IMG/VR virus record: IMGVR_UViG_3300035698_018317
Coordinates: 1-64,000 of that record
Direction: 5' to 3' (one strand)
Length of the DNA: 64,000 nucleotides
Shown: positions 1 through 64,000 of the stretch, in pieces
How the letters are laid out: each line of letters begins with the position of its first letter
How positions within the stretch are numbered: position 1 is the first letter of the stretch
Position numbers and translations under genes: made by a program
The notes under the pieces: generated by a model
The model's database searches: none
What the model was told of the DNA's origin: nothing
The model's input: only the letters and a program-made list of their open reading frames with translations

Positions 1-190
1 AACGAAATGCTTATCAGAGAATACAAAGGCGTCAAGTTCCCTTGCCCCGGTGTCTGCACAAATAAGTGGGATACCGAAGATTGGAAACAGTGGATTGAAA
101 ATCACAGAACCAATTAGTTATTAATTAACTTGTACATGATTGGTCAGTAAGTAAACGAACGAAACACTTTAGTAAAGGATTACCACCACC

Positions 191-664
191 ATGCCGAAGA
201 AACCCACCGAAACAACTGCACTCGAAGACATCCGAGCCAAAATCGAAGAAACCAAACAGGAAATGGCCGAAAGAGACCAAGTAATCGAGGCGGCGCAAGA
301 ACTGAACGAACTGAATAAGAAAGCCAATCAGCAAATCGACATGCTGAACCGACTCGCAATCTGCGCCGACGACACCGATGTTGACTGGTTGATGGTTTAC
401 AAAACGCAGTCCCACCGCTTCAACAAAGGCGGTACGCCGCTCGAAATTCTCCATCTGCTGATTGCGGGGAAAATCGAAACCAACGATAAAAACTGCCTGA
501 CCCCGGCAGATGTACGGGACCAGTTGATAGCACTGGGATACCACAAATACGCCGCTTTCAATAACAACCAAGGCTATGCGTTGGTCTACGGTGCCTTGCG
601 AAAAATCGGGGCAATGGCCGGAATGCAATGGATGAACGCCATCCGAGTCGGCATCTACATCTAA
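191..664 (+). CDS. Hypothetical protein (probable early gene)
   Basis: 157-aa ORF with AAAGGA SD upstream, followed by a 15-bp hairpin. Confidence 0.75.
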   Translation: MPKKPTETTALEDIRAKIEETKQEMAERDQVIEAAQELNELNKKANQQIDMLNRLAICADDTDVDWLMVYKTQSHRFNKGGTPLEILHLLIAGKIETNDKNCLTPADVRDQLIALGYHKYAAFNNNQGYALVYGALRKIGAMAGMQWMNAIRVGIYI

Positions 665-678
665 AACCCACTAACCAC

Positions 679-717
679 GATATCCCGTTAGGTGAAGCTC
701 ATACCTAACGGGATATC
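679..717 (+). terminator. 15-bp stem-loop after ORF 191-664
   Basis: GATATCCCGTTAGGT / ACCTAACGGGATATC, followed by TGTTT. Confidence 0.7.
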
Positions 718-935
718 TGTTTATATTCAACCCCCTGTACATGATAATCAATTGCTTATAATAAACTAATTCGTTAGCATGTACACAATGGAGCATGAAG
801 CAAAGTAACACAATACAACGAAACTGACGAAAAGAAAAGAAAAGTAATTAGTTAAGTTGTACATGATGAGATGTAAAGTAAAACAAACAATCGCCACACT
901 AACCAAAGACGCACAGAGAAGAGAAGGAAAAGCCC

Positions 936-1292
936 ATGATTACACCGGAATCAATCACGACCCTGACCGAAGCCGAAAAGCTCCAAGCAGATGCGCTCGA
1001 AGCACACTGCGACGGAATCATCGGACCCGCAAGCCAGTTGGACCCCGCCCAGAAAGATTACGTTGTCGATATGGGTGCTTACGCCAAGGCCGCCAAGAAA
1101 GCCGACAAGGACTTTGTCCTGTCCATCAAGGTCCGGGCGAACGTAGCCACACGCTACGAAGAGGCGAACTGGAAAGTCGCTTACGATGTCGCAACGTCCA
1201 AGCTGACTTTCACCATGCCCAAGGTGAAACGCACGTACAAGAAACGTGACCCCTCGCCCGCCGTAGTCGTACCGCCCGCCGAAGCTGCATAA
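936..1292 (+). CDS. Hypothetical protein ending -AEAA
   Basis: 118-aa ORF with AAGGAAA SD. Confidence 0.75.
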   Translation: MITPESITTLTEAEKLQADALEAHCDGIIGPASQLDPAQKDYVVDMGAYAKAAKKADKDFVLSIKVRANVATRYEEANWKVAYDVATSKLTFTMPKVKRTYKKRDPSPAVVVPPAEAA

Positions 1293-1338
1293 CTGCATAA
1301 CCGCATAACTCCGAAGCTGTAAAAATATTATCGGAACG

Positions 1339-1374
1339 GCCCCGCTGGAATTCCACCAGCGGGGCTTTGTTTTA
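1339..1374 (+). terminator. Intrinsic terminator
   Basis: GCCCCGCTGG / CCAGCGGGGC stem followed by TTTGTTTT. Confidence 0.75.
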
Positions 1375-1475
1375 TATTAAGTTATTAGTTAGCATGTACA
1401 TAAGAAGGTAGTTAAAAGGCAACGTGACGCAACACCCCCGACCGGATGGCCCTATATAACTGGGCACTGCGGGGG

Positions 1476-1519
1476 AAGCCCCGGCATCGTCCCCCGAAGG
1501 GATGCCGGGGCTTTGTTTT
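1476..1519 (+). terminator. Intrinsic terminator
   Basis: AAGCCCCGGCATC / GATGCCGGGGCTT stem followed by TGTTTT. Confidence 0.75.
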
Positions 1520-1577
1520 ATATTAAGTTATTAATTAGCATGTACATAAGTAAGTGTTCAGAATGAAAGGAACAACA

Positions 1578-2018
1578 ATGTCATTGAACGTGAATTTCGA
1601 CGAATGTAAACCAGCCTTTGAAAAATGCGACAAAGGCTACAAACCCGAAGGACCATTTGCCATGGTCAAACGTGACGAAAAGGGCAATATCACACATCGT
1701 CTTACCCATACATGTCGAGCCATCGTTGGAATGCTCATGGGCCTCGGCATGGGAAGAATCACAGGAAAGACGGTTAACGAGTTCACCGAAAGAAGCGAAC
1801 TCTGGCAGGATGTAATCGGACCATGTGGACCGGGATGGTGCGATGATGCAGAGGACGAAATCAAATACGTGCGAATAACCCCCGAAGATATCCGCAACCA
1901 TATCGGCTTGGCCTCCAACGTGTCCAAAGAGACAAATGCAGTCTTCTACAAGAAGCTGCGGGGCAACGTCAAGGACCGTCTGTGGAGACTGGCCCAGAAA
2001 GCCGCCCAAGCTGCATAA
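1578..2018 (+). CDS. Hypothetical protein ending -KAAQAA
   Basis: GAAAGGAACAACA-ATG at 1578 preferred over the ORF-track start at 1554. Confidence 0.75.
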   Translation: MSLNVNFDECKPAFEKCDKGYKPEGPFAMVKRDEKGNITHRLTHTCRAIVGMLMGLGMGRITGKTVNEFTERSELWQDVIGPCGPGWCDDAEDEIKYVRITPEDIRNHIGLASNVSKETNAVFYKKLRGNVKDRLWRLAQKAAQAA

Positions 2019-2064
2019 CGAAGGTCGATGAGGTGCGACCCGCCATGCAAACCAGCTCAACAAG

Positions 2065-2099
2065 AAGTCCCCGCCCCGGATGGGTGGGGACTTTCCTTT
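2065..2099 (+). terminator. Intrinsic terminator
   Basis: AAGTCCCCGCCC / GGGTGGGGACTT stem (one G-T pair) followed by TCCTTT. Confidence 0.7.
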
Positions 2100-2157
2100 A
2101 TATTAAGTTATTAGTTAGCATGTACATAAGTAAGTGTTCAGAACGAAAGGAAACGAC

Positions 2158-2343
2158 ATGGACGCAAATCAGGCAGCAGACAAACTGGCAAAAGCCGCTA
2201 GTAAAGACACCAAAGGCAAAGGCACCGACCATCTAGGCACCAGTATGAGAGACATGCTGAAGGCTGGTGTAAGCGACGAGGTGCTGCTGACAGGCATGAG
2301 TGTGGCATCAGGGTACTTATCCCCCGAGTCCGCCGTAGCCTAA
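2158..2343 (+). CDS. Small hypothetical protein
   Basis: GAAAGGAAACGAC-ATG; sits in a motif/hairpin cassette. Confidence 0.65.
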   Translation: MDANQAADKLAKAASKDTKGKGTDHLGTSMRDMLKAGVSDEVLLTGMSVASGYLSPESAVA

Positions 2344-2364
2344 CCCCCCGCCCCCTAACCCTTG

Positions 2365-2392
2365 GCCCCGCCCCCTCCGGGCGGGGTCTCTT
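2365..2392 (+). terminator. GC-rich hairpin/terminator
   Basis: GCCCCGCCC / GGGCGGGGT stem followed by CTCTT and the conserved motif. Confidence 0.55.
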
Positions 2393-2458
2393 ATATATTA
2401 AGGTATTAATTAGCATGTACAGGGATTACTTTACTAATTAGCATGTACAAGATAGTGC

Positions 2459-2659
2459 ATGAGCAAGTCGAAGACCCTCATCATTGCTGCTCTGCTGTTG
2501 GCCCTCCCTGCTGGTATCGTACTCGCAGGAACATGGCTGACAGTGCAACGGCACAAACGGAAAGGACTCACCGATGAACATCAAGCTCGAAGCAATGGAA
2601 CAGGCACGCAGACAGGAGCAGGAACGACTCACCACGAACTGCTCACCGTGTACTCCTGA
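2459..2659 (+). CDS. Small protein with N-terminal hydrophobic segment
   Basis: 66 aa, LIIAALLLALPAGIVLAG; directly downstream of two TGTACA motifs. Confidence 0.5.
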   Translation: MSKSKTLIIAALLLALPAGIVLAGTWLTVQRHKRKGLTDEHQARSNGTGTQTGAGTTHHELLTVYS

Positions 2660-2806
2660 CGAACACTGTGCCGAGTGCCCCGGTCAAGGGTAACACGACA
2701 ACATACCAGCATCCCCGACCCCGCAGCAATGCGGGGCGGGGTTGCTTAGTTACCTTGTACATGATGGGGTGTAAGATACACCACCATGAACGAAAGGAAA
2801 CACATC

Positions 2807-3100
2807 ATGGACGCATCGAGAGACGAGAGAGTGATAGCAATCAGAGCCGACAACCTCATCGGTACAGACTCATGCTCATTCATTGATGAATGCTTGAGTG
2901 ATGCTGACATCGTAGAGGAACTAGACAGGCGTAACATAGTGTCACCTGTCGATGCTATCAAGCACCTCATCGACGCACAGCATGGACAGTACGAGCGAGG
3001 GTTGGGTACACGAGCAGGCGACGATGATGACCCCATCCTCATTCAGTTCAACGACTGGGTAGTCAGACGTGACGCTCACCTACTCACACTACCCAGCTAA
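2807..3100 (+). CDS. Hypothetical protein
   Basis: GAAAGGAAACACATC-ATG at 2807; followed by a 14-bp hairpin. Confidence 0.65.
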   Translation: MDASRDERVIAIRADNLIGTDSCSFIDECLSDADIVEELDRRNIVSPVDAIKHLIDAQHGQYERGLGTRAGDDDDPILIQFNDWVVRRDAHLLTLPS

Positions 3101-3112
3101 CCCAGCCCAGCC

Positions 3113-3146
3113 CCCAGCCCTGCCCCGGTCAGGGGGCAGGGCTGGG
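3113..3146 (+). terminator. 14-bp GC hairpin closing the cassette region
   Basis: CCCAGCCCTGCCCC / GGGGCAGGGCTGGG; no clear U-tract. Confidence 0.5.
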
Positions 3147-3547
3147 TGACGTAGTGACGTACCATGGTATGTTGCTACCTATATATGTAAAGGTATTGAT
3201 ACGATGCACCCGAAAAAAAACCACGCCACACTAAAACATAATTTAAAATTAAAAAATTATTTTCAAAAAAGTATGGCACCCACCCCCCTACCCCCCCCTC
3301 CCCCACAATAACGCACCTCTGTCTTAGTTTTGGGCCGTGGGGAAATTCGCATACATGTTACATAATTGATAACATATCAACTTTTGGGGTTTTGTATAGG
3401 GGTTAAAAAATATACACCGAATAAGGTCCAAAAAATCGGCGGGGAGTTTTGCCATATCTACATAACTTTTTTGTCAGAAATTGTTGTTTTTCCGTATAGT
3501 GTTGATATAATCCACTAATCAACTGTTAACCCAAAAGGAATAAGATT

Positions 3548-4156
3548 ATGCTAATAGGTCTCGAAAAAGAGTTTTTTTTACTGAAAGATGGTAAGCCCCA
3601 ACCTTTGAATGCGATTTCACTTCCATGTGATGAGTGTGGTTGGCTGGTAGAAGCTAGAGGTGGACCTCATCTATCAATCATAGATGCTGTTTTTAGCCTT
3701 AAATCTGCCGTTTATAAGATAGAAAGGTCTATTGCAGCGATGAATGCCAAACTGCCTGCTGACGAACCCCCATATGTTTTGAGCGACAATCCTGTAATGA
3801 AAATTGACCGTGCTACTAAAGTGAAGTGTGCTCGTAACTTTGCTAAAGGTATCATTAGTTATCAAAACTTACATGGTCATCAAAGCCACCGTCATTCTCT
3901 TTCAGAAGGTACAGCGGGTGTTCATGTAAGCTTTACAGAGAGCCAAGCGGTTTACCACGATAAGAAAAAGTATGAATATCATCGCAATTTCGATTGGCCG
4001 CAGATTTTCATCAAGTTAGATAAAGCTTTTGCTGAAGAAATCAAAGAATCAAAACGGCGTCCCGGTTTCTATGAATTGAAAACAGACGGTAGGGTAGAAT
4101 ATCGTTCCCTTCCTGCTAATGTAGATTTGGATAAGCTGATTAACGTATTGATGTAA
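3548..4156 (+). CDS. Minimal COOH-NH2 ligase (glutamate-cysteine ligase-like / phiEco32-type)
   Basis: Motifs IGLEKEFFL, LVEAR, TAGVHVSF and GRVEYRSLP; AAAGGAA SD. Confidence 0.6.
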   Translation: MLIGLEKEFFLLKDGKPQPLNAISLPCDECGWLVEARGGPHLSIIDAVFSLKSAVYKIERSIAAMNAKLPADEPPYVLSDNPVMKIDRATKVKCARNFAKGIISYQNLHGHQSHRHSLSEGTAGVHVSFTESQAVYHDKKKYEYHRNFDWPQIFIKLDKAFAEEIKESKRRPGFYELKTDGRVEYRSLPANVDLDKLINVLM

Positions 4157-4223
4157 ATAAATAGTCCTGTTTCGTTCTAGCAGCGTGCTCCGTCTTTGGC
4201 GAGATGATTGGCCCGCTGCTTTT

Positions 4224-4463
4224 TTATAGTTCTGCCCGTGCTTGTCGTCTATCTTCTAAGTCATCCCAGAGTCCACATTGGGCTAATTCGTTATCTGACA
4301 TTTGAGCGGTTGCTCGTTCTATTTGGGCTTCTAGTCTAGCTACTTTATCTTGGTCATAGTCCATAGCGTTTTCGGCTCTGCTTAGAGTGTCCATCCAGCC
4401 CAGTACTCTTTCTATTCTTTGGGTGGCTTCTTTTAACTTGATATGTTCTAAGAATGATTTCAT
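4224..4463 (-). CDS. Small protein with capsid-targeting-like N-terminus
   Basis: Starts MKSFLEHIKLKEA; ATGA overlap with the upstream gene. Confidence 0.65.
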   Translation of the reverse strand: MKSFLEHIKLKEATQRIERVLGWMDTLSRAENAMDYDQDKVARLEAQIERATAQMSDNELAQCGLWDDLEDRRQARAEL

Positions 4464-4738
4464 TGTTTCCTGATGGATGGGAATTTAGGCATCGGCACAC
4501 CGGGAATCTGTCGTGTTGGTTCAGGTTCAGTATCAATGAGTTCATCGGCGAATTGTTCAACAGCTTGTCCGTATTGTTTATACAAGTTTTGTAATTGTTG
4601 TATTTTCCCTCTGTCATCCAGTTCGACATGTTCCCAGCTATCTTTTATACCTTGAAGTTGTCTTATTATTACATCGAGTAATTTATCTACGCCAAATTCA
4701 CGTTCTTCTTTAAGTTGCCATTCTTTATATGATTTCAT
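4460..4738 (-). CDS. Small protein with capsid-targeting-like N-terminus
   Basis: Starts MKSYKEWQLKEE. Confidence 0.7.
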   Translation of the reverse strand: MKSYKEWQLKEEREFGVDKLLDVIIRQLQGIKDSWEHVELDDRGKIQQLQNLYKQYGQAVEQFADELIDTEPEPTRQIPGVPMPKFPSIRKQ

Positions 4739-4743
4739 AATCG

Positions 4744-4959
4744 TTATTGTAAAACTCTCATCAGGTCGGTTAATTCTCCCACAGTTGCTAACTCTCCTTC
4801 TTCGCCATTAACATTTAAATGGTCTTGATATGCGAACGCTTTGTTAGCTTCATGTACATTAGAAATCATGTATAAAACTGCCATGCGTATCAGATATTTT
4901 TGTCGCTCACGAGTGTCTTCATTTAATTGTACGTTTTTATATTCTTTGAATGATTTCAT
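4744..4959 (-). CDS. Small protein with capsid-targeting-like N-terminus
   Basis: Starts MKSFKEYKNVQLNED; TATATA 5 nt upstream of the ATG. Confidence 0.7.
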   Translation of the reverse strand: MKSFKEYKNVQLNEDTRERQKYLIRMAVLYMISNVHEANKAFAYQDHLNVNGEEGELATVGELTDLMRVLQ

Positions 4960-4995
4960 AACTTTATATACTCATTCTAAAATTATTATTTTGGA

Positions 4996-5340
4996 TTAGC
5001 CATTTAATCTATAGACGAGTAGTGCATCTTCCATATTATAAGCTTCATATGAGTTCCATTTGATTGGATATTTATCAGGGTTATTTACGTAATTTATAAT
5101 TTGGAATTTTGAAACATATTTGTTTATTATGGCTTTAATGCCATCTTTAGAGATGGATGTTTTATGACATGCTCTTGTTTCAGGTGTAAAATCCCAACGT
5201 ATTTCAATATCTTTGTATTCGCTATAATCGGTCCATTTTGATGTTGACCGTTTGGAAAGTTTAAGTAATCTCTTAGAGAGGGGTGGGTTTAAGGTTATGG
5301 CTGGTTTTTCCCATCCTAATTTTAGTTTCCTTGTATTCAT
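4996..5340 (-). CDS. Hypothetical protein
   Basis: 114-aa ORF, no motif recognised. Confidence 0.55.
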   Translation of the reverse strand: MNTRKLKLGWEKPAITLNPPLSKRLLKLSKRSTSKWTDYSEYKDIEIRWDFTPETRACHKTSISKDGIKAIINKYVSKFQIINYVNNPDKYPIKWNSYEAYNMEDALLVYRLNG

Positions 5341-5406
5341 AACATATTATAAGGAATAATTAGGATTTTGCAAAGACTAATGGATTTATATTTAAAAGGG
5401 AGCACC

Positions 5407-5610
5407 ATGAAATTTGAAGAATTTGTTATTTCTAAAGAAGGCCAACTTAACGAAGGAGATACCTCACAGAGTTATTCCCTTGCAAACAGATTATATATTG
5501 CTTTAGAAGAGGAAGTAGCTCGTTGGGGACCAATGCAACGTTTTGGCCGTGAAATTAGGGCCAATGAAGAACTTTTACAAGCTCTTTCAGCTTGGCGTAA
5601 GATACACTAG
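5407..5610 (+). CDS. Small protein with capsid-targeting-like N-terminus
   Basis: AAAAGGGAGCACC-ATG; starts MKFEEFVISKEGQLNEG. Confidence 0.65.
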   Translation: MKFEEFVISKEGQLNEGDTSQSYSLANRLYIALEEEVARWGPMQRFGREIRANEELLQALSAWRKIH

Positions 5611-5612
5611 GT

Positions 5613-6092
5613 TTATTCACCATGCCATTCATTTATATGGCCACTATATGGAATACATTCTTTAAATTTTTGTATTAATACTGAATCTGGTAATGCTTCG
5701 TTAATACAATCGTTATAGTCTTCCATATTGAGGGATATTTTATAGACATGAGATGAATTACATCCATACCAATTATCTGACATTGACCGCATCGCAAGTT
5801 CTTTGTTATCTACGGATAAACAAATTGCTTCATACCAACTTGTTTTTTTGCCTGTAAATTCATCAAATTTATGGTTTAACTTTAGAGTCCAGAAATCCCA
5901 TCTTAAAGGTTTGCCTTGTTTTTTACAATATTGAGGCAAGTTGGTTGATTCAACGAATTTCAAGAAACACTTTTTTATAAATTGTTTAACTTTGTTTCTA
6001 TCTTTTCTTCTTTCTCTAGACTCTTCAGTGCCTCGTACTACTAACACGGCAAAGGCAATAACGGCTGTTGTGATTATTATTGGTATCAACAT
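5613..6092 (-). CDS. Hypothetical protein with N-terminal TM anchor
   Basis: 159 aa, hydrophobic N-terminus, GGAGA SD. Confidence 0.65.
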   Translation of the reverse strand: MLIPIIITTAVIAFAVLVVRGTEESRERRKDRNKVKQFIKKCFLKFVESTNLPQYCKKQGKPLRWDFWTLKLNHKFDEFTGKKTSWYEAICLSVDNKELAMRSMSDNWYGCNSSHVYKISLNMEDYNDCINEALPDSVLIQKFKECIPYSGHINEWHGE

Positions 6093-6184
6093 AGTTTTCT
6101 CCTATCACATTCATTATAGGTGTGATATGGGGTCTTGTAAATCAGGTTATTGACAACTGTATAGAATAATGATATACTGTATTT

Positions 6185-6373
6185 ATGAGTGAATGGAAAG
6201 CGTATCCTGTAGAGTCATTAGGCATTGTTAGAATGATAGCCCATCCTACTACTGGTAGTGATTCGGACCTTTTAGATGATGAGAAAGTCATAGTTGCTTT
6301 GTCTCATCAGCTTGCTGCTGTGACATCAGAATTAAATGAATGTAAAGAATATATTCTTAGTTTTGACACTTAA
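6185..6373 (+). CDS. Small hypothetical protein
   Basis: 62-aa ORF preceded by TTGACA and TAGAAT/GATACT promoter-like elements. Confidence 0.45.
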   Translation: MSEWKAYPVESLGIVRMIAHPTTGSDSDLLDDEKVIVALSHQLAAVTSELNECKEYILSFDT

Positions 6374-6641
6374 TCCAAGTTTTATTAACAACCCCTTCGA
6401 ACGTATCATCTGTGAACATATATGTTTTTGAGGATAATCCACCTTCATCAATTCTAATTGTGGCTTCCCATTGGCTATCATCTGAGCCTTTATCGAATTT
6501 GATATACCAAGCTACGTCATCAATTTCTTTTAATTGATTTTGTATTGTGCTTGGTTTAGAATTGTTTGAGGGGTCATTTGGTTTAGAGGGGCATCCTAAA
6601 ACAAACATAAGCATAGTCAATAACAGGATTGTAGATTTCAT
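6357..6641 (-). CDS. Putative lipoprotein
   Basis: Signal peptide with lipobox VLGC. Confidence 0.6.
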   Translation of the reverse strand: MKSTILLLTMLMFVLGCPSKPNDPSNNSKPSTIQNQLKEIDDVAWYIKFDKGSDDSQWEATIRIDEGGLSSKTYMFTDDTFEGVVNKTWIKCQN

Positions 6642-6652
6642 ACTGTTATATA

Positions 6653-7100
6653 GGTTATTAACTTGGTATAATACTGTGGGCGAGATATTTTTTGGAGATG
6701 GGACTCTTATATGTTATGGAATTGAAAGAAAGTATGCGAGAGTGGATGGATGTGGACATGGCTCAACATGAGTTAGCTAAGTGTTTAGGTGTTTTTGGTC
6801 TTCATACGGAAATGCGGCATTATAAAAGTGTTTATTGGTGTAACAATGATTGGGGTAATGAGTTATATGAAATTTTATTAAAATTGGCATCATTAGGTTT
6901 GCTTGAGCATCGTGAAGAGCCGGATATTCAATTTAGGTGGAACCCTAGATGTTCGCCACCTGATGATGACGGGTTGATAAGTTAATAACTTGGTATAATA
7001 CTGGGGGCGAGAAATTTTTTGATGGTGGGAGCCGCTGGAAAGTTATTAACTTGATATACTACTGGGAGCGAGATATTTTTTTGCGATGGGAGCCGCTGGG
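6653..7100 (+). repeat. Three copies of a ~50-nt motif GTTA(T/A)TAACTTG(G/A)TATA(A/C)TACTG.GG.GCGAGA.ATTTTTT
   Basis: Copies start at about 6654, 6981 and 7042; the last two share GGGAGCCGCTGG. Confidence 0.75.
6716..6985 (+). CDS. Hypothetical protein
   Basis: ORF lying between motif copies 1 and 2. Confidence 0.55.
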   Translation: MELKESMREWMDVDMAQHELAKCLGVFGLHTEMRHYKSVYWCNNDWGNELYEILLKLASLGLLEHREEPDIQFRWNPRCSPPDDDGLIS

Positions 7101-7110
7101 TGCCCGGACA

Positions 7111-7162
7111 CGTCTTGGGTAACAATATACAACGTTAGTGTTGTATATTGTTACCCAAGACG
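7111..7162. repeat. Perfect 23-bp inverted repeat with 6-nt loop
   Basis: CGTCTTGGGTAACAATATACAAC-gttagt-GTTGTATATTGTTACCCAAGACG. Confidence 0.9.
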
Positions 7163-7167
7163 AGATG

Positions 7168-7425
7168 TTAATTCGTTGTGGATAGCACAACTGCGGGGAC
7201 GCCGCCATCTGGGATGTCTTCTTCATCCCAACCGTTCTTCCTGTCTGATTCGGTTATAGGCCACGGGTATGTGTCGCCGCTCCAGCTATTCTCTGCTACA
7301 TACTTAACACCTTGGTAAGCATTATACAGAGGCGAGTAACTATTACCTTCACCATCTTTAGACATCACAACAATACTATCTTGGTCAAGCTTTTGTAGTT
7401 CGGCTATCAATTCAGAAACTTTCAT
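7168..7425 (-). CDS. Hypothetical phage protein
   Basis: 85 aa, MKVSELIAELQKL-type start; ATGA overlap with the upstream gene. Confidence 0.7.
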   Translation of the reverse strand: MKVSELIAELQKLDQDSIVVMSKDGEGNSYSPLYNAYQGVKYVAENSWSGDTYPWPITESDRKNGWDEEDIPDGGVPAVVLSTTN

Positions 7426-7805
7426 TTTTTAAGCCCTAACATTCTTAGTATCGTTGGAAGGGCTTCGTGACGTTTAACTATTCTGTTATACCTTCTTTTT
7501 ACTAATCTCGCTTTTTTGGATGTTCTAGTAGTCCATACAGGAGTTTTACTTAATCTTTTAATATTATAAACGGACGATATAGAGATGGCCAATTGCTCTT
7601 CTTTTTTGATATGAGCCTCAAGGATTTTCCCAAGGGATTTCCAAGAATAATAACTGATACGGAAGTTTTCACGTTCTAAGAAACGATTCATTATTACAAG
7701 ACCATCGGAGATTTCTAAGTCTTTTCCCCAAACCATATACTTCTTACGTGAGCCATACTCTTTCTTAAGTGTTATCAGATATTTGTCGCTCTCATTTATT
7801 TGCAT
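7422..7805 (-). CDS. Hypothetical protein
   Basis: 127-aa ORF with AAGGAAA SD. Confidence 0.65.
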   Translation of the reverse strand: MQINESDKYLITLKKEYGSRKKYMVWGKDLEISDGLVIMNRFLERENFRISYYSWKSLGKILEAHIKKEEQLAISISSVYNIKRLSKTPVWTTRTSKKARLVKRRYNRIVKRHEALPTILRMLGLKK

Positions 7806-7868
7806 GTTGTTTTCCTTGGTAAGCGTCTAGTATACCAAAAAATTATGATTTTGTAAAACATCTTTTTA

Positions 7869-8078
7869 TTACGACACTTTGTTGATAGCATCTTTCCACG
7901 ACGCAAACCACAGAGCATCTTCAAACGCTTCTTCCCAACCATTACTGCGGCTCCCATCGGGAAAAAACATCTCGCTATAATACTTATTCCCTTGGACTAA
8001 GACGTACCTAGGATATTCTTCTGGACCTACACGTTTAATTATTTTTTGTTTAGCAAATTCTGGGTTGTATTCATTCAT
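7869..8078 (-). CDS. Hypothetical protein, paralog of 8071-8307
   Basis: Shared KRVGPE..PRYVL.QG.KYY and AF.DALWF segments. Confidence 0.65.
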   Translation of the reverse strand: MNEYNPEFAKQKIIKRVGPEEYPRYVLVQGNKYYSEMFFPDGSRSNGWEEAFEDALWFASWKDAINKVS

Positions 8079-8307
8079 TTTTGTTTTTCTTAAAGAAGTT
8101 TCGATTAAAGTATGATTCTCCACCAGCTAGCGTTTCAAACCACAATGCGTCTGGAAACGCTCCAAACTCACCATCGGCACAATAATACTTACCTCCTTGA
8201 GCCAAGACGTACCTTGGAAATTTTTCTGGACCTACACGTTTAATAGTGATATCAAAATTATCACGAATCCATTCTTTCCATAATTTCAAACTCTTATATT
8301 CTTTCAT
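8071..8307 (-). CDS. Hypothetical protein, paralog of 7869-8078
   Basis: GAAAGG SD; starts just past the end of CRISPR array 1. Confidence 0.65.
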   Translation of the reverse strand: MKEYKSLKLWKEWIRDNFDITIKRVGPEKFPRYVLAQGGKYYCADGEFGAFPDALWFETLAGGESYFNRNFFKKNKNE

Positions 8308-8333
8308 TTTATTACCTTTCAAAATATCCTAGT

Positions 8334-8973
8334 CAAACACCCCTACGCATGTAGGGAAAACCTCGGACGACGCTGTTTATGGCGGACCCTCCGTAGGGAC
8401 ACCCCTACGCATGTAGGGAAAACGACCTGCTTGAACGCTTGGAAATTTCTGGTACAGGGACACCCCTACGCATGTAGGGAAAACAAATAAAACAATCAGG
8501 AGACAAAGAGTTGGCTAAGGGACACCCCTACGCATGTAGGGAAAACGCTCTGTAAGCTGTCGTAAGGAAGACTCAGTGGGGACACCCCTACGCATGTAGG
8601 GAAAACTTAGAACTTTCTATGTTGCCGTTAGAACCCTCAATGGGGACACCCCTACGCATGTAGGGAACACGCTGCTGATTTGGCAACATTCAGAGCAGAT
8701 GAAGGGACACCCCTACGTTGTAGGGAAAAATTAAACAATCGTTTTTTCAACAGAAAACCCATTGGTACACCCCTACGCATATGTAGGGAAAACATAAAAA
8801 GAGGAGAAATAAAACGAGAACACTGGGTACACCCCTACGAATGTAGGGAACCTATCGTTGCGATACTCAGACGTGGTATTCCTTGGGGACACCCCTACGC
8901 ATGGTAGGGAAAATGGCCAAGTGGTTCACCGTGGCCAACCATGAACCGGGAACACCCTTACATGTAGGGATAC
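8334..8973 (-). CRISPR. CRISPR array 1: 11 repeats, 10 spacers, type I-E
   Basis: 28-nt repeat GTTTTCCCTACATGCGTAGGGGTGTCCC (minus sense). Plus-strand repeat starts at 8334, 8396, 8457, 8519, 8579, 8643, 8704, 8764, 8826, 8886 and 8948; spacers 32-36 nt. Confidence 0.97.
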
Positions 8974-8975
8974 AA

Positions 8976-9545
8976 TCATCGGCTTAACAGCAACATTCCA
9001 AATCCAAAAGATTTACCTTTGCCTATACCTTTTTTAATGGTTTGAGAGAAATCTTCTGTAGAAGTTATTTTTAACTTACCTTTGAAAACAACTTTGTTAT
9101 GTGTTTGTTTACCTATTTTGTCTTTGAATTGTATTGATGATGGTTGTCCTATATTAAGACCACATATAGTAAACCCATGCTGTTTACCTTTTCTCACAAT
9201 CCAACGCACTAAATCTTTTTCTTCAGTAATAGCTCTATATTTTTTATTTTGTTTAACAACAGGATTTGCTGTTAATACAAAATTAAATATTTTTCCGTCC
9301 TTTACACCGACATCAAATTGTTTAACATCTGCGTGGAACTTTTTATCTGACCAATTAGGTTTTGTTTCAGACTGTACCAAAACAGAGTCATCACAAACAA
9401 CATATAGGACATTATGGTTCTGTCTAGCCATTCCTTTTTCATCGGGGAATCCAGACATTACGGTTCTATGTATTTGATAATTTGATGCAATAAGTCTATA
9501 ACATTCTGGGGTTGGTTTAAATTTTAATTTTGATAAGAACATCAT
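8976..9545 (-). CDS. cas6e: Type I-E crRNA endonuclease Cas6e
   Basis: YQIHRTV, VLVQS, F.LTANP and C-terminal G-loop GIGKGKSFGFG. Confidence 0.93.
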   Translation of the reverse strand: MMFLSKLKFKPTPECYRLIASNYQIHRTVMSGFPDEKGMARQNHNVLYVVCDDSVLVQSETKPNWSDKKFHADVKQFDVGVKDGKIFNFVLTANPVVKQNKKYRAITEEKDLVRWIVRKGKQHGFTICGLNIGQPSSIQFKDKIGKQTHNKVVFKGKLKITSTEDFSQTIKKGIGKGKSFGFGMLLLSR

Positions 9546-10162
9546 TCTCCTTTACCAAAGTCAACATGAACAGATTGGATGTTTCTAGCCCCATATACTT
9601 TATCTGATATAGGAACATCCTCAACTCGTTCGCTGTCTATTGTTTTTTCATTAGTTTCTACAATAAATCTAACAACATTTTTTGCAGGTAGTTGTTTAAG
9701 AGCATCAAATGGGTTTTCATCATTTGTGACTTTAGAGATAATTGGTGTCGTAATAGGACATGCCAACCTTCCCATATAAAGATGATAACATGGATGGTTT
9801 AAGCCTTCAGTTATTTCATCCACGAGTATGTCATCGCCTGTCAATGCGACAGTGAATTGACTATCGGAAGAGAGGTAATATCTCCATGTTTGAACACTTT
9901 GTTTCCCTTTTCCAATCAATTTAACGAAATTACCAGCATTTTGGTAGTCGCATTCTTTTACACCTTGATTATCAACTCGCACCGCCATTCGAAGGCTAAG
10001 AAGTTCCTTAGCCTTCGAATGGTTAGAACGGATTCCCATAGCGGATTTAATTAAGCCTAGTATTCCGCTATAAGTTGGTTCATTGCGAGTTTCTCGATAA
10101 ACATGCTTGCTGCTATCGCCCCAACTCTGCATACCTTTAAGTGTTAATATAATGGTTTTCAT
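9542..10162 (-). CDS. cas5e: Type I-E Cas5
   Basis: MQSWG, EPTYSGILGLI and LYMGRLACP; start moved to 10162 (AAGGGA SD). Confidence 0.93.
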   Translation of the reverse strand: MKTIILTLKGMQSWGDSSKHVYRETRNEPTYSGILGLIKSAMGIRSNHSKAKELLSLRMAVRVDNQGVKECDYQNAGNFVKLIGKGKQSVQTWRYYLSSDSQFTVALTGDDILVDEITEGLNHPCYHLYMGRLACPITTPIISKVTNDENPFDALKQLPAKNVVRFIVETNEKTIDSERVEDVPISDKVYGARNIQSVHVDFGKGE

Positions 10163-10166
10163 TTTT

Positions 10167-11267
10167 TTATCCCTTAAGAGTATCCACAACTTTTTCGCAT
10201 ACTTCTTGTAAGGACATCTTGCCGTCAATATCCTTTAAGGAGCATACAAACGTGTGAGAAGGTTTATTTCCAAAAGTTTCTTCTACTGCTTGTCGATATT
10301 CGAAGAAGTTACGGATAGCCACATCAGTAAGGCTTTCTTTATCTTTATGATTGGGAACTACTGGAGTCTCAAAAGCGTTCACATCGCTATTTGGTTGAGT
10401 ATCCAAAATGTCCACAACCACAAGGGCAGGCACAACATTATTGGCAAATGTATTAGCTTTTCCTTTTGGTACGTCCATAGCGAATGCTGAAATGAATTCA
10501 GCACATGCCTCTGCTGTAAGATTGGCGTCATCAAGATTTTCCATAAGTTTATCAACGCAAATTGAAGCATATTGATAATAGCAGGAAGAATTAAACGACA
10601 ATGAGCCAAGGTGACCAGCCCCAGTGGTATCCTCTTCCCCAGAGTCAATCTTAAGGTCATCTATTGCTGTAAAATAATCAAATTCTTCAGCAAGGGCATT
10701 CACACCCATTGCATGGGCGACCTGTACAGCGGCATAAACTTCATGGGTTTTGACGGTAGCTTGCATTCTTCCGAACATGGCAACATCGACAGTGATGCCA
10801 ATAGGTTTCCCATGAAGTATTTTCTTGATATTCTTGATATCAAAATCGTCTTCCTTCATTGCCACAACAACTCTGTCAATAATGCTATCAATTTCTTTAT
10901 CAGACGTAAAAATCAAACAGGATGTAAGGTTTTCTTTTCCTTTTTTACTATTTCTCTTCTTGTCGAAAACTGTGTTAACGATAGCATTGGCAATATTAAC
11001 ACGAGTTTTTTCATCTTCTACAAAATCCAACTTGTTGATGATTCGTTTAAGAATCATCTGTGTTCGAATTCCGTGATAAGCATGAACTTTTTCAGCGTCC
11101 ATGTTCTCATGCCAGAATTCACGAACCATTCTCTTAAGACATTGGCTAGAAATTCTGGAGCGGCGGGAGCCACCAAATACACAATCTTTTTGTTCTCCAC
11201 TATCATCCGCATTAGGTCTAGACACGGGGTAGTTCTTCAATAATCCAATCTTTACAAATTTTGACAT
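10167..11267 (-). CDS. cas7e: Type I-E backbone subunit Cas7
   Basis: NADDSGEQKDCVFGG.RRSRISSQCLKR, DVAMFGRM, VQVAHA and DYFTAIDD. Confidence 0.95.
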   Translation of the reverse strand: MSKFVKIGLLKNYPVSRPNADDSGEQKDCVFGGSRRSRISSQCLKRMVREFWHENMDAEKVHAYHGIRTQMILKRIINKLDFVEDEKTRVNIANAIVNTVFDKKRNSKKGKENLTSCLIFTSDKEIDSIIDRVVVAMKEDDFDIKNIKKILHGKPIGITVDVAMFGRMQATVKTHEVYAAVQVAHAMGVNALAEEFDYFTAIDDLKIDSGEEDTTGAGHLGSLSFNSSCYYQYASICVDKLMENLDDANLTAEACAEFISAFAMDVPKGKANTFANNVVPALVVVDILDTQPNSDVNAFETPVVPNHKDKESLTDVAIRNFFEYRQAVEETFGNKPSHTFVCSLKDIDGKMSLQEVCEKVVDTLKG

Positions 11268-11284
11268 TTTTTTAATTCCTTCTG

Positions 11285-11815
11285 TTATGCCATTTCTGGC
11301 GAGTTAATTTTTTCTTTTTTTGATTCTACTTTTTTTACTGGTTGTTCCCAAAAATCTTTTGAGAATTTGTTTTGAACCCACATATCATCTTCTTTCCACC
11401 ATGTTAATCCTTGTAACAAATCAGCCCAATTAATCGGAATTCTTTTAGCTGCTGATAATCGTATCAGTGTTCCAAGATGTTGGAATACTGGGATTTCTTC
11501 TGTAGCATCTAGGAAAGAAAGAAATTTCCTATTCATTCCTTCTTCGCTATATTCCTTAATTAATGGTTTAATACTTTTACCAAATGATTTTGTGTCTGTA
11601 TGACGTGGGTTGATTGCGAATAAGCGTGCTGTATGAATGAAACAGAGATTACTCCAAGATTCATTTTGTGTTGGAAGGTATGGGTAAATATACCTACCAA
11701 TTTGAAACAGCTTAGTTGGGTTACTTTTCTTAAATTTTGACAATATAGCTGGGCCTCTTTTGCTTTTTGTCAATTTAACTAAATGGTCTATAAAATTGTC
11801 TATTCTTTTATTCAT
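11285..11815 (-). CDS. cse2: Type I-E small subunit Cas11 (Cse2)
   Basis: Lies between cas8e and cas7; helical, with INWADLL and KDFW motifs. Confidence 0.88.
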   Translation of the reverse strand: MNKRIDNFIDHLVKLTKSKRGPAILSKFKKSNPTKLFQIGRYIYPYLPTQNESWSNLCFIHTARLFAINPRHTDTKSFGKSIKPLIKEYSEEGMNRKFLSFLDATEEIPVFQHLGTLIRLSAAKRIPINWADLLQGLTWWKEDDMWVQNKFSKDFWEQPVKKVESKKEKINSPEMA

Positions 11816-13232
11816 TTTTCTTTCCTTTATTAAACAGGATGATTTCGAAACTTTTTAAATTTCCTTTTTGGTACAAGTATTCTAACACATTTTTTCGGCT
11901 CCCACTCATTAACTTTCTTGTTTCGTTCATGAATAATTTGTGGGCCACTTCTCTTATTTTTTTCACAAAAGATATTTTTGCTTCTACTGTCTTTTGAGAC
12001 ATGAATTCTAGAAATAAGGTGTTAGCTTCGCTCCAGAATAAAACTTTAACTTGTTCTGGACTTTCTAAAGTAAATTGTTTATAGAGACGATAAACAAAAC
12101 TTCTCAGGTGAACTCCTACACGATTAGCTTCTTCAACAACTTGACATATAATTTCCTGAATATCATCATTTTTGATACAGTCGGTTGAAAGAGGTAGTAC
12201 ATCTTCTGAAATCATTTTATATTTGGTTAATTTATCATCCATATAAAATCCATATGATTGATATCCAAAATCAATCATATCATCGAAGATGTCTAAGTTT
12301 TCATTGTTTGCAAAAACATACTCACCGTCTGCAACTCCAGCCTTGACAGAAATCACAAAGGATTTGAAATTATTCCATAAATGTTCAGCATGGGAAAAAC
12401 GGAGAGGTTTATACCCATCTTTGGTGTTTTTGTATACTACGAATGGGTCACGTAATCCTTCAATCGGTTCATTACCCTTATCCCAATACATATAGGAAAA
12501 AGTTCCATTGTCATTAGGAAGTAATTTGATGCTTCTGGAGCAACGAGTCAAATATTGCATATATCCACGGACTTTGTTATCATTTAATACCGGGGACTCA
12601 TCCTCCCAAACGGGACTATCTTCTTCTGTCTGCGGAATGTTAAGATTTTCATCTAAAGGATGGGCATTAAGCATAAATGTTTGGAATAAATTCTTTCCAG
12701 TAAGAAGAACGGGCATTCCACGTTGGCTAGACGCATGAAAAGTAGAACGATGTTCGCCAAGTCCTTTGCCAGTATTTAAGGCAAAAGATTGAAGTGTCAT
12801 CAATTGAATAGCTACATCTTCAGCTTGAACAGACGTAGTTTTGATAAAATTTCTTGATGACCATGATGCATCGGCATCTGTTAAAAAATTAAGTCTATTA
12901 ACAGATTCCTTTTTCTTTGTTTGAAGTTTGGGGTCTTGTAGGAAAGGCTTTTTGGTGTCTAGTAAATCAAAGCAAAAAGAGTTCAAATAATTGGTGGTTG
13001 ATTTATCAAAACAACCTTTTTCCCAAAGTGCTTTCCACTCTTCCTCATTGTTCAATCCGTAAGCTCTATAAAGAACGGGCAGGAACATCCTAGTGAAGGC
13101 CAAATTTTGAAGAGGCTGAGAAAATGCCGTAGATTCAATTTCGTGAGCATGTTCAAAGACGGAGATAAGGTTATGGCTTCCTTGTAACGTTGAAATCCAA
13201 TTTTCAGTTTTTAAGTCGTATGATGTCGTCAT
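11808..13232 (-). CDS. cas8e: Type I-E large subunit Cas8e (Cse1)
   Basis: YDL..ENWI, PLQNLAF.R, EEEW..LWEKG and FDL....PFLQ; GAAAGGAA SD gives a start at 13232. Confidence 0.9.
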   Translation of the reverse strand: MTTSYDLKTENWISTLQGSHNLISVFEHAHEIESTAFSQPLQNLAFTRMFLPVLYRAYGLNNEEEWKALWEKGCFDKSTTNYLNSFCFDLLDTKKPFLQDPKLQTKKKESVNRLNFLTDADASWSSRNFIKTTSVQAEDVAIQLMTLQSFALNTGKGLGEHRSTFHASSQRGMPVLLTGKNLFQTFMLNAHPLDENLNIPQTEEDSPVWEDESPVLNDNKVRGYMQYLTRCSRSIKLLPNDNGTFSYMYWDKGNEPIEGLRDPFVVYKNTKDGYKPLRFSHAEHLWNNFKSFVISVKAGVADGEYVFANNENLDIFDDMIDFGYQSYGFYMDDKLTKYKMISEDVLPLSTDCIKNDDIQEIICQVVEEANRVGVHLRSFVYRLYKQFTLESPEQVKVLFWSEANTLFLEFMSQKTVEAKISFVKKIREVAHKLFMNETRKLMSGSRKNVLEYLYQKGNLKSFEIILFNKGKKNE

Positions 13233-13265
13233 GTTATTTCCTTTCTTAATTATCATCATGTCAAG

Positions 13266-13294
13266 AATATACAGTATGATAAAATAAAAAGCAA
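13266..13294 (-). promoter_or_regulatory. Sigma70-like promoter for the cascade operon
   Basis: Minus strand TTGCTT-17 nt-TATATT between array 2 and cas8e. Confidence 0.5.
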
Positions 13295-13341
13295 GAGAAA
13301 TCCCATATTGTTTTTATTTGAAAAACATATTTTTTAGAAAC

Positions 13342-13740
13342 TTAACACCCCTACGAATGTAGGGAAAACAAAAAAAAGAAGAAGGAATTTCTCCCACGAT
13401 AAGGGACACCCCTACGTTTGTAGGGAAAACTTCTCTAAAAATTTACGAGCATCAGCAACTAGCGGGACACCCCTACGCATGTAGGGAAAACCAGCCGCAG
13501 AGAGATTCCAGAGCGTTCAGTTAGGGGCACCCCTACGCATGTAGGGAAAACGCTAGGTCAGTTCTTCGGGGCCACGTCGCACGAAAGGAACACCCCTACG
13601 TATGTAGGGAAAACCTTTCTGAGTTGCAGATTCGGTCGTGACAACGTTAGGGACACCCCTACGCATGTAGGGAAAACAAGCAATAGATAAAGCATTGAGC
13701 GAAGCTCAATGAGGGACACCCCTACGCATGTAGGGAAAAC
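13342..13740 (-). CRISPR. CRISPR array 2: 7 repeats, 6 spacers, between cas3 and cas8e
   Basis: Same repeat as array 1. Plus-strand starts at 13342, 13403, 13464, 13524, 13587, 13650 and 13713; spacers 32-35 nt. Confidence 0.97.
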
Positions 13741-13773
13741 TATAACATTTAGTAGTAGAGTAATATGTTGTGT

Positions 13774-16368
13774 TTAGTATTTTTTTAGTCTTTTGAGTTG
13801 TAGTCCATTTTCTAAATCATATTTGGCTTCGAAATTTGCTCGTTTTAAATAATTATTTTCATCTAGAATCAAAAGTCCGCAATATCTAAGTGGTGTGCGT
13901 TCCCACTCTTCTCGTATTGTTTTTTGGAAATAATTAAAGTAAGGGTTTCCAATAATTGGACATTGACTTTTTTGTAATAGTTCTATTTCTTTTTTATTTG
14001 GTATTTTTGTTAAATCGGGTGCAAGTATTTTCCTTTTTGGGTCTAAGTACCACCTTTTATCCCCTTGTTTATAGAATAAAATGACCACTTTCATTGCTGA
14101 AACAATATTTCTAGTGGATAGTTTATTCTCTTTTTCTTGTTTCTTAGAAGGATTTATGTTTAAATCATTATCTTCTTTTAAAACTATACTATTTGCTAAG
14201 TTTTCTTCTTTAACTTCTTTTTTTTCTAATTTGTCATGAGCTTTATTATAAGTTTCTTGTTCTTTTTTTGTAAGTTTTTCAAATGGTTTATACACATATT
14301 CAATTAATTCTTCAACCATATCTGGGATTTTTAATTGGGTCTTATTATGCAGTATATCATAAGTTCTTTGCATAGTATAAGAATCATAGACATAATTTTC
14401 TAGCACACCATCTTCATCGAATTCATAAACGACCCCTATTCTTGGAGAACGAAGCCCTAATGGTCGATTTATGATAAAGCGATGATTCCTGCCGCCTCGT
14501 TGTAACAATAAGTCAATTGGGCATAGAAATGTTAACATATAATCGAAATCTACATTAAGACTTTGTTCTATTATCTGAGTTCCTACTAAAATGGATATGA
14601 AAGGTCTTTTAGTACCATCTTTTCCATAATCACTAAGAACTTCTTGTGTTAATTTATCTTTATCTTCATCTCTAAATCGTGCATGAATTAATTTACGATG
14701 AATATCTGGGACCATTTTAGCTAGTAATTTATTTATTCTTTGTGCTTGTTTCACTGTGTTACAGACAATAGCTAGACATCCTCCATTTTTTATTTTTTTC
14801 AGAACATGTCCCAATAATTCATAATATTGTTGAACTACAATACCATTTTTTATTTTAAAATTAGGGTTTATATAAAAATGGTCTAATTTAATTGTTTTAG
14901 TTTTTTCAGGAGGTAATTTTTTAACAATTGTTTTATTTCCAGAAACTACACATACCCTAGGGTATGGAACGTCTTCTTTTAATTCGCCACCATAAGCTTC
15001 AACAAATTCTTTTTTCATTTGTTTTGTTAAGGTGGCAGATAGCATAATGACTGAACATCTTAGATTTTTAAGTTCTTTTAACAATCTTTTAATTAAGACT
15101 TGCATATAAGTGTCATAAGCGTGTATTTCATCAAAAATTACTACTTTATTTACTAGTCCATATAAACGGAGGAAGAAGTATTTTACAGGGACGACACCAA
15201 ACAGAGCTTGGTCTATTGTGCTATCACCAAACTGTGAGAAAAACTTACGCTTTCCACTATTGAACCATTCAAATGGGGAGACAGTATCTTTTGTGTCTAT
15301 TTTTTTATACCATTCATGAGCATTAGCATTGCCATGTCCTATTTGGAAATTTGCCTCTCCATCTGTTATATTTTCTAAATAGTTAACTGTTCTATCTACC
15401 ATGGCATTTGTAGTTGCTTGAGTTGGCATAAGAATATGCATCCCACGATGTCCAACATTTGTCATTAACTTATCTGAGGCATAGAAGCCCACTTCTGTCT
15501 TTCCCTGCCCCGTACTCATTTCGACAATCAAAAGAGATGGTTCTTTTAACTTATCTGCAATTTCTATAATTGTTTTTTGTGATTCATATGGAGTTATATT
15601 CGGGAACATTTCCTCAAAGCTTAAATCTTTAATAGGACATAAATCCATTTTGATATTATCTAATGCAAATTTAGCCTTTTGAGGAAGGTCTTTTACATAT
15701 TCTTGCCATGTTGTTTCTTCCCCTGCAAAGGGGAAGAAATTTTCATCGGAAGCAATCCAATCGGAGAGAGAAAGTAATCCTGAAAAGAAGAAATAAAAGT
15801 GTTGAGGCAACTTTGCTTTCTTCCATATTTTTGACGGAATTGGGAACACCTTTTGAATCACATCTATTGCTAATTCTTGTTGTTCTTTCCACTTATCATC
15901 TTTTAAACATTTAAAGAAAAATCTTCCATCTTGTTTTCTAGGTTTTGGGAGAACTGAGTATCGCCCATGATGACCACCAAGAAGGGAACAAAGTGTATCA
16001 GGCAATTTTCCATTCATTATTTGTTTAGAAAATACTTCATGTCGGAAATGTGGTTTGTTCTTTCCATCTAGACCAAAAAAGTTATACCCATCATCTTGTA
16101 ACGGCTTATAAGCTTCAGATTGAATAGCAAAATTTGGTGTTATTTTACCAATATCATGATATGGAACTATTCCAACTACAAATTGTATTGCTTCATCTTT
16201 AGTTAATCCCAATGAATTAGCCATATATTCTAATTCTTCATCAGGCAGTATCCTAAGAAGAATTTCTTTAGCAATAAAACCCGAATCTAACATATGAAAT
16301 AAAGCAGGATGTGTTTTCTTTGTTGCTCTGTCAAATTTACCCCAAATTTTATAATCTATTTTATTCAT
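13774..16368 (-). CDS. cas3: Cas3 HD nuclease-helicase
   Basis: HDIGK, HHG, SDWIASD, STGQGKTE, DEIH, SATL and QRGGR.HR; start at 16368 overlaps the upstream stop (TGATG). Confidence 0.95.
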   Translation of the reverse strand: MNKIDYKIWGKFDRATKKTHPALFHMLDSGFIAKEILLRILPDEELEYMANSLGLTKDEAIQFVVGIVPYHDIGKITPNFAIQSEAYKPLQDDGYNFFGLDGKNKPHFRHEVFSKQIMNGKLPDTLCSLLGGHHGRYSVLPKPRKQDGRFFFKCLKDDKWKEQQELAIDVIQKVFPIPSKIWKKAKLPQHFYFFFSGLLSLSDWIASDENFFPFAGEETTWQEYVKDLPQKAKFALDNIKMDLCPIKDLSFEEMFPNITPYESQKTIIEIADKLKEPSLLIVEMSTGQGKTEVGFYASDKLMTNVGHRGMHILMPTQATTNAMVDRTVNYLENITDGEANFQIGHGNANAHEWYKKIDTKDTVSPFEWFNSGKRKFFSQFGDSTIDQALFGVVPVKYFFLRLYGLVNKVVIFDEIHAYDTYMQVLIKRLLKELKNLRCSVIMLSATLTKQMKKEFVEAYGGELKEDVPYPRVCVVSGNKTIVKKLPPEKTKTIKLDHFYINPNFKIKNGIVVQQYYELLGHVLKKIKNGGCLAIVCNTVKQAQRINKLLAKMVPDIHRKLIHARFRDEDKDKLTQEVLSDYGKDGTKRPFISILVGTQIIEQSLNVDFDYMLTFLCPIDLLLQRGGRNHRFIINRPLGLRSPRIGVVYEFDEDGVLENYVYDSYTMQRTYDILHNKTQLKIPDMVEELIEYVYKPFEKLTKKEQETYNKAHDKLEKKEVKEENLANSIVLKEDNDLNINPSKKQEKENKLSTRNIVSAMKVVILFYKQGDKRWYLDPKRKILAPDLTKIPNKKEIELLQKSQCPIIGNPYFNYFQKTIREEWERTPLRYCGLLILDENNYLKRANFEAKYDLENGLQLKRLKKY

Positions 16369-16685
16369 CACCCACCAATGCCCATGTTGTTCTTGTAAGG
16401 CCATATGATACGGCCAGATTGTAAGATATCCCACACCATTTTTTTCCATACTTTTCTTATATGGATATGAAATTCTTCAGATGTTACTAATTTTTTTTCA
16501 ATAAGTTGGAATCCCAATTCAGAATCATCAACACCCATTCTATTAAGAGCTTCCCACAAATATCCTACTATTTTATCAACTGTTCTATATTTCTTTCTAA
16601 TATCTTTATCATGCATTGCGACTTCTGCATGTTCGAATATTAGTTCGGCTGCTTCGCACACACGTTCTGATAATTCTGTACACAT
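16368..16685 (-). CDS. Small helical protein whose stop overlaps the cas3 start; paralog of 16691-16981
   Basis: Starts MCTELSERVCEAAELIFEH. Confidence 0.75.
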   Translation of the reverse strand: MCTELSERVCEAAELIFEHAEVAMHDKDIRKKYRTVDKIVGYLWEALNRMGVDDSELGFQLIEKKLVTSEEFHIHIRKVWKKMVWDILQSGRIIWPYKNNMGIGG

Positions 16686-16690
16686 TTATT

Positions 16691-16981
16691 TTACCTTTTA
16701 ATAGCGCCAGTTCGGATAATTGTCCACACCATTTGTTTCCACACAGTCTTTAAAGATTTTGCTCTATCACGGAAGTGTATCTCTGTCACAAGATTATCAT
16801 TAATGAGTTGCATCCCAAATTCGGTATCGTCTATACCAATGTTTAGAAGAACATCCCACAAATATTCTTCTACTTTAAGCTTTGTTTTGTAATAATGATT
16901 TGCATTATGTAAGGCGGCATCTCTATGTTCAAACACTAACTCAGTTGCTTCAAATACACGTTCTGATAATTCTGTACACAT
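16691..16981 (-). CDS. Small helical protein, paralog of 16368-16685
   Basis: Starts MCTELSERVFEATELVFEH; AAAGGAA SD. Confidence 0.75.
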   Translation of the reverse strand: MCTELSERVFEATELVFEHRDAALHNANHYYKTKLKVEEYLWDVLLNIGIDDTEFGMQLINDNLVTEIHFRDRAKSLKTVWKQMVWTIIRTGAIKR

Positions 16982-16991
16982 TATTTTTCCT

Positions 16992-17669
16992 TTACCAGCG
17001 TCCTCTTCTTTGGAGGGCGTTTAATCCACCACCACATCCACCTTGAGGAAATTGTAATCCATTTCTATTTTGGTTAGGTCGGTTATTATAGTTTAAGGCG
17101 TTAAGTCTTGCTCTTTCTACCTTCTGAGCGGCCAGTTTCTTTTCTGCTCTTAATTTTCTAGCCGCAGATTTTTCTAATTTTGCTTTTTTAGCAAGTTCTT
17201 CCCGAATGTATTTCCCATTTTTTATTTTAGATATTTTGGACCCTAGGGTGAACCACGTATTTTTTATAATAGGCAGATTATCTTTTAAACAAGACATGAC
17301 GAACTTCCCATTAGGAAGTTTACCAACCCTAATGGTATTATTTCCAGCTTTACAAGCGGTTACTTTTGCATCAGGGTTTAGATATAATTTATTCCTATGT
17401 CTTCTAATTGGGTATTTCTTAGTATCTACTTCCCCCATACTTGTTCGGGGCATACTTCTCAGTCTCATATCTGGTATAACGTATAATTTAAAATTGTTGA
17501 ATTGATAATATGCTCCACTTGACCTTCTTCTGGTGTCATCGGGTGCGCTGAACAGAAAACGTAGGATACAGGCTGATATGTCTAGAACACAGGCCAAGAA
17601 TATTATAAACCTGTTTTTTGCGTACCAGCTACCTATACCGTCCCATATATTCTCGTGTGGGAGTTTCAT
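16992..17669 (-). CDS. Hypothetical basic protein with N-terminal hydrophobic segment
   Basis: ORF starting MKLPHE; K/R-rich C-terminal helix. Confidence 0.65.
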   Translation of the reverse strand: MKLPHENIWDGIGSWYAKNRFIIFLACVLDISACILRFLFSAPDDTRRRSSGAYYQFNNFKLYVIPDMRLRSMPRTSMGEVDTKKYPIRRHRNKLYLNPDAKVTACKAGNNTIRVGKLPNGKFVMSCLKDNLPIIKNTWFTLGSKISKIKNGKYIREELAKKAKLEKSAARKLRAEKKLAAQKVERARLNALNYNNRPNQNRNGLQFPQGGCGGGLNALQRRGRW

Positions 17670-17756
17670 ATTATCTCTTCCTTGCATCGGTTGGTTACGA
17701 ATTATCCGTTAACTTTATCCGATTCTGCTCTACATAACAATAGGAAAGGGGAAAAA

Positions 17757-18047
17757 ATGCCTAAATTAACACGAAAAAGCCCAAAAACTAAGACGAAGAT
17801 TAAAACAGTAATCAAGCGAGTTATGGTTAAAGAGAAAAAGGAGTCTAAGAAGATTCCTTATAAAATCGAGATATTTTCTGACAAGAGCAAAAAGCCTCGA
17901 TGGAGATTGGTAAGTACAAACGGTAATATTTTAGCTACCAGTGAAGCTTACGCTCGTAAGAACACTCGAACGAAGATAGCAGAGAACCTTGCAAGTGGTT
18001 TAGGGCTATCTGGCGTAGAGGAATCTGATAGAGTTGATTTGTCGTAA
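17757..18047 (+). CDS. DUF1508/YegP-like protein
   Basis: IEIFSDKSKKPRWRLVSTNGNILATSEAY resembles the DUF1508 pattern; GGAAAGGGG SD. Confidence 0.7.
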   Translation: MPKLTRKSPKTKTKIKTVIKRVMVKEKKESKKIPYKIEIFSDKSKKPRWRLVSTNGNILATSEAYARKNTRTKIAENLASGLGLSGVEESDRVDLS

Positions 18048-18104
18048 GATGTGACGAGTTACATTAGGATATCGGCTATAAGTCGCCATATGTTGCGATA
18101 TACA

Positions 18105-18135
18105 AATACCCCCGGATGTTATATCCGGGGGTATT
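18105..18135. terminator. Hairpin between convergent genes
   Basis: AATACCCCCGGAT / ATCCGGGGGTATT, 13-bp stem. Confidence 0.75.
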
Positions 18136-18259
18136 ATTTTCGGTTATTTGCATATCAGTTTAAATTACCGGGGAGATGGTTTTTAGTCTTCAATGCTTTT
18201 CGTTATAACCTACTGTTCCACTCCAAAATATAAGAGTAGGTTATTTTCTTTTTTTTAAA

Positions 18260-18535
18260 TTATTCAATAATTACTTCTTCTATCCAATACATGTCATCAG
18301 CCAGATAGCCTTTTGTGGTTAGTGCTATTTCGGTAATTTGAGAAGCTTCTAATTCACACGTAAAATTGAACGTAGTGTAGATATAGCCTGCATCTTGTTT
18401 AATACTGGGTGAATCAACTACTGAAGAGCTAAGGACTTCTCCCCATCCATTTTCGGTTGAAACATGTTGTAGGATGGCGGCGAGTTCTTTATCTTCAACG
18501 GTTGTATCTTGAATTGTATCGAGTGCTAATACCAT
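18260..18535 (-). CDS. Hypothetical protein
   Basis: 91-aa acidic ORF co-oriented with the sigma gene. Confidence 0.6.
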   Translation of the reverse strand: MVLALDTIQDTTVEDKELAAILQHVSTENGWGEVLSSSVVDSPSIKQDAGYIYTTFNFTCELEASQITEIALTTKGYLADDMYWIEEVIIE

Positions 18536-18537
18536 TT

Positions 18538-19200
18538 TTATCTTTCTGAGGTGATTTTTAAATAACGTTTAAGTCTAATTTGTTTATTTTTTATTATATT
18601 TTGTTGTACGGCCTCTAGTTCTTGAAGTTGTTTTCCTGTAGTGTCATCTCGTTCGGCAAGATTTTTTCTAATTTTATTTAAAGCTTGCGTGATACGGGCA
18701 GAAACATTTGTAACGTGGATGCCTCTTCGTTCGGCCATTACACATCTTTTTTCTTCATCTAAAAATCGTTCTCTAAGCAATTGTTTTTCTATACTTGAGA
18801 GTTCTTTAGCGACATGTGCCATTGTTTCTTCAAAATGACATGTTCGTTGATATGGGCTAATCTTTTTATCTTCGAAATGGCTTCTTCGTTGATAAGAATC
18901 TTCGTTGTGGTACGAGATGTGATGAAGATAGCTGTTTGGCGACCGCATTTTAAATTCAGTTCTGAGTATATCGTAAGCTAGGAAATAGCCTTTAGAAACG
19001 ATATATCCCATAACATTTTTGCTTCGTTGGGCATCGTAGTATTTTTTATATGCTAATACGATTCCCAAATCTGCTGCGGAGCGTAAATCATTTAGGTGTA
19101 GGTAAGCGAAGCATGGCGTCTGTCGCAGTTTTTTGACGACATAATTGAACAACTTTGTCCAATCTTCGTCGGTAGTAGGTTGCGTTTGCACAGCTATCAT
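18538..19200 (-). CDS. Sigma70-family RNA polymerase sigma factor
   Basis: Region-2-like DLRSAADLGIVLAYKKY and region-4 HTH LSSIEKQLLRERF...MAERRGIHVTNVSARITQALNKIRK. Confidence 0.75.
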   Translation of the reverse strand: MIAVQTQPTTDEDWTKLFNYVVKKLRQTPCFAYLHLNDLRSAADLGIVLAYKKYYDAQRSKNVMGYIVSKGYFLAYDILRTEFKMRSPNSYLHHISYHNEDSYQRRSHFEDKKISPYQRTCHFEETMAHVAKELSSIEKQLLRERFLDEEKRCVMAERRGIHVTNVSARITQALNKIRKNLAERDDTTGKQLQELEAVQQNIIKNKQIRLKRYLKITSER

Positions 19201-19202
19201 AA

Positions 19203-19901
19203 TTACCTATCATTTTGCATATACTCCCTTGGTACATTCTCGGTTAACCAGACACCGTTTGTAGAAAGGTAGAATACGAATCCATCTGAAGACATTTTAC
19301 CAGAATCCACAGAAATAACAATAGGTTTTCCCCTTCTTTTCCCGACTTGTATTGCTGTGTCCTTATCTACAGACAGATGCACATGATGTCGTTTCATCTT
19401 TTTTAACCCATCATGTTGTATAATATCCCAATTTTTTTGTACGGTGCCATGATATAGCGTATCAGGAGGGGTTTGTGCCTCATAATTCAGATTTATTTTG
19501 ACACTATGGCCTTGAGACGCCCGAATTTGAGATTTATCTTCATTGAATTCGAATCGCTTTTTGTTGTTATGTTCTACAATTTCTTCCAGTTCATCCATAG
19601 AGATGTGGCAACCGGACAAAACTGCTCCTACATCTGCCCAACCTTGTTCATCGAGGGTGAGGTTGATGGTTTCTGGTTTATGCCTAAGAACTAGGCTAAG
19701 AAATTTACTTTGATTTACCATCTGCATCCCTCTTAACGGTGTCAATCCGCCACAGCAATCAATTCTTGGGTCTGGGTTACGGGAGTATTCTTCATTTTCA
19801 CTCCAGCCGCAGCTAAAGCAACCCCAAGGGCCGTGTATCACGCCGACACCTACATCGACCACATCTTGTTCACATTTACAATTACATTCTGGACATTTCA
19901 T
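19203..19901 (-). CDS. kptA: RNA 2'-phosphotransferase KptA/Tpt1 with an N-terminal Cys-rich extension
   Basis: SKFLSLVLRH, RASQGHS, LYHGT, RHHVHLS and NGVWLT; possible internal start at 19721. Confidence 0.92.
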   Translation of the reverse strand: MKCPECNCKCEQDVVDVGVGVIHGPWGCFSCGWSENEEYSRNPDPRIDCCGGLTPLRGMQMVNQSKFLSLVLRHKPETINLTLDEQGWADVGAVLSGCHISMDELEEIVEHNNKKRFEFNEDKSQIRASQGHSVKINLNYEAQTPPDTLYHGTVQKNWDIIQHDGLKKMKRHHVHLSVDKDTAIQVGKRRGKPIVISVDSGKMSSDGFVFYLSTNGVWLTENVPREYMQNDR

Positions 19902-19939
19902 ATGAATGATTATAGTGCTTTTAGAGGTATTTGTAAATC

Positions 19940-20365
19940 TTATTTAAGATATTTTTTGATAAGGTCACTGGAATTTTTTAGAAGAGCGGTTAAACCGAAG
20001 TGTTTTGGAGAAACTTGTTTTAATTCTGCGAGTGTTGCCCACTTAGCTTTATCTGTTTCGAAGTTTAGTTTTGGTTTGAATTCATTTACTAAGCCGATAA
20101 AGTTATGGAATTTAAGGTGTTTATCTTCATAAACATAGGCTGGGAAGAGTTCCATATCGCCTTTAAAGCCTGTTTCTTCCCTAAATTCACGTAGGGCTTC
20201 CTTTTTCATATCACTTGATTCAGCTTTCCCGCCGAAGGATGCCCATGTTCCCGGTTCAGGTCCGTCTTGCCCTCTGAGTCCAACAAGGATTTTTCCCTCC
20301 GGTGAAATAGCTAGTATTCCGGCCCCGGTGATACGATTTATATATTTTTTGAATTCAAGTAGCAC
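19940..20365 (-). CDS. Nudix hydrolase
   Basis: GTWASFGGKAE...ALREFREETG; GTG start. Confidence 0.88.
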   Translation of the reverse strand: MLLEFKKYINRITGAGILAISPEGKILVGLRGQDGPEPGTWASFGGKAESSDMKKEALREFREETGFKGDMELFPAYVYEDKHLKFHNFIGLVNEFKPKLNFETDKAKWATLAELKQVSPKHFGLTALLKNSSDLIKKYLK

Positions 20366-20382
20366 ATCTTATGTATCTTAGT

Positions 20383-20652
20383 TCATCTGTTTTTTACGGC
20401 ATTTCTTTCATAGCAGAATTTACAATTACCTTTATGGGTAAGTCCACCCGGAGACCCATTTCCAAGTTTTTCTCGGTATAAGACATATTCACAGTCTTCT
20501 ACAATAATGACCACGCATACACCTTTTGGATTCTGCTTGATGTCTGATTTACTTGTGCTTTCAGTGCATCCAGATAATCCAGACAATAAACCTGTCATAA
20601 TAAATACGACTAACGCTGTTTCTATTCCAAATTTTTTAATTCTTTTCAACAT
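20383..20652 (-). CDS. Putative lipoprotein
   Basis: Signal peptide with lipobox LSGC. Confidence 0.6.
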   Translation of the reverse strand: MLKRIKKFGIETALVVFIMTGLLSGLSGCTESTSKSDIKQNPKGVCVVIIVEDCEYVLYREKLGNGSPGGLTHKGNCKFCYERNAVKNR

Positions 20653-20653
20653 G

Positions 20654-21355
20654 TTAACTCCTAATAACTTTTTCTATATTTTCTCGTGCTTTAGCTTCGA
20701 ATTTTTCTTTAAACAAATCTGTTCTGAATATGCTTTTTCTCGCTAGAAGAGTTTGGAAGAACTCTATTCTTCCTTTTTCGTATTCTTCTTCCCCGACAAC
20801 GGGAACGAATTCTTCTTTAACTAATTGGTCAGCATACAGGAAGACTTCTTCTTCTCGTGCAAAATGGGACAGGTCAAGGTCCATTACTAAGTCAGACCCT
20901 TCTGGCCAAGTATTATCAGTATCTTTCATAAAATCTTTTGTGTATAGAATAATGCATTGTGCGTGAGAACCAACATGTGGCGGATTAGTTTCACCCACAA
21001 GAGCTTTCATAAACAAAGAACTTCTTTCTTCGGAATCTTCCCTTAGTACTTCATATATGGAATCATGAAACCAGATAGCAAGTTGCTGTGCTTTTGATAG
21101 TTTTATATTATGTTTTTCTGCCCATTCGAACATACTAAGCACATGTACTAGCGTATGGTATTTCCGGTCAGTACCTAGCATATACTTAAGAACGGTGTTG
21201 GTAATAGCACGAGGATATGGTGTCTGTAACCCTAAATCATGAAGAAGTGTAGACAGACCCCAAAACATATCTATAGCTCTACGGTAATCGTCCACCCAAA
21301 TAAGATTATTCTTAAATGACTCGGACATTTTGATATAATCGAAATCTTCGTACAT
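20654..21355 (-). CDS. HD-superfamily metal-dependent phosphohydrolase (COG4339-like)
   Basis: RKYHTLVH, AIWFHDSIY, DLDLS and EYEKGRIEF. Confidence 0.75.
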   Translation of the reverse strand: MYEDFDYIKMSESFKNNLIWVDDYRRAIDMFWGLSTLLHDLGLQTPYPRAITNTVLKYMLGTDRKYHTLVHVLSMFEWAEKHNIKLSKAQQLAIWFHDSIYEVLREDSEERSSLFMKALVGETNPPHVGSHAQCIILYTKDFMKDTDNTWPEGSDLVMDLDLSHFAREEEVFLYADQLVKEEFVPVVGEEEYEKGRIEFFQTLLARKSIFRTDLFKEKFEAKARENIEKVIRS

Positions 21356-21358
21356 AAT

Positions 21359-21949
21359 TTACCTCAATAATTCGACAAAGCAGATTAGCCCATCACCATG
21401 TTGGGCTGACGGTGGTGAATAACGATTGTTTGTTATTAATCTGGATTTAAACATTTTACCCTTTTCAAGTTTTATGTAATCAGTCCAATAAAAGATGTGG
21501 TATATTTTATCTTTATTTGTTTTAACAAAAGCTAAATTACCAAATACGTATTTTTCTTTAACGACAAAAGTTGTATATTTTTTTTCTTCTTTCTTTTCTA
21601 CCTTTTCTACTACTTTCTCTACTTTCTTTTCCACTTTCTTTTCTTCTACTGCTTTTTCTACTATTACTTCTATTTTTGCTTCTGCTTCTACTTTTTCTAC
21701 TATTACTTCTATTTCTGCTTCTTCTTCTACTTCTGCCACTACTTCTATTTTTGCTTCTGCTACTGCTACTTCTTCCACTACTTCTGTTTCCACTTCTGCT
21801 TCTTCCACTACTTCTATTTTTGCTTCTGCTATCTTTTCTGTTTCTGCTACTTCCGGGGCATCAGGAAAACAAACAGTGAAGAAGAAAAACAAAGATGCAA
21901 ACAGGGCAAGGAAACAGAGTGTGGTTAGTGTGATTTTTTTAAGAGTCAT
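21359..21949 (-). CDS. Membrane-anchored protein with a Glu/Val/Ala/Lys-rich repeat stalk
   Basis: N-terminal TM segment, repeated AEAKIEV(V/I)(E/A/V)E, small C-terminal domain. Confidence 0.7.
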   Translation of the reverse strand: MTLKKITLTTLCFLALFASLFFFFTVCFPDAPEVAETEKIAEAKIEVVEEAEVETEVVEEVAVAEAKIEVVAEVEEEAEIEVIVEKVEAEAKIEVIVEKAVEEKKVEKKVEKVVEKVEKKEEKKYTTFVVKEKYVFGNLAFVKTNKDKIYHIFYWTDYIKLEKGKMFKSRLITNNRYSPPSAQHGDGLICFVELLR

Positions 21950-22142
21950 GATTTATGGGCCTCGGTCTTGGTCTCAAAGATTCGGAAAAAGCTTCGGATA
22001 TTTTGGCCATTGCATTCTCATCAATTTCAAATGAGAGTCTATTAGCAAGCATCGGTATCGAATGCTGGACATTCATAGGGCCGAAAGTGCCAAAAGCTAT
22101 TGCTTGTACACATAGTTCTATTTCACGTTCGGTCAATTTCAT
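21939..22142 (-). CDS. Small hypothetical protein
   Basis: 67-aa ORF whose ATG overlaps the restored stop of the frameshifted lipoprotein gene. Confidence 0.55.
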   Translation of the reverse strand: MKLTEREIELCVQAIAFGTFGPMNVQHSIPMLANRLSFEIDENAMAKISEAFSESLRPRPRPINHDS

Positions 22143-22452
22143 TTATTTTCTTCTTCTTCTTCTTTTGTGAATTTTACGAACTCGGATATTTCTACTAATT
22201 TATGTCGCTCAATGATATGCGACCTTAATTTTTTATTATACAATTTAATATGGTAAACATCGAAAGGCTCACCATCTTTATTTTTTCTTCAGTAATTCTG
22301 AATATTTCACCTACGGGATAAGGGTATCCTCTGGGATACGGGAGATTGTTTGTTACACAAACTACTTGTCCAACTTCGTACATTCTTTCTTTTTTGCATC
22401 CTGCCAAAGAAAAAAGAGTGAGAATCAAAATTATTGGTAATATTTTATACAT
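22139..22452 (-). pseudogene. Frameshifted member of the SH3-like lipoprotein array
   Basis: Lipobox LAGC. One extra A in the A6 run at 22281-22286 restores the family C-terminus YHIKLYNKKLRSHII...SEFVK. Confidence 0.7.
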
Positions 22453-22473
22453 TGGTTAGCTCCAATTCGGCAT

Positions 22474-22704
22474 TCATCCTATGATACCATGAGAATACGC
22501 CGCTAACATGGCGGCTTTTTCTTTAATTTCAACTGCCGTTACAGGATTTGGGTCAAAGGCAACGGCTTCTTGTGCTTTCTCGTGCCAATAAGCACGGGTT
22601 GGGTCTTCAAGGCATGACAAGTGTTTGAGAGCGATACTCAAAGCGGTCTCTGGCTCTGAATTCATAGACTCAGAATTAAGTGTATTTGGTTTAAATGGCC
22701 ACAT
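22474..22704 (-). CDS. Unrelated small ORF inserted in the lipoprotein array
   Basis: MWPFKPN..., lacks the family motif. Confidence 0.5.
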   Translation of the reverse strand: MWPFKPNTLNSESMNSEPETALSIALKHLSCLEDPTRAYWHEKAQEAVAFDPNPVTAVEIKEKAAMLAAYSHGIIG

Positions 22705-22709
22705 CTTTT

Positions 22710-23003
22710 TTACCTCGGGTCTGGAATGAGTTGACATAAAACATCTTTTTTATGTCTTATGACTACATGGCCTTTCATTTGGCCGCAGAGAACTTTTATG
22801 TGATAAACAATATCTCTTGTTGAATTATCACATCTTGTGATACGGTGTATTGGGCCTCTCCATTCTTGGTCATCTTTTAAGCAAACAACGTCACCTACTT
22901 GGAAAATCTGTTCTTCATTATTGGATAACTGCTGGTATATTGTGATGCCTATGGCACTAAATACAATGCCAACAATGAGTATAATCACTATTATTTTTCC
23001 CAT
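22710..23003 (-). CDS. SH3-like array member (TM-anchored, no lipobox Cys)
   Basis: FQVGDVVC...GPIHRIT...YHIK...KGHVV...PDPR. Confidence 0.75.
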   Translation of the reverse strand: MGKIIVIILIVGIVFSAIGITIYQQLSNNEEQIFQVGDVVCLKDDQEWRGPIHRITRCDNSTRDIVYHIKVLCGQMKGHVVIRHKKDVLCQLIPDPR

Positions 23004-23004
23004 T

Positions 23005-23283
23005 TTATTTACCCTTTTCTATTTCTATGAATTCACGTATATTACTTAACTGGTTTAGCACGATGACATGCCCTTTTAATTTTGGCTTATACAATTTGAC
23101 ATGATAAGTGAATTTTTTATCGACGTTATGTTCATGTATATCTTTAGTGATTTTGAACACTTCACCAACGGCATAGTCGTCGTCTACGATGCAAACCTTT
23201 TGACCAACTTTGTACATAGGTTCTTGTTTGCATCCTGTCAGAAGAAAAAGGGCTAAAATTAAAATTATGGATGTTTTATACAT
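23005..23283 (-). CDS. SH3-like array lipoprotein
   Basis: Lipobox LTGC; YKVGQKVC; YHVKLY; KGHVIV. Confidence 0.8.
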   Translation of the reverse strand: MYKTSIILILALFLLTGCKQEPMYKVGQKVCIVDDDYAVGEVFKITKDIHEHNVDKKFTYHVKLYKPKLKGHVIVLNQLSNIREFIEIEKGK

Positions 23284-23289
23284 TATATT

Positions 23290-23583
23290 TTACCTTGGGT
23301 CTGGAATGATTTGAAACACTTCATTTGTTTTTTGTCTAAAGACGATATAGCCTTTTCTGTTTTTGTATAAAATTTTCACATGATAAACACAATATGTATC
23401 GGTAAGACCCTTTTCGGTCATTTTTGTACTTTTTGTGACACGAATTATTGGTCCTTGGAGTGTGGGGTTGTCTTTTATACAGACAGTTTCACCTATTGAG
23501 TAAATCTGTTTTTCATCTTTCCCGCATCCAATGACGCAAAACAAGAGAACAAGTATAATCCATATTTTATTCATTTTGTTCAC
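23290..23583 (-). CDS. SH3-like array lipoprotein
   Basis: Lipobox VIGC; YSIGETVC; YHVK; KGYIV; PDPR. Confidence 0.8.
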   Translation of the reverse strand: MNKMNKIWIILVLLFCVIGCGKDEKQIYSIGETVCIKDNPTLQGPIIRVTKSTKMTEKGLTDTYCVYHVKILYKNRKGYIVFRQKTNEVFQIIPDPR

Positions 23584-23855
23584 CTTGGGTCTTCTGAGAA
23601 TTTGTTTATTTCACTTGCCCTTTTTTCATAAATCACACTTCCACCTAAATCCTTTTTGTGAACCGAAACGTAATAAATGAACATTATACGATTGTTACTG
23701 GGGTTGGTTGCTTGTTCTACCTTGTCTATCGTTCCAACCATACTTCCATCTATGATACAGACCTTTTCGCCGACTACGAACTTTTTCTTTTCATCTTTGC
23801 ACCCCACAATACAGAGGGCACAAAGTAGAAGGGGTATAAATAGTAGCTTTTTCAT
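23580..23855 (-). CDS. SH3-like array lipoprotein
   Basis: Lipobox IVGC; FVVGEKVC; EDPR. Confidence 0.8.
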   Translation of the reverse strand: MKKLLFIPLLLCALCIVGCKDEKKKFVVGEKVCIIDGSMVGTIDKVEQATNPSNNRIMFIYYVSVHKKDLGGSVIYEKRASEINKFSEDPR

Positions 23856-23857
23856 AA

Positions 23858-24124
23858 TTATCTTTCTTGTGCTATGAATTCGAATACATCTTCTTCTATC
23901 ATTCTGTATACAGCGTATCCTTTTTCGGGTACTAAAACCTTTACATGGAAGATGCTATATGGGCCTTTTACAATAATGCGTTGGATAGTTCCTACTTCTC
24001 CGGTTCGCAAAACCACTTTATCTCCCTCTTTGAAAATTGCTTCTTTTTTTTTGCAATCTGGGTTATGCCCACATCCCATGAAGAAGCAACAAAGCATCAA
24101 AATGACAATTAGTTTTTTTGGCAT
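23858..24124 (-). CDS. SH3-like array lipoprotein
   Basis: Lipobox FMGC; FKEGDKV; FHVK; VFEF. Confidence 0.8.
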   Translation of the reverse strand: MPKKLIVILMLCCFFMGCGHNPDCKKKEAIFKEGDKVVLRTGEVGTIQRIIVKGPYSIFHVKVLVPEKGYAVYRMIEEDVFEFIAQER

Positions 24125-24131
24125 AGCATCC

Positions 24132-24425
24132 TTATCTTTCTTGTTCTATGAATTCGAGTATATTTTCTTCTGCCATTCGGTGAACAACATATCCTTTTTC
24201 TGTTTTGCTGAAAATTTTTACATGGTAGCTGTAGATGGGTGCATTACAGCCGCCTTTACCTTTCTTTGATACACGATGGATAGTTCCTGTGTCTCCTGTA
24301 ACCCGCAGAGACACTTTATCTCCCACTTTGAAAATTGCTTTATTGTTGCTTGCGCAATTATCGCTATGTTCACATCCCATGAAGAAGCAACAAAGCATCA
24401 GAATGACAATTAGTTTTTTTGGCAT
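24132..24425 (-). CDS. SH3-like array lipoprotein
   Basis: Signal peptide identical in amino acids to that of 23858-24124; FKVGDKV; YHVK; ILEFIEQER. Confidence 0.8.
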   Translation of the reverse strand: MPKKLIVILMLCCFFMGCEHSDNCASNNKAIFKVGDKVSLRVTGDTGTIHRVSKKGKGGCNAPIYSYHVKIFSKTEKGYVVHRMAEENILEFIEQER

Positions 24426-24434
24426 AGATAATCC

Positions 24435-24770
24435 TTATCTTGGTTGTTCTACAAATTCGAATACGTTTGATTCGGGAACTCTGTGTACAACATGTCCTTT
24501 TAAATCTTCATTAAAAACCTTTATATGATAAAGGCTATCTGGACCTTTTGTTATACGAAGAATAGTTCCTATAATATTAGGTCGCATAACAACTTTGTCT
24601 CCGACTTTTAAAATCCCAACTTGTAAAACATATTCTTCTTTAGCCTCTTTAGCTGTCTCAGGAGTATTTGTAGTATCTGTAGTAGTATCTGTAGCTGCAC
24701 ATCCTATTATTAGAGCACAAAGCAATGCCGTCAACATCGGTACAAACATAATATCAATCAGTTTTGACAT
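24435..24770 (-). CDS. SH3-like array lipoprotein
   Basis: Lipobox IIGC; Thr-rich linker; LKVGDKV; YHIK; KGHVV; VFEFVEQPR. Confidence 0.8.
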   Translation of the reverse strand: MSKLIDIMFVPMLTALLCALIIGCAATDTTTDTTNTPETAKEAKEEYVLQVGILKVGDKVVMRPNIIGTILRITKGPDSLYHIKVFNEDLKGHVVHRVPESNVFEFVEQPR

Positions 24771-24778
24771 AGGTTATC

Positions 24779-25078
24779 CTACTTTGGATTTTCGATGAAT
24801 TCTAATATGTCTTTTTCTTTTATTTTGTATACGATATGGCCTTTTTTCTTTTCATCGTAAACTTTTACAGAATACACATATGAAGGCCACGTTTCTGTGA
24901 CCTTACAGATAACTCCAACTATGGTTGGTTTTTCTATGATAACTCGTGCTATGGAAGTGGGTTTATAAATAACCACTTTTTCTCCAACCTTGTAAATGGC
25001 TGGCGTGGACTCAAGAGCATCGCCACATCCTACTATGAAGCAACAAAGCATGAGAATAGAAATCAGTTTTTTTGACAT
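24779..25078 (-). CDS. SH3-like array lipoprotein
   Basis: Lipobox IVGC; YKVGEKV; YSVK; KGHIV; ILEFIENPK. Confidence 0.8.
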   Translation of the reverse strand: MSKKLISILMLCCFIVGCGDALESTPAIYKVGEKVVIYKPTSIARVIIEKPTIVGVICKVTETWPSYVYSVKVYDEKKKGHIVYKIKEKDILEFIENPK

Positions 25079-25153
25079 AGGTTCACCTTCTGGCCGTTAT
25101 CATATAAGCATAGCCAGAAGGATTATAGGTTCCCCTTATCTGTTTGTAAAGTC

Positions 25154-26224
25154 TTAGCTGACCCAAATCACATGTTTTTTTGCTCTGGAAGCGGCTGTAT
25201 AGGCCCATCTCGTATGGTCCCAAAACTTACATTGCTGTTCAAGGACCATTACATTGTCCCATTCATCCCCTTGAGATTTATGTGCTGTGATGCAATATCC
25301 ATAATCGAAAGGCAACGGGTCATCCTGTGAACCTTGGAAATCACATTTTTCCTGATTAAACTGTTCTGGGTCAAAGAATACACGATACATTTCATCATTA
25401 GAAGTGAATTCTATTTGGTTTTTCAATTTTCCTGACATAGTTGTTATATGTCCTTGCATCCCATTGAATACCCCTAATTTTTTATGATTTTTCAAGCACA
25501 TGATTTTGTCACCAACTACAGGCCAGTCAGCATCGAATTCTTTTCTATATCTGACTTTTTTGTTCATAGCGACTCGTGTTTTGTTGAATGCACATATGAT
25601 TTGGTCTGCATCATCAATATAATTGTTTATCTCATAGTTTTTTATAAAAACTACTTTTCCTTCTATACTTCGGAAGGAGGTGGCCGGATAACCCATTCTG
25701 ATATGTTGAGCGAAGTGAGCAATTTCTCCAGCATTTCTATGTATTTTTTCTAATCGTAAATCCGGGTCCATCATTAACTTCATTCCTTCACCAACGGGTT
25801 CTAATTGCCCGTGGTCGCCCACAAAGATGATAGGCAGTCCAAAGGAGCATAAGTCTTGATAAATGGTCTTACTGACCATTGAGGCTTCATCTACGATGAT
25901 TCCATCGAAGGCCAAGAACTCGGCCAGCCTAAAGACAGGACTTCCATGTTTATCGAGAATCATTTTCCCGTCTTTATCTAAAACAGGTTTATATATTAAA
26001 CTATGAATTGTAGAAGCGGAATCTATCCCTTTTTGCCTTAAAACATTTGCTGCTTTTCCTGTGAATGCACATATGGCATAAGTAGGTAATACTTCATGAA
26101 GGTAAGAAACGACTGTCGATTTGCCCGACCCTGCCCAGCCTCCAATTGTGGTTATTTTGTTGTCAAATTTAAGAACTTCTTGTACAACATATTCTTGTTC
26201 ATTAGTTAATTTAATATTTTTCAT
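25154..26224 (-). CDS. RecD/Dda-like SF1B DNA helicase
   Basis: GWAGSGKS, DEASMV, GDHGQLEPV and YCITAHKSQGDEW. Confidence 0.9.
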   Translation of the reverse strand: MKNIKLTNEQEYVVQEVLKFDNKITTIGGWAGSGKSTVVSYLHEVLPTYAICAFTGKAANVLRQKGIDSASTIHSLIYKPVLDKDGKMILDKHGSPVFRLAEFLAFDGIIVDEASMVSKTIYQDLCSFGLPIIFVGDHGQLEPVGEGMKLMMDPDLRLEKIHRNAGEIAHFAQHIRMGYPATSFRSIEGKVVFIKNYEINNYIDDADQIICAFNKTRVAMNKKVRYRKEFDADWPVVGDKIMCLKNHKKLGVFNGMQGHITTMSGKLKNQIEFTSNDEMYRVFFDPEQFNQEKCDFQGSQDDPLPFDYGYCITAHKSQGDEWDNVMVLEQQCKFWDHTRWAYTAASRAKKHVIWVS

Positions 26225-26288
26225 ATTTTATTTCTTTTGTTGGTGGACTCGCAGGCACCGGACTATATAATTGTATAAGGATTATACC

Positions 26289-27164
26289 ATGAATGAATTT
26301 ACAAAACAATGCCCATCTTGCGGAAAATTAATTAATTGCAAAACAAAATATTACTTAAAAGAGTCAAAAAGAAAAAATAGGAATTGCCAATCATGTGCAG
26401 CAAAAGAAAGAATAAAAAAATACGGAAACAATGATAGTTTTAATAAAATATCAAAAAAAGGAGCACAATCCGGCGAGCTAAACCCATTTTATGGAAAAAA
26501 ACATTCTGACGACGCTAGAAAAAAAATAAGTGAAAATACCAACCGAGAATGGATGAATACAGCAGAATATAAAGCAAAGGTGTCTAAGCAATGTTCTGGT
26601 AAGGGCAATCCAATGTATGGAAAAATATGTTATCAAATTTGGTTGGAAAAATATGGCAAAGAAGAAGCAGATAGACGTAAAGAAGCAAGAAGACAGAAAG
26701 CTTCCAAAAGTCTTTCTGGAGCTAATAATCCGATGTACGGCAAACCATCACCACAGGGGTCAGGTAATGGTTGGAATGGATGGTATAAAGATTGGTTTTT
26801 CAGAAGTTTGTTAGAATTGTCCTATGTTGTAAATGTATTGGAAAAACAAAATAAAAAATGGGTAAGTGCTGAATATATTAAAATACCATATGAATCATAT
26901 GATGGACATCAAAGGACTTACCGACCAGATTTTTTAGTCGATAGTCATTTGCTTATAGAAATTAAGCCCGCTAAACTTGTTAATACACGTTTGGTGCAAA
27001 TTAAAAAACAAGCGGCTATCCAATATGCAAAACAAAAAGACATGGATTATCAAATTATATCACCACAAATGATATCTAAGTCTAATTTGATACAATTGCA
27101 TCAGGATGGACAATTTAAATTTACTGAAAAATATGAAGAGAAGTTCATTCAATATTATAGATAA
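26289..27164 (+). mobile_element. Free-standing putative homing endonuclease (Zn finger + NUMOD3 repeats + TnsA-like PD-(D/E)xK domain)
   Basis: CPSC..CQSC, NPFYGKKHS, NPMYGK twice, YRPDF..IEIKP. Confidence 0.75.
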
Positions 27165-27215
27165 TTGTTTAAAGTCTATATATAAAATTTTAATATAAAG
27201 ACCATATATAAATTC

Positions 27216-27785
27216 ATGAGCATAACTTGTCAATATACAGATAACAACGGGGAGTTACAGTCAGCCCAAATTTGTGCTGGCTTAACTGAAGAGGGAATGG
27301 TTCCGGCTATCACCTTATGTCAACAGCCAGAACTTCTTGTAACGATTCCTAGTTACGGAAATGAATGTGAAGTAGTGGCTTTAGAAACAGACCCTATTCC
27401 GCCTACACCTACTCCCACAGGAAACGTCCAAAAACAATTATGGTTTTCATCGGTTATTGACTTTACGTTTGCCGGTAATACAAACATATACCGAGTTCCA
27501 GATGGTTATTATTTAATGATTGACACATTAGAGATTGTCACGCTACAGATAACTACTCCGGGGACCGCCCCAACTGTAAAGTTTGGTACTAGCGCAAATG
27601 ATGATTTATTCTTTGGGCCAACCTTAAGTCAATCAAATGCCGAAAATGCTCGTCATGTGGCTGAAATACCTCAGAATTTAGTTACTGCAACTAATTACGT
27701 ATCAGGTGGGGTTCATTTGAAATCTACGGCAGCGGTTCATATTGGATTGTTTATTTTTACTGGATACTTAATCGAAACAGTTTAA
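27216..27785 (+). CDS. Hypothetical protein, possibly virion-associated
   Basis: 189 aa, Thr-rich and beta-like; TATATA 5 nt before the ATG. Confidence 0.65.
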   Translation: MSITCQYTDNNGELQSAQICAGLTEEGMVPAITLCQQPELLVTIPSYGNECEVVALETDPIPPTPTPTGNVQKQLWFSSVIDFTFAGNTNIYRVPDGYYLMIDTLEIVTLQITTPGTAPTVKFGTSANDDLFFGPTLSQSNAENARHVAEIPQNLVTATNYVSGGVHLKSTAAVHIGLFIFTGYLIETV

Positions 27786-27786
27786 A

Positions 27787-28092
27787 CTATTTTAAGAATT
27801 TTTTTTCGTAAGCTCTGTATATTTTGCTGTACTCTTTACCCCATATTGTACCATGAAATTCGTCTTCTTTTTCCCATGCTTTTGCATGACCCATTTCATG
27901 TAATAATGTATCTATTGCTGCCTCTTCAGATAGCATCTTATTAATTCTTATGAGATATTTGCCCTTTATCAGTTCACAATCCCCACAATAATCATCTGGC
28001 ATTTTTACTCGACGCACCCTAATGGGATGGTCAAATAAACAATGACTTCTTAGATATTTCGAAATTCTGTAATATCTGTCGTACTCACTCAT
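27787..28092 (-). CDS. Small HExxH metallopeptidase (SprT/ImmA-like)
   Basis: TLLHEMGHA...HG..W. Confidence 0.7.
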   Translation of the reverse strand: MSEYDRYYRISKYLRSHCLFDHPIRVRRVKMPDDYCGDCELIKGKYLIRINKMLSEEAAIDTLLHEMGHAKAWEKEDEFHGTIWGKEYSKIYRAYEKKFLK

Positions 28093-28205
28093 TAAAAATA
28101 TTTATTCATCATAAAAAATATATCTTATCTATATTAAGATAGGTTCAGACCTTGATGGCTGACCAACGACCGGATGCATAGTGCAACGGTAAGAAAGGAA
28201 AAAAG

Positions 28206-28718
28206 ATGTTAAGAGTACGAGAATTATCAAAAAGAGACGATTTTTTATGGCCCATTCAGTTCCAATTCAATAAGTTGTTTGATGAGTTTTTTTCAAATAA
28301 GAAATTAGATGCCTCAAAACATTCTGTTGGATATCCCAAAATGGACATTTTTGAAACAAAAAATAAATGGGTTATTCAGGTAGCTATTCCGGGTGTTGAC
28401 CCTGACCTTATAGGAGTAGAAATTACTCCTGAGAATACTGTTCGAATATATGGGGAAATGACTGAAAAACGACTTCCTTCTAACCTTGAACTCGGTGGTA
28501 AATTCGAGAAATCACCTGCCCGAGGGGAACATTATGAAGCCATATATTACATGAAAGAACTTAGAAGGTCTAAGTTTGAACGTGAAATATATTTACCTGA
28601 AAATCTAGCGGGAGAGCCAGAAGCTATTGTGAAAGATGGAATGCTCACATTATCATGGGATTTTGAAGTAACAGAAGAAGAACCAGAACCCAAGTTGGTC
28701 GAAATTAAACGAGGGTAA
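28206..28718 (+). CDS. Small heat-shock protein (Hsp20 family)
   Basis: PKMDIFET...VAIPGVD, FEREIYLP and DGMLTL; C-terminal VEI motif. Confidence 0.88.
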   Translation: MLRVRELSKRDDFLWPIQFQFNKLFDEFFSNKKLDASKHSVGYPKMDIFETKNKWVIQVAIPGVDPDLIGVEITPENTVRIYGEMTEKRLPSNLELGGKFEKSPARGEHYEAIYYMKELRRSKFEREIYLPENLAGEPEAIVKDGMLTLSWDFEVTEEEPEPKLVEIKRG

Positions 28719-28726
28719 TATCAACT

Positions 28727-28756
28727 AAAAGACCCCGCTTCGGCGGGGTCTTTTTT
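28727..28756. terminator. Bidirectional intrinsic terminator
   Basis: AAAAGACCCCGC-TTCG-GCGGGGTCTTTTTT between convergent genes. Confidence 0.9.
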
Positions 28757-28762
28757 ATTTAT

Positions 28763-29524
28763 TTAACGTTTGTTACGCCAAACGGAGTCTAGGGTAACAG
28801 GCATATGTACGATATTTGCTTCTGCACCGGGATAAGGCGGATAAACTTGATGGATGATAAATTGTTTTGTTTTTCCGGCTTTGAGTAATTCTCGTGCCAC
28901 ATTTTTAAACGCCTCAATGTGGTCTTTTCTATCATCCCATATTTCAATGATATCAAATCCTTTGTAATTTGCTACAAGTGTATTGACAACATATGTTTTA
29001 TGAGCAAGCGTATTGGAATCAGGTTTTTCTGTGCCTTTTTTCGATGTTCTTGTAGGATAACCTTTTTCGGTCATAAAGTCTCCCGTATAGTACTCTTGAT
29101 GAGAATTGGGAGACTTTTCTTCTGGGTGAACCATATCTTCTTTTGAGTCAACGGCTGATTGGAATTTTTCCCGAGATTTTTCATTGGCAGAACCAATGAC
29201 TCTTCGGCCATACAATTCTTGTTGTCTTAGGACGTTTCTAACGTGGGCAGAAGCAACGCCTCTTCTCCCGGTAAGAAGAATAGCTACAGTATTAGGGTCG
29301 TTCTTTGCTTCTTTAAAAGCATCAACCACTTCTTGATTTACGCTTCCATCATAGAATGGTGCCGTAAGGGAGTCTTTACTTCCCCACCAATCTTTACCGC
29401 TCCATCCGTGTTGAGGGTCATCTGTTTTTGGTCTTTCTGGTACATTAGCAATTGTACCATCAAAGTCGAAAACAGATAGACGACGAGTAGGAGCTTCTTC
29501 CACATATTGTCGAAATTCGCCCAT
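28763..29524 (-). CDS. HAD phosphatase, Swiss-Army-Knife RNA-repair-like family
   Basis: VFDFDGT, DPNTVAILLTGR and IEIWDDRKDH. Confidence 0.75.
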   Translation of the reverse strand: MGEFRQYVEEAPTRRLSVFDFDGTIANVPERPKTDDPQHGWSGKDWWGSKDSLTAPFYDGSVNQEVVDAFKEAKNDPNTVAILLTGRRGVASAHVRNVLRQQELYGRRVIGSANEKSREKFQSAVDSKEDMVHPEEKSPNSHQEYYTGDFMTEKGYPTRTSKKGTEKPDSNTLAHKTYVVNTLVANYKGFDIIEIWDDRKDHIEAFKNVARELLKAGKTKQFIIHQVYPPYPGAEANIVHMPVTLDSVWRNKR

Positions 29525-29539
29525 TCTTTCATTCCTAGC

Positions 29540-31096
29540 TTACTTTAACGTTTTTTTGAATGCTTCAGCTTCTAAGCCACTGATGATTTCACCACGTTGA
29601 TGCGGTGGTACTTTACCAGAACCATTGCACTCTTCGCAACCCATTCCGTTACATTTTTTACAGGTATCTCCACCTGATGCTTCTATATCACCCCATTTTA
29701 CTGAGGGTTGATGACCTGCGAAGGCTTTAACTCGTTTTGCCCACCAGCCACCTCTACGGTTTCTTTTGGTGCCGGGAGCGTTGAACATTTCTACCCAATC
29801 TCTAATTTGTTGGGCTGATAAACCAGTTCCTTGTTTTCCTTTAAAGAACTGACTAACTTGGTTGGGTTGGAAATTCTTTAATTTAAGCAGAAACAGGACG
29901 GCTCGACGTTCTTCTATTTGCCAACCAGTCGCTTTTGATTCTTTCCCAACTTGTCGCAGGGAGCTTAATGTTTCAGCTACTTTTTCAATAGGATTATACC
30001 TAAGAAGCCAAGCAAGAGCCAGAGGTTTATCATTTTTATCAGAAAATTCTGCTGGAACTCCTTTAGCTTGAGCAAAATTGACTCCGGGGAATATAACCGG
30101 AAGTAATTTTGTCCTATCATAAATAGTAAGATATTTCTTTGAATCTATGTCTGGGTCTAATAGACCTTTCAAAAATTCATCTCTGATTCTTTCAAGAGAG
30201 ATACGTTCTGGGAGATTCATGAAATTTGGAATTGCCTTGGCAATTTCCGGGTCAAGTTTATCTCCTTGTCCAAATCGGCATTGGAATCGGATTGCTCTCA
30301 TAATACGAACAGGGTCTTCCTCAAATCTTTCTTGAGCTTTTCCAACTGTTTTTACCTTACCATGTTTCAAGTCATGAAGACCTCTTCCAGTTGGGTCATA
30401 TAACTTTTTATTTTCTCCATCTGCTTTAGTCAATTCAATATAAAGAGCATTAATTGTCAAATCTCTTCTACTGGCATCTTCCTTCGGATTATCCACAAAA
30501 TCAACTTCTGATTGGCCATTTTCTGTACCTTGGCCGACCTTTGCATCTTTACGGAAGGTTGCGATTTCAAATTCTTCTTTTTCTACCACAGCGCTAATAA
30601 CAAAGACTTTTTTCTCTTCACTATTATCTCTTCCTTTTATGAACCAAAGTTTTGTATCACCCTTTTGGGCATCTTCTATTTTTCTTGTTTGTCCATCTTC
30701 ATCATAGAATTTTGAAGGAAGGTTTAGTTCATCTCCTTCTTTTCCGCTTTTATCACCAGTTCTTTTGAATCCGGCTGATGCGAGGATGGTTGCCACTTGA
30801 GCGGGAGTAGCATTGGTGGCTAAATCATAATCTTTAACAGTTTTACCTTTGATGAAGTCACGCACGGGACCACCTACCAAGTAAAGTGTTTTCTTGGGCA
30901 TGGCTACGTCTTTACCGCTGGTATCTTTTTGAAGTACGATGCTTCCGCTATTCAGAAACGCTCTAACTATTGGGCGTAATTTTTGTGGAGGTATAAATCC
31001 TTTGTCAAGAGGGGCCGCAGCAGATTCGGCTTTCCAATCTTTGCTACCTTTTTCCTCTTTCAACATCACGTATTTTTTAAAGCTTCTTGTATTCAT
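29540..31096 (-). CDS. Class II tRNA nucleotidyltransferase (CCA-adding/poly(A) polymerase family)
   Basis: LVGGPVRD..KDYDLAT, EIATFR, RRDLTINA, EDPVRIMRAIRF and SLERIRDE; C-terminal CxxC..CxxC. Confidence 0.9.
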   Translation of the reverse strand: MNTRSFKKYVMLKEEKGSKDWKAESAAAPLDKGFIPPQKLRPIVRAFLNSGSIVLQKDTSGKDVAMPKKTLYLVGGPVRDFIKGKTVKDYDLATNATPAQVATILASAGFKRTGDKSGKEGDELNLPSKFYDEDGQTRKIEDAQKGDTKLWFIKGRDNSEEKKVFVISAVVEKEEFEIATFRKDAKVGQGTENGQSEVDFVDNPKEDASRRDLTINALYIELTKADGENKKLYDPTGRGLHDLKHGKVKTVGKAQERFEEDPVRIMRAIRFQCRFGQGDKLDPEIAKAIPNFMNLPERISLERIRDEFLKGLLDPDIDSKKYLTIYDRTKLLPVIFPGVNFAQAKGVPAEFSDKNDKPLALAWLLRYNPIEKVAETLSSLRQVGKESKATGWQIEERRAVLFLLKLKNFQPNQVSQFFKGKQGTGLSAQQIRDWVEMFNAPGTKRNRRGGWWAKRVKAFAGHQPSVKWGDIEASGGDTCKKCNGMGCEECNGSGKVPPHQRGEIISGLEAEAFKKTLK

Positions 31097-31097
31097 T

Positions 31098-31655
31098 TTA
31101 TTGTTGACCTTTTAACATGGCAGTCATTCTTTCAGGATGCGTTTTCGATATTCTCACTACATAGACTTCTTTACCGTCTTGTGTCGTCCATGATTGTAGT
31201 ACCTTTCCTAATTCTGACAAGTTCCCATTTTGAATTTCTTTTTGGACTCTATCATCTGAGATAGCAGCCTTTACCGCTTGTGTTTTTCTCTTTTTAGCAT
31301 ATTCTGTCGGAGAAAGTAGTCCTTTATCTCCTGAAGGGTCCATTTGAATCTCTATTTCTAAATCATTTGCGCCCATTTCATATTTATTTACATCCATGCC
31401 TGTGAAGCCCATAAATGGTTCTGCACCAGAATCTTTCATGGTATCTAGCATTCTATTTCTGAAAGCACTACCGATTCCTGTTGTGGCTTGAGTAGTCCAT
31501 TTTCCTAAAGTAGAATGTCCTTTTTGAGATAAATAATCTCCGACTCCTCTTGGCATATCCATTGCGGGTTGTGAATACCTCATTTGCCGAACTTGTCTGG
31601 TTCCCGGCAAATTACCTTGTAACTCTTGAAGTTGTAACCACTCTTTAAATTTCAT
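31098..31655 (-). CDS. Hypothetical protein with capsid-targeting-like N-terminus
   Basis: Starts MKFKEWLQLQE. Confidence 0.7.
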   Translation of the reverse strand: MKFKEWLQLQELQGNLPGTRQVRQMRYSQPAMDMPRGVGDYLSQKGHSTLGKWTTQATTGIGSAFRNRMLDTMKDSGAEPFMGFTGMDVNKYEMGANDLEIEIQMDPSGDKGLLSPTEYAKKRKTQAVKAAISDDRVQKEIQNGNLSELGKVLQSWTTQDGKEVYVVRISKTHPERMTAMLKGQQ

Positions 31656-31663
31656 ATCTTTTC

Positions 31664-32158
31664 CTATAACGGAGCTTGTAGTCCTAATCTAAATAGGAGA
31701 TACGCAGCCAAAAGTACCCAAACAATTTGTATTACAAATCCAAATGCTGATTTCCATCTTCCTTCATTTTGTTGTGATTGGCCTTGAAGTTCTTGAATAT
31801 TAGCAGCGTTTTGGTGACTTCTTTCATCTGATGCTTGAATAATAGGGATATTAGTATCACATTTATTCTGAAGCGATTCTAAATGAAGGTTCGTATCATG
31901 TACTCTGTCAAATAGTTTTCCTATGTCTCTTTTATATGAGTCAGGACTGGTTGCTTCTACCACAGAAAGTCTCGCAGACATTTTACTAATAGAGTCACTC
32001 ATGTTTTCTATTTTTTTATCTGTTTCATCTTGCTTTTTCATGACAACTTGAACTCGTTCGTCAATCCTAGTGGAAAGTTCGAATAAGTTCTTTATTGACT
32101 CGGAAACTTGCAAAAAATATTGTTCGCCGACTGTCGTGTTGTTCACTGAATCTCCCAT
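31664..32158 (-). CDS. Coiled-coil protein with C-terminal TM segment
   Basis: Heptad-like body followed by AFGFVIQIVWVLLAAYLLF. Confidence 0.65.
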   Translation of the reverse strand: MGDSVNNTTVGEQYFLQVSESIKNLFELSTRIDERVQVVMKKQDETDKKIENMSDSISKMSARLSVVEATSPDSYKRDIGKLFDRVHDTNLHLESLQNKCDTNIPIIQASDERSHQNAANIQELQGQSQQNEGRWKSAFGFVIQIVWVLLAAYLLFRLGLQAPL

Positions 32159-32208
32159 TAACGTACCTTAAATAAATGAAACGTTGTATTCTCTACTATA
32201 TATACATC

Positions 32209-32673
32209 ATGGAAGCCAAAGAAAAAGAAAAGCTTGAGATAGAAGAATTACCTGAGAATATGAAAGACATGATTCCATCTATAAACGTGGGTGAAATTCA
32301 AAAAAAAGAAGAAGAAGAACCATTAATAACTGATGATGTCCTCCTAACTATGTATGCGGAGATTGCGAATAACATTCGAGGAGACCGTGGTGAAATAGAC
32401 AATATTTTAAATAATTTCGTAGATATGGTGTTTAATGAAGGAGACTCAACTACTTCAAGTAAAGAAGCAGTAGTCAACCTTATCAAGTTGAGGTCTGAAC
32501 AATCTGATAAGATGACAAAAGTTGCAGATTTAATGACAAGAATAAAATTAAAAGAAAGAGATACTTTTCCACGTTATATGGCAGCTTCTCAAAATAATAC
32601 CATAAATATAGGTGGAGATAGAAGAGCGTTGTTAGAAGCGATTACAAAAGCAAAAAGTGCCCAAAAGGATTAA
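32209..32673 (+). CDS. Hypothetical protein, possibly T4 gp16-like small terminase
   Basis: Helical core and a C-terminal QNNTINIGG motif reminiscent of T4-type small terminases; weak similarity. Confidence 0.35.
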   Translation: MEAKEKEKLEIEELPENMKDMIPSINVGEIQKKEEEEPLITDDVLLTMYAEIANNIRGDRGEIDNILNNFVDMVFNEGDSTTSSKEAVVNLIKLRSEQSDKMTKVADLMTRIKLKERDTFPRYMAASQNNTINIGGDRRALLEAITKAKSAQKD

Positions 32674-32674
32674 T

Positions 32675-33973
32675 ATGAGTAATAGACATAATTTGGATGA
32701 TTGGTTGGTAGAGGCTGACACACCCGCTGCGTCGGGACAACCAGACCCGATGGGTATGACCCCATCTAGTGACCCTGCGGATATATCGCAGGACATGAGT
32801 GACCCTAATGTTGCAAATATGCAGCAGCAAAATGCTCCTTCGGAAGACCCAAACAATCCAGAGGATGTGAATCAAGACCCAATAGCACCGGATATGCCAG
32901 AACCACAAAACGAAGTAACAGATTTCGAAGTGTGGAAAAATGAATATCTGAAAGAGTCCATCATAGGAAATGCAAATGAACTGATGGACTTGTTGAACCA
33001 AGTACGTGACAAAGAAAATCTTAAACCTTATCAAAGAAAATTTGTTGAAGACAATGTAAATATCCAATTGGTCCGATTGAATTCTAATGTGGATAAAGCA
33101 TCTAAAGAAATACGAAGACAAATAAAACAACAGTTAGATAAAAACAATCCGGCTACGTCAGTAGTCAACCATGTAACATCAGTATTAGAGACAATGCCTG
33201 AATTGAACAGCATTTTCATCAAGTTATGTGGATACACAGGTCAAAAAGGTGATTTGCATAGAAAGTTTATCGCTGGTTTACTGGGTGGAGTTCAAGTTGG
33301 AAGTGGTGGAAATAATGAAGATATTATTTACAATGAAAAAGAATATTCAATATTGTTTTCCACTCGTTTCAATTCCAGATGGGGTGATGTCATGTTAGGC
33401 TCTTGGAGTTTAAGAAGTGATGACGCCGAAAGATATTTGGAAGAACCTGAATTAAAAAGATTACAAGAAGGAAGCCCAGAAGAAAAAGATGCGTTAAGAA
33501 GAAGAATCGTTATTGATTCAATAGCTCAACTTTTTGAAACAAGAGCTTTTTATATCAACGTAGTAGCAGATGATGGAACTCTCTTCACTCTTGGGTGGGA
33601 TATAGCTAACTCTTTGAGAAATGCGTTTGTAGAAGGAAAATTAGTTGTAAAAACAAGACAATCTGGTGACTCAGAAGCAATGATAGATGACCAAGGTAAA
33701 ATTATTCCTTTAATGGACATCAGTATTGCTTACGTAAAAGAGACGGGTCAACAGGATGAAGAAGGAAAGCCGGAAACTGAGGAAGTTGAATTTATAGACA
33801 GAAAAGACGGAATGCTTTTCTTAACTGCTGATTTGAAACTTATTCGAGAGGCATCCGTTGCTCTACAAGGTACATCATTTAAAGAAACACCTTATACGGG
33901 AAACCCCTCAGATTTAATGACGTTAAAACGATGTGTCTATTCTGCTCATGATTTGCTGATGAGGCAATGCTAA
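32675..33973 (+). CDS. Hypothetical protein, probably virion-associated
   Basis: Acidic, Pro/Gln-rich N-terminus starting MSNRHNLDDWLVEA; head of the structural region. Confidence 0.7.
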   Translation: MSNRHNLDDWLVEADTPAASGQPDPMGMTPSSDPADISQDMSDPNVANMQQQNAPSEDPNNPEDVNQDPIAPDMPEPQNEVTDFEVWKNEYLKESIIGNANELMDLLNQVRDKENLKPYQRKFVEDNVNIQLVRLNSNVDKASKEIRRQIKQQLDKNNPATSVVNHVTSVLETMPELNSIFIKLCGYTGQKGDLHRKFIAGLLGGVQVGSGGNNEDIIYNEKEYSILFSTRFNSRWGDVMLGSWSLRSDDAERYLEEPELKRLQEGSPEEKDALRRRIVIDSIAQLFETRAFYINVVADDGTLFTLGWDIANSLRNAFVEGKLVVKTRQSGDSEAMIDDQGKIIPLMDISIAYVKETGQQDEEGKPETEEVEFIDRKDGMLFLTADLKLIREASVALQGTSFKETPYTGNPSDLMTLKRCVYSAHDLLMRQC

Positions 33974-33982
33974 AGGAAAATA

Positions 33983-34501
33983 ATGCAAAAATTTACAGAC
34001 TTTGTTGGCAAAAAAGAACGAGATGCTAGAAAACAACTCGGAATTATAAAGAAAATTCTTGAAAAGAATGATTATCAGGTCTCTGATTTTCTTGAAGAAA
34101 TAGGAGACCCTTACATATTCGTTAAGGCACCAAATACAAATGAAGAATTGTCATTTGAAGGCATTAGAATATACAAAATAGGAAGTGATATAGCATACAG
34201 AGTTCAAAACGAAGAAAAAACTCAGCCTTATGGAAAAGCTTATTCTATTGCTGTAGAAGAAATGTATGACGACTTTATTTCTGATAAGTTTAAAGAAGAA
34301 AAAGCTGGTCAAGAAGTAATGGAATCCGTATTTAAGGAAATAGAAAGATTTTTTACACAAAGTTTGATTGCTGAAAAGCAACTTCGTTCCGCAGAAATAG
34401 AAAAAAATAGGGACCAACTGGGCAGAGTCATCATAGGTGGAAGTGGCACAGGAACCGATTATAGCAACCTGATATCTAAAACAAGTGTTGGTAGCAACTA
34501 G
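33983..34501 (+). CDS. Hypothetical protein
   Basis: AAAGGAA SD; starts MQKFTDFV. Confidence 0.7.
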   Translation: MQKFTDFVGKKERDARKQLGIIKKILEKNDYQVSDFLEEIGDPYIFVKAPNTNEELSFEGIRIYKIGSDIAYRVQNEEKTQPYGKAYSIAVEEMYDDFISDKFKEEKAGQEVMESVFKEIERFFTQSLIAEKQLRSAEIEKNRDQLGRVIIGGSGTGTDYSNLISKTSVGSN

Positions 34502-34517
34502 CCCGTTGTAATATAAT

Positions 34518-35003
34518 ATGCCTTTATTGCCGCAACCAACAAATCCTGTTGTAGGGAACCTCTTTCAAGCAATGAATAAACCTTCAACAGTAGGACAAAT
34601 ACAGAGGGGGAGTATAGTTGTCTTCAATTATATGATGTGGAGACATGACCCTTATCCTTTAGTTCTTGTTAGTAGCACAAGACCCGGACAAGGCATTAAA
34701 GGGGTTAATCTTCATTATTTGACATTCCCATACATCAAACAATTATTAAGAAATAGTTTGATGTTTTCCTACAGCAGTATTAAAGGGGATAAATATATGG
34801 TGAAATCATTCAGAAGTTATAAGTGGAATGGTATTCGTCAAGTAAAAGTTTTAGATACAGATTTCCTTTTAAGAGTAATGGGCACAGTAAGGTCGTTTGA
34901 CCCTAATCAAATTCAAGCAATACGAGAATCAGTACAAGAACAAATAAATCGTGTGGTAAATCCTCCAGCAGAACCTACACAACCTACAGGAGTTTTGGGA
35001 TAA
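34518..35003 (+). CDS. T4 gp2-like DNA end-protector protein
   Basis: VFNY...DPYPLVLV...GVNLHYL resembles the gp2 family pattern. Confidence 0.55.
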   Translation: MPLLPQPTNPVVGNLFQAMNKPSTVGQIQRGSIVVFNYMMWRHDPYPLVLVSSTRPGQGIKGVNLHYLTFPYIKQLLRNSLMFSYSSIKGDKYMVKSFRSYKWNGIRQVKVLDTDFLLRVMGTVRSFDPNQIQAIRESVQEQINRVVNPPAEPTQPTGVLG

Positions 35004-35082
35004 ATTTGATTATGAAGAACTAAATAGAATTAGGAGTCCTCACCCCGTTCACAAAGATGTTTCTAACTAGACGGAAATAAAT

Positions 35083-38000
35083 ATGGCACAAGATGGTATC
35101 GGAAGACAAATAGGCGATGTTGATGCTCAGCAACTCATGTCACAGATGATGAAGACTCTTGATGCGCAGAAAAAAGGCAAAAGTAAACCTTCGAAAGACA
35201 CAAAGGAAATGCTTGACCTTCTTACGAAGATGAGCGAGGACATAGAAGAAAGTCTAGAAGCAACTAAAACGTATTACAAAGAAGTAAAAAAATTCCAAAA
35301 CGACGAAAAGAAAACAGATAAAAAACAATTAAAAAATGATGTTGGGGTTCAGAAAGCATTAAATGATGTTGTAGCAGGCATGAAGAAAGGTGCTGGCGGC
35401 TTTGGTGGAGGTCTCGGTGGAGGCGGTGGCAAGGGCGGTGGCGGTGGTGCTGGCGGTGGGGGCTTGTCCGGTGGCAACAAAGCTTTAAGCATAGCAAGTG
35501 GTCAAATAACTGGAATGCTTGGTGGCACTGGAATGCTACAAAATATTTGGAAAGGAACTGTAGAGCATGAGATAGAATTCATGCAAAACATGCGTAAAAT
35601 TGCTTTCCAAACTCAAGGAATAACTGGTGACACTGAGGGACTACAAAAAGCATGGCAGGAAACAGGAAAGGTTGTAGCTCAAACAGGTAAAAACTTAACT
35701 ATGTTCCAAAGGACATTGGTTACACAATTGAAAAAAGGTGTGATGAGTCGTGAAGACGAGCTTAAATTAACCAAAACAAGTTTGAACTTATCAACAATGA
35801 TTGGTTCTCAAGCAGGGGCAACCGCAGACACCTTCCATAATATGCACGTAAGTCTTGGATTAAGTAATAATCAAATGGCTGAATTTTCTCGTGGTGCTCA
35901 AGAGGTTGCAAAATCTACTGGAGTTACAGGAGATAATTTACTTAAAGCAGTAAGTGCTGCTGAAGGTCTTGTCAAAGCAATGAGAAATGCTGCCACTATG
36001 AGTGCGCAAGCATCTAAAAATATATTAGCTATACAAGCTGGTGCTCAAAAGATGGGCGTCGGCGAACAAACCGATAAACTGATGAGGGGAATGGCTAGTA
36101 GTGCAGAATTGTATTTAAAAGCATCATCAGGCACACAAGCATTGTTATTCCAAGCGGCTGGTACTATGGGGAGGATGAATGAACTAACCAGTGGTACTAT
36201 TGCAAATAGTAAAGCTGGTATGGCAGATATGGCCCAAGGTTTGGAGCAAATATTCAAGAACTTTGGGACAACCATGGAAGGTATAGATAATTTAAGTCCT
36301 CAGAGATTAATGCAACTTAACATTGCTCTTGAATCCGCATATGGCATACAAGCTGGAGAGCTAAAAAGAGTCGTTAAAAATATCCAAGAACAATCAATGA
36401 CTTATGGACAAGTTGTAGGCAAATTGACTAAAGAGATGAAAAATGCCAATTTGACTACAGAAGAAAGAATTCATTTAGAGAAAAGACTTGCTGATGTTCA
36501 TATGGGTGCGGGATTCTCATTCTTAACAGCAGTTGATGAAGCTGGCAAAAAAGCCAAATCACTACCTGATGCTATATCAAAAGCAACGAAAAAACTGGGT
36601 CCAGAATTAATTAATGAATTAGGTCTTAAGGGAATGGGGCCATTACAAAAATTCCAGAAAATGGCGTTGCTTACTGCAAATAAATTAAAAGAAGCAGGAG
36701 GAAAAGATTTTTCTGCTGACATACAAAATGCAATTTCTGGAGGAGATGTAGGAAAAGTTCGAGAATTATTGTCTGACATGAATACCGAACAACAGAAAAT
36801 AGGTATTGCACAAGCTAAAAACTTAGACCCAATTACTGCAATTCAACATACCACAGATAAAATAAACGAAAGTATTCGTGCCCTTACTGGTCCTCTTATT
36901 ATAGGAGTTCTGGGAATTTTAGGGCAAACAGGTCTTATGGCAGCATATCTTCTCGCTATGCTGGCACAAATGGGCGTCTTTGGCAAAATGGCCGGTGGAA
37001 TTAAGAAATTATTTGGTGGTGGCGGTGGTGGGGCCGCTGCTGGAGCTAGTAAAGTTAGTCAAGGATTCGGGGGCAAGGCTGCTGGGGGAGCTATCGGCGG
37101 TGCTGCTGGGGGAGGTGGCGGAGCAGACGCTATAAATAAACCAGTTGGCATGATGGGCAAAGTTGGGGAAGCAATTAAAAATGGAATAAAGAAGCTTAAA
37201 ACATTTAAATTTGCCGATGCCAAAAAACTAGTAGGATTACTGTTAAAGGGAGCTGTTGTTATTATCCTTTTATCGACGGCATTAATAGCTATAGCGGCAG
37301 CTATCATCCTAATTGCTAAAGGCATTTTGTACTTAACAGGCATGGACCCACAAGAGGCTGTTGATACTGCAATGGTAATAGCTAAATTATTATTTGCAGT
37401 GGCATTAATTGCCGGAGCAGTATTGCTAGGAGCAGCAGGATTATCTGTACTGGCTCTTTTACTTCCTGCTGTTGGTTGGATTGCATTAGCGATGGGATTA
37501 GGAGCGATTGCTTTAATGGCTCTTACTGCACCTTTAATTCTTTTAGCTGGTGCAATAATAAGTTTTACTCAAGGAATGTTAGAAACAGTTCCTAATCCAG
37601 AAGAAGCCTCTAAAGTTGTCGGTAATTTAGCAAGTGTTTTGTGGACTGCTGCAAAAATCGCAGGAGTTATTATTGGAATGACTGCCATGTTGACTGGATT
37701 AGCTGTAATGGCATTCTTTACTTGGATATTAATTCCTTTAATGTATCTTGGAGGGATAGCGTTAATGGCTCTTGCTCCTGCCGTTATATGGTTTGCTGGA
37801 GCAATAATAAGTTTGACATCATCATTATTGTCAACTATTCCTGACCCAAAAGCCGCTGCTGAGACAGCAACAAATTTATCTGATATTTTGGAATCCACTG
37901 GGTCAATTGCAGACTCTATAATTAAGGGTGTAGGTCAATTAGAAAAATTAGGGGAAATATCTATATGGTCCATAATATTTGGAGATGCAGCTAGAGGATT

Positions 38001-39594
38001 GTGGATAATTGGCCCTGTTGTAGGTATGTTAGCGAGGGCAATTAACAATATCATAACCATTCTTAAAGCAGCTTTTCCAAATGCATCAGGAGTTACCCAT
38101 AATATAAAAATAGCACAAGAAGTAATGGAAGCCATGACTTCTGTGATAGAGTCTATATCTGAAACATCTGATGCGATGGCAGGATTGGCAGCATTAACAG
38201 ATAAATGGATGTTTGGTATTTTTGGAGACAGCATCGCAGATGACATCAGAGAAGCAATCCCCGGATTAACAAAACTAGTAAGTTCTATGGCAGATTTTAC
38301 TAAGTCTGTAATAAACATTCTTCAAAAGAAGTTCCCCAATGAGGAAGGGGTTACCCACAATATAAAAATTGCTAAAGATGTTTTAGTTACTATGTCAGAA
38401 ATGTTGATGTCTTTCAGTGAGGCATCAGGTGCAATGAGTGAGCATTTAGTAGGGCTAACTGATAATTGGTTCTGGTTTGATTCGGTTGCGGATGATATTA
38501 CAGAATCAATGCCAGAATTAAAAAAACTCGTAGGTTCTATGGCAGAATTTACTGGGGGTGTAATAGACATTCTTAAAAGAGAATTCCCTAACAAGGAAGG
38601 CGTTGCGCACAATATAAATGTTGCCGCAAAGGTTTTAACAGCAATTGCTACAGCGATGACTAAGATAGCAGAAGTGACTGATGTTCTTGGTGAAAAATTA
38701 ATGCCATTAACTGATAGTTGGTTCTGGTTTGATTCTGTTGCAGACGATATTTTAGAATCAACAGATGATTTTAAAATATTTTTCCAAAGTATAACTACCT
38801 TTTTCAAAGAAGGGATTATCGGTCCAATTGATGGTCTTTTCTTAGATAATGGAGACAAAACAGTACAGAGCCTTATAAATCTGGCAAAATTAATTTCTGT
38901 TCTTCCTGAGTTCATAAATGGTGTTGGGGGAAAAATGGAAAAGCTTATGTCTGGTAACTCTAGTTTGGAAAAATTAGCTGGAATGAAAGACTCGTTTGGA
39001 GATAAATTCAGAGGAGTATCTGAATTTATTAAGCAAGGAATTCTTGACCCAATTGACGCATTGCCTGCTGCTAGTGAAATAAATAAATCATTACAAAAGG
39101 TGAATATACTATCCAATGTTTTGGGAAAACTTGTTGGTGTAATGGACCATCTTTCAAAAATCATGTCCATAATGTCTAGGACTAAGTTTGAGCCATCAAA
39201 AGCTGTTGAAGAAATAAATGGTTTAATGGCTTCTCTTGGGGGAATAGGAGGCGCTGATTTAGGAGAAGCAAAAACTGGAACTGCAATGACAGCACCAATG
39301 TCTGATGCTCATGACAAAATAAGAGCTAGACGTGCTTTAGAAAAAGAACAAAGTGGTGGTGGTAGTGGAGATATGGCACAAATTTCTGCTTCGACTTTGG
39401 ACCAAATATCTTTGTTGGGCATACTGCACGAAGATAATATGAAGATTATTAACTTGCTAACACCTTCTGATTTAACAGGAAGTGAGGAAACAGCTTCTAC
39501 TATGACTCAGAATAATAACCCAGCAACTCCGGCCCAATATGGAGGTTGGCAACAGGGTACTTCTAGCAAGAATACCACTAGAGGCGTAACATAA
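35083..39594 (+). CDS. Tail tape measure protein
   Basis: 1503 aa, Ala/Gly/Met-rich helical, hydrophobic mid-region, internal repeats; directly upstream of baseplate genes. Confidence 0.85.
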   Translation: MAQDGIGRQIGDVDAQQLMSQMMKTLDAQKKGKSKPSKDTKEMLDLLTKMSEDIEESLEATKTYYKEVKKFQNDEKKTDKKQLKNDVGVQKALNDVVAGMKKGAGGFGGGLGGGGGKGGGGGAGGGGLSGGNKALSIASGQITGMLGGTGMLQNIWKGTVEHEIEFMQNMRKIAFQTQGITGDTEGLQKAWQETGKVVAQTGKNLTMFQRTLVTQLKKGVMSREDELKLTKTSLNLSTMIGSQAGATADTFHNMHVSLGLSNNQMAEFSRGAQEVAKSTGVTGDNLLKAVSAAEGLVKAMRNAATMSAQASKNILAIQAGAQKMGVGEQTDKLMRGMASSAELYLKASSGTQALLFQAAGTMGRMNELTSGTIANSKAGMADMAQGLEQIFKNFGTTMEGIDNLSPQRLMQLNIALESAYGIQAGELKRVVKNIQEQSMTYGQVVGKLTKEMKNANLTTEERIHLEKRLADVHMGAGFSFLTAVDEAGKKAKSLPDAISKATKKLGPELINELGLKGMGPLQKFQKMALLTANKLKEAGGKDFSADIQNAISGGDVGKVRELLSDMNTEQQKIGIAQAKNLDPITAIQHTTDKINESIRALTGPLIIGVLGILGQTGLMAAYLLAMLAQMGVFGKMAGGIKKLFGGGGGGAAAGASKVSQGFGGKAAGGAIGGAAGGGGGADAINKPVGMMGKVGEAIKNGIKKLKTFKFADAKKLVGLLLKGAVVIILLSTALIAIAAAIILIAKGILYLTGMDPQEAVDTAMVIAKLLFAVALIAGAVLLGAAGLSVLALLLPAVGWIALAMGLGAIALMALTAPLILLAGAIISFTQGMLETVPNPEEASKVVGNLASVLWTAAKIAGVIIGMTAMLTGLAVMAFFTWILIPLMYLGGIALMALAPAVIWFAGAIISLTSSLLSTIPDPKAAAETATNLSDILESTGSIADSIIKGVGQLEKLGEISIWSIIFGDAARGLWIIGPVVGMLARAINNIITILKAAFPNASGVTHNIKIAQEVMEAMTSVIESISETSDAMAGLAALTDKWMFGIFGDSIADDIREAIPGLTKLVSSMADFTKSVINILQKKFPNEEGVTHNIKIAKDVLVTMSEMLMSFSEASGAMSEHLVGLTDNWFWFDSVADDITESMPELKKLVGSMAEFTGGVIDILKREFPNKEGVAHNINVAAKVLTAIATAMTKIAEVTDVLGEKLMPLTDSWFWFDSVADDILESTDDFKIFFQSITTFFKEGIIGPIDGLFLDNGDKTVQSLINLAKLISVLPEFINGVGGKMEKLMSGNSSLEKLAGMKDSFGDKFRGVSEFIKQGILDPIDALPAASEINKSLQKVNILSNVLGKLVGVMDHLSKIMSIMSRTKFEPSKAVEEINGLMASLGGIGGADLGEAKTGTAMTAPMSDAHDKIRARRALEKEQSGGGSGDMAQISASTLDQISLLGILHEDNMKIINLLTPSDLTGSEETASTMTQNNNPATPAQYGGWQQGTSSKNTTRGVT

Positions 39595-39606
39595 GAATAG
39601 GATAAC

Positions 39607-40143
39607 ATGGCAAACGGAAAAGCAACACTTGCTGGTGGCACACTTATAGAAATAGAAAATTGCTATATAGATGTTCCTAATTTTCAAAAAATTAAGATGA
39701 AAGCGCTTCCTGAATTAAGCGATTCCAAAAGTGCCTCATATAATGATGAGTCAATTATGGGAAGAGCTTTTCCATTAAAAACTTATTCTCACTCAGAAAA
39801 TAGAGCAATCTCAATGACTGTTCATTTCTACACTATTCAAGAAAAAGATAAAGATGAAAACTTAAGAGCCATGAGAGCTTTAGAAAGTGCCGTATATCCG
39901 AGAGAACAAAATGGTATGCCGTTTGTGCCTCCAGTAGTATGTAAAATTAAGTGTGGAAAATTATTGGCGGATGAGGATTTATGTGTTGTTTTAAAATCTT
40001 ATTCAGTAAAATTTCCCACAGATGTTGTCTGGGATACAACTACTTATCTACCATATAAGTTTGACGTAGAAACAACGTGGGAAGTAGTTTATAAAAGTAC
40101 AGATTTGCCGGGACAAAAAAAGATACTACAATCGGGCGGCTAG
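39607..40143 (+). CDS. Baseplate/tail-tube initiator-like protein
   Basis: Follows the tape measure; SASYNDESIMGRAFP..YS.S..R.ISMTVHF and PPVVC.I pattern. Confidence 0.55.
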   Translation: MANGKATLAGGTLIEIENCYIDVPNFQKIKMKALPELSDSKSASYNDESIMGRAFPLKTYSHSENRAISMTVHFYTIQEKDKDENLRAMRALESAVYPREQNGMPFVPPVVCKIKCGKLLADEDLCVVLKSYSVKFPTDVVWDTTTYLPYKFDVETTWEVVYKSTDLPGQKKILQSGG

Positions 40144-40154
40144 GAGAGAGAGCG

Positions 40155-40487
40155 ATGGCTAACAAAATAGAAAGAACTGAAATTCCAGCTACCGATATGG
40201 TAGACCCTTTAAGTCGATATGTTAATAGCGAAGTAATTTATTATGGAAAAAATAATCTTCTTACTTTCACCACATATAAAAGACAAGAAGTTGCAGCAGA
40301 CCAATCTGAAGATAAGTTTACAGTGATTACTTCAGGCAACGAATATCGTCCTGATAAATTATCTACTCAAGCATATGGCGCTCCTGATTTGTGGTGGAAG
40401 ATTATGGAAGCAAATGGCATATTTGATATTTGGGATTTCAAAGCTGGAATAAACATTCGCTTACCTTCAGACGCTAATATATTTTAA
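40155..40487 (+). CDS. Baseplate wedge protein, gp53/LysM-like
   Basis: YRPDKLS..AYG.PDLWWKIMEANGI. Confidence 0.75.
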   Translation: MANKIERTEIPATDMVDPLSRYVNSEVIYYGKNNLLTFTTYKRQEVAADQSEDKFTVITSGNEYRPDKLSTQAYGAPDLWWKIMEANGIFDIWDFKAGINIRLPSDANIF

Positions 40488-40496
40488 GGAGAATTG

Positions 40497-41924
40497 ATGC
40501 CTCAAAACGCTTGCACAACACTTAAAGGACGCAGACCCATTGACGGGTCCAATATATCTCCATTTGTTCATTTTGGGTTACGAAAAAGTTCTGGTTTTAG
40601 AGAGGGTGAATGGATAAGTGTCGGTAACATTTCTACTTCAGAAAGTTTAGGGAGAGAGGCGGTCATAAAAAGTTTTGAATTCGGAGCATCTGATGGGGTA
40701 ACAGCTACTATAGAAATTCTTGATGAACGTGGAGGTGCTTTTGATGCATCTGTAAGAGCAATGACATCATCTTTAGAAAATTTAGGCACAGCAGTATTCT
40801 GGTGGGGATGGATAGTTACTGATTGCGTAACTGGTGCCACTAGAATGGAAAAAGCAGGTCCAATTTATTTAAATTTAATAGACATGAATGTTACTTTTAG
40901 TGGTGGAAAAGTAAAATATAAAATAAACTGCAAAGATGCAGGAGGAATAGCAAAAGATATAACTGGTGAAGATAGCATTTGGGGTGATGAGAAAAATCCA
41001 ATGGGGATAAAAGATGGTCTAAAGAGGATGATGGAATCTACAGACCCAAAAATTAACATTAAATGGATTAACAAAGATGGCAAAGAGGGAGCCGTAGACT
41101 TCAAAGGCGACCCTAAAGGCGTATGGGAATCAAATGGTCAAGATAAATTAACTATTGTTTCAGAATGGCTGGAAAGTTTCGTTACTACAAATGATAGAGG
41201 AACATATCCTGTCTGGGATTATACAAAAGAAGAACCTACATTGTTGTTAATAGAATCAGGTAATCCCGCTTGTTATTCTACTAATTCTCAGAGAAAACCT
41301 TTTGCGGGTATTTATGTTGTAAATGGAGGAAAAGACAGTAATGTTATTTCGTTTAACCCTAGCTTAAATTGGAAGAGTTTTTGGTCCAAAGCAACCACTA
41401 GAGGTGGCTCTAGTGGTGCCCCTGCAACGGGTAAAATGGTAAGTAAAAACGAAGAAGGTGTAAAATGCGAGGCCAAATGGCAAAGCGAAAATCTAGGTAA
41501 ACAACAAAGCGTGACCGTTAACCGAAACAGCCAATGGAATGACGGAAAAGAAGGAAAAGATAAAGTTAACAAAAACCAAGTCACAAATAACCAAGCAAAT
41601 AGTGTTATAGTGTCAGCCGGACCAGTAAATGCAGAATTGAAGATGCAAGGTCAAGTAGATGACCAATTTTGGCACCCAACTCAATGCATAGGTCGAGATG
41701 CCCACATTGTTTTGATAAACCCTTTTCATTTGAGAGCGAAAGATGGTTGTGAGTGGTTAGCAGAGCCAGTTTGTAATGAAATATTCACTTCTAAAGAATG
41801 GTTAATCCAAGGAGTTGCACATTCTATTAGAGAAGGTTCATTTGTTACTACTTTAAAAGTAATGTTACCTCCTCCTTATGGTGGAAGTGGCAAAGGCGGT
41901 AAAACTTTAGAAGCGTGGTCATAA
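40497..41924 (+). CDS. Baseplate hub protein (gp27/gpD-like)
   Basis: Position between the LysM-like and spike genes; C-terminal WLIQGVAHSI..GSFVTTL. Confidence 0.6.
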   Translation: MPQNACTTLKGRRPIDGSNISPFVHFGLRKSSGFREGEWISVGNISTSESLGREAVIKSFEFGASDGVTATIEILDERGGAFDASVRAMTSSLENLGTAVFWWGWIVTDCVTGATRMEKAGPIYLNLIDMNVTFSGGKVKYKINCKDAGGIAKDITGEDSIWGDEKNPMGIKDGLKRMMESTDPKINIKWINKDGKEGAVDFKGDPKGVWESNGQDKLTIVSEWLESFVTTNDRGTYPVWDYTKEEPTLLLIESGNPACYSTNSQRKPFAGIYVVNGGKDSNVISFNPSLNWKSFWSKATTRGGSSGAPATGKMVSKNEEGVKCEAKWQSENLGKQQSVTVNRNSQWNDGKEGKDKVNKNQVTNNQANSVIVSAGPVNAELKMQGQVDDQFWHPTQCIGRDAHIVLINPFHLRAKDGCEWLAEPVCNEIFTSKEWLIQGVAHSIREGSFVTTLKVMLPPPYGGSGKGGKTLEAWS

Positions 41925-41925
41925 T

Positions 41926-43818
41926 ATGGGTAAATTTGCAGATACATTTAAAAAGATGGAGCAAAGGATAAAATTCCTTGAAGGAAGATTTTCCGAATCT
42001 GGGTATGATATTGAGAAGATTGTCCATTCTCAATTAGGAACTATTCCTCAAGACCCACAACAGCATACCTTGTTTGGGATGTATACTGCTTTAGTTATTG
42101 ATACGGCTGACCCTCTCAAACAAAACAGAATAAGGTTTTTCACTCCTCTTCTTCATAATTTGAAAACAACAATAGAGTCTCTTCCATGGGCATATCCAAT
42201 TTCGTCTATGGGCGGGTTTGATGATTCTGGTCTTAGTTGGGTTCCCCCTGCTGGTTCCACAGCATGTTTGATATTTGCAGCGGGGAATAAAGCTTCTCCT
42301 TATTATATGGGAACAACATGGCATAGGGATAGAGGCCCAGACGGAGAACATAACTGGGGATATAATGTAAAAGAATATTACGATATTCATGAAGGTCACA
42401 GAAAAGGGTTTCTTGTTGGAGAAAATGATGGTTCTCAAGTGTTACCTCCATGGAATACTGAAAATTATAATGGAATAGATGTAGATTCTATCAACGATTT
42501 CATTGAAGACCCAGAAGCTCAAAGAAAAATCACATATTCAAACATTTATGGGTTTAAAACTCCTCAAAAACACATGTTGAAAATGGTGGATGGAGATTAT
42601 AAATGTGCCCATAAAAATAAAAGAATGGAAATGATGTCTAGTGGGGGCAATTGGCTCGTATTTAAAGATGATTTTTTACATTCATTTAATCCAGATAGTA
42701 CAACAGATGATGGATGTCCACCTGACGACCTCGAAACTGAATGTGTCACTGGCAGCGATGCAGTAGCAGGAAGTCCTTATTTTAAAAATGAGAATGAACT
42801 TACACCTTGGGTTGGAGTGGGCACTCCACAAGCAAACAAGGCGGAATTACCACAATCAGGAATACAGTTCCTTAGTAGGTCAGGTCATACTTTTGGTATG
42901 GATGATTCTGTAGAAGAACCGACTGGTGTGCCGGAATGGGAAACAAGTATAGAAGACTTTGATTTTGGTTGCACTGATAAATTTACCGGGAAATCTTTTT
43001 GGGTGAGTGCCACTGGTCATCGAATTGAGATGAGTGATAAAGAAGTAGAAACTAATGTAAGAGGAGAAGAAAATTACATTAGAATACTTAGTGCTTCTGG
43101 AAATAAAATAGAATTAAATGACCATAGTTTAGATGAAGAAACAGCAGGGTCTAAAAGAGGAATAACTCTTGAGTCTACTAGTAAACATACTATTGAAATG
43201 ATAGATGAAGAGAATGTTCAAGGCTCTCCACCAAGAAAAGAAGGGGGAGAACCTAAAGCTAAAGCTAAAAAAGCTTTTATAAAAATAAGAAGTGGTTATG
43301 GGTTGGAAATCATGATGAATGATACAAACTCTCAAGAAGAGACGGCAGACCAATATATACAAATTTTTGCACCTCAAAAAGATAATACTCTTCGTGGTCC
43401 ACATCAATTGAGATTTCAAGAAGCAGCAGAGGGTCCGGGCCAAGTATTTCTTAGAGTAGGTGGAGATTATTTTTGTTCAACATATGATGGTCATACAACC
43501 ATTGTTGGTGATGTAGATAATAATCCATCAGATATGTTTGTAAATGTAAGTAACAATACCGTACATAATTCGGCTCAGTTCTATTATAACATAGCAGATT
43601 TGCATATGTTATGGTCTAAACGAGTTATGTTCTTGTTAGCCGGAGAGGATTATGAGGTTGACGGCGAATTAGGGCCGGGTATGTTCCCGGTGTTATGTCA
43701 AGCTCCATGGGGAGTTGTGACAAGCGACAGAGTTTATGCTTCTGCTTCTCCAGATGCAGCTTGTACATCCGTATATAGTTTAATGCCGTTTCATCAGTGT
43801 GATAGTGGAGACGCATAA
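41926..43818 (+). CDS. Baseplate central spike (gp5/VgrG-like, OB-fold)
   Basis: ALVIDTADPLKQNRIR, WAYP, VPPAGS...F..G..PYYMG, and repeated SGH.IE beta segments. Confidence 0.8.
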   Translation: MGKFADTFKKMEQRIKFLEGRFSESGYDIEKIVHSQLGTIPQDPQQHTLFGMYTALVIDTADPLKQNRIRFFTPLLHNLKTTIESLPWAYPISSMGGFDDSGLSWVPPAGSTACLIFAAGNKASPYYMGTTWHRDRGPDGEHNWGYNVKEYYDIHEGHRKGFLVGENDGSQVLPPWNTENYNGIDVDSINDFIEDPEAQRKITYSNIYGFKTPQKHMLKMVDGDYKCAHKNKRMEMMSSGGNWLVFKDDFLHSFNPDSTTDDGCPPDDLETECVTGSDAVAGSPYFKNENELTPWVGVGTPQANKAELPQSGIQFLSRSGHTFGMDDSVEEPTGVPEWETSIEDFDFGCTDKFTGKSFWVSATGHRIEMSDKEVETNVRGEENYIRILSASGNKIELNDHSLDEETAGSKRGITLESTSKHTIEMIDEENVQGSPPRKEGGEPKAKAKKAFIKIRSGYGLEIMMNDTNSQEETADQYIQIFAPQKDNTLRGPHQLRFQEAAEGPGQVFLRVGGDYFCSTYDGHTTIVGDVDNNPSDMFVNVSNNTVHNSAQFYYNIADLHMLWSKRVMFLLAGEDYEVDGELGPGMFPVLCQAPWGVVTSDRVYASASPDAACTSVYSLMPFHQCDSGDA

Positions 43819-44243
43819 TGGAAATTTTAGGACTACCGTATCCGATACAAAAAGACCCCAGAGGATTTTTGCATACTCAAAAAGGAGTAGAACAAGTTAA
43901 ATCCGATATGTTGGTTTTATTGCTTACGAATCCCGGTGAGAGAGTTATGTTACCAGAATTTGGAACTCCATTAAGAGACTTAATGTTTGAACCTAATGAT
44001 GGACAAATAGAAGCAAAAGCAAGAGAAATGATAATTGATTCTATCAATTTGTGGGAGCCAAGAATTGTAGTTAGTGCAATAGAGGTTTCCTCAGACGTTG
44101 ATACAGACGATTTGAACCCCCAAGACAACCAAACACAAAAAGAACATGTATTAAGTATAAAAATTATGTTCTCTGACCCCGAAAATATTCAGCAGATTCA
44201 AGAATTAAAATTGAATTTACCATTAGATGCTGGTTTAGGATAA
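43818..44243 (+). CDS. Baseplate wedge gp25-like protein
   Basis: LLLTNPGERVMLPEFGTPL..LMFEP..WEPRI. Confidence 0.9.
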   Translation: MEILGLPYPIQKDPRGFLHTQKGVEQVKSDMLVLLLTNPGERVMLPEFGTPLRDLMFEPNDGQIEAKAREMIIDSINLWEPRIVVSAIEVSSDVDTDDLNPQDNQTQKEHVLSIKIMFSDPENIQQIQELKLNLPLDAGLG

Positions 44244-44250
44244 ATAAAAT

Positions 44251-45819
44251 ATGCCGACATTAAATACAACACCGACGCCTTATGAAGAATCTGGAATAGT
44301 TAAGAAGCCTAATATATTAAGCCTTAGTTATACCAATCAAGATTTTTGGTCTATGAAGGCTAGATTGATTCAGTTCATTAATGAGAGATTTGGCCCTAAT
44401 GGAACTGTCCTACCAAATACATTTAATGATTTGGTAGAATCATCTGTAGCAATAATGCAGATAGAGAACTGGTCTTTCTTGGCTGATACTTTATCGTTTA
44501 AGATAGACCAAATTGTAAATGAAATATTCATAGACACAGTTACCGAAATAGATAACGCATTTAGATTATCTAAATTAGTAGGTTTTCAACCACAAGCACC
44601 AATAGCTTCTCGTTCGATGTGGGTTGCAACAATGAACAATCCATTATTAACAGATATTTCAATCAATACCCCTATTGCTGTAGATGTTGTTTCTGATAAT
44701 ACGCCTATCACAATAGAGCTATTCCAAGCAGACATCTTTAGGAACCCATTGTTTGATTCCCCAATAATAATCCCTGCTGGAAGTGTTACTAATACCAGCA
44801 TTATAGGATTAGAGGGAAGAACTAGAGTTGATACAATTACGGGCGATGGCTCTGTAAGTCAAACATATCAACTCGAAGATTTCCCGGTAATTTATGATTC
44901 TGTTCGTGTAACTGTTGATGGGGTATTATGGGACCAAGTAACTTATTTTACAGATTCGAATCCAAGACGAGAATATAGAATAGAATTTGATTCTGATTGG
45001 AATTGTTTTTTAATTTTCGGAAACAACAGAGCGGGTGTTATTCCATCAGTAAATTCTCAAATTCAAGCAACCTACAGAGTAGGTGGCGGAACTGTCGGTA
45101 ATATCGTAACTGGATATGTACAAACACAAACTCAAGTAAGTGTTCCGGGGTTAGGATATGCTGTGCCTGTTGATTTAAGAAACTACACAAGAGGCGAATT
45201 TGGCTACGACGGAGATACTATTGAGGATATAAGGTTAAAACTCCCATTGTGGCTACGTACCCAAGACAGGGCCGTATCAGGAGAAGATTATAAAATATTA
45301 GCAGACCAATTTGTGACAACATATCATGGACAAATTGGGAAATCAACAGCGGTACTTAGAAATCATGGATGTTCTGGAAACATAATAGATTTATATGTAT
45401 TAGCGAAAGATGGTATAAACGGTCTACAAGAAGCAGGGAATGAATTAAAAGTAGACTTAAATGAAGAGCTTGTTGATAAAAAAATGTTCACTGATTTCAT
45501 TTGTATTAAAGATGGAACTATTGTAGAGGTAGACGTACAGGTTGATGTAGCAATGGATAAATTCTACAAAAGGTCAGAAGCCGAATTTAGAACTCAAATA
45601 ATAAATAAAATTAATGAATTCTTTGATTTGAATAATTGGGAGTATGGAAAAACATTGCGAGATACTGATTTAATAAGAAGTCTATCAGACATCAAAGAAA
45701 TAGCGACAATGGACATTAATTTTGTAAAATTATCTGGTGATGATGGAACAACAATAACTACTAATTTTTTCGAAATCATCCGACCAGATGAAACAGACGT
45801 AGCGTTCATATACTCATAA
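44251..45819 (+). CDS. Baseplate wedge gp6/J-like protein
   Basis: YTNQDF, YRVGGG..GN and QDRAVSGEDY. Confidence 0.85.
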   Translation: MPTLNTTPTPYEESGIVKKPNILSLSYTNQDFWSMKARLIQFINERFGPNGTVLPNTFNDLVESSVAIMQIENWSFLADTLSFKIDQIVNEIFIDTVTEIDNAFRLSKLVGFQPQAPIASRSMWVATMNNPLLTDISINTPIAVDVVSDNTPITIELFQADIFRNPLFDSPIIIPAGSVTNTSIIGLEGRTRVDTITGDGSVSQTYQLEDFPVIYDSVRVTVDGVLWDQVTYFTDSNPRREYRIEFDSDWNCFLIFGNNRAGVIPSVNSQIQATYRVGGGTVGNIVTGYVQTQTQVSVPGLGYAVPVDLRNYTRGEFGYDGDTIEDIRLKLPLWLRTQDRAVSGEDYKILADQFVTTYHGQIGKSTAVLRNHGCSGNIIDLYVLAKDGINGLQEAGNELKVDLNEELVDKKMFTDFICIKDGTIVEVDVQVDVAMDKFYKRSEAEFRTQIINKINEFFDLNNWEYGKTLRDTDLIRSLSDIKEIATMDINFVKLSGDDGTTITTNFFEIIRPDETDVAFIYS

Positions 45820-45827
45820 GGAGTGAA

Positions 45828-48800
45828 GTGAGTAAAAAGATATATGAAAATCCAACAATTGCCGATGAAGTTCTGTTCGAGTTTGAAACTCCAGATGCAG
45901 AAGGTTGTTTAACAGCTAATCCTTATCGTATTGATACGGTAAAGATATTCTACATAGAAAGAAATTTCACAGGTGGAAACTACGGAAGATTAATTGAAGA
46001 AACCCCTAATGCTGATTTAAACGCAGAATTAGCATTGGCCCTAGAAGTTGCTTGTGATGACCCGACAGAAGAAAATTTGGCTAATGTTACTTTTATTCGA
46101 ACCGAATTAGAATTAAACACAAATAGGGAAGTAACATTTTATTCTGAAGCTAAGGTTGTAAAACAAAACGGTAATGACACGATACCAGCGTGGTTGTCTA
46201 CTGGGGACGAAGAAGATTATGAAGTAGAATTAGTTTCAGAAGACTCAGATGGATTCACCCAATATGGTCATTTCCAATTATTGTGGAATCCTCTTGGAAT
46301 GATGGCTGGAGACTATGTTTTCCAATGGACATGGACATCATATGATTCTTCACTGGATGACAAAATATCTAATTATTTTGCTTTTTCTTTAGGTGGTGCT
46401 ACCCAAATGACAACAAGCATCCCTACTCACTTTACGGACCCTGAAAAATATATAACATTGCTTGAACGATATAGAGCAGAGATGTTCAAAATGACATTGA
46501 GTGATGTAGATTTAAGTCCATGGGTTCTTTTAGGAATGGACAACGCTGTTGCAGATGGGTTTAAATTCCTTGAAGATTTAGCCAATCAAACAGTAGATTT
46601 AGTAGACGCTAATGCCGTAGCTGAAGGATTTCTCCCCGTTCTGGGAGATACATTTGGTTTACAGTTAAGGTCAGAAGACCCGACATTATGGAGAAGGCAG
46701 ATTAAAAGAGCTATTCCTTTGTTCAAACAAAAAGGAACATTAAAAGGTCTTAATTCGGCATTGTCACAAGCTAACATCATACTCAAAAAACTTACAATAT
46801 ATTGGCAAGTCATTTCAAGTTACACATACCAAGAAGATTTTGATGTAACAGAAGATTATGAAACAGTATTCGATTTGACAAGAACTGCCTTAGTTCCTGT
46901 TGATTCTAATTTTGAAATGTATTACAGGGCCGCAGATAGCGAAACATGGGATGAATTAGTTATCTCTGATTATGGAACCTTTGCGGCATCTACTGTGACG
47001 TGGATTGGTTCTACTGCTCCTACACCTTTGGCTTTGATGACAGGTGATTCCATAAGAGTAATTTATAAAGTAAAAGAAATACCCAATGCAACGGAACAGG
47101 CTCTTGAAACATACATCAGGACTCTTCCAATATCTGACCAACGTGATGAAAGAGACCAGCTTTATCCTCCTAAGAACTGGAACGTTCGTCTTATTGAAGA
47201 AGATGATGCATTATTCGATGAAATTATTGAAGTACGAAACCCATATTTCGACTCACTTGTATATGGAGATGTAAGAACCGAATTCCCATATTCTGAAAAC
47301 ATATACAATATGGAAGAATATAACGGCAGTAAAAGGGAATCTACAAATCCTTGTGATATAGATAAAGAATTCTTAGACCCTTGTTCGGGAGGGATAAGTA
47401 GTAAATTTAGCGTAGACATAGAAATAGAAAACATGTCGAATGAACGAGTTCTTGAAGCTCAAGAAATTATACAAGAATTCAAGCCATTCCACGCCGTATT
47501 ATATTCAATTAATTTATTAGGAAGTTTAAACGAATTCATTGAACCTCCTGTTGAACAAATTACGACTTTAATCCAAATAGACAAAACGGATGTTACATTA
47601 GTAGACCCAGTACAAACGATATTCAATAGAAGCATGGACCCGTCTACATATGAATCTATTTTGAGAGATACGCTTGCCACTTCTACAACTGTTGTATCAG
47701 GAGTAGGGGGGACAGGCAGTAATTCAGATGTTGCATTGTTTGCTCCTAATGTATTGATAAACGCATTCACCCCAGATTTAGATGATGATACTTTGACTCA
47801 ATTAAAAGTCTTGGCTCCATCTGCTAATGTGGGCACTTATTCAATAGATAACCCAACAGAACATGAAGCAATAATTTCTGGGTCATTACCACCCGAAGCT
47901 CCTTTGTTGAATACGTCTTCTTTCACATTCCGATTATCTAATGAAATAATTAGACAAACAGCGGCGGCAAGCATAACTCAGGACGACGTATTTGGCTTTA
48001 GTGATGATTCTGTGAACTACGTTGCATTAGGTGTTCAGACTGAACGTGATGTTTTAGAGGGTTTTGCCACTAATCCATATCAAATAAATATACCAGCTTA
48101 TGGTGGACCATTTAATATAGAGCAAATTCTACCCGATGGGTCTCTTGTTCTGGATACAGATGGTTCATTACCTCTTATAAATACAACAGGAATCACATAC
48201 ACCTTATTAGATGGTGATGGAGCAACCGTTGCTACAAGCGCTAGCGGGGTGCTAACGGTAAAACGCCGTGCTATTGTGACATTAAGAGATAACTTGGGAG
48301 ATGTAGTTCTCATAAGAGGAGTTTCTATAACTGCTACAACGATAGACGACATAAGAAACTATATTGATATCGGAAATTATACGACATATAATAGTGTTGA
48401 ATATTTCGTAAGTGGATTTATAGAAAATGAAACATTAAGTTTTTATATTGATGGATTTACAGATGGTTCTGTAAGTGGAGTTACAGTAATAGTAGAAGAT
48501 AGAGTAATTGAAAACGAAACTGGATATTTTAGTTATAGAGGACTAACTCTTACCACGGTAATAGATTACGAGGCAACATTAGATATACAAAATGGTGCTA
48601 ATCCTCCTGCTGTTCCAGTTGATGAGGATATTTTTAAAGAAAACTTCTTAATTCTTATTGGCAGTGATTATTTCGCAATTTCTGAAATAGATGGCACTAC
48701 GATAACCTTAAGTGGTCTACCACAAAATTGGCCTACAGGAGGAACCCCGGTTACGTTTGATATATTACAATTTGAAAAAGATGAAGTTTCTATAGCAGAA

Positions 48801-49004
48801 AGAATTTATCCACCACAACCGGGATATGATTTCGACTCCATAGATAGAAGAGGGCAGGAAATAATCGAATACGAAATAGCAACCGCAACGCCCCTAGCCA
48901 TGCTTGGGCTTCCTATGGCATTGAGTGCCACCCCCGGAGAAGACCATACTGTGCAACAAGAAAGTATTAATTTTGTAGTTGAGTGGCAAGATGAAGGAAA
49001 ATAA
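45828..49004 (+). CDS. Large baseplate wedge protein (gp7/tail-I-like)
   Basis: FLPVLGDTFG...WRRQIKRAIPLFKQKGT; 1058 aa. Confidence 0.7.
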   Translation: MSKKIYENPTIADEVLFEFETPDAEGCLTANPYRIDTVKIFYIERNFTGGNYGRLIEETPNADLNAELALALEVACDDPTEENLANVTFIRTELELNTNREVTFYSEAKVVKQNGNDTIPAWLSTGDEEDYEVELVSEDSDGFTQYGHFQLLWNPLGMMAGDYVFQWTWTSYDSSLDDKISNYFAFSLGGATQMTTSIPTHFTDPEKYITLLERYRAEMFKMTLSDVDLSPWVLLGMDNAVADGFKFLEDLANQTVDLVDANAVAEGFLPVLGDTFGLQLRSEDPTLWRRQIKRAIPLFKQKGTLKGLNSALSQANIILKKLTIYWQVISSYTYQEDFDVTEDYETVFDLTRTALVPVDSNFEMYYRAADSETWDELVISDYGTFAASTVTWIGSTAPTPLALMTGDSIRVIYKVKEIPNATEQALETYIRTLPISDQRDERDQLYPPKNWNVRLIEEDDALFDEIIEVRNPYFDSLVYGDVRTEFPYSENIYNMEEYNGSKRESTNPCDIDKEFLDPCSGGISSKFSVDIEIENMSNERVLEAQEIIQEFKPFHAVLYSINLLGSLNEFIEPPVEQITTLIQIDKTDVTLVDPVQTIFNRSMDPSTYESILRDTLATSTTVVSGVGGTGSNSDVALFAPNVLINAFTPDLDDDTLTQLKVLAPSANVGTYSIDNPTEHEAIISGSLPPEAPLLNTSSFTFRLSNEIIRQTAAASITQDDVFGFSDDSVNYVALGVQTERDVLEGFATNPYQINIPAYGGPFNIEQILPDGSLVLDTDGSLPLINTTGITYTLLDGDGATVATSASGVLTVKRRAIVTLRDNLGDVVLIRGVSITATTIDDIRNYIDIGNYTTYNSVEYFVSGFIENETLSFYIDGFTDGSVSGVTVIVEDRVIENETGYFSYRGLTLTTVIDYEATLDIQNGANPPAVPVDEDIFKENFLILIGSDYFAISEIDGTTITLSGLPQNWPTGGTPVTFDILQFEKDEVSIAERIYPPQPGYDFDSIDRRGQEIIEYEIATATPLAMLGLPMALSATPGEDHTVQQESINFVVEWQDEGK

Positions 49005-49474
49005 TGAAAATAGATGAAATAAAACCTAAAGGTCAAGTAGAGATTGTTATAGAAAATACTGACGGTGAAGTAGAAACCCGAGTGTTTGACAATACTGTAT
49101 TAACAAACGGACGTAATGCATTGGCCAATTGTTTGGCAAATCAAATCGGTGATAGTTTTACTTTCTATATAGACAGAATGTTATATGGAGGTAGTGGAAC
49201 TTCTGGTGGAGTTCCTAAATATGTAAGTACGAGTAGGAACGGGTTATTTGGAGCTACATTGGCTAACAAGCCAGTCATAGCAACAATCGACCCTGCAATA
49301 CCTTCTCAAGTAACATTTACATCTGTTTTATCATTTGATGATGCAAACACCACATTGAATGAAATAGCATTACGAATGAATAATGAAGATTTATACAGTA
49401 TGGCGACATTCCCAGATTTAAACAAAACAAATAGCGTACAAATTACATTCAATTGGCGTATTTCTTTTGTTTAG
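49004..49474 (+). CDS. Baseplate/tail-fibre attachment protein
   Basis: NTVLTNGRNALA...LNEIAL...FP.LNKT...I.FNW.ISF pattern. Confidence 0.6.
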   Translation: MKIDEIKPKGQVEIVIENTDGEVETRVFDNTVLTNGRNALANCLANQIGDSFTFYIDRMLYGGSGTSGGVPKYVSTSRNGLFGATLANKPVIATIDPAIPSQVTFTSVLSFDDANTTLNEIALRMNNEDLYSMATFPDLNKTNSVQITFNWRISFV

Positions 49475-49492
49475 GATATATAAGATAGAAAA

Positions 49493-50344
49493 ATGCCTGA
49501 TATTTCATTAATACCGGAAGTTCTATATGACCCGCTGCAACCTTATCAGTGGATATACGATAATCTACCTTTAGAGAATATTCTTCTCAGACAGGATATG
49601 ATTAATTCAGCAGTTGATGTTAACTCGGATATCCTTGTTGATAGTATCGGTACAGCCGGGACATTAAGCAATAGATTAGATGTATCTTTAGAGGATAATG
49701 GATATCTGAAAGTTTCGGCAATTAATGTTGCTGACCATGACATCGCTTTTCATACGGATGGAGTTAGAACATTAACGGCATCAGATATTTCTATAATAGA
49801 CCCTCTTGATGTTTATCAATTACCAAGTATTGTTTCTTTCATAAGAATGTTAGGAGCAGAAAGAGATAAATTACTTTTAGTTTCTGATGAGGCAACATCA
49901 TTACGACTTCAACTTTTCACAGAAGATATATCTAATACTGTTTTATTTGATGATGAAATTGTTGAATTAGTAGATACAGATACCATTACATGGGAGATAG
50001 AAGAACCCAACAAAATTAAGGCAAGAATGGCCTTTCCTTCTGCTGCAGCGCATGAACATAATTATGATTTAACTCCTGTCCATGCAAATATACCGACACC
50101 AGACTATACTAATTATAAGACTACTTCTGCTTCAACACCGTATATGGAAGATAGCTTAAGAGTTTATATAAATGGAATCAGGCTAAACGAAGATGATTTA
50201 GTATATGTCCCTAGTGCTGCCGCCAGTCCTACTTTCTCACAACTAAAGTTTACCGGGAATTATTCCGCTGGAACTTTTGCTCTAAGCAGTGCTATTACAG
50301 TAGCCGATGTAATCAAAATCGACTTTGACGTAAGCCTAGTTTAA
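49493..50344 (+). CDS. Virion structural protein (tail-associated)
   Basis: Acidic, with C-terminal LRVYINGIRL...F.L...I...D...IDFD. Confidence 0.6.
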   Translation: MPDISLIPEVLYDPLQPYQWIYDNLPLENILLRQDMINSAVDVNSDILVDSIGTAGTLSNRLDVSLEDNGYLKVSAINVADHDIAFHTDGVRTLTASDISIIDPLDVYQLPSIVSFIRMLGAERDKLLLVSDEATSLRLQLFTEDISNTVLFDDEIVELVDTDTITWEIEEPNKIKARMAFPSAAAHEHNYDLTPVHANIPTPDYTNYKTTSASTPYMEDSLRVYINGIRLNEDDLVYVPSAAASPTFSQLKFTGNYSAGTFALSSAITVADVIKIDFDVSLV

Positions 50345-50364
50345 ATATTAAATTGGTTTTAAAA

Positions 50365-50919
50365 ATGATTGATAAAAAACATGAATTCGGGTTCATTGTG
50401 CTTTCCCCAGAACATAATATGGGTTTGCTGCAATCTACCATGATGTCAATAAATCGTGAGTATAAAAAATCCAATGTATTATGTGTTGTAGGAGATACCG
50501 CAAAAGAAAAAGACATAGAAAATATGACTAAGTTCTGTCCTGTGGTTAAAGGAAAGAACACAATTACATCTCTTATTAATACAGGGCTTGAAAATGGCTG
50601 GCCTGAATGGAATATATTAGTTTTTGCTGGGACTCAAGTAAAAAGAATTCTTACAAAAAAGATTTTCTTATTCGCAACGAATAAGAAAGATGTCTTATTT
50701 CCTATTGTTGTAGATTATAACAGGCGTGGTTTTCCTATTCATATTTATAAAGATTTTCCAGAAGCCACATTAAATGGAATGACAATGCATAAAAGTACAT
50801 TTGATGCTGTTGGAAAATTTTCTGAAAACCCCATAAAAGTATCTAAGCAATTTTGGGGACTAGATGCCATAGACTATGGATGTAAATTTAAAGCTGTTCT
50901 TGGGGCTAAAGTAATTTAA
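50365..50919 (+). CDS. Hypothetical protein, weakly glycosyltransferase (GT-A)-like
   Basis: FGFIVLSP, ITSLIN.G..WNILV and W.LDAI..G.KF; pattern recognition only. Confidence 0.4.
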   Translation: MIDKKHEFGFIVLSPEHNMGLLQSTMMSINREYKKSNVLCVVGDTAKEKDIENMTKFCPVVKGKNTITSLINTGLENGWPEWNILVFAGTQVKRILTKKIFLFATNKKDVLFPIVVDYNRRGFPIHIYKDFPEATLNGMTMHKSTFDAVGKFSENPIKVSKQFWGLDAIDYGCKFKAVLGAKVI

Positions 50920-51440
50920 ACGTCCCCATAAACAAAACTCCATTCATCTTTATCTTTATGAAGTCCTTCATCTACCTCTTTTAGATACTCAAATAACTTT
51001 TCCCAATTAGGGAACATGAATTCAATGGGGATGAAGCCATAATACCAAACGGGGATATAAGAAATATCATTTTGATTAGTTACTAATAAAGCAGGTTTTT
51101 TTAAGTTATCTGCCACTACGATTTCATGAACGGTTCCTGCTGTGGGAACTTTATATGGCAGATAAGAGATTGTAAAATCTTGTCTGTCTATTGTGCCCAA
51201 ATCTTTTCTAACGAAGGCTTTAGCGATTTGGGCTATTTTTTCATAATCTTTAGCGGCTTGTGCTTTTTTGATTTCTGGAACCCATTGTTGTTTAGGGTCT
51301 GTAAATGGGTCAAATACGTTTATGCCTAAATTTTCAGATAATACATTTTTAGGATAATCTCTCCATCCTGCTTGTCCGTATTGAATTGGACCACCTAAAT
51401 AGCAAGACTTTCCTTTTAAATAACCTGTTTTTATACTCAT
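50916..51440 (-). CDS. Nucleoside 2-deoxyribosyltransferase-like protein
   Basis: CYLGGPI...WR, VFDP, D...D and GTVHEIVVA..KP. Confidence 0.75.
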   Translation of the reverse strand: MSIKTGYLKGKSCYLGGPIQYGQAGWRDYPKNVLSENLGINVFDPFTDPKQQWVPEIKKAQAAKDYEKIAQIAKAFVRKDLGTIDRQDFTISYLPYKVPTAGTVHEIVVADNLKKPALLVTNQNDISYIPVWYYGFIPIEFMFPNWEKLFEYLKEVDEGLHKDKDEWSFVYGDV

Positions 51441-51469
51441 ATAATATAAGATAAAAAAAAGGAGTTCAA

Positions 51470-52117
51470 ATGTCAAGTGAATTAAAGAATAAAATAAAAA
51501 AATTAATGAAAAATGAGATAGTAGAAAGACACAGCTTTTTTCAGCTTAAATATTTTGTCATAGGCAAAGAACCCACCACACAAGCAAAATTGTGGAGATG
51601 CATAAGAGAATTAGAATCACGTAACAAATCTTTGCAAGCCATTGAGTTAGAGATTGAAGAAGCAAATGATGATGTTGAACTGCTACATATAAAGACAAAA
51701 GACATGATTCATAACGGGACGGCGTTTGTGGATGATGATGAAACAAACAAAATATTAGTAAGAAAAAATGAAAGAAAAACAAAATCATTAGTTGATAAGT
51801 TAAATGATTTAAAAAGAAAAAAGAGATATATAGAAGAAGAGGCTGCGTTCTTCGTGGAAGCGTTTGAGTCTCTTGAAAAAGTAGAAAAGATTAAATCTTT
51901 TGACGATTTAGAAGCTCAAACAGAATATTGGAATGAAAAATTAAAACAAGACCTTAATCTTAAAATGATTTTGCGTCAACCGTTTGATACAGAGCTTACG
52001 AAAACTATATTAGCGTTAGATGATAAAACACCTGTAAAACAACAGATGTGCAACGTATTAGAAACATTAAGAGGCCCAGATGCAGCGTCGAAAAAACCAC
52101 AATTGGAGAATAAATAA
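51470..52117 (+). CDS. Coiled-coil hypothetical protein
   Basis: 215 aa with AAAGGAG SD. Confidence 0.7.
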   Translation: MSSELKNKIKKLMKNEIVERHSFFQLKYFVIGKEPTTQAKLWRCIRELESRNKSLQAIELEIEEANDDVELLHIKTKDMIHNGTAFVDDDETNKILVRKNERKTKSLVDKLNDLKRKKRYIEEEAAFFVEAFESLEKVEKIKSFDDLEAQTEYWNEKLKQDLNLKMILRQPFDTELTKTILALDDKTPVKQQMCNVLETLRGPDAASKKPQLENK

Positions 52118-52120
52118 ATA

Positions 52121-53110
52121 ATGCCTACTAGGATTTCTAGTTTAGATGATGGATATGAGGCGGGGCAACTTTCTGTATTCCCAGAAGCTTTGGATGATAA
52201 GGAAGATTTATACGAGGCCCATAATAATGCCGAATCTGTTTTAACCCAGAGTTTAACATATAATGGGAGAAATATTGTTGTTGAAGATGCAACAGGATTT
52301 CCTCAAACGGGTATTGTTCGCTTAGGACAAAGAGCTAATTCATACCCTTCCCCAGAATTAATTTACTATGGTTCAAGAAGTGATAATGTATTCACAGACC
52401 TTGTACGTGGTTTTGCGGGTTCAACCACTGGGGCATGGCCAAGTCACAACACTTATGTGTCAAATTCTGTAGTGGCAGAGCATCACAATGCTTCTAAGGA
52501 TGCAATAATAAATATAGAGAATGATTTAGGTTTAGAAAAATTTCCAGATGAAGATTCTCTAAATGGAATTTTACAGGCATTAGAAATAAAATATCTTGCT
52601 CCAAAACCAAGTTATCGTGCCTACCCATTAAAAGGACCGCCGCCAATGGACGTTACTTTTCATAGTGTTTCAGAAGGTCATATTATAAGATATTTCTGGG
52701 ATTTCGGAGATGGGACTACTTCCACAGAAAGGAACCCTTTCCACACGTATACGCAGGAAGGAATTTACACAGTTAGATTAAATACTATTTCTTCTAGTGG
52801 TGCTCAGGGCATATCCATCAAAAGTGGGTATATAACTATTGATGAAAACGAAGTAATACCGTTTGCTTACACAACGGCTACTACTGGAACTACAGCCGAT
52901 ACGTTTACTTTCGTAGACCAAACAGATGGAGATATAGCACAAAGACACTGGGTTTTCGGAGATGGTAATAGCTCAACAATTACCGACCCAGACGTTCATA
53001 CTACGACGCATAGTTATAGCACGGCGGGTGAATACAGACCAACATTAGTTGTTGTCTTTAGTGACCAAACGTATAAACGTGCTTTTTTAGAAACAATTAC
53101 GGTGACATAA
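52121..53110 (+). CDS. PKD-domain virion protein
   Basis: Y.WDFGDGTTSTERNP.HTYT..G.YTV.L and WVFGDG..HSYSTAGEY. Confidence 0.85.
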   Translation: MPTRISSLDDGYEAGQLSVFPEALDDKEDLYEAHNNAESVLTQSLTYNGRNIVVEDATGFPQTGIVRLGQRANSYPSPELIYYGSRSDNVFTDLVRGFAGSTTGAWPSHNTYVSNSVVAEHHNASKDAIINIENDLGLEKFPDEDSLNGILQALEIKYLAPKPSYRAYPLKGPPPMDVTFHSVSEGHIIRYFWDFGDGTTSTERNPFHTYTQEGIYTVRLNTISSSGAQGISIKSGYITIDENEVIPFAYTTATTGTTADTFTFVDQTDGDIAQRHWVFGDGNSSTITDPDVHTTTHSYSTAGEYRPTLVVVFSDQTYKRAFLETITVT

Positions 53111-53111
53111 T

Positions 53112-55403
53112 ATGACGATACCTACATCAAGCAATTTCCCTACAACATTTGATTCCGATAGTAATCTGTACGAGGTACATGATGCTCTGAGGGTTCGTCT
53201 ATCAGAAGATTATACTCCGGGGGATACGTCTATAACAATAGAAGGTGATGCGGATACAATAGCAAAATTTCCATCCACTGGATTGATTACTCTTACAGAG
53301 CAAATAAGTGAAATTGATGACCGAGCAATAAGTTTTTATTATGCTTCTAGAACTTTAACTACATTTGATGGATTAGAAATATTATCTGGATTTGACGATG
53401 ATGTTGTGAAACCAGCCACATTAACAAATGTAACACAAAATGTTATGGCATCTCATCACAATAACATCAAAGATGCTATTATTGCTATAGAAGAATTTGT
53501 TGGAGTACAAGGAACTGTTGACACAATGCCTTTTGGGGATACTATGACTGGAAGAATTAATTTTCTTCGTAATTTAGTTTTAACACCTAGAGCTTGGTTC
53601 ACTTCAGATAAAAAGGTTGGCCTTGTCCCGTTAGAAGTAGATTTTACAGACCAGAGTTTTCGTCTAGGTGACGGTTCCGTTACTTTCTTATGGGATTTTG
53701 GAGACCAAAACCCATCATACATTTCATTTGCATCACTCAATACAATATCTGTTATTAGTTATGTGCCAACAGACGAAGTAAATGTTCTGGTGCAAGACCT
53801 AGATGGTGGAAATGTAACAAAAACTTATTCTACTCCCGGCATTTATGATGTAACACTTACAGTTACGAATGAACATGGACAAGATGTAGTAGAGTTTAAA
53901 AACTTCATAGAAGCACGAACAGCCGCTCCTTTAGAGGCTGATGTAGAGTTTGATGCCACCACTGTTCAAAACAGTTCTCTTGGAGACACTACTCCTTTAT
54001 TTGACAGATTAGCAACGGCTCCGGGTGGTCCTTGGACTATACCACCTACAATACGTTCAAAAATAAATACGCTTGTAACAATGGAAGTACCAACTGGAGA
54101 AGACCCGTTAACACCGGGATACTCATATGCTGGCGAAGAATTAAGTAATGGAGTGGCTATTGACCCAATTATTAGCTATACGTGGTCGCTTGGAGACGAT
54201 TTAACGCATTCTAACAGCATGGGAGCCAGAGCTTCATACGGAATTGGTGGTGTATATGATATGAAACTCAGAACAGATACAAGTTTTGGGTCATATAGAA
54301 TTACAACATATGAAAACGTAATTGATATTATTGAAAATAGAAACCTTTGGTTGTTTACGAAGAACGGGAATGAAGTAAAAGGCAATGAGTTTGGACTAAT
54401 AAGTGAAACATTCAAAATAGCAACACAAACACTAACAGTTGCTCAGAATGATAAATTTTTGAATGGGACCGGAGAAGAAACAAGAGCCAAAAGAGAATTT
54501 AATAGGAATGTAAGTTTCACAAATGTTAATACAACTTCTTCAGGTAGTAGTGGAGAAGGACTTGCTGTATGGTCTAGTGGCGGAATTGCTGGTAGCGCAT
54601 TAAGCATACAAACTGTAGAGGCTTTTAAATATAATGGGTTTGATGACACATACACAGACCCCGCAATTACTATAACAAGACCGTGGAACTGGGTCTTCTT
54701 AAATTCTGGTAATCTTGCATACTTCCTGTTTGGCCCTGACCCACTTGCTACTCCAAACACAAACTTAACTAATCAAGAAAAAACAATATTAAACATGTCA
54801 ACGTTTACTGACTCGGATGAAACATTAGTGAATTCGAATTATTTAAACGGTGCTGAAGAGTTGCAAGAAAATCCAACAGACGGTTATACAGCAGGAGAAC
54901 CAGATTCAGGAAGGTTCTCAGTATATCGCTCTGCTTGGAAAGACCAATCAGGTTATTTCTTAAGAAATGATGGAGTGGGAGAGTTCTTCAGAATAAAAAG
55001 TTTTTATCAAACAAGTGGCACGTTAACAGAAACCGTTCAAAACTTGATAAAGTTACCAGATATGACGGGAACCACTAAATTAGAAGGTGAATTAGTAAGC
55101 ATGAGTAATGGCTTGTTCTTCTTTAACAATAGTGGAAGTATTTCCGCATATAATGATAATTCTGGGGTTTGGGAAACAGGGTCTTCTATAGTTACTAGTT
55201 TTAGAAATCTACAAGATTCAACGGCAAATGATTTCGATAACCCTGCCAATACTCTTTTGGCGACAAGTGATGGAGACAGAATAGCCTACCTCAGTTATGA
55301 TTATAGTACTAATGCAATGATAAAATTCAATGGAGTAGATTTAACATTTACTTTACTTAGTTCACGACCTAGTGGAGACCAATGGGCGATGGGAGTATAT
55401 TAA
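53112..55403 (+). CDS. PKD-domain virion protein
   Basis: FLWDFGD, TYSTPGIYDVTLTV and WSLGDD; N-terminus related to that of 52121-53110 (HHN..KDAII.IE). Confidence 0.8.
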   Translation: MTIPTSSNFPTTFDSDSNLYEVHDALRVRLSEDYTPGDTSITIEGDADTIAKFPSTGLITLTEQISEIDDRAISFYYASRTLTTFDGLEILSGFDDDVVKPATLTNVTQNVMASHHNNIKDAIIAIEEFVGVQGTVDTMPFGDTMTGRINFLRNLVLTPRAWFTSDKKVGLVPLEVDFTDQSFRLGDGSVTFLWDFGDQNPSYISFASLNTISVISYVPTDEVNVLVQDLDGGNVTKTYSTPGIYDVTLTVTNEHGQDVVEFKNFIEARTAAPLEADVEFDATTVQNSSLGDTTPLFDRLATAPGGPWTIPPTIRSKINTLVTMEVPTGEDPLTPGYSYAGEELSNGVAIDPIISYTWSLGDDLTHSNSMGARASYGIGGVYDMKLRTDTSFGSYRITTYENVIDIIENRNLWLFTKNGNEVKGNEFGLISETFKIATQTLTVAQNDKFLNGTGEETRAKREFNRNVSFTNVNTTSSGSSGEGLAVWSSGGIAGSALSIQTVEAFKYNGFDDTYTDPAITITRPWNWVFLNSGNLAYFLFGPDPLATPNTNLTNQEKTILNMSTFTDSDETLVNSNYLNGAEELQENPTDGYTAGEPDSGRFSVYRSAWKDQSGYFLRNDGVGEFFRIKSFYQTSGTLTETVQNLIKLPDMTGTTKLEGELVSMSNGLFFFNNSGSISAYNDNSGVWETGSSIVTSFRNLQDSTANDFDNPANTLLATSDGDRIAYLSYDYSTNAMIKFNGVDLTFTLLSSRPSGDQWAMGVY

Positions 55404-55404
55404 T

Positions 55405-57309
55405 ATGGCAACGAGTTTTCCACCAATTCCGGTTTTTCCAGCAGCAATAGATTCTGATTATACATTATTCTTAGTGTATAATACTTCTGAAGCTCAATTG
55501 TCTAGCAATAATCAGCCATGGTCAAATGAAATTTCAATAGTGCCAGTAGGCGACAATGACCTTGAACAATGGGGCGACAATGGTTTTGCTAATATATCTG
55601 GTGAATTATTTTACTATGATGCCGTTACCAAGAATGCCGCTGGAAAGATAAAAACACTTAGAAGGTGTGCTAGAAATTTGTCCGGTTCTCAAACTCAATA
55701 CAATCCATCTGGAACTTGGGTGAGGGGATATGTTGTAGCAGAACATCATAATCAATTGGTAGACACTACCTTAAAATTAGAAAACTATATTGGGATAAAC
55801 TACTCGACAAACACACTTACTTTAGATTATAAAATAAGAGATTTATTATCTGTTCCTGATTTCACAGATGACCACGGATGTGCTGACGTAGTGTTTACTT
55901 TTATTATTGACGAAAGTGCAAGCAATAATTCTGTTGGGACAGTAGTTGTTTTTAAGGTAGTTATAACTGGTACTTTTAATAGTTATGTGTTAGATTTTGG
56001 AGACGGCAACACAACAACAGATTTAGAAGGAACTCACACATACGCCACAAATATCACCCCAGAACCAGTTGTAATTGTTTCTAATGAAACATGCGAGATT
56101 GTTCAAACTCCGTATAATTTTGCTAATCCTAATGAGCCACCTACAGAGGAAGATGAAAGATTTGAAATACCAATACCGGAAGTGCCTGAATTCCCGGCAA
56201 TACTTATACCTGAAATAGATGTACCAGAAACAACGTTGACATTACCTCAAATAGTTTTCCCGTGTTTGGATATTGCGTTAAATCCAATGAGTATTATTTT
56301 TGTTCCACCAAATCCAGTGCCAAGTATCATTGAATTTGGGCCTGTGGATATACCTTCTATTATCAGTGTAACTGATAGCATACCTTCTATTATCAGTGTA
56401 ATAGATAGTATACCTTCTGTTATCAGTTTAATAGGTAGCCTACCTTCTGTTATCAGTTTAATAGCTGATTTAACAAATATTACTCTTATTGGACTAGCAG
56501 ATATTACTCTTATTGGCGTAACAGATATTACTCTTATTGGCATATCAGATATTAGTCTTCTAGGAGTAGAAGATATTACTCTTATTGGCATATCAGATAT
56601 TAGCCTTCTTGGAATATCAGACATTAATCTTCTAGGAGTAGAAGATATTACTCTTATTGGAATATCAAATATTAATCTTCTTGGAATATCAGACATTAAT
56701 CTTCTTGGAATACGAGATATTAGCCTTTATGGAATACGGGATATTAGTCTTATTGTTCCTGATATTACCGTATCTATTGTATGTAGTAGTGGTGCCGCTG
56801 TCATGGGCTTGGAAGCTCCTGTTGAAGCTATGGCTAGTTTCGATACTGGTTCCGAAGCTATCCCCAATGTAACTGAGTTCAGTAAAGAAGACGGGACTAT
56901 TTTGGACCAAAGGGAAGTAGAAAGATTATCAGAAGATATAAAATTAATTCATAATTTACCGATGGAAATACAACTTAATTCTGAAACCCTTCCAGAATCT
57001 ATTAAAATAGATTCATCAGATATTCCCGGTGTAATAGATTTGAAATTAGACGGCAATTTCCCATCTGTGTTGAAAATAGATGCTAGTGGTTTGCCAGAAA
57101 GTATTCAGGTCATTGGTATACCTGAATCTATAGAATTAAAAGGAACTATTCCTGACGAAATTAAAATAACTGCACCAGAAGATTTAGAAGTGCCACTAGT
57201 TTATAGAGGTGGCCCTATACCTATAAAATTTGATGAAACGGCATTCCAAAATGCGGATGGTGAAGACTTCCCGTGTTTTGCTATCGTTCCTTGTCCTTCT
57301 AAAAAATGA
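55405..57309 (+). CDS. PKD-like virion/fibre protein with a tandem 8-aa repeat shaft
   Basis: Shared N-terminal domain (VAEHHNQL), LDFGDGN, then I(T/S/N)L(I/L)G repeats. Confidence 0.8.
   Translation: MATSFPPIPVFPAAIDSDYTLFLVYNTSEAQLSSNNQPWSNEISIVPVGDNDLEQWGDNGFANISGELFYYDAVTKNAAGKIKTLRRCARNLSGSQTQYNPSGTWVRGYVVAEHHNQLVDTTLKLENYIGINYSTNTLTLDYKIRDLLSVPDFTDDHGCADVVFTFIIDESASNNSVGTVVVFKVVITGTFNSYVLDFGDGNTTTDLEGTHTYATNITPEPVVIVSNETCEIVQTPYNFANPNEPPTEEDERFEIPIPEVPEFPAILIPEIDVPETTLTLPQIVFPCLDIALNPMSIIFVPPNPVPSIIEFGPVDIPSIISVTDSIPSIISVIDSIPSVISLIGSLPSVISLIADLTNITLIGLADITLIGVTDITLIGISDISLLGVEDITLIGISDISLLGISDINLLGVEDITLIGISNINLLGISDINLLGIRDISLYGIRDISLIVPDITVSIVCSSGAAVMGLEAPVEAMASFDTGSEAIPNVTEFSKEDGTILDQREVERLSEDIKLIHNLPMEIQLNSETLPESIKIDSSDIPGVIDLKLDGNFPSVLKIDASGLPESIQVIGIPESIELKGTIPDEIKITAPEDLEVPLVYRGGPIPIKFDETAFQNADGEDFPCFAIVPCPSKK
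56320..56763 (+). repeat. Intragenic tandem repeats: PS(I/V)I units followed by about twelve 24-nt units
   Basis: Repeated GATATTA(C/G)TCTT(A/C)TTGG-like units encoding DITLIGIS, DISLLGVE and variants. Confidence 0.9.
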
Positions 57310-58145
57310 GAATAAAAAAACATTCAAATAACAACAAATACTTATCTACTGATTCTGGTGTTTGGGTAAGAGATTTCTGTACAACTGCAAAAAGGTTTGA
57401 AGATATTAATCACTTAATTCCTCAGAAAGACTTTTCTGTTCTTCTTAATAATGAATTAGAAAATAGAAAAAGACGACATCCCAATATTGATAACGAAAAT
57501 GTTGTGATGCGTAATATCGTCATTGTTTCTGATGGGTATGATTTTGAAAGCAAACAAGAAATTTTGGCTGATTTGCCAGATGATGTTTTTATAATAGGAA
57601 CTAACAAGGCGTTAAAGCGTTGGTCTCTTGTCGGCAGAAAGACAATGAATTATTATGTGATAAATAATCCATATGTGGATGCTATGTCTTTTATTCCTAA
57701 AAAATATTTTCCAACATGTATTGCTTCCTCAAGAACATATCTTGAATTTCTAAAAAACTATCGAGGAACAAAATATACATATTTTCCTGTTTCAGAAGAG
57801 GGGTACTCTGGATTGAATATGGACTCGAATTATAAAATAGATGATTATAGAAACCCAATATGTGCTGCTATTGGTTTGGCTTACAAATTTGGGGTTCGAA
57901 AATTAGCACTATTTTGTTGTGACACTTCGTTTAAGGATAATCGTCCCGGTGCTGAAAAATTGGAAAATGGATTCTGGGCTTATCCACAACAAAAATTATC
58001 CCACGAGTTAATTGATGGTAATTTACATTGGCTTTCTGCTCAGGGTGTTAAAATATGTGAACATACTAATGATTACAAATTTACTAATGCTACATATATA
58101 AAAGAGGAAGATATTAAAAGGTTTTTTGAAGATGACAATGAATGA
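57306..58145 (+). CDS. MptE/DUF115 (Maf-like) nucleotide-diphosphate-utilising protein
   Basis: IVIVSDG, IIGTNKAL and AAIGLAYKFGVRKLALFCCD. Confidence 0.5.
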   Translation: MRIKKHSNNNKYLSTDSGVWVRDFCTTAKRFEDINHLIPQKDFSVLLNNELENRKRRHPNIDNENVVMRNIVIVSDGYDFESKQEILADLPDDVFIIGTNKALKRWSLVGRKTMNYYVINNPYVDAMSFIPKKYFPTCIASSRTYLEFLKNYRGTKYTYFPVSEEGYSGLNMDSNYKIDDYRNPICAAIGLAYKFGVRKLALFCCDTSFKDNRPGAEKLENGFWAYPQQKLSHELIDGNLHWLSAQGVKICEHTNDYKFTNATYIKEEDIKRFFEDDNE

Positions 58146-58440
58146 TAAATTTTCGGTAGATGATTTCAAAAAGTGGATGACAACTCACAATGAATCCCAA
58201 CATGATTTTATTAAACAAAAAACTAATGCTCTTGTTGGAACAAAAGTAGAATCCAAAATAGATGCAGATAGAATCGCTGCAAAGATAACAACAGATGATT
58301 TCGTTGATGAATTTTCTCTTGCAGAATCTTTTTCAAAAGATGGTGGGGAAATTTGCGAAGTCGATGGAAAACAATTTAAAATTCAATTGGAAAGTGGTGA
58401 TACATTTTATATCCATCGTTGTTACGTAACACGTATTTAA
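58138..58440 (+). CDS. Hypothetical protein
   Basis: Overlaps the upstream stop codon. Confidence 0.65.
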   Translation: MNDKFSVDDFKKWMTTHNESQHDFIKQKTNALVGTKVESKIDADRIAAKITTDDFVDEFSLAESFSKDGGEICEVDGKQFKIQLESGDTFYIHRCYVTRI

Positions 58441-58823
58441 TATTTCTTTCTTCTTAACATTGTCTTAATTGGATTATTCAATTTTCTATTGATTTCTATT
58501 GGTTTTGGTTTATCTTTTGGAACATATACTTTACTTTCATATTCTTGGCAAACGGACGAATAGCTTAATGGAAGATTTTTATACTTTCTTTTCTTAAGAC
58601 CCTTTCTCAAAGAATCATAATTTTCTGCTCCTTCAACCCATAACTCCCATAGCATTTTATTTTCTAATATTTCTTTGGATATTATAGATTCCATTTTAGA
58701 AGGAAGACTAAGCTCTTCTACATTATTGACTCTTGTTGGTGGAAAGTAATCTTTTCCATTAATGACGCTGAGAACTCGAATTCCCTTTTTGTCTCGTCTT
58801 GCTAGATATAGGTAAAGTTTCAT
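58437..58823 (-). CDS. Hypothetical protein
   Basis: 128 aa with AGGAG SD. Confidence 0.65.
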   Translation of the reverse strand: MKLYLYLARRDKKGIRVLSVINGKDYFPPTRVNNVEELSLPSKMESIISKEILENKMLWELWVEGAENYDSLRKGLKKRKYKNLPLSYSSVCQEYESKVYVPKDKPKPIEINRKLNNPIKTMLRRKKY

Positions 58824-58955
58824 ATAGTTTTTTGAACAACTCCTCTAATACTATAGTAGTATAATTATCTGGTGTAGAGCCAAATTGATTAAAAAAATCA
58901 AAGAAAGCTTGTTGAGACATCTGTTTTCTCATATCCTTACTCATATACCATAGAT

Positions 58956-59630
58956 ATGGTAAGAATAGCATTTAATGATAGAGAAAAATTTGGTCATGTT
59001 TTAGTACCTGCCCATCATTATTCGGTAATAAAAAATAGATATTGCATAGCATACTTTGGTCCTATGACAGAGTATATTATCCAATTAAATGCTTTATTCC
59101 CAATTATAGAAAAACAATTTCCAAAATTAGAATTATATTTAGCAATAAGAAATGAATTATTGTGCCTTGTGGAAGATAGGCAAAGAATCATACTAAAAAA
59201 TGAAATGCCTGACTTTAAAGATAAAATAGCGTACATTAGAGAAATAAAATCTGATTTACGCCAGCATCCCGTGCTTACAATATTAGAAGAGTCCGAGATA
59301 AAAATACCCAAAAACTCATTTCCTGTTAATGAAGAACCCAGCACAAAATGCGTCATAGTTACACACGGAATCAATCCTCCCACACAATCATTAAATGAAA
59401 AACAAATCAAAAAACTACATGACATGTGCCAAGCAGAAGGATATCAGGTAGAAATAGATTCTAATATAGAAAACGCAGGATGGGTAGTTGGTGTAGAAAG
59501 CCCAAAACTATACAAAGCAGGAATAAAAGGTATTAGAACTTCTCTAGTACCTACAGGCATTGGGACTAAATTATATAAAATGATGTTTTCTAATGGTAAT
59601 ATATTACTAGAATTAAGTTCGCAAGTATAG
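58956..59630 (+). CDS. Divergent GT9-like (GT-B) protein
   Basis: YFG...EYIIQL..L, P.L..L.E..I and AGWVVGVES..LY.AG..G; loosely parallels 60336-61331. Confidence 0.4.
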   Translation: MVRIAFNDREKFGHVLVPAHHYSVIKNRYCIAYFGPMTEYIIQLNALFPIIEKQFPKLELYLAIRNELLCLVEDRQRIILKNEMPDFKDKIAYIREIKSDLRQHPVLTILEESEIKIPKNSFPVNEEPSTKCVIVTHGINPPTQSLNEKQIKKLHDMCQAEGYQVEIDSNIENAGWVVGVESPKLYKAGIKGIRTSLVPTGIGTKLYKMMFSNGNILLELSSQV

Positions 59631-59679
59631 ATAACTTGAAGACGAAATGTTAGACACTTGACATCATAGGGAGATAAAA

Positions 59680-60258
59680 ATGAGTGTATTTAGAGTAGCC
59701 TTAAACAACATTGACCAAGGTAGATTAGACATTAATCCTATTACTGGTCTACAATCAGACCCAAGTATCCAGAGAACTGTTTATGTCATGGGACCGAACC
59801 AAGTAAATCGTCTGCTAGCAGACGGCGAAACGTTCACGGATTGCAACTACTGGAAACAGTTTGCTTATCCTCAGACGACCAAGGCATTAGCGTTCGTAGA
59901 AGTAGTCACAGATGACGGAAGTGTTTGGGCCAATGGTTCAAGCAGCAATGTCGTTGACAGTGACACCTTGACTGGTGCTGCTGGTAGCATTTATTCCACA
60001 GCCGGAAATACGTGGGATATCGAAGCTGAGCATGATAGTTATGCAATTTACACCCGTATCATTAACACTGCCGCAACTGGCACTGTTAACATTCAGTTGA
60101 ATGATACCGCAATCTTCTCGCTGGGTGGCGGCGAAGAAATGGTATTCGATATCGGCGACCTTGCTATAACCAAGGTAGCAGTTGGAAACAACAGTTCTGG
60201 TGCTGTAGATTCGCCAATCGAAGTTATTGCTTTGATTCAGTCGATTTGCACTAGCTAA
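59680..60258 (+). CDS. Probable virion structural protein
   Basis: GGGAGA SD; acidic and Thr/Ser/Gly-rich; followed by a strong terminator. Confidence 0.6.
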   Translation: MSVFRVALNNIDQGRLDINPITGLQSDPSIQRTVYVMGPNQVNRLLADGETFTDCNYWKQFAYPQTTKALAFVEVVTDDGSVWANGSSSNVVDSDTLTGAAGSIYSTAGNTWDIEAEHDSYAIYTRIINTAATGTVNIQLNDTAIFSLGGGEEMVFDIGDLAITKVAVGNNSSGAVDSPIEVIALIQSICTS

Positions 60259-60283
60259 TCCATGGTAAATTTTATGGGGAGAG

Positions 60284-60314
60284 AAAAAGCCCGCTCTTTT
60301 GAGCGGGCTTTTTT
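60284..60314 (+). terminator. Intrinsic terminator
   Basis: AAAAAGCCCGCTC-TTTT-GAGCGGGCTTTTTT. Confidence 0.9.
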
Positions 60315-60335
60315 GCATTTTAACTATATTAAAAC

Positions 60336-61331
60336 ATGGTTAAACTTTTTCAAAAACGACGTAATAGAAAACCAAGAACATCTGAGTTCAAACCTTTGTC
60401 TATAAAGAGATTTAGTGAAATAAGAAACAATATCTTAGTAATAAGAAAATTAGGCGGAATCGGAGATATTGTTATGCATCGTTATATTTTCGAAAGTCTG
60501 AAAAAAGTAAATGAAGACATAAAAATCACATTTGCATGTCCACCAGAATTTCATGAATTTGTAGATGAACACCCTTATATTGATAAATTAGAAAATAGTA
60601 ATACAATAGATTATTCAGATTATATCATATCATTTGATACCACAAGGTGTTGTTTAAGAACCGAATACTCTACCTCTCCAAAAGTAACAATGAATCGTCC
60701 AGATATATGGGCAAAGCATTGTGGCATAAAAATCAATAATTATGATATGCATTTCGATTTAACGGATGAGCAGAAGAAATGGGGAGAAGATAAAATAAAA
60801 GAAATAAGAAATGGCGTAGATGGGCCTTCTGTTTTGTTATCTCCATTATCAGTAGCTATGGATAGAAGTTTTACGAATGACCAAATAAGGATGATAGTAA
60901 AAAACTTACGCAAGATGGGATATTTTGTATTTGGCACACATCATCTTCCCGTTTCGGTATTTAGTGAACTTAATGTTCCATTATTAAGGAAACTACCTCC
61001 AAAAAATTGGATATCAACAATTAATGCTGCTGATTATGTGATAACTGTTGATACAGGTACGTTTCATATAGCCGGGGGATTAGGTAAGCCTATGGCTGCT
61101 ATGTTTACATGGACTGACGGGAAAGTTCGTGGGAATCATTATGATTTTATCCTAATGCAAAATCATCGTGATGATGGATGGAATTGTGGTCCTTGTTGGG
61201 TTCCTTGCAAAAGATATAACGGACCATATAAGCCTTGTTGTACTGAACTATCTGAAGATATGATTATGGCAAGCATAAATAAAATGTTAAATAAATGGCC
61301 GTATCAAACTAAGGTAATCATAGATGGTTAG
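60336..61331 (+). CDS. Glycosyltransferase family 9 (heptosyltransferase-like)
   Basis: ILVIRKLGGIGDIV, HPYID and ADYVITVDTGTFHIAGGLGKP. Confidence 0.85.
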   Translation: MVKLFQKRRNRKPRTSEFKPLSIKRFSEIRNNILVIRKLGGIGDIVMHRYIFESLKKVNEDIKITFACPPEFHEFVDEHPYIDKLENSNTIDYSDYIISFDTTRCCLRTEYSTSPKVTMNRPDIWAKHCGIKINNYDMHFDLTDEQKKWGEDKIKEIRNGVDGPSVLLSPLSVAMDRSFTNDQIRMIVKNLRKMGYFVFGTHHLPVSVFSELNVPLLRKLPPKNWISTINAADYVITVDTGTFHIAGGLGKPMAAMFTWTDGKVRGNHYDFILMQNHRDDGWNCGPCWVPCKRYNGPYKPCCTELSEDMIMASINKMLNKWPYQTKVIIDG

Positions 61332-61569
61332 AAATATAAAACCTGATAAAGTGAAAACAAGTGTCGTTACCAAAAATGGTGAATGCAAAATTGAACTTAC
61401 TCTTAATATTAATATAAATTCTGAAGGCGTGACTGTTAACGCAAATGCAACTGCCGCTGAAGAAAAGAAGAAAAAATATATTGATAAGGAAGAAGACAAT
61501 GTGGCATGGGCTATCCCTGAATTTGACAGTGAAAAAATAGACTTTGGTAAACAAAAAATTGGAGATTAA
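61324..61569 (+). CDS. Small hypothetical protein
   Basis: 81 aa; overlaps the GT9 stop and lies directly upstream of the actin gene. Confidence 0.6.
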   Translation: MVRNIKPDKVKTSVVTKNGECKIELTLNININSEGVTVNANATAAEEKKKKYIDKEEDNVAWAIPEFDSEKIDFGKQKIGD

Positions 61570-61570
61570 T

Positions 61571-62587
61571 ATGGCTGGAATAGGCTTTGATTGCGGAACA
61601 TACAATTTAGTTTGTTGTAAACGCAACGAAAAAAACGAATTAGAATATAAAAGAGAAGTAAATGCTTTCATTGAAATGCCTATAGAAAATAGGTTCGTTT
61701 TCAACATGATGAAAGATGCTGGAGTTCCTCTTATTGAAAGAGCGGATGCGGGTGTTGCATATGCTTTGGGTGAAGCAGCAGTTAACATTGCTTATACCAT
61801 GAATAATGTAGAACTAAAAAGGCCCATGAAAGATGGATGCCTAAATCCAAAAGAAAAATATGCTCAACAGATTATGAGCATCATGATGCATAGTCTTATA
61901 GACACATCGGATAATGGCGAACCTGTTTATTACAGTGTTCCCGCAAATGCAATTAACGAAGAGACGGATTCGGATTATCATGGAAAAGTATTAGAAGCCG
62001 TATTCAAAGCATTTAAGGATGATGATGATAATAAGGTTGAACCATTCCCCATTAATGAAGGTTTGGCATTAGTTTATTCTGAATTAAAGAAAAAAGCTTA
62101 TACTGGATTGGGAATTAGTTTTGGAGCAGGAATGGTAAATGTTTGTTTTGCAAACAGTGGATTCCCTGTGTTTGAGTTTTCAATAGTAAACTCGGGTGAC
62201 TGGATTGATAAGATGGCGGCAAAAGCCACTGGCGAAACATCAACTTTCATTAATAAAGAAAAAGAAAAGCTTGATTTGACGGTTGACTCAGATTCATTAG
62301 TTCAACGGGCAATTAAGGCTCAATATGAAATTATGGTTCAAAAGACTGTAACAGAAATAAAAAGAGGATTAGAAGAATCAAATAACAAAGCTAGAAACCC
62401 CGGACATCCTATTGATATAGTGATTTCTGGTGGAACTAGTTCCCCCAAGGGTTTTAAAGAATTATTTGCTGATATTGTGGAAAAATCACATCTCCCGATA
62501 GACTTAGGAGATATTATCAGGCCAAAAGACCCTCTTTATTCTGTGGCTCGTGGATGTCTATTCGCCGCAGAAATGTCGATGCAATAA
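61571..62587 (+). CDS. Actin-family ATPase (salactin/volactin/MamK-like)
   Basis: Phosphate-1 GFDCGT, connect-1 INEGLA, phosphate-2 GISFGAG, adenosine ISGGTS and connect-2 VARG; GGAGA SD. Confidence 0.85.
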   Translation: MAGIGFDCGTYNLVCCKRNEKNELEYKREVNAFIEMPIENRFVFNMMKDAGVPLIERADAGVAYALGEAAVNIAYTMNNVELKRPMKDGCLNPKEKYAQQIMSIMMHSLIDTSDNGEPVYYSVPANAINEETDSDYHGKVLEAVFKAFKDDDDNKVEPFPINEGLALVYSELKKKAYTGLGISFGAGMVNVCFANSGFPVFEFSIVNSGDWIDKMAAKATGETSTFINKEKEKLDLTVDSDSLVQRAIKAQYEIMVQKTVTEIKRGLEESNNKARNPGHPIDIVISGGTSSPKGFKELFADIVEKSHLPIDLGDIIRPKDPLYSVARGCLFAAEMSMQ

Positions 62588-62607
62588 ACCAAAGAAAGAA
62601 GGAAAGA

Positions 62608-63207
62608 ATGAATGAAATGAAAGAAAAGCTTCTAGACGAAATAAAAGAAGAGCTTAAAGGTACATTTAAACATCGTTTGTTTGATAAAAAAAATGATAGA
62701 GATTTTGAAACAGCATATAAAAACATGTGCGTTGATATGTTAAAAGATATATTAGACAATAACTCTGTGAAAATAAGATGGACTAAAGATGAAAATCTTG
62801 AAGAAAAGGAATTGAAAATGGATGAATATAAGCGAGGGTATATATATGACCCAATGAGTGAAGACAAAATATTGAGAGATGACATGCCAGCAAAACTAAC
62901 CTATGAAGACGCCCGAGAAAAAGCCACAGTTGACATCAGAAGCGAACATAAAGTGTGCGGAAATAATGATGATGGCTTCTGCGTTGAATCAGTAAGATTA
63001 GCAGGAAACAAAAAACATAAAACTCAAAACTCGTATGTTGATAAAATACACGAACATGTAGAAATACTTAGAAAATTCACCTCTGGAGAAGAAATGTTAA
63101 AAGAGATGTCGTATGTAGTTCGTGGTAAAATGAGTTCAATCATGCAGGAAATGTGCGATAAGATTATAGTAGAAACTAAGAATTTCAAACATTCTTTAAA
63201 TAAGTAA
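62608..63207 (+). CDS. Hypothetical charged helical protein
   Basis: AAGGAAAGA-ATG directly after the actin gene. Confidence 0.65.
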   Translation: MNEMKEKLLDEIKEELKGTFKHRLFDKKNDRDFETAYKNMCVDMLKDILDNNSVKIRWTKDENLEEKELKMDEYKRGYIYDPMSEDKILRDDMPAKLTYEDAREKATVDIRSEHKVCGNNDDGFCVESVRLAGNKKHKTQNSYVDKIHEHVEILRKFTSGEEMLKEMSYVVRGKMSSIMQEMCDKIIVETKNFKHSLNK

Positions 63208-63246
63208 AATTCGTAATTCTCAAACAAAGAAAGAAGGAAAGAAAGT

Positions 63247-63477
63247 ATGGAACCCGTAATTCAAAAAGAAGTGTGCGATTTAGGTGCTGGTGCTTATATG
63301 CTTATGCATGGGTACAAAGTAATAGGTCGCAGAGGTCGTTGTATCATTTTTGAAGTAGAGCAAAGTGCAGATGACGAGTTCGAACAGAAGCAACTTGAAT
63401 ATTTATCTAGTGAATTTCACAGATTTGATTCTTGTTTAATGTCGTTGAAGAAGATTAATGAGTACATGCCCAAATAA
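63247..63477 (+). CDS. Small hypothetical protein
   Basis: 76 aa; same 19-nt purine leader as 62608. Confidence 0.65.
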   Translation: MEPVIQKEVCDLGAGAYMLMHGYKVIGRRGRCIIFEVEQSADDEFEQKQLEYLSSEFHRFDSCLMSLKKINEYMPK

Positions 63478-63501
63478 TTATTATATGACTATATACCTAT
63501 A

Positions 63502-64000
63502 ATGATACAGCACAACACAATCATAGAAGCGGCAGACCCAGCATTTGAGCAATTAAAAAGCGATGTTGACCGAATTATATCTTCTTTTCAAGACAGACTT
63601 GTTCGTTCAGTAACAAATGTTGTTTCTAATGCGGTACAGTATGCTCGTCAGGAAGGCCCACAGGGACCACAGGGAGCCTCACAAGGGACTTCGCAAGGAG
63701 TATCACAGTCAGGGCATCCTAAATCTCTTCCTTGGTTTAAATATGGAGTACGTGGGTTTTTAAATAAACTCTGGCATGGAGATAGTTCAAGTAATCCAAA
63801 TTACCAAACCGAAGGTATGACGCTTGAATCATATATTCATCTAGAAGAAAAAGTAGATGAAGCCGTAGACATAATTATAGAAGAAATGCTATGCGAAGCA
63901 GGGGTTGCAACAGGTGACCTTCAATCTGGTTGGATGGATGTATTCAAAGATTTCAGAAATGAATTATTTGTAACAATACAAAAACATTTAGCTGGTAAAG
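63502..64000 (+). CDS. Hypothetical protein, 3'-truncated by the window edge
   Basis: Open frame from ATG 63502 (MIQHNTIIEAADP...) to the window end; absent from the ORF track. Confidence 0.65.
   Translation, partial: MIQHNTIIEAADPAFEQLKSDVDRIISSFQDRLVRSVTNVVSNAVQYARQEGPQGPQGASQGTSQGVSQSGHPKSLPWFKYGVRGFLNKLWHGDSSSNPNYQTEGMTLESYIHLEEKVDEAVDIIIEEMLCEAGVATGDLQSGWMDVFKDFRNELFVTIQKHLAGK

What the first reader, a model, noticed from the sequence alone, without database searches (positions are those of the whole stretch)
679..3146. Array of hairpin-promoter-ORF cassettes bounded by near-identical direct repeats (PeSL-like shuffling module)
Seen: each small ORF is preceded by a GC hairpin plus the core TTTATATTAAG(T/G)TATTA(A/G)TTAGCATGTACA. 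Copies at 1517-1572 and 2097-2152 match at 54 of 56 nt and include the SD. Known: T4-type phages carry promoter-early-stem-loop (PeSL) elements whose homologous recombination excises and shuffles small-ORF modules. Inference: this is an independent cassette system with a different core motif, letting the phage swap host-takeover genes.
Basis: partly seen in the sequence, partly recalled or inferred. Interest (0 to 1): 0.7.

Follow-up and report, generated by a model that had tools for sequence, protein, structure and literature searches.

The report
Phage promoter-terminator gene cassette array
Window 1-3150 is the right-hand end of a bay of more than 23 kb holding about 55 tiny, separately switched genes in a huge salt-lake phage; each gene is framed by the same ~30-base promoter and usually a terminator hairpin, and related phages carry different genes between the same frames, so the frames probably also act as swap points.

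Summary
Window 1-3150 holds 10 copies of a conserved motif (consensus tTATTAAgTaATTArTTAnnwTGTACAT). Six follow very stable GC hairpins with T-runs, which look like intrinsic terminators. All six small ORFs sit behind a copy. The 1517-1572 / 2097-2152 repeat is 54/56 identical.

Overlapping metagenome contigs extend the array more than 20 kb upstream of the window. It has 42 copies on the + strand, against 1 in the other 222 kb of the contig. The host is a huge myophage with a gp23-type capsid and its own type I-E CRISPR-Cas. Five independent assemblies and one divergent relative cross the junction at ~3150, so it is not a chimera.

The motif is not sigma-70-like. TGTACA is nearly invariant across lineages. 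One third of copies have ATG exactly 9 nt downstream.

Relatives keep the frames but differ in content. ORF1, ORF4 and ORF5 are each missing somewhere. A single promoter remains at the empty ORF1 site, and gene blocks are transposed. Within the sampled population the order is fixed, and the one deletion contig is ambiguous.

Verdict: a PeSL-like composite promoter-terminator cassette system with a new promoter type. The regulatory role is very likely. The recombination role is well supported by comparison but not shown directly.

The parts
1..117 (+). 3' end of a 51-aa cassette gene that starts 38 nt left of the window
   Evidence: gene called in L013 at 17396-17551. Homologues in relatives.
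104..145 (+). Promoter-motif copy (TGTACA at 131-136) in front of ORF1
191..664 (+). ORF1, 157 aa, ORFan. Present in relative L137 (67-69% identity) but absent from lineages B and C
679..727 (+). Terminator-like hairpin (16-bp stem, -25.5 kcal/mol) plus T-rich tail
736..747 (-). Inverted copy of the motif core (TGTACAnnnTAA), 44 nt upstream of the next direct copy
753..827 (+). Promoter copy (TGTACA 780-785), with ATG 9 nt downstream opening only a 10-codon ORF (795-827)
836..872 (+). Promoter copy (TGTACA 858-863) in front of ORF2
936..1292 (+). ORF2, 118 aa, ORFan
1338..1376 (+). Terminator hairpin (-24.5 kcal/mol) plus T-run
1371..1467 (+). Promoter copy (TGTACA 1395-1400) followed by no ORF ('empty' unit). 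Relative L135 has a small membrane-protein ORF cassette at this position
1475..1516 (+). Terminator hairpin (-30.7 kcal/mol) plus T-run
1517..1572 (+). Repeat copy 1: promoter (TGTACA 1541-1546), leader and GAAAGGAA Shine-Dalgarno
   Evidence: 54/56 identical to 2097-2152.
1578..2018 (+). ORF3, 146 aa, ORFan, with homologues at 43-63% identity in five relatives
2064..2096 (+). Terminator hairpin (-24.6 kcal/mol). Relatives L136 and L137 have a promoter + tRNA-like RNA cassette here instead
2097..2152 (+). Repeat copy 2: promoter (TGTACA 2121-2126), leader and Shine-Dalgarno
2158..2343 (+). ORF4, 61 aa. Absent from lineages B and C
2364..2392 (+). Terminator hairpin (-22.9 kcal/mol)
2393..2449 (+). 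Two tandem promoter copies (TGTACA 2416-2421 and 2444-2449). The same tandem pair precedes the ORF6 homologue in relatives B and G
2459..2693 (+). ORF5 (2459-2659), a 66-aa membrane protein whose ATG lies exactly 9 nt after TGTACA, plus an overlapping 39-aa Cys-rich ORF (2574-2693). ORF5 is absent in G and H. The 39-aa ORF is a separate cassette in B
2708..2746 (+). Terminator-like hairpin (-32.2 kcal/mol) with a weak T tail
2743..2770 (+). Promoter copy (TGTACA 2756-2761) in front of ORF6
2807..3100 (+). ORF6, 97 aa (104 aa if it starts at 2786), the last gene of the array
3113..3146 (.). Large GC hairpin (-36 kcal/mol, no T-run) that closes the array. GC content and coding strand change here
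   Evidence: One assembly ends at 3151.
3222..3450 (.). AT-rich, low-complexity intergenic stretch to the right of the array. It is conserved at the array's right end in a divergent relative (L200)

Best explanation
Window 1-3150 is the last 3 kb of an accessory gene bay of at least 23 kb in a huge myophage from Antarctic-type salt-lake metagenomes. The bay is built from about 55 mostly single-gene transcription units, all on one strand. A typical unit has three parts. (1) A ~30-nt phage-specific promoter with an AT-rich upstream part, TTArTTA, a 3-nt variable spacer, then a nearly invariant TGTACAT. (2) A start codon exactly 9 nt after TGTACA (leaderless or 8-nt leader, about one third of units), or a 20-70-nt leader with a strong GAAAGGA-type Shine-Dalgarno. 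This is followed by a small ORFan, or in a few units a non-coding RNA. (3) A GC-rich hairpin plus T-run (intrinsic terminator), whose T-run runs into the next promoter. This layout insulates each gene and places all of them under one transcription signal. That signal is not the host sigma-70 consensus, so it is presumably read with a phage-encoded or phage-delivered factor. Because the same 30-56-nt element recurs at every gene boundary, homologous recombination between copies can delete, duplicate, move or exchange whole units without breaking their expression. This can happen within one genome or between co-infecting relatives, and it is the PeSL principle of T4-type phages. Shown: the anatomy, motif conservation and strand bias, linkage to the phage, and cassette-level differences between relatives with the motif at the joints. 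Inferred: that the motif is a promoter, where transcription starts, which polymerase or factor reads it, that recombination occurs in the motif itself, and that the genes act early in host takeover.
For: Anatomy.

Motif statistics. 42 copies on the + strand lie in 23 kb of array, against 1 in the remaining 222 kb. A weight matrix from 92 copies in three lineages gives the consensus. After TTArTTAnnn the next hexamer is TGTACA in 150 cases and a single-mismatch variant in only 4, across five lineages whose proteins have diverged 20-60%. Y14/R15 is conserved at 92-93%, also in the 59 copies with no ATG there, and 32 of 91 copies have ATG/GTG at exactly +15. No sigma-70-type match falls on the motif.

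Linkage to the phage. The junction is crossed at 100% identity by JGI, ENA and Logan assemblies of different samples. The same right-hand boundary sequence occurs in divergent relative L200.

Cassette turnover. Shared genes are mostly collinear, but about 45% of genes are lineage-specific. ORF1 is absent in B and C, where one promoter copy is followed by ORF2's leader. In L137 the ORF1 cassette is flanked by two ~35-nt near-identical promoter copies. ORF4 is absent in B and C, ORF5 is absent in G and H, and the 39-aa ORF sits in a different slot in B. Three-gene and one-gene blocks are transposed in L137 and L139, and neighbouring cassettes are swapped in A and B. Homology blocks typically start 10-32 nt before and end 5-13 nt after the T of TGTACA.

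Traces of recombination between copies. Tandem promoter copies occur at 2393-2449, and five lie in tandem at the end of L137. Empty units exist. The spacer triplet is lineage-specific: GCA or AGT in 31 of 41 copies here against 1 of 35 in L137, Fisher p = 2e-11, with a run of nine AGT copies, p = 0.002. GC content per kb varies from 34 to 53% within the array, as expected for genes of mixed origin.
Against: No transcript data exist, because no RNA run was listed, so promoter function and start site are inferred. No RNA polymerase, MotA or AsiA was found in the 225 kb available. Only two sigma-like genes were found, far from the array, so the reader of the motif is unknown.

About 25 assemblies of this population have identical order. 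Eight runs gave only one deletion joint (1370->2097). It spans a 34-nt exact repeat and could be an assembler path. Three recombinant patches within the population have their boundaries inside ORFs, not at motifs.

Blocks ending at the motif are expected anyway if the motif is conserved by selection and whole genes are the units replaced. Breakpoint position alone therefore does not prove that crossovers occur in the motif. Only 28 of 50 called genes have a motif within 120 nt upstream, and the rest lie in short operons.
Confidence: 0.66

Rival explanations
1. The elements are ordinary regulatory signals only. They are phage-specific promoters and terminators, and they repeat because each small gene is its own transcription unit. 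Cassette turnover happens by illegitimate recombination or by general homologous recombination in flanking genes. The motif sits at the joints only because selection keeps it there.
For: The within-population mosaics (L010, L017, L019) have their boundaries inside coding sequence. The order is identical in about 25 assemblies. The breakpoint pattern is also predicted by this model.
Against: One promoter copy remains at the empty ORF1 site, while two near-identical copies flank the cassette in L137. Tandem promoter arrays and empty units exist. The spacer triplet is homogenised within lineages. The 54/56 identity extends beyond the promoter into the leader.
Confidence: 0.24
2. The invariant palindromic core ((CA)TGTACA(TG)) is mainly an operator for a dimeric phage regulator that switches the whole bay on or off. 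The true polymerase contacts are the TAnnwT just upstream, a -10-like element, with transcription starting right after TGTACAT.
For: The conservation is symmetric, with A at -1 and T at +6. Inverted copies of the core lie exactly 44 nt (about four helical turns) upstream in 7 of 42 units. TAnnwT occupies positions -5 to 0, with T6/R7 as a possible Y-R start.
Against: No regulator has been identified. The asymmetric TTArTTA part is as conserved as the palindrome. Y14/R15 is more conserved than T6/R7. This reading is compatible with the main explanation rather than opposed to it.
Confidence: 0.15
3. The array lies in a long terminal repeat of the phage genome, like the SPO1 host-takeover module or the T5 pre-early region. 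That would explain the higher read depth and the contig that ends at 3151.
For: Depth of 1-3200 is 1.3-2.7 times that of 3300-6000 in eight runs. One 21.7-kb contig ends at 3151.
Against: The ratio is not a constant 2. The depths are assembler word depths at 3-16x coverage, with a 14-point GC difference. Part of the right side is split between two haplotypes (3255-5083 is replaced in X4 and X10). IMG/VR classes the record as linear, with no end repeats found.
Confidence: 0.08
4. The GC-rich left part is a chimeric mis-join of another phage to the AT-rich huge phage.
For: GC is 50% against 36%. The motif is confined to the left part. The nearest complete relative, LR756511.1, lacks the motif and the helicase.
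Against: The junction is crossed identically by five assemblies from different samples and assemblers and by Logan contigs. Divergent relative L200 has the same boundary and neighbouring genes. GC falls gradually to 34-40% at the far left of the array while the motif persists.
Confidence: 0.01
5. This is an integron-like site-specific cassette system in which TGTACA is the crossover site of a dedicated recombinase.
For: The short palindromic core at every cassette boundary is nearly invariant.
Against: No integrase or recombinase gene lies in or beside the 23-kb array: precomputed Pfam hits show only a UvrD helicase, a Zn-ribbon and DUF7417. The position relative to start codons is fixed (ATG 9 nt downstream) and the elements are oriented, which points to an expression signal.
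Confidence: 0.03

Closest known systems
PeSL / PmSL elements (promoter-early or promoter-middle stem-loops) of T4-type phages (Arbiol et al. 2010, PMC2839356; Comeau et al. 2014, PMC4122927)
   Same: Both are composite stem-loop (terminator) + promoter + SD/start elements. Both lie in the intergenic spaces of runs of small ORFans in hyperplastic regions. Copies are conserved within a genome, and indels, replacements and displacements between relatives lie next to the elements. Degraded, half and tandem copies occur (searches compared).
   Different: The promoter part is not a sigma-70 (-35/-10) or MotA-box promoter but TTArTTA-N3-TGTACAT. A third of the units have the start codon 9 nt after the core, and some units carry RNAs. 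The phage is not a T4-type phage in the strict sense: it is a huge phage whose capsid protein is only about 29% identical to those of T4-like cyanophages and 78% identical to that of a 595-kb uncultured phage. Minicircle formation, shown by PCR for RB49/phi1, is untested here.
Host-takeover / pre-early gene blocks of large lytic phages (SPO1 genes 37-60; T5 pre-early region), cited from my own knowledge
   Same: Both are a one-strand block of many small, phage-specific genes, each or nearly each with strong expression signals of its own, beside a genome landmark.
   Different: Those blocks use host sigma-A/sigma-70 promoters and lie in terminal repeats. Here the promoter type is different, terminal redundancy is not shown, and timing and function are unknown.
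Promoters of phage-encoded single-subunit RNA polymerases (T7 type)
   Same: Both have a long (about 17-23 nt), nearly invariant, oriented sequence directly upstream of a purine-rich start region. Both are repeated many times in one genome and absent from the host-type consensus.
   Different: No T7-type polymerase gene (PF00940) was found in the 225 kb available. The conserved Y-R dinucleotide 9 nt downstream of the core fits multi-subunit polymerases as well.
Integron gene cassettes
   Same: Both are a one-way array of small promoterless-size genes separated by repeated, partly palindromic elements, with variable content between relatives.
   Different: There is no integrase and no attC-like structure. 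Each unit carries its own promoter and terminator.

Membership tests
PeSL (T4-type promoter-early stem-loop elements) | Stem-loop (terminator) located directly upstream of a promoter, forming one composite intergenic element | tested here: met
   Six of 10 copies in the window follow hairpins of -23 to -32 kcal/mol with T-runs. In three lineages, 44% of copies have a hairpin of -15 kcal/mol or stronger within 90 nt upstream, against 14% of control positions.
PeSL (T4-type promoter-early stem-loop elements) | Promoter part is a sigma-70-like early promoter (-35, N17, -10), or a MotA-box middle promoter in PmSLs | tested here: not met
   There is no conserved -35. The information content lies at TTArTTA-N3-TGTACAT. 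The consensus scan finds no sigma-70-type site on the motif. No MotA or AsiA was found in the 225 kb, though the control genomes did not match either, so this absence is weak.
PeSL (T4-type promoter-early stem-loop elements) | Shine-Dalgarno sequence and start codon of the downstream small ORF at the 3' end of the element | tested here: met
   GAAAGGAA-type SD 5-8 nt before ATG for ORF1-4 and ORF6. 32 of 91 units instead have ATG/GTG exactly 9 nt after the core.
PeSL (T4-type promoter-early stem-loop elements) | Concentrated in hyperplastic regions of small ORFans and rare in conserved or structural regions | tested here: met
   42 copies in 23 kb of ORFans against 1 in 222 kb that includes the structural genes. 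All tested ORFs lack Pfam and PHROG families.
PeSL (T4-type promoter-early stem-loop elements) | Insertions, deletions, replacements and displacements between related phages lie at or beside the elements | tested here: met
   ORF1, ORF4 and ORF5 are each present or absent in different lineages. A single promoter copy sits at the empty ORF1 site, and gene blocks are transposed. Caveat: the relatives are fairly distant (40-89% amino-acid identity), and three very recent mosaics have boundaries inside ORFs.
PeSL (T4-type promoter-early stem-loop elements) | Recombination between tandem elements yields deletion products or minicircles (shown by PCR in RB49/phi1) | tested here: inconclusive
   One Logan contig joins 1370 to 2097 across a 34-nt exact repeat, with k = 31, so an assembler path cannot be excluded. 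No such joint was found in four other runs or in the 24 assemblies read. Only contigs, not raw reads, were available.
PeSL (T4-type promoter-early stem-loop elements) | Carried by a T4-type myovirus | tested here: inconclusive
   Gp23-type capsid (E = 4e-86), Gp20-type portal (E = 2e-75) and tail sheath are present. However, identity to T4-like cyanophages is only about 29%. The nearest record is a 595-kb uncultured huge phage (78%).
T7-type single-subunit RNA polymerase promoters | A cognate single-subunit RNA polymerase gene in the same genome | tested here: inconclusive
   PF00940 was not found in the 225 kb. The control genomes did not match either, and CheckV rates the record 44% complete, so the gene could lie in the missing part.

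The most novel reading that the evidence does not exclude
The motif TTArTTA-N3-TGTACAT is a previously undescribed class of phage promoter. It is read by an unidentified phage-encoded or virion-delivered factor or polymerase rather than by the host sigma-70 holoenzyme. It launches leaderless or 8-nt-leader mRNAs and small RNAs from a plug-in gene bay. The same bay, with the same frames and ever-changing content, is carried by a widespread clade of huge aquatic phages, some of which have their own CRISPR-Cas. It would serve as their exchange platform for host-takeover and counter-defence genes.
Probability: 0.35. Interest if true: 0.65.

Novelty: new variant of a known kind. Interest (0 to 1): 0.5.

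Why it matters
If the reading holds, the PeSL principle is not a peculiarity of T4-type coliphages and vibriophages. In that principle, expression signals double as portable recombination joints, so small accessory genes can be swapped as ready-to-run units. Here the principle recurs with a different promoter chemistry in a clade of huge phages.

The finding gives a simple sequence handle (the motif) for locating the variable, probably early-acting gene set of these uncultured phages. It also points to an unknown transcription specificity worth identifying. The roughly 150 motif copies in five lineages form a ready data set for defining that promoter. The ORFans between them are candidates for host-takeover or anti-defence functions.

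Tried and rejected
- Nucleotide search of 1-3200 against GenBank phages found no match.
- Exact and degenerate motif scans of IMG/VR gave only single chance matches.
- The search for related loci in IMG/VR with ORF1, ORF3 and the helicase found no relatives.
- Pfam and PHROGs on the window's seven array ORFs and the neighbouring 202-aa ORF (3548-4156), plus PHROGs on ten larger array ORFs, gave nothing usable. The protein atlas for ORF3 gave nothing.
- No RNA sequencing run was listed, so no 5' ends could be mapped.
- ARAGORN and Rfam on the array and its relatives found no tRNA and no family above threshold.
- The chimera hypothesis is rejected.
- Most 'loose ends' and 'joints' from read laying were traced to other motif copies of the same array, not to rearrangements.
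- Differences in gene lists between assemblies proved to be gene-caller differences on identical DNA.
- The nearest complete huge-phage record, LR756511.1, has no motif copy, no helicase homologue and no homologue of the 202-aa neighbour. It gave no synteny information.
- A more distant helicase relative (45% identity, L160) lacks the motif.
- A literature search for TGTACA-type phage promoters found nothing relevant.
- CRISPR spacers of the phage do not match the array.
- A search for MotA, AsiA, a T7-type RNA polymerase and RpoB in the contig found none.
- The genome search could not reach the long metagenome contigs that hold relatives.
Full report
**1. What is in the sequence.**
All ORFs of window 1-3150 lie on the + strand and are small: ORF1 191-664, ORF2 936-1292, ORF3 1578-2018, ORF4 2158-2343, ORF5 2459-2659 with an overlapping 39-aa ORF, and ORF6 2807-3100. 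A copy of one motif precedes each of them. The exact core TTAGCATGTACA occurs six times on the + strand, and a sister form (..TTAGTTA..yTTGTACATGAT) occurs four more times. No shuffle of the window reaches the observed count.

Seven GC-rich hairpins of -23 to -37 kcal/mol lie between the genes. Four are strong matches in the terminator scan, and most are followed by a T-run that merges into the AT-rich upstream part of the next motif copy.
- The copies before ORF1 and ORF2 have no hairpin directly upstream.
- Two units are empty (1372-1517, and 780-857 with a 10-codon ORF).
- The array does not begin at 679.

**2. Where it sits.**
The window is the first 64 kb of a 225,284-bp linear IMG/VR record, rated 44% complete by CheckV. 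The rest of the record has 36.8% GC, against about 50% for 1-3150. It encodes a Gp23-type capsid protein, a Gp20-type portal (with an intein), a large terminase, a tail sheath and baseplate proteins. It also carries a type I-E CRISPR-Cas system (Cas3, Cse1) with two repeat arrays. Its capsid protein is 78% identical to that of a 595-kb uncultured phage and about 29-33% identical to jumbo and T4-like phages. The element is therefore a huge myophage with a distant T4-type head module.

The composition jump raised the possibility of a chimera. That is excluded:
- Contigs from JGI, ENA and Logan assemblies of different samples cross position 3150 at 100% identity. One ENA contig of 21.9 kb reaches window 5649.
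- A divergent relative (L200) ends its array at the same intergenic sequence (window 3222-3450) and has homologous neighbours.

**3. True extent.**
Overlapping contigs (L163, L162/L140, L013) extend the sequence 20,062 nt to the left of the window. Across the resulting 23.2 kb, nearly all genes are small and on the + strand. About 50 genes are called. The only recognisable ones are a UvrD-type helicase, a Zn-ribbon protein and a DUF7417 protein. There are 42 motif copies on the + strand. The other 222 kb of the record has one. GC per kilobase varies between 34% and 53% inside the array, and the far-left end is as AT-rich as the backbone. The left boundary was not reached.

**4. The motif.**
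Ninety-two copies from three lineages give the consensus tTATTAAgTaATTArTTAnnwTGTACATrrrrGnGYR. Counting from the T of TGTACA as position 0:
- TTA at -10 to -8 is 91-97% conserved.
- T6 is 80% conserved and G11 is 71%.
- Position 14 is a pyrimidine in 93% of copies, and position 15 is a purine in 92%.
- The Y14/R15 pair is kept in the 59 copies that have no start codon there, while 32 of 91 copies have ATG or GTG exactly at 15-17.

Given TTArTTAnnn, the next hexamer is TGTACA 150 times and a one-mismatch variant only 4 times, in five lineages whose proteins are 40-89% identical. The element is oriented. The few minus-strand matches are inverted copies of the core that sit exactly 44 nt upstream of 7 of the 42 direct copies, for example window 736-747.

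There is no conserved -35, and the sigma-70 consensus scan does not pick the motif. A good sigma-70-type site does precede the first backbone gene, at 3471-3500. I conclude that the motif is a promoter of a phage-specific type.

The start point is inferred. It is either the conserved Y-R at +14/+15, which makes a third of the mRNAs leaderless, or the T-R at +6/+7, which uses TAnnwT at -5 to 0 as a -10-like element and gives 8-nt leaders. The reader of the motif is unknown. No T7-type or multisubunit polymerase, MotA or AsiA was found in the 225 kb, and the two sigma-like genes lie at 131 and 148 kb. No RNA run was listed, so 5' ends could not be checked.

**5. Is there cassette exchange? Within the population.**
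About 25 assemblies from the same lake system carry the array in the same order at about 100% identity. Apparent differences in gene lists were gene-caller differences. Three variants (L010/L032, L017, L019) carry patches of 140-900 nt at 70-86% identity. The patch boundaries lie inside ORFs and the motif is unchanged within them.

Contigs of eight runs were laid on window 1-6000. One contig joins 1370 to 2097, a deletion of ORF3 between two motif copies. The shared 34-nt stretch exceeds the assembler's 31-mer, and the deleted part is also present in that run, so the contig is not decisive. Four further runs show no such joint. Most loose ends were simply other motif copies of the array.

**6. 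Is there cassette exchange? Between relatives.**
The helicase led to L137 and L139 (76-78% identity). A metagenome scan for the inverted-plus-direct motif pair found arrays in at least eight more contigs, with 15-38 motif copies each. All keep the motif in front of their small genes. Shared genes are largely collinear, but about 45% of the genes in overlapping spans are lineage-specific.

In the finding's own region:
- ORF1 is present in L137 but absent from lineages B and C.
- ORF4 is absent from B and C.
- ORF5 is absent from G and H.
- The 39-aa ORF that overlaps ORF5 here is a cassette of its own in B, placed before the tandem promoter pair instead of after it.
- L136 and L137 have a promoter plus a tRNA-like RNA where the window has the 2064-2094 terminator.
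- L135 has a small membrane-protein cassette where the window has the empty unit.

At the empty ORF1 site, lineage B has a single promoter copy followed by ORF2's leader. In L137, two copies sharing about 35 nt flank the ORF1 cassette. That is the pattern expected from recombination between direct repeats.

The order is not fixed either:
- A three-gene block lies directly upstream of the helicase in L137 but 9 kb further left here.
- A one-gene block is displaced in L139.
- Adjacent cassettes are swapped in A and B.

Further traces of exchange among copies:
- Tandem promoter duplications occur at 2393-2449, and five copies lie in tandem at the end of L137.
- The 3-nt spacer is lineage-specific: GCA or AGT in 31 of 41 copies here against 1 of 35 in L137 (p = 2e-11).
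- There is a run of nine consecutive AGT copies (p = 0.002).

Nucleotide homology blocks between lineages usually begin 10-32 nt before and end 5-13 nt after the T of TGTACA. A selectively conserved motif would produce the same picture, so this last point is consistent but not discriminating.

**7. Comparison with known systems.**
The closest known system is the PeSL/PmSL elements of T4-type phages. These are composite terminator-promoter-SD elements in hyperplastic regions that sit at indels between relatives and can recombine to excise minicircles (PMC4122927; PMC2839356).

The present elements share the architecture, the genomic setting and the association with cassette turnover. They differ in four ways:
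- The promoter type is neither sigma-70-like nor a MotA box.
- A start codon lies at a fixed 9 nt in a third of the units.
- Some units carry RNA cassettes.
- The host phage is a huge phage, not a T4-type phage in the strict sense.

The defining feature 'sigma-70-like early promoter' is not met, and the minicircle test could not be made. I therefore file this as working like PeSLs, a new variant of the kind, not as a member of the described families. Host-takeover blocks of SPO1 and T5, T7-type promoters and integron cassettes share single features only.

**8. Unexplained.**
Depth of 1-3200 is 1.3-2.7 times that of 3300-6000 in all eight runs. Possible causes are GC bias at low coverage, strain sharing or a repeat. 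A co-occurring haplotype that replaces 3255-5083 (X4, X10) explains only part of it. The function of every ORF in the region remains unknown.

**9. Verdict.**
Direct recombination products, transcript starts and gene function remain unproven. Novelty: a new variant of a known kind. Interest: moderate.

Noticed in passing
window 8322-8913, 11808-13259 (-), 13330-13740, 13774-16449 (-): The phage carries its own type I-E CRISPR-Cas system: Cse1, Cas3 and two repeat arrays of about 10 and 7 repeats with a ~61-nt period. Its spacers do not match the cassette array, the rest of the contig or the relatives fetched.
   Followed up: partly
L137 15820-15927; L136 733-840: In two relatives, a conserved ~105-nt structured RNA sits behind its own motif copy between the ORF3 and ORF4 homologues. 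It has a tRNA-like acceptor stem and a GGTTCGATTCC T-arm plus a second T-arm-like hairpin. ARAGORN and Rfam do not recognise it, and it is absent from the window.
   Followed up: partly
20 kb left of the window (window coordinate about -5115, = L137 8666); L137 9652 = L139 14055: Motif copies followed by conserved stretches without an ORF. These are candidate small RNAs expressed from the same promoter type.
   Followed up: no
window 3255-5083: In runs X4 and X10, contigs leave the window sequence after 3254 and rejoin at 5084. This is a co-occurring haplotype with a different insert just right of the array. The replacing sequence is not in the 225-kb record.
   Followed up: partly
window 1-3200 versus 3300-6000: Assembler word depth of the array part is 1.3-2.7 times that of the adjacent backbone in all eight runs examined. 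The cause is unexplained (GC bias, strain sharing or a repeat).
   Followed up: partly
window 736-747 and six other places in the array upstream of the window: An inverted copy of the motif core lies exactly 44 nt upstream of the direct copy, preceded by CCCC. It could be a divergent promoter or a paired operator.
   Followed up: partly
G000 81805-84306 (portal); L139 8062-10713 (helicase): Inteins interrupt the Gp20-type portal gene of this phage and the UvrD-type helicase of one relative.
   Followed up: no
window 3200-3310: Runs of A, of T and of C (about 20 C in 30 nt) lie in the intergenic stretch right of the array. Several assemblies break at 3334-3371, just right of this stretch, and the adjacent 3222-3450 region is conserved in relative L200.
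   Followed up: partly
window 21580-21865: A long imperfect tandem repeat with a period of 9-12 nt (TTCTAC/TGCTTC-type) lies inside a minus-strand coding region. It probably encodes a low-complexity, Glu/Val/Ala-rich protein segment.
   Followed up: no
window 29540-31096 (-): An ORF with poly(A) polymerase / CCA-adding enzyme head domain and RNA-binding domain is encoded by the phage, although no tRNA gene was found in the window.
   Followed up: no
L160 (JGI Ga0395908_0000138) 4400-10000: A more distant phage (helicase 45% identical) lacks the TGTACA motif. Instead it repeats a different intergenic element (..GGTTCGATTCCCCGGACGGGACTTTC..) in front of several small genes. This may be an analogous cassette frame with different signals.
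   Followed up: no

What the first reader, a model, noticed from the sequence alone, without database searches (positions are those of the whole stretch)
4224..34501. Dispersed family of unrelated proteins sharing a T4-like capsid-targeting N-terminus
Seen: MKSFLEHIKLKE (4463), MKSYKEWQLKE (4738), MKSFKEYKNVQLNE (4959), MKFEEFVISKEGQLNE (5407), MGEFRQYVEE (29524), MNTRSFKKYVMLKE (31096), MKFKEWLQLQE (31655) and MSNRHNLDDWLVE (32675), with weaker MQKFTDF (33983) and MLLEFKKY (20365). Known: T4 internal proteins carry a CTS such as MKTYQEFIAE and are cleaved by the gp21 prohead protease after (I/L)-x-E. Inference: these proteins are packaged in the head and injected with the DNA.
Basis: partly seen in the sequence, partly recalled or inferred. 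Interest (0 to 1): 0.75.

Follow-up and report, generated by a model that had tools for sequence, protein, structure and literature searches.

The report
T4-like capsid-targeting tags, massively expanded
About one in ten genes of this huge uncultivated T4-related phage starts with the same roughly 10-residue tag, which closely matches the T4 signal that loads proteins into the phage head, so the phage probably injects dozens of ready-made proteins, including RNA-repair enzymes, with its DNA.

Summary
All ten peptides are at the stated coordinates. The window is the first 64 kb of a 225-kb fragment of a huge phage.

- **Scale:** 32-36 of 309 genes start with M-[KR]-[TS]-F-x-x-[WYF]-[LIV]-E, against 0.6-1.7 expected by chance.
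- **Nature of the tag:** it is selected at protein level, strictly N-terminal, about 10 residues long, and fused to unrelated proteins. These include a HAD RNA-repair phosphatase, a CCA-adding enzyme, cREC-REC and an ADP-ribosyltransferase.
- **Detachable:** orthologues keep the tag while the protein body diverges, and some homologues lack it.
- **T4-type head genes:** gp20 portal, Peptidase_S77 (gp21) protease with the conserved His/Ser, and gp23 capsid protein.
- **Match to T4:** the informative positions (residues 4, 7, 8, about 10) are the ones mutagenesis showed to matter in the T4 IPIII capsid-targeting sequence. A model trained only on this clade ranks T4 IPI, IPIII and IPII 2nd, 3rd and 6th of 268 T4 N-termini.

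Packaging, cleavage and injection remain inferred. Only about 45% of tags carry a canonical [LI]-x-E site.

This is a known mechanism at a scale I did not find reported, so I rate it a new variant.

The parts
28763..29524 (-). HAD_SAK_1 (RNA-repair type HAD phosphatase), 253 aa, with tag MGEFRQYVEE directly before the DFDGT motif
   Evidence: Pfam HAD_SAK_1 E=3e-16. Tag score 15.8. Most homologues shown (about three quarters of 43) carry the tag before DFDGT, and 5 lack it entirely. In the AF2 model (pLDDT 92.6), residues 1-10 have pLDDT 55 and no secondary structure, and the fold starts at residue 15.
29540..31096 (-). tRNA nucleotidyltransferase (CCA-adding / PolyA_pol family), 518 aa, with tag MNTRSFKKYVMLKE
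   Evidence: Pfam PolyA_pol E=9e-27 and PHROG tRNA nucleotidyltransferase E=1e-45. Tag score 10.7. The orthologue in LR756511 is 36% identical and starts MRTTFLEFMGLKE.
31098..31655 (-). 185-aa protein of unknown function with tag MKFKEWLQLQE
   Evidence: Tag score 14.2. In the 5 homologues (76-85% identical) the tag is nearly invariant and is followed by an indel-prone linker. The AF2 model is poor (pLDDT 53) and was not used.
5407..5610 (+). 67-aa protein with tag MKFEEFVISKEGQLNE
   Evidence: Score 9.4 from the 5407 start. AGGGAG lies 5 nt upstream of this ATG. No family hit.
4460..4738 (-). 92-aa protein MKSYKEWQLKE, a probable tag (near threshold)
   Evidence: Score 8.3, with 0.7 such scores expected among 309 genes. 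It is one of three adjacent small genes that all start MKS[FY]xE.
19940..20365 (-). NUDIX hydrolase, 141 aa, GTG start, N-terminus MLLEFKKY, a possible tag with no following Glu
   Evidence: Pfam NUDIX E=7e-10 from residue 13. Score 8.9. The LR756511 homologue lacks the ~10-residue extension. A different NUDIX protein in LR756511 carries a strict tag.
4744..4959 (-). 71-aa protein MKSFKEYKNVQLNE, a weak tag
   Evidence: Score 5.6, with about 5 such scores expected by chance among 309 genes. Membership is suggested mainly by its neighbours.
4224..4463 (-). 79-aa protein MKSFLEHIKLKE, a weak tag
   Evidence: Score 3.5, not distinguishable from chance alone. It has His where the family has Trp/Tyr/Phe.
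33983..34501 (+). 172-aa protein MQKFTDFVGKKE at the head of the tail/baseplate operon, a weak tag
   Evidence: Score 5.0. The LR756511 orthologue (45% identical) starts MLEFKEFIDKKE, which looks more like the tag.
32675..33973 (+). 432-aa protein MSNRHNLDDWLVE, not classed as a tag
   Evidence: Score 6.3 with Leu in place of the anchor Phe. The orthologue keeps NLEDWL. No family hit.

Best explanation
The shared N-terminus is a capsid-targeting sequence of the T4 internal-protein type.

Inferred mechanism:
1. A short N-terminal peptide, consensus M-[KR]-[TS]-F-[KR]-[QEK]-[WYF]-[LIV]-E-[EQ], presents Phe-4, an aromatic at 7 and an aliphatic at 8.
2. While the prohead assembles, this peptide docks the attached protein onto the scaffolding core inside the gp23-type shell.
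3. The gp21-type serine protease then probably cuts after the Glu at position 9-11 and frees the cargo inside the head.
4. The cargo leaves with the DNA at infection and acts before any phage gene is expressed.

This clade of ~0.5-Mb phages tags about 10% of its genes this way, where T4 tags 3-4. The tagged set includes RNA-repair enzymes, an Alt-like ADP-ribosyltransferase and many small orphan proteins.

Shown: the tag, its enrichment, its modularity, its conservation, the T4-type head genes and its match to the T4 CTS. Inferred: binding to the scaffold, cleavage, encapsidation and ejection.
For: - **Enrichment.** 28-36 of 309 N-termini against 0.6-1.7 expected.
- **Clade-wide.** 31 strict-pattern hits (7.8 expected) and 35-42 PSSM hits of 1076 genes (1.9-3.8 expected) in the 595-kb relative LR756511.1, and 57 of 1068 against 2.5 expected in 80 related IMG/VR loci.
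- **Protein-level selection.** Upstream DNA is not shared and synonymous codons vary.
- **Short and strictly N-terminal.** Phe sits at residue 3-5 in 85% of 128 non-redundant instances, and information falls to zero 8 residues after it.
- **Fused to unrelated bodies.** No paralogy. Pfam finds HAD_SAK_1, PolyA_pol, cREC_REC, ART-PolyVal, tRNA_lig_CPD, Peptidase_C39, NUDIX and HTH/sigma r4.
- **Detachable.** HAD homologues occur with and without it. The NUDIX homologue lacks it. One orthologue has a 70-residue insertion between the tag and the shared domain. AF2 leaves the tag outside the HAD fold.
- **Kept in orthologues.** The tag persists where the bodies are only 24-45% identical.
- **T4 head module.** S77 protease with the conserved catalytic His/Ser, Gp23 capsid protein, and gp20 portal.
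- **Same functional positions as T4.** They match the T4 IPIII CTS positions (PMC9026906).
- **T4 cross-check.** T4 IPI, IPIII and IPII rank 2, 3 and 6 of 268 under the clade model. The chance of that is about 6e-6.
- **Near-identical relatives' tags.** Tags such as MKTFAEYLAE followed by Ala almost match T4 MKTYQEFIAE followed by Ala.
- **Hypervariable genes.** About 11 of 36 tagged genes have a homologue in the relative, compared with 115 of 309 overall, as with T4 internal proteins (PMC3012670).
Against: - There is no proteomic or other physical evidence.
- Only 15 of 33 tags contain a canonical [LI]-x-E within residues 4-25. The others have aromatic-aliphatic-Glu, a site not known for gp21.
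- The scaffold candidate shows no detectable similarity to T4 gp22.
- No gp55 or gp33 homologue was found, so late expression cannot be argued by homology.
- Promoter evidence is thin. A TATAT[AT][AT] box gives p=0.047. CTAAATA lies upstream of only 5 tagged genes.
- Tagged proteins are not basic, as T4 IPs are.
- One hit is a DnaG-type primase, an unlikely cargo.
- T4's best-scoring N-terminus is gp61.1, which to my knowledge is not a known virion protein.
- Packaging 30-80 different proteins would be unusual for a T4-type head.
Confidence: 0.7

Rival explanations
1. The tag is a real protein-level address, but for something other than the capsid. It could be a docking peptide for a phage chaperone, protease or AAA ATPase, a degradation or stabilisation signal, or a signal for another intracellular assembly.
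For: The statistics show only that a short N-terminal peptide is under selection. Half of the tags lack the canonical gp21 site. Some bearers, such as the primase and the CCA enzyme, are not classical virion proteins. The phage encodes an AAA ATPase next to the terminase and an Hsp20.
Against: It would have to be a coincidence that the tag matches the T4 CTS in position, length and functional residues, that it picks the T4 internal proteins out of the T4 proteome, and that the phage has the T4 head-maturation genes. A tagged 100-aa gene sits inside the head module throughout the clade.
Confidence: 0.17
2. The similarity is a by-product of translation initiation or composition. AT-rich codons after the start, or a signal on leaderless mRNAs, would produce similar peptides without any protein function.
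For: The genome is 36% GC. Many genes have a TATAT[AT]A box only 8-14 nt before the ATG, which suggests very short leaders. The MK start is common in phages generally (my own knowledge).
Against: - Shuffling each N-terminus keeps composition but gives 1.1 hits against 28 observed.
- The most conserved positions are Phe and Trp/Tyr/Phe. Synonymous codons vary (TTT/TTC, TTA/CTA/CTT, GAA/GAG), and the substitutions are conservative at the amino-acid level.
- Tagged genes have mixed 5' contexts, some Shine-Dalgarno and some TATA-proximal.
- Other AT-rich phages do not show the pattern. LR756508 has 0 of 693 and HSE3 has 1 of 142.
Confidence: 0.03
3. The proteins are diverged paralogues of one family, and the N-terminus is simply the best-conserved part of a common fold.
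For: The three small genes at 4224-4959 are adjacent, similar in size and all start MKS[FY]xE.
Against: - No pairwise similarity remains beyond the tag.
- Information content is zero after 8 residues.
- The bodies belong to unrelated Pfam families.
- Homologues exist without the tag.
- The tag lies outside the predicted HAD fold.
Confidence: 0.02

Closest known systems
[quoted passage not shown]
   Same: - An N-terminal tag of about 10 residues, with an aromatic at 4 and 7, an aliphatic at 8 and Glu near 10.
- Otherwise unrelated, fast-evolving cargo.
- The phage has a gp21-type protease and a gp23-type shell.
- The clade model ranks the T4 IPs at the top of the T4 proteome.
   Different: - At least 33 tagged genes in 225 kb (about 10% of genes), against 3-4 in T4 (about 1%).
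- Phe/Trp are preferred over Tyr/Phe.
- Glu often follows the aliphatic residue directly, so the (L/I)-x-E site is present in only about 45%.
- Cargo includes sizeable enzymes and is not biased to basic proteins.
- Nothing has been tested experimentally.
T4 Alt (ADP-ribosyltransferase packaged in the head, processed by gp21 and injected)
   Same: A tagged 117-aa protein at G000 198943-199296 matches Pfam ART-PolyVal above its cut-off. That makes it an ADP-ribosyltransferase predicted to be delivered with the DNA.
   Different: Alt uses a different propeptide (MELITELFDE) and is 682 aa. No homology to Alt was detected.
Ejection / inner-body proteins of phiKZ-like giant phages such as SPN3US (PMC5694885, PMC7411985, PMC10052503)
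   Same: These are large heads that carry dozens of different internal proteins with propeptides, removed after Glu by a gp21-related protease.
   Different: Those phages have no single short N-terminal tag described, a different cleavage logo, a different capsid lineage, and direct proteomic proof. Here the signal is a simple linear tag and the proof is missing.
Phage P1 Dar antirestriction proteins loaded into the head (PMC9024508, PMC12810830)
   Same: Defence-countering proteins are incorporated into the capsid during assembly and delivered with the DNA.
   Different: Incorporation in P1 is hierarchical and depends on DarA/Hdf rather than a shared 10-residue tag. The head genes are unrelated.

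Membership tests
T4-type capsid-targeting sequence (CTS) proteins | The signal lies in the first ~10-19 residues of the primary translation product | tested here: met
   The anchor Phe is at residue 3-5 in 85% of 128 instances. In 25 of 32 genes the start is the first start codon after an in-frame stop.
T4-type capsid-targeting sequence (CTS) proteins | Targeting determinants at residues 4 and 7 (Tyr4 and Phe7 in IPIII) | tested here: met
   The two most informative columns are Phe (4.5 bits) and Trp/Tyr/Phe three residues later (3.9 bits). The T4 data are from PMC9026906.
T4-type capsid-targeting sequence (CTS) proteins | Processing determinants: an aliphatic at 8 and Glu at 10, i.e. an (L/I)-x-E site for gp21 | tested here: inconclusive
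   Leu/Ile/Val is at +4 and Glu at +5 to +7 in all strict instances. A canonical [LI]-x-E is present in only 15 of 33, and actual cleavage is untestable here.
T4-type capsid-targeting sequence (CTS) proteins | The phage encodes a gp21-type (Peptidase_S77) prohead protease with catalytic His and Ser | tested here: met
   PF03420 scores E=2e-25 and 89.8 bits against a cut-off of 27. T4 His85/Ser140 align with His91/Ser144.
T4-type capsid-targeting sequence (CTS) proteins | A gp23-type shell assembled on a gp22-type scaffolding core that the CTS binds | tested here: inconclusive
   The Gp23 capsid protein scores E=4e-86 and the gp20 portal E=4e-33. A 308-aa acidic helical protein sits between the protease and the capsid protein but shows no similarity to gp22. 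Binding was not testable.
T4-type capsid-targeting sequence (CTS) proteins | The cargo regions are unrelated to each other and poorly conserved between related phages | tested here: met
   No paralogy was found. About 11 of 36 tagged genes have a homologue in the nearest complete relative.
T4-type capsid-targeting sequence (CTS) proteins | The sequence resembles experimentally validated CTSs | tested here: met
   T4 IPI, IPIII and IPII rank 2, 3 and 6 of 268 T4 N-termini under a model trained only on the huge-phage clade.
T4-type capsid-targeting sequence (CTS) proteins | The protein is present in the virion, loses the tag there and is ejected into the host | not testable with these tools
   There is no isolate and no proteome. 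This needs virion mass spectrometry or reporter packaging.
T4-type capsid-targeting sequence (CTS) proteins | The protein is expressed while proheads assemble (late promoter) | tested here: inconclusive
   CTAAATA, the late-promoter form of T4-like phage Aeh1 (PMC1524935), lies 12-15 nt upstream of 8 genes, of which 5 are tagged (p=5e-4). A TATAT[AT][AT] box precedes 12 of 40 tagged genes and 44 of 269 others (p=0.047). No gp55 or gp33 homologue was found.
Single paralogous protein family | Similarity extends over a common domain | tested here: not met
   blastp finds no pairs after trimming the tag. The Pfam domains are unrelated.
Mobile DNA cassette (promoter plus start region, as in T4 PeSL elements) | Nucleotide-level conservation across and upstream of the start | tested here: not met
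   The upstream 60 nt are not alignable and synonymous codons vary.

The most novel reading that the evidence does not exclude
A widespread environmental clade of ~0.5-Mb T4-superfamily phages has turned the T4 capsid-targeting sequence into a general cargo code. The code is carried by roughly one gene in ten.

On this reading each virion delivers a pre-made toolkit together with the DNA:
- tRNA/RNA-repair enzymes (a HAD-SAK phosphatase, a CCA-adding enzyme, cREC-REC and a cyclic phosphodiesterase);
- an ADP-ribosyltransferase;
- a papain-like protease;
- sigma/HTH proteins;
- dozens of small orphan proteins.

If so, the tag allows the injected proteome of uncultivated phages to be read from sequence alone.
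Probability: 0.5. Interest if true: 0.8.

Novelty: new variant of a known kind. Interest (0 to 1): 0.62.

Why it matters
- **Finding first-strike proteins.** Proteins injected with the DNA are a phage's first strike against host defences, and they are hard to find without virion proteomics. If this tag works like the T4 CTS, a 10-residue pattern would list the injected proteins of hundreds of uncultivated huge phages. 381 related contigs are already in IMG/VR. That list is a rich candidate source for new counter-defence proteins.
- **An unreported strategy.** Pre-packaged RNA-repair enzymes could mend tRNA damage from the first moment of infection. I did not find this strategy reported in the papers I searched.
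- **What extra genes may be for.** Part of the extra coding capacity of huge phages may be head cargo.
- **A practical use.** The set of natural tag variants could widen the T4 CTS protein-packaging technology.

Tried and rejected
- **DNA-level cassette or promoter-plus-start module.** Rejected. Upstream regions do not align and synonymous codons vary.
- **Paralogous family.** Rejected.
- **Composition or initiation artefact.** Rejected by the within-N-terminus shuffle and by outgroup phages.
- **Promoter class as a proxy for late expression.** This gave only weak signals. No gp55 or gp33 homologue was found.
- **Scaffold homology to T4 gp22.** None was detected.
- **Portal assignment.** I first took the 629-aa protein at G000 85600-87489 for the portal. 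blastp shows the gp20 homologue is at 81805-84306.
- **Charge bias of cargo.** None was found.
- **AF2 of the 185-aa protein at 31098-31655.** The model had pLDDT 53, which is too poor for a fold search, so none was run.
- **First PSSM.** It used harsh pseudocounts and under-scored the T4 IPs. It was replaced by a clade-level model.
- **LR756508.1, a more distant huge phage.** It lacks the aromatic tag (0 against 2.3 expected). It has an F-K-x-L-L-x-E start in about 10 proteins of ~265 aa, which are probably paralogues, so I did not count it as support.
- **Annotations of tagged genes in cyanophage S-SSM4 and Xoo-sp13.** They gave no virion evidence.
- **Literature searches.** They found no report of a CTS expansion in huge phages. 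The library is incomplete.

Full report
**What the window is.** The window is the first 64 kb of a 225,284-bp IMG/VR virus record that CheckV rates 44% complete, so the full genome is probably about 0.5 Mb. The standard genetic code fits. My own ORF-based gene caller gives 309 genes at 91% coding density.

**Checking the observation.** Nine of the ten peptides were found at the stated coordinates and strands. The tenth, MLLEFKKY at 20365, is read from a GTG start.
- Listing every N-terminus of the record showed at once that the pattern is not confined to 4224-34501. Dozens of genes across all 225 kb start with M-[KR]-[TS]-F-x-x-[WYF]-[LIV]-E.
- A strict pattern hits 28 of 309 N-termini. Internal density and internal methionines predict about 1.6. 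Shuffling residues 2-20 of each protein gives 1.1 +/- 1.06.
- An iterated PSSM finds 36, with 0.74 expected.
- A PSSM trained only on relatives finds 32, with 0.56 expected. Adding the 5407 start makes 33, or 10.7% of genes.
- In 25 of 32 cases the start is the first possible start codon after an in-frame stop, so the motif really is the N-terminus.

**What kind of signal it is.**
- The 60 nt upstream do not align and synonymous codons vary, so selection acts on the peptide and not on DNA or RNA.
- After the first ~15 residues are removed, no two bearers are similar.
- In 128 non-redundant instances, information is concentrated on Phe (4.5 bits, at residue 3-5 in 85%), an aromatic three residues later (3.9 bits), Leu/Ile/Val next, and Glu one to three residues after that. 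It vanishes 8 residues past the Phe.
- Bodies are unrelated. They include HAD_SAK_1, a CCA-adding nucleotidyltransferase, cREC_REC and ART-PolyVal. In the relative they also include tRNA-ligase CPD, Peptidase_C39, NUDIX and HTH/sigma region 4. Most have no family.

**The tag is an add-on.**
- Among 43 database homologues of the HAD protein, most carry the tag before the DFDGT motif, with a linker of variable length. Five start directly at the first strand.
- The AF2 model of the HAD protein is confident (pLDDT 92.6), except that residues 1-10 have pLDDT 55 and no secondary structure.
- The NUDIX homologue in the relative lacks the extension.
- One orthologue has 70 extra residues between the tag and the shared domain.
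- The 185-aa protein at 31098-31655 keeps the tag nearly invariant in five homologues, while the linker behind it has indels.

**Relatives.**
- The nearest complete genome is LR756511.1, a 595-kb uncultured phage with 78% capsid-protein identity. It shares only 115 of 309 genes, at a median identity of 40%.
- LR756511.1 also shows 31 strict-pattern hits against 7.8 expected, and 35-42 tagged N-termini by PSSM against 1.9-3.8 expected.
- Tagged genes that have orthologues keep the tag although their bodies are 24-45% identical.
- IMG/VR holds 381 contigs with a related capsid protein. In 0.98 Mb around the capsid gene of the best 80, 57 of 1068 genes carry the tag against 2.5 expected.
- Some of those tags, such as MKTFAEYLAE followed by Ala, are almost the T4 sequence.
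- A tagged 100-aa gene next to the head genes is conserved through the clade.

**Link to T4.**
- The record has a T4-type head module. It comprises large terminase, a gp20 portal at 81805-84306, a Peptidase_S77 protease at 87508-88230, an acidic helical scaffold candidate, and a Gp23 capsid protein at 89183-90622. There are also gp18, gp19, gp4, gp13 and gp25 homologues.
- The protease keeps T4 His85 and Ser140.
- T4 IPII and IPIII start MKTYQEFIAE and IPI starts MKTFKEFTST. The first sequence is confirmed in the literature.
- According to PMC9026906, targeting by the IPIII CTS depends mainly on residues 4 and 7, and processing on residues 8 and 10. These are exactly the informative positions here.
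- The clade-trained model, applied to all 268 T4 N-termini, ranks IPI 2nd, IPIII 3rd and IPII 6th. The chance of that is about 6e-6.
- Other phages with S77 proteases have only a handful of such N-termini. T4 has 3-4, cyanophage S-SSM4 has 2 and Xoo-sp13 has 4-5.
- What is new here is the roughly ten-fold expansion, not the principle.

**Limits.**
- Only 15 of 33 tags have a canonical [LI]-x-E within residues 4-25, against 23% of other proteins (p=0.01). The rest have aromatic-aliphatic-Glu, so cleavage by this protease is an open question. In T4, targeting does not require processing.
- The scaffold candidate is not detectably related to gp22.
- No gp55 or gp33 homologue was found.
- Promoter evidence is weak. 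CTAAATA, the late-promoter form described for T4-like phage Aeh1 (PMC1524935), lies 12-15 nt upstream of only 8 genes. Five of them are tagged (p=5e-4). A TATAT[AT][AT] box precedes 12 of 40 tagged genes against 44 of 269 others (p=0.047).
- Tagged proteins are shorter than the rest (median 117 against 173 aa) but not more basic.
- A primase scores just above threshold and is probably a false positive.

**Verdict on the ten claims**.
- Strong: 29524, 31655, 31096, 5407.
- Near threshold and plausible: 20365, 4738.
- Weak: 4959, 4463, 33983, 32675. For 33983, the orthologue's clearer start MLEFKEFIDKKE argues for membership.

**Conclusion.** The capsid-targeting interpretation is the best-supported explanation, and I put it at about 0.7. 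Encapsidation, cleavage and injection are still inferences that need virion proteomics or reporter packaging. I found no report of such an expansion in the papers I could search.

Noticed in passing
window 8322-16449: The phage carries a complete type I-E CRISPR-Cas interference module on the minus strand: Cas6e, Cas5, Cas7, Cse2, Cse1 and Cas3, all above Pfam cut-offs. There is also an array of about 9-10 repeats with ~61-nt spacing at 8322-8913. No cas1 or cas2 is seen next to it.
   Followed up: partly
window 18538-31096: This is a cluster of RNA-repair-type genes: RNA 2'-phosphotransferase Tpt1/KptA (19203-19721), NUDIX, a HAD_SAK_1 phosphatase and a CCA-adding enzyme. Three carry the tag or a near-threshold version, and Tpt1 does not. 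Elsewhere in the record a cREC_REC protein is tagged, and in the relative a tRNA-ligase CPD domain is tagged.
   Followed up: partly
window 22225-25078: A tandem run of about ten small genes (75-111 aa) lies on the minus strand. Most have a signal peptide plus a lipobox-like Cys, followed by a shared V-G-x-K-V motif. This looks like a lipoprotein family expansion.
   Followed up: no
window 1-4200: The first ~4.2 kb has GC 0.48 against about 0.36 elsewhere, strong AT skew and low coding scores. It could be a foreign island, a terminal region or an assembly join.
   Followed up: no
whole record, e.g. window 32197-32208, 49477-49492, 55396-55404: A TATAT[AT]A box sits only 8-14 nt upstream of the ATG of 34 genes, where about 4 are expected. 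These include the first gene of the tail/baseplate operon. It suggests a promoter that gives leaderless or near-leaderless mRNAs.
   Followed up: partly
L003:7670-8059, L004:230-562, L006:10329-11141, L007:10350-11336: A second shared N-terminus, M-G-[AS]-T-T-x-E-G-x-G-x-G-S-A, occurs on four proteins of 110-328 aa. They are similar in pairs, and only over the first ~60 residues. Two of them lie directly behind a TATATA box.
   Followed up: partly
L009:18066-18257: This 63-aa protein consists of a tag ending ...KLQE followed by a stretch 46% identical to capsid-protein residues 46-72 (E=7e-7 pairwise). It may mark the capsid protein's own maturation site (...LMNE then VSTDTSD), or it may be a tagged mimic of the capsid N-arm.
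   Followed up: partly
L024:18966-19130 (T4 gene 61.1): The best CTS-like N-terminus in T4 under the clade model is the 54-aa hypothetical protein gp61.1 (MKTFKEFIKED, score 14.4). It scores above the known internal proteins.
   Followed up: no
window 26289-27164 and 28206-28718: A NUMOD3 plus TnsA-like endonuclease, a probable homing endonuclease, and an Hsp20 small heat-shock protein lie just upstream of the tagged enzyme genes.
   Followed up: no
LR756508.1 (loci L065-L089): This more distant 484-kb phage lacks the aromatic tag. About ten proteins of ~265 aa start M-x-[RK]-F-K-x-L-L-x-E. This may be a lineage-specific tag variant or just a paralogous family.
   Followed up: partly
LR756511.1 242621-242989 (L016) and several loci: The 595-kb relative has a second, diverged S77 protease copy and several short fragments or paralogues of the capsid protein.
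   Followed up: no

What the first reader, a model, noticed from the sequence alone, without database searches (positions are those of the whole stretch)
8334..16368. Phage-borne complete type I-E interference system with no adaptation module and a split-array layout
Seen: cas3-[array 2]-cas8e-cse2-cas7-cas5-cas6e-[array 1], all with recognisable catalytic motifs, and no cas1/cas2 in the window. Known: huge phages often carry interference-only CRISPR systems aimed at hosts or competing elements. Having Cas3 plus the full Cascade, one array inside the operon and one fused to cas6e, is the notable arrangement.
Basis: partly seen in the sequence, partly recalled or inferred. Interest (0 to 1): 0.7.

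Follow-up and report, generated by a model that had tools for sequence, protein, structure and literature searches.

The report
Phage type I-E CRISPR without adaptation genes
A very large salt-lake phage carries a complete, apparently working type I-E CRISPR weapon (Cas3 plus Cascade and two small arrays) but lacks the genes for acquiring new spacers; its nearest relative has those genes exactly where this phage has an array, so they were probably lost by recombination between repeats.

Summary
On the minus strand of 8333-16368 lie cas3, a 7-repeat array, cas8e, cse2, cas7, cas5, cas6e and an 11-repeat array, giving 16 spacers. All six proteins pass the curated type I-E family cut-offs. The Cas3 HD and DExH motifs and the Cas6e histidine are intact.

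The record is a 225-kb phage fragment with large terminase, major head protein, baseplate wedge and 11 tRNA genes. It comes from salt-lake metagenomes. No cas1 or cas2 occurs anywhere in the 225 kb, but CheckV rates the record only 44% complete.

The new point is comparative. The closest relative is 87% identical in DNA across the Cascade operon and also has an array before cas8e. It has cas1-cas2 after three degenerate repeats downstream of cas6e. Those repeats, and one spacer, are orthologous to the degenerate start of this phage's array 1, and homology ends inside a repeat. More distant relatives have arrays on both sides of cas1-cas2. Loss of cas1-cas2 by repeat-to-repeat recombination is therefore the best reading.

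No spacer target was found. Adaptation-less CRISPR systems in huge phages are already known, so this is a variant of a known kind and of moderate interest.

The parts
13774..16368 (-). cas3 (HD nuclease fused to an SF2 helicase), 864 aa from the ATG at 16368. The open frame extends to 16449.
   Evidence: Scores are TIGR01587 215 bits (cut-off 102), TIGR01596 55 bits (cut-off 43) and PF18019 110.9 bits. It aligns to T. fusca and T. terrenum Cas3 structures. The H..HD..HH..D motifs, GxGKT, DEIH and the arginine finger are conserved. The start was set from the TGATG overlap and from the alignment to L001 Cas3.
13341..13740 (-). CRISPR array 2: 7 repeats of 29 nt and 6 spacers of 31-34 nt. [quoted passage not shown] The last repeat is degenerate at its 3' end.
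   Evidence: An array at the same position occurs in relative L003.
13233..13340 (-). Conserved intergenic stretch ahead of cas8e. It contains a promoter-like TTGCTT-N17-TATATT (13294-13266) and a ribosome-binding site.
   Evidence: The core is about 95% identical to L003, against 87% for the locus overall. Promoter function is inferred only. The consensus scan found no more sites than chance in this region.
11808..13232 (-). cas8e/cse1, the Cascade large subunit. The open frame extends to 13259.
   Evidence: TIGR02547 86.9 bits (cut-off 70.05) and PF09481 176.7 bits.
11285..11815 (-). cse2/cas11, the small subunit.
   Evidence: TIGR02548 38.5 bits (cut-off 28.5) and PF09485 55.7 bits.
10167..11267 (-). 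cas7e (cse4/casC), the backbone subunit.
   Evidence: TIGR01869 244 bits (cut-off 178) and PF09344 297 bits. It belongs to a divergent clade with 100/100 support.
9542..10162 (-). cas5e (casD), 206 aa.
   Evidence: TIGR01868 102 bits (cut-off 69). The start was set by the L003 orthologue.
8976..9545 (-). cas6e (cse3/casE), the pre-crRNA endoribonuclease.
   Evidence: TIGR01907 89.6 bits (cut-off 45.2) and PF08798 125.9 bits. The catalytic His aligns with T. thermophilus Cse3 His26 (YQIHRT against YEMHRT), and the glycine-rich loop is conserved.
8703..8974 (-). Array 1, proximal part: 5 degenerate repeats with loop indels and stem or handle changes, and 4 spacers between them. It starts 1 nt after the cas6e stop.
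   Evidence: Repeat 1, and repeat 4-spacer 4-repeat 5, are orthologous to the three degenerate repeats between cas6e and cas1 in L003.
8333..8702 (-). Array 1, distal part: 6 near-perfect repeats and 6 spacers (spacers 5-10). The terminal repeat is degenerate at its 3' end. The next gene starts about 25 nt further on.
   Evidence: The sequence is identical in four sequencing runs and two JGI contigs.
16368..16981 (-). Two paralogous small ORFs (96 and 105 aa). The second has a stop that overlaps the cas3 start. Whether they belong to the system is unknown.
   Evidence: (repeats D7 and D10). No family or fold match was found. They are not conserved beside cas3 in relatives.

Best explanation
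This is a type I-E CRISPR-Cas interference system, without an adaptation module, carried by a huge lytic-type phage from a salt lake.

How it probably works (inferred from the family, not shown here):
[quoted passage not shown] One unit would be cas3 plus array 2. A second unit would start at a conserved promoter-like element and cover cas8e to cas6e plus array 1.
- Cas6e cuts each repeat after its 7-bp hairpin. This gives crRNAs with an 8-nt GUGUCCCU 5' handle.
- Cas8e, Cse2, Cas7, Cas5 and Cas6e assemble on the crRNA into Cascade, which finds matching DNA.
- Cas3 is recruited to nick and shred that DNA.

The 16 spacers are a fixed set of targets. They were most probably taken from DNA with a higher GC content than the phage: competing mobile elements, or the host or its defence islands.

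The adaptation genes were most probably lost. An ancestor had cas6e-[short array]-cas1-cas2-[array]. Recombination between a repeat on each side removed cas1-cas2 and fused the two arrays into the present array 1.
For: Shown here:
- All six interference proteins exceed the curated type I-E cut-offs and stand in the canonical order.
- The Cas3 HD and helicase motifs and the Cas6e His are intact.
- The repeat has the I-E design of a 21-nt hairpin part plus an 8-nt handle. It folds at -9.7 kcal/mol. Its stem covaries across 8 relatives: 100% of cells are paired and 3 of 7 pairs show compensatory changes.
- The Cascade genes are under purifying selection against the closest relative, with dN/dS of 0.11-0.23.
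- The locus is identical in independent assemblies and runs from 2017 to 2019.
- The record is a phage.
- There is no cas1 or cas2 in the 225 kb.

Evidence for loss of cas1-cas2:
- L003 is 87% identical over 4.4 kb and has the same array before cas8e. It has cas6e-3 degenerate repeats-cas1-cas2.
- The window's repeat 4-spacer 4-repeat 5 matches L003's last two repeats and the spacer between them at 88.6%.
- Window repeat 5 is a hybrid. It has the odd TTTTT start and an A(T)AC loop like L003's last repeat, but a canonical GTGTCCCT 3' end. Beyond it the two sequences are unrelated.
- In the clade, L014 has array-cas1-cas2-array, L011 has cas1-cas2-array, and L010 has cas6e-cas1-cas2. cas1-cas2 after cas6e is therefore the ancestral state, and flanking arrays do exist.

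Spacer GC is 44.2% against 36.8% for the genome (P about 0.001), and no spacer matches the phage itself.
Against: - No protospacer was found for any spacer. Targets, PAM and activity are therefore unknown.
- Five of the 11 repeats in array 1 are degenerate and may not be processed.
- No leader or promoter was verified. The promoter scan gave no more sites than chance.
- No expression data were obtained.
- Cas3 scores below the full-length equivalog cut-off (PRK09694, 345 bits against 569). Pfam does not detect the Cas3 C-terminal domain PF18395, although most cellular relatives have it.
- The direction of the cas1-cas2 event (loss here or gain in L003) rests on parsimony. L003 ends at cas2, so its downstream array was not seen.
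- The record is 44% complete.
Confidence: 0.65

Rival explanations
1. The system is still adaptive. cas1-cas2 lie in the unsequenced part of the genome, or Cas1-Cas2 are supplied in trans by the host's own I-E system or by a co-infecting relative with compatible repeats.
For: The record is only 44% complete. Relatives with cas1-cas2 and near-identical repeats exist. The spacer content of the array before cas8e differs completely between the window and L003. Use of host I-E Cas1-Cas2 in trans by an adaptation-less plasmid system is documented for type IV-A3 (reviewed in PMC11656645).
Against: The canonical cas1-cas2 site is occupied by an array. Both arrays lack a leader, starting 1 nt and 33 nt after stop codons. 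The arrays are identical in every run and assembly examined, 2017-2019. The repeat was not found in one genome per species of 185,579 prokaryote species, nor in IMG/VR. The L007-type relative sits in marine runs, not in the salt-lake runs.
Confidence: 0.2
2. The locus is a decaying relic that no longer interferes with anything.
For: There are five degenerate repeats. No spacer has a detectable target. One spacer is inherited and already mutated relative to L003. cas1-cas2 have been lost.
Against: All six ORFs are intact over 7.4 kb in an AT-rich genome, where stop codons would arise quickly. Catalytic residues are conserved. dN/dS is 0.11-0.23. Thirteen repeats are clean or nearly so.
Confidence: 0.1
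3. The system binds targets mainly to silence genes (host or competitor) rather than to destroy DNA, as proposed for some huge-phage systems.
For: Huge-phage spacers that target host transcription and translation genes, and nuclease-dead effectors, have been reported (PMC7162821).
Against: Cas3 is present with a full HD site and full helicase motifs. It lies in the same gene block and its start is coupled to the upstream ORF.
Confidence: 0.04
4. The CRISPR locus is not on the phage. The contig would be a chimera with host or plasmid DNA near its end.
For: The locus lies 8-16 kb from the contig end. Bases 1-3200 have 48% GC against 36% elsewhere.
Against: The GC content of the locus (32-39%) matches the phage. 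It sits in one co-directional gene block that continues into phage genes, namely the Dda-like helicase at 25 kb and baseplate genes at 44 kb. An independent JGI contig spans 10996-6704 identically. Cas7 belongs to a clade found only on AT-rich contigs, those with flanking sequence being full of small ORFs.
Confidence: 0.02

Closest known systems
Canonical type I-E CRISPR-Cas (E. coli K-12, Thermus thermophilus, Thermobifida fusca)
   Same: It has the same six interference genes in the same order (cas3-cas8e-cse2-cas7-cas5-cas6e). The repeat is 29 nt with a hairpin followed by an 8-nt handle. Spacers are about 32 nt. The Cas3 HD-helicase fusion and the Cas6e catalytic His are present.
   Different: There is no cas1-cas2 and no AT-rich leader. 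One array lies between cas3 and cas8e and the other abuts the cas6e stop codon. The proteins are only about 30-38% identical to cellular homologues. It is carried by a phage.
Adaptation-less CRISPR-Cas systems of huge phages (Al-Shayeb et al. 2020, PMC7162821; review PMC11656645)
   Same: The genome is a phage of more than 200 kb. It lacks Cas1, Cas2 and Cas4. The array is compact and the effector keeps its catalytic residues.
   Different: The type I example described in that paper is an I-C variant with another helicase in place of Cas3 and no Cas6. Here the full I-E set, including Cas3 and Cas6e, is kept. A close relative that still holds cas1-cas2 shows where and how they were lost.
Vibrio phage ICP1 type I-F system (Seed et al. 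2013, as summarised in PMC11656645 and PMC9040626)
   Same: It is a phage-encoded class 1 system with a Cas3-type nuclease-helicase and two arrays, used against another genetic element.
   Different: ICP1 is subtype I-F, keeps cas1 and acquires spacers, and sits in a genome of about 125 kb. Its target (PLE) is known; here the target is unknown.
Relative L003 (Logan contig from SRR14477300, 5.8 kb)
   Same: It is 87% identical in DNA across cas8e to cas6e. It has the same array position before cas8e, the same conserved promoter-like stretch and orthologous degenerate repeats after cas6e.
   Different: It has cas1 (268 aa) and cas2 (86 aa) after the third degenerate repeat. Its repeat stem is CCCCAC/GTGGGG rather than CCCTAC/GTAGGG, a compensatory change. 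Its spacers differ. Its replicon is unknown.

Membership tests
Type I-E CRISPR-Cas | Signature large subunit Cas8e/Cse1 | tested here: met
   TIGR02547 86.9 bits against a cut-off of 70.05; PF09481 176.7 bits.
Type I-E CRISPR-Cas | Small subunit Cse2/Cas11 as a separate gene | tested here: met
   TIGR02548 38.5 bits against 28.5; PF09485 55.7 bits.
Type I-E CRISPR-Cas | Cas7e, Cas5e and Cas6e of the I-E families, in the order cas7-cas5-cas6e | tested here: met
   TIGR01869 244 against 178; TIGR01868 102 against 69; TIGR01907 89.6 against 45.2. The Cas6e His is conserved.
Type I-E CRISPR-Cas | Cas3 with a fused HD nuclease and SF2 helicase, and intact motifs | tested here: met
   The core and HD domain models are above their cut-offs and the motifs were seen in structure-based alignments. 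The full-length equivalog PRK09694 is below its cut-off (345 against 569). The C-terminal domain PF18395 is not detected.
Type I-E CRISPR-Cas | Repeat of about 29 nt with a stem-loop and an 8-nt 5' handle; spacers of about 32-33 nt | tested here: met
   The 29-nt repeat has a 7-bp stem, a 4-nt loop and a 7-8 nt tail. Spacers are 31-35 nt. The stem covaries in relatives.
Type I-E CRISPR-Cas | cas1e-cas2e adaptation module after cas6e (typical of complete loci, not a signature of the subtype) | tested here: not met
   Absent from the 225-kb record. An array occupies the site. Present in relatives L003, L010, L011 and L014.
Type I-E CRISPR-Cas | AT-rich leader with a promoter and integration signals ahead of the first repeat | tested here: not met
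   The first repeats begin 1 nt after the cas6e stop and 33 nt after the cas3 stop.
Type I-E CRISPR-Cas | crRNA-guided, PAM-dependent DNA interference | not testable with these tools
   No protospacer was found and there are no expression or activity data.
Huge-phage adaptation-less CRISPR-Cas | Encoded on a phage genome of more than 200 kb | tested here: met
   Virus record of 225,284 bp. Large terminase, major head protein and RNA ligase. Baseplate wedge and Dda-like helicase. Eleven tRNA genes.
Huge-phage adaptation-less CRISPR-Cas | Spacers aimed at competing phages or at host genes | tested here: inconclusive
   No match in the phage's own genome, GenBank phages, PLSDB plasmids, relatives' loci, IMG/VR (4 spacers) or GTDB genomes (1 spacer). 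Spacer GC is higher than the phage's.

The most novel reading that the evidence does not exclude
In this divergent type I-E lineage, found on AT-rich contigs that look phage-like where flanking sequence is available, short leaderless arrays act as punctuation inside the cas operon. They occur before cas8e, before cse2, and on both sides of cas1-cas2. Two consequences would follow. First, crRNAs would be cut by Cas6e straight out of the cas mRNA, which ties guide supply to cas expression and splits the message. Second, the adaptation genes would sit between direct repeats as a cassette that recombination can delete, so lineages could switch from an adaptive to a hard-wired arsenal. This phage and L003 would be an after-and-before pair.
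Probability: 0.3. Interest if true: 0.6.

Novelty: new variant of a known kind. Interest (0 to 1): 0.42.

Why it matters
Huge phages with CRISPR systems that lack adaptation genes are known, but how they come to lack them is usually only guessed. Here a close relative still has cas1-cas2, and the breakpoint falls inside a repeat. That gives a concrete and testable route: deletion between the arrays on either side.

The locus also offers a compact, complete Cascade-Cas3 set from an AT-rich, probably cold saline setting. Its arrays appear to need no leader, which is of interest for understanding how guides are expressed and for minimal type I tools.

Finding the targets of its 16 spacers would show whether the phage fights its host, the host's defence islands or rival phages.

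Tried and rejected
Spacer targets. All of these searches were negative:
- blastn-short of the 16 spacers against the 225-kb record.
- Both arrays against GenBank phages. The only hit was one 27-nt match at E 0.7, treated as chance.
- Both arrays against PLSDB plasmids.
- 25-mers of four spacers against IMG/VR.
- A 25-mer of one spacer against GTDB genomes.
- Window spacers against relatives' loci, and relatives' spacers against this genome. The only match was the orthologous spacer 4.

Laying Logan contigs of runs X1-X4 on the locus showed identical arrays. It also gave one 34-nt AT-rich piece over spacer 3 of array 1 (8789-8822). That piece is too low in complexity to count as a protospacer. 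One contig joined the two arrays repeat to repeat; I read this as an assembly effect.

Looking for a host array or related phage arrays: the degenerate repeat pattern was found in neither IMG/VR nor GTDB genomes.

Relatives in IMG/VR: none was found with Cas7 alone, the Cas7 clade alignment or the Cas1 clade alignment.

Extending L003: exact-sequence look-ups of its Cas1, Cas2 and Cas8e found only the same 5.8-kb contig. A Cas3 search found no near relative of more than 46% identity. The replicon of L003 and the sequence after its cas2 therefore remain unknown.

Flanking small ORFs: no match in Pfam, NCBIfam, PHROGs or the ESM Atlas, and no homologues beside the cas loci of relatives.

Other negatives:
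- The promoter and terminator consensus scan gave no more sites than chance.
- There were no Rfam hits and no tRNA genes in the window.


Full report
**What is there**

The window is the first 64 kb of an IMG/VR virus record of 225,284 bp. The record is linear and CheckV rates it 44% complete.

On the minus strand, between 16368 and 8333, lies an uninterrupted block running in one direction:
- cas3;
- a 7-repeat array;
- cas8e, cse2, cas7, cas5 and cas6e;
- an 11-repeat array.

Every protein passes the curated NCBIfam cut-off of its type I-E family and the matching Pfam model. Comparison with orthologues refined three start codons:
- cas3 starts at 16368, in a TGATG overlap with the upstream ORF.
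- cas8e starts at about 13232.
- cas5 starts at 10162.

**Are the parts intact?**

Cas3 aligns over nearly its whole length with the solved type I-E Cas3 structures. It keeps the HD-site histidines and aspartates, the Walker A GxGKT, the DEIH box and the arginine finger. Cas6e keeps the catalytic histidine and the glycine-rich loop of T. thermophilus Cse3.

The repeat GTTTTCCCTACATGCGTAGGGGTGTCCCT has the I-E design of a hairpin followed by an 8-nt handle. This fixes the direction of transcription as that of the cas genes. It folds at -9.7 kcal/mol. Across eight related loci its stem is always paired, and three of its seven pairs change on both sides.

Against the closest relative, the five Cascade genes show dN/dS of 0.11-0.23.

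One caveat concerns Cas3. Pfam does not detect the Cas3 C-terminal domain, and the full-length equivalog model is below its cut-off.

**Is it a phage, and is the layout real?**

The record encodes:
- a large terminase;
- a major head protein (E 2.4e-81);
- a baseplate wedge protein, a Dda-like helicase and a CCA-adding enzyme;
- an RNA ligase;
- 11 tRNA genes.

The locus has the phage's GC content. Two JGI metagenome contigs are 100% identical over 11430-8903 and 10996-6704. Logan contigs of four salt-lake runs carry the same arrays letter for letter. A chimeric or artefactual layout is therefore very unlikely.

**Adaptation genes**

Neither Cas1 (PF01867) nor either Cas2 family (PF09707, PF09827) is found in the 225 kb. 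A tblastn with the Cas1 and Cas2 of the closest relative also finds nothing. No further copy of the repeat exists in the record.

Both arrays lack a leader. Array 1 starts 1 nt after the cas6e stop and array 2 starts 33 nt after the cas3 stop. Because the record is a fragment, a distant cas1-cas2 cannot be excluded.

**Relatives and the origin of the layout**

The phage's Cas7 is only 35-38% identical to named cellular type I-E Cas7 proteins. With five metagenomic proteins it forms a clade with 100/100 support. Members of this clade lie on AT-rich contigs (mostly 30-37% GC; two fragments are 45% and 53%). Where flanking sequence is available, it is full of small unannotated ORFs.

The closest relative, L003, is 87% identical in DNA across the whole Cascade operon. 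It also has an array directly before cas8e, followed by the same conserved promoter-like stretch. After cas6e, however, it has three degenerate repeats and then cas1 and cas2.

The comparison with the window is specific:
- The window's repeat 1 corresponds to L003's first degenerate repeat.
- The window's repeat 4-spacer 4-repeat 5 corresponds to L003's last two repeats and the spacer between them (88.6% identity).
- Window repeat 5 has the unusual 5' end and loop of L003's last repeat but a canonical 3' end.
- Beyond that point L003 runs into cas1, while the window runs into six clean repeat-spacer units.

Other clade members show the likely ancestral states:
- L010 has cas6e-cas1-cas2.
- L011 has cas1-cas2 followed at once by an array.
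- L014 has array-cas1-cas2-array.

Two further members, L001 and L018, also lack cas1-cas2 after cas6e.

The simplest account is that cas1-cas2 once lay between two arrays and were deleted by recombination between repeats, which fused the arrays into array 1. This is an inference. L003 ends at cas2, and attempts to extend it failed.

**Targets**

No spacer matches any of the following:
- the phage itself;
- GenBank phages;
- PLSDB plasmids;
- relatives' loci;
- IMG/VR, with four spacers tried;
- GTDB genomes, with one spacer tried.

The repeat was not found in any GTDB species genome or in IMG/VR, so no host array with the same repeat is known.

The spacers are richer in GC than the phage: 44.2% against 36.8%, P about 0.001. 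This fits a foreign source other than close kin.

A third variant of the locus, L007, is 91% identical to the window and 86% to L003. It occurs in marine rather than salt-lake runs.

**Mechanism and rivals**

I take the system to be a working, hard-wired Cascade-Cas3 weapon. Its guides would be cut by Cas6e out of transcripts shared with the cas genes. The steps after transcription are inferred from the family and are not shown here.

The main rival is that spacers are still acquired, either through cas1-cas2 in the missing part of the genome or in trans. The identical arrays across samples, the lack of leaders and the absence of a matching host repeat speak against it, but do not exclude it.

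Decay, a silencing-only role and a non-phage location are less likely, for the reasons given under Rival explanations.

**Comparison with what is known**

Huge phages that carry CRISPR systems without Cas1, Cas2 and Cas4 were described in 2020 (PMC7162821) and have been reviewed since (PMC11656645). The kind is therefore known.

Three things differ here:
- the full type I-E set, including Cas3 and Cas6e;
- co-directional, leaderless arrays placed inside the operon, a feature shared by relatives;
- a natural relative that still has the adaptation genes and so marks the breakpoint.

I rate it a new variant of a known kind, of moderate interest.

Noticed in passing
window 1-3200: This stretch has 48% GC against about 36% elsewhere. 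It holds seven copies of a 19-nt motif (TTAGTTAGCATGTACATAA; 0.08 expected by chance). Most copies stand ahead of a small plus-strand ORF that ends with a GC-rich hairpin and a T run. It looks like a cassette of small genes with their own promoters and terminators (an early or host-takeover module), or else foreign DNA at the contig end.
   Followed up: partly
window 6652-7099: There are three copies of a 60-nt repeat containing TTAACTTGGTATAATACTG, which resembles an extended -10 promoter. An independent JGI contig ends at the first copy.
   Followed up: partly
window 16368-16981 and 7869-8322: Two pairs of paralogous small genes bracket the CRISPR locus: 96 and 105 aa just upstream of cas3, and 83 and 84 aa just downstream of array 1. 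None has a family, fold or neighbourhood match.
   Followed up: partly
L014:230-2488; L004:1-150 with L016/L017: In relatives, arrays sit at other places among the cas genes. L014 has a 9-repeat array, then cas1-cas2, then an array of at least 11 repeats. L004 has an array directly before cse2, while contigs from the same samples (L016, L017) end just after cas3-cas8e. L004, L016 and L017 share the same 3' end sequence.
   Followed up: partly
L003:4743-5546 and relatives P0122-P0124: The Cas1 proteins of this clade are short, at 260-268 aa against about 300-335 aa for most type I-E Cas1 hits. In L011 and L014 the arrays after cas2 start within about 15-45 nt of the cas2 stop. Even the adaptive members of the clade therefore seem to have very short leaders.
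   Followed up: no
G000 171868-180351 (outside the window): There is a cluster of 11 tRNA genes (Ser x5, Leu x3, Tyr x2, Phe).
   Followed up: no
window 13693-13711: Spacer 1 of array 2 contains an 8-bp inverted repeat followed by a T-rich run. The scan flags it as terminator-like. The terminal repeat of array 2 followed by a T-rich tract is also flagged.
   Followed up: no
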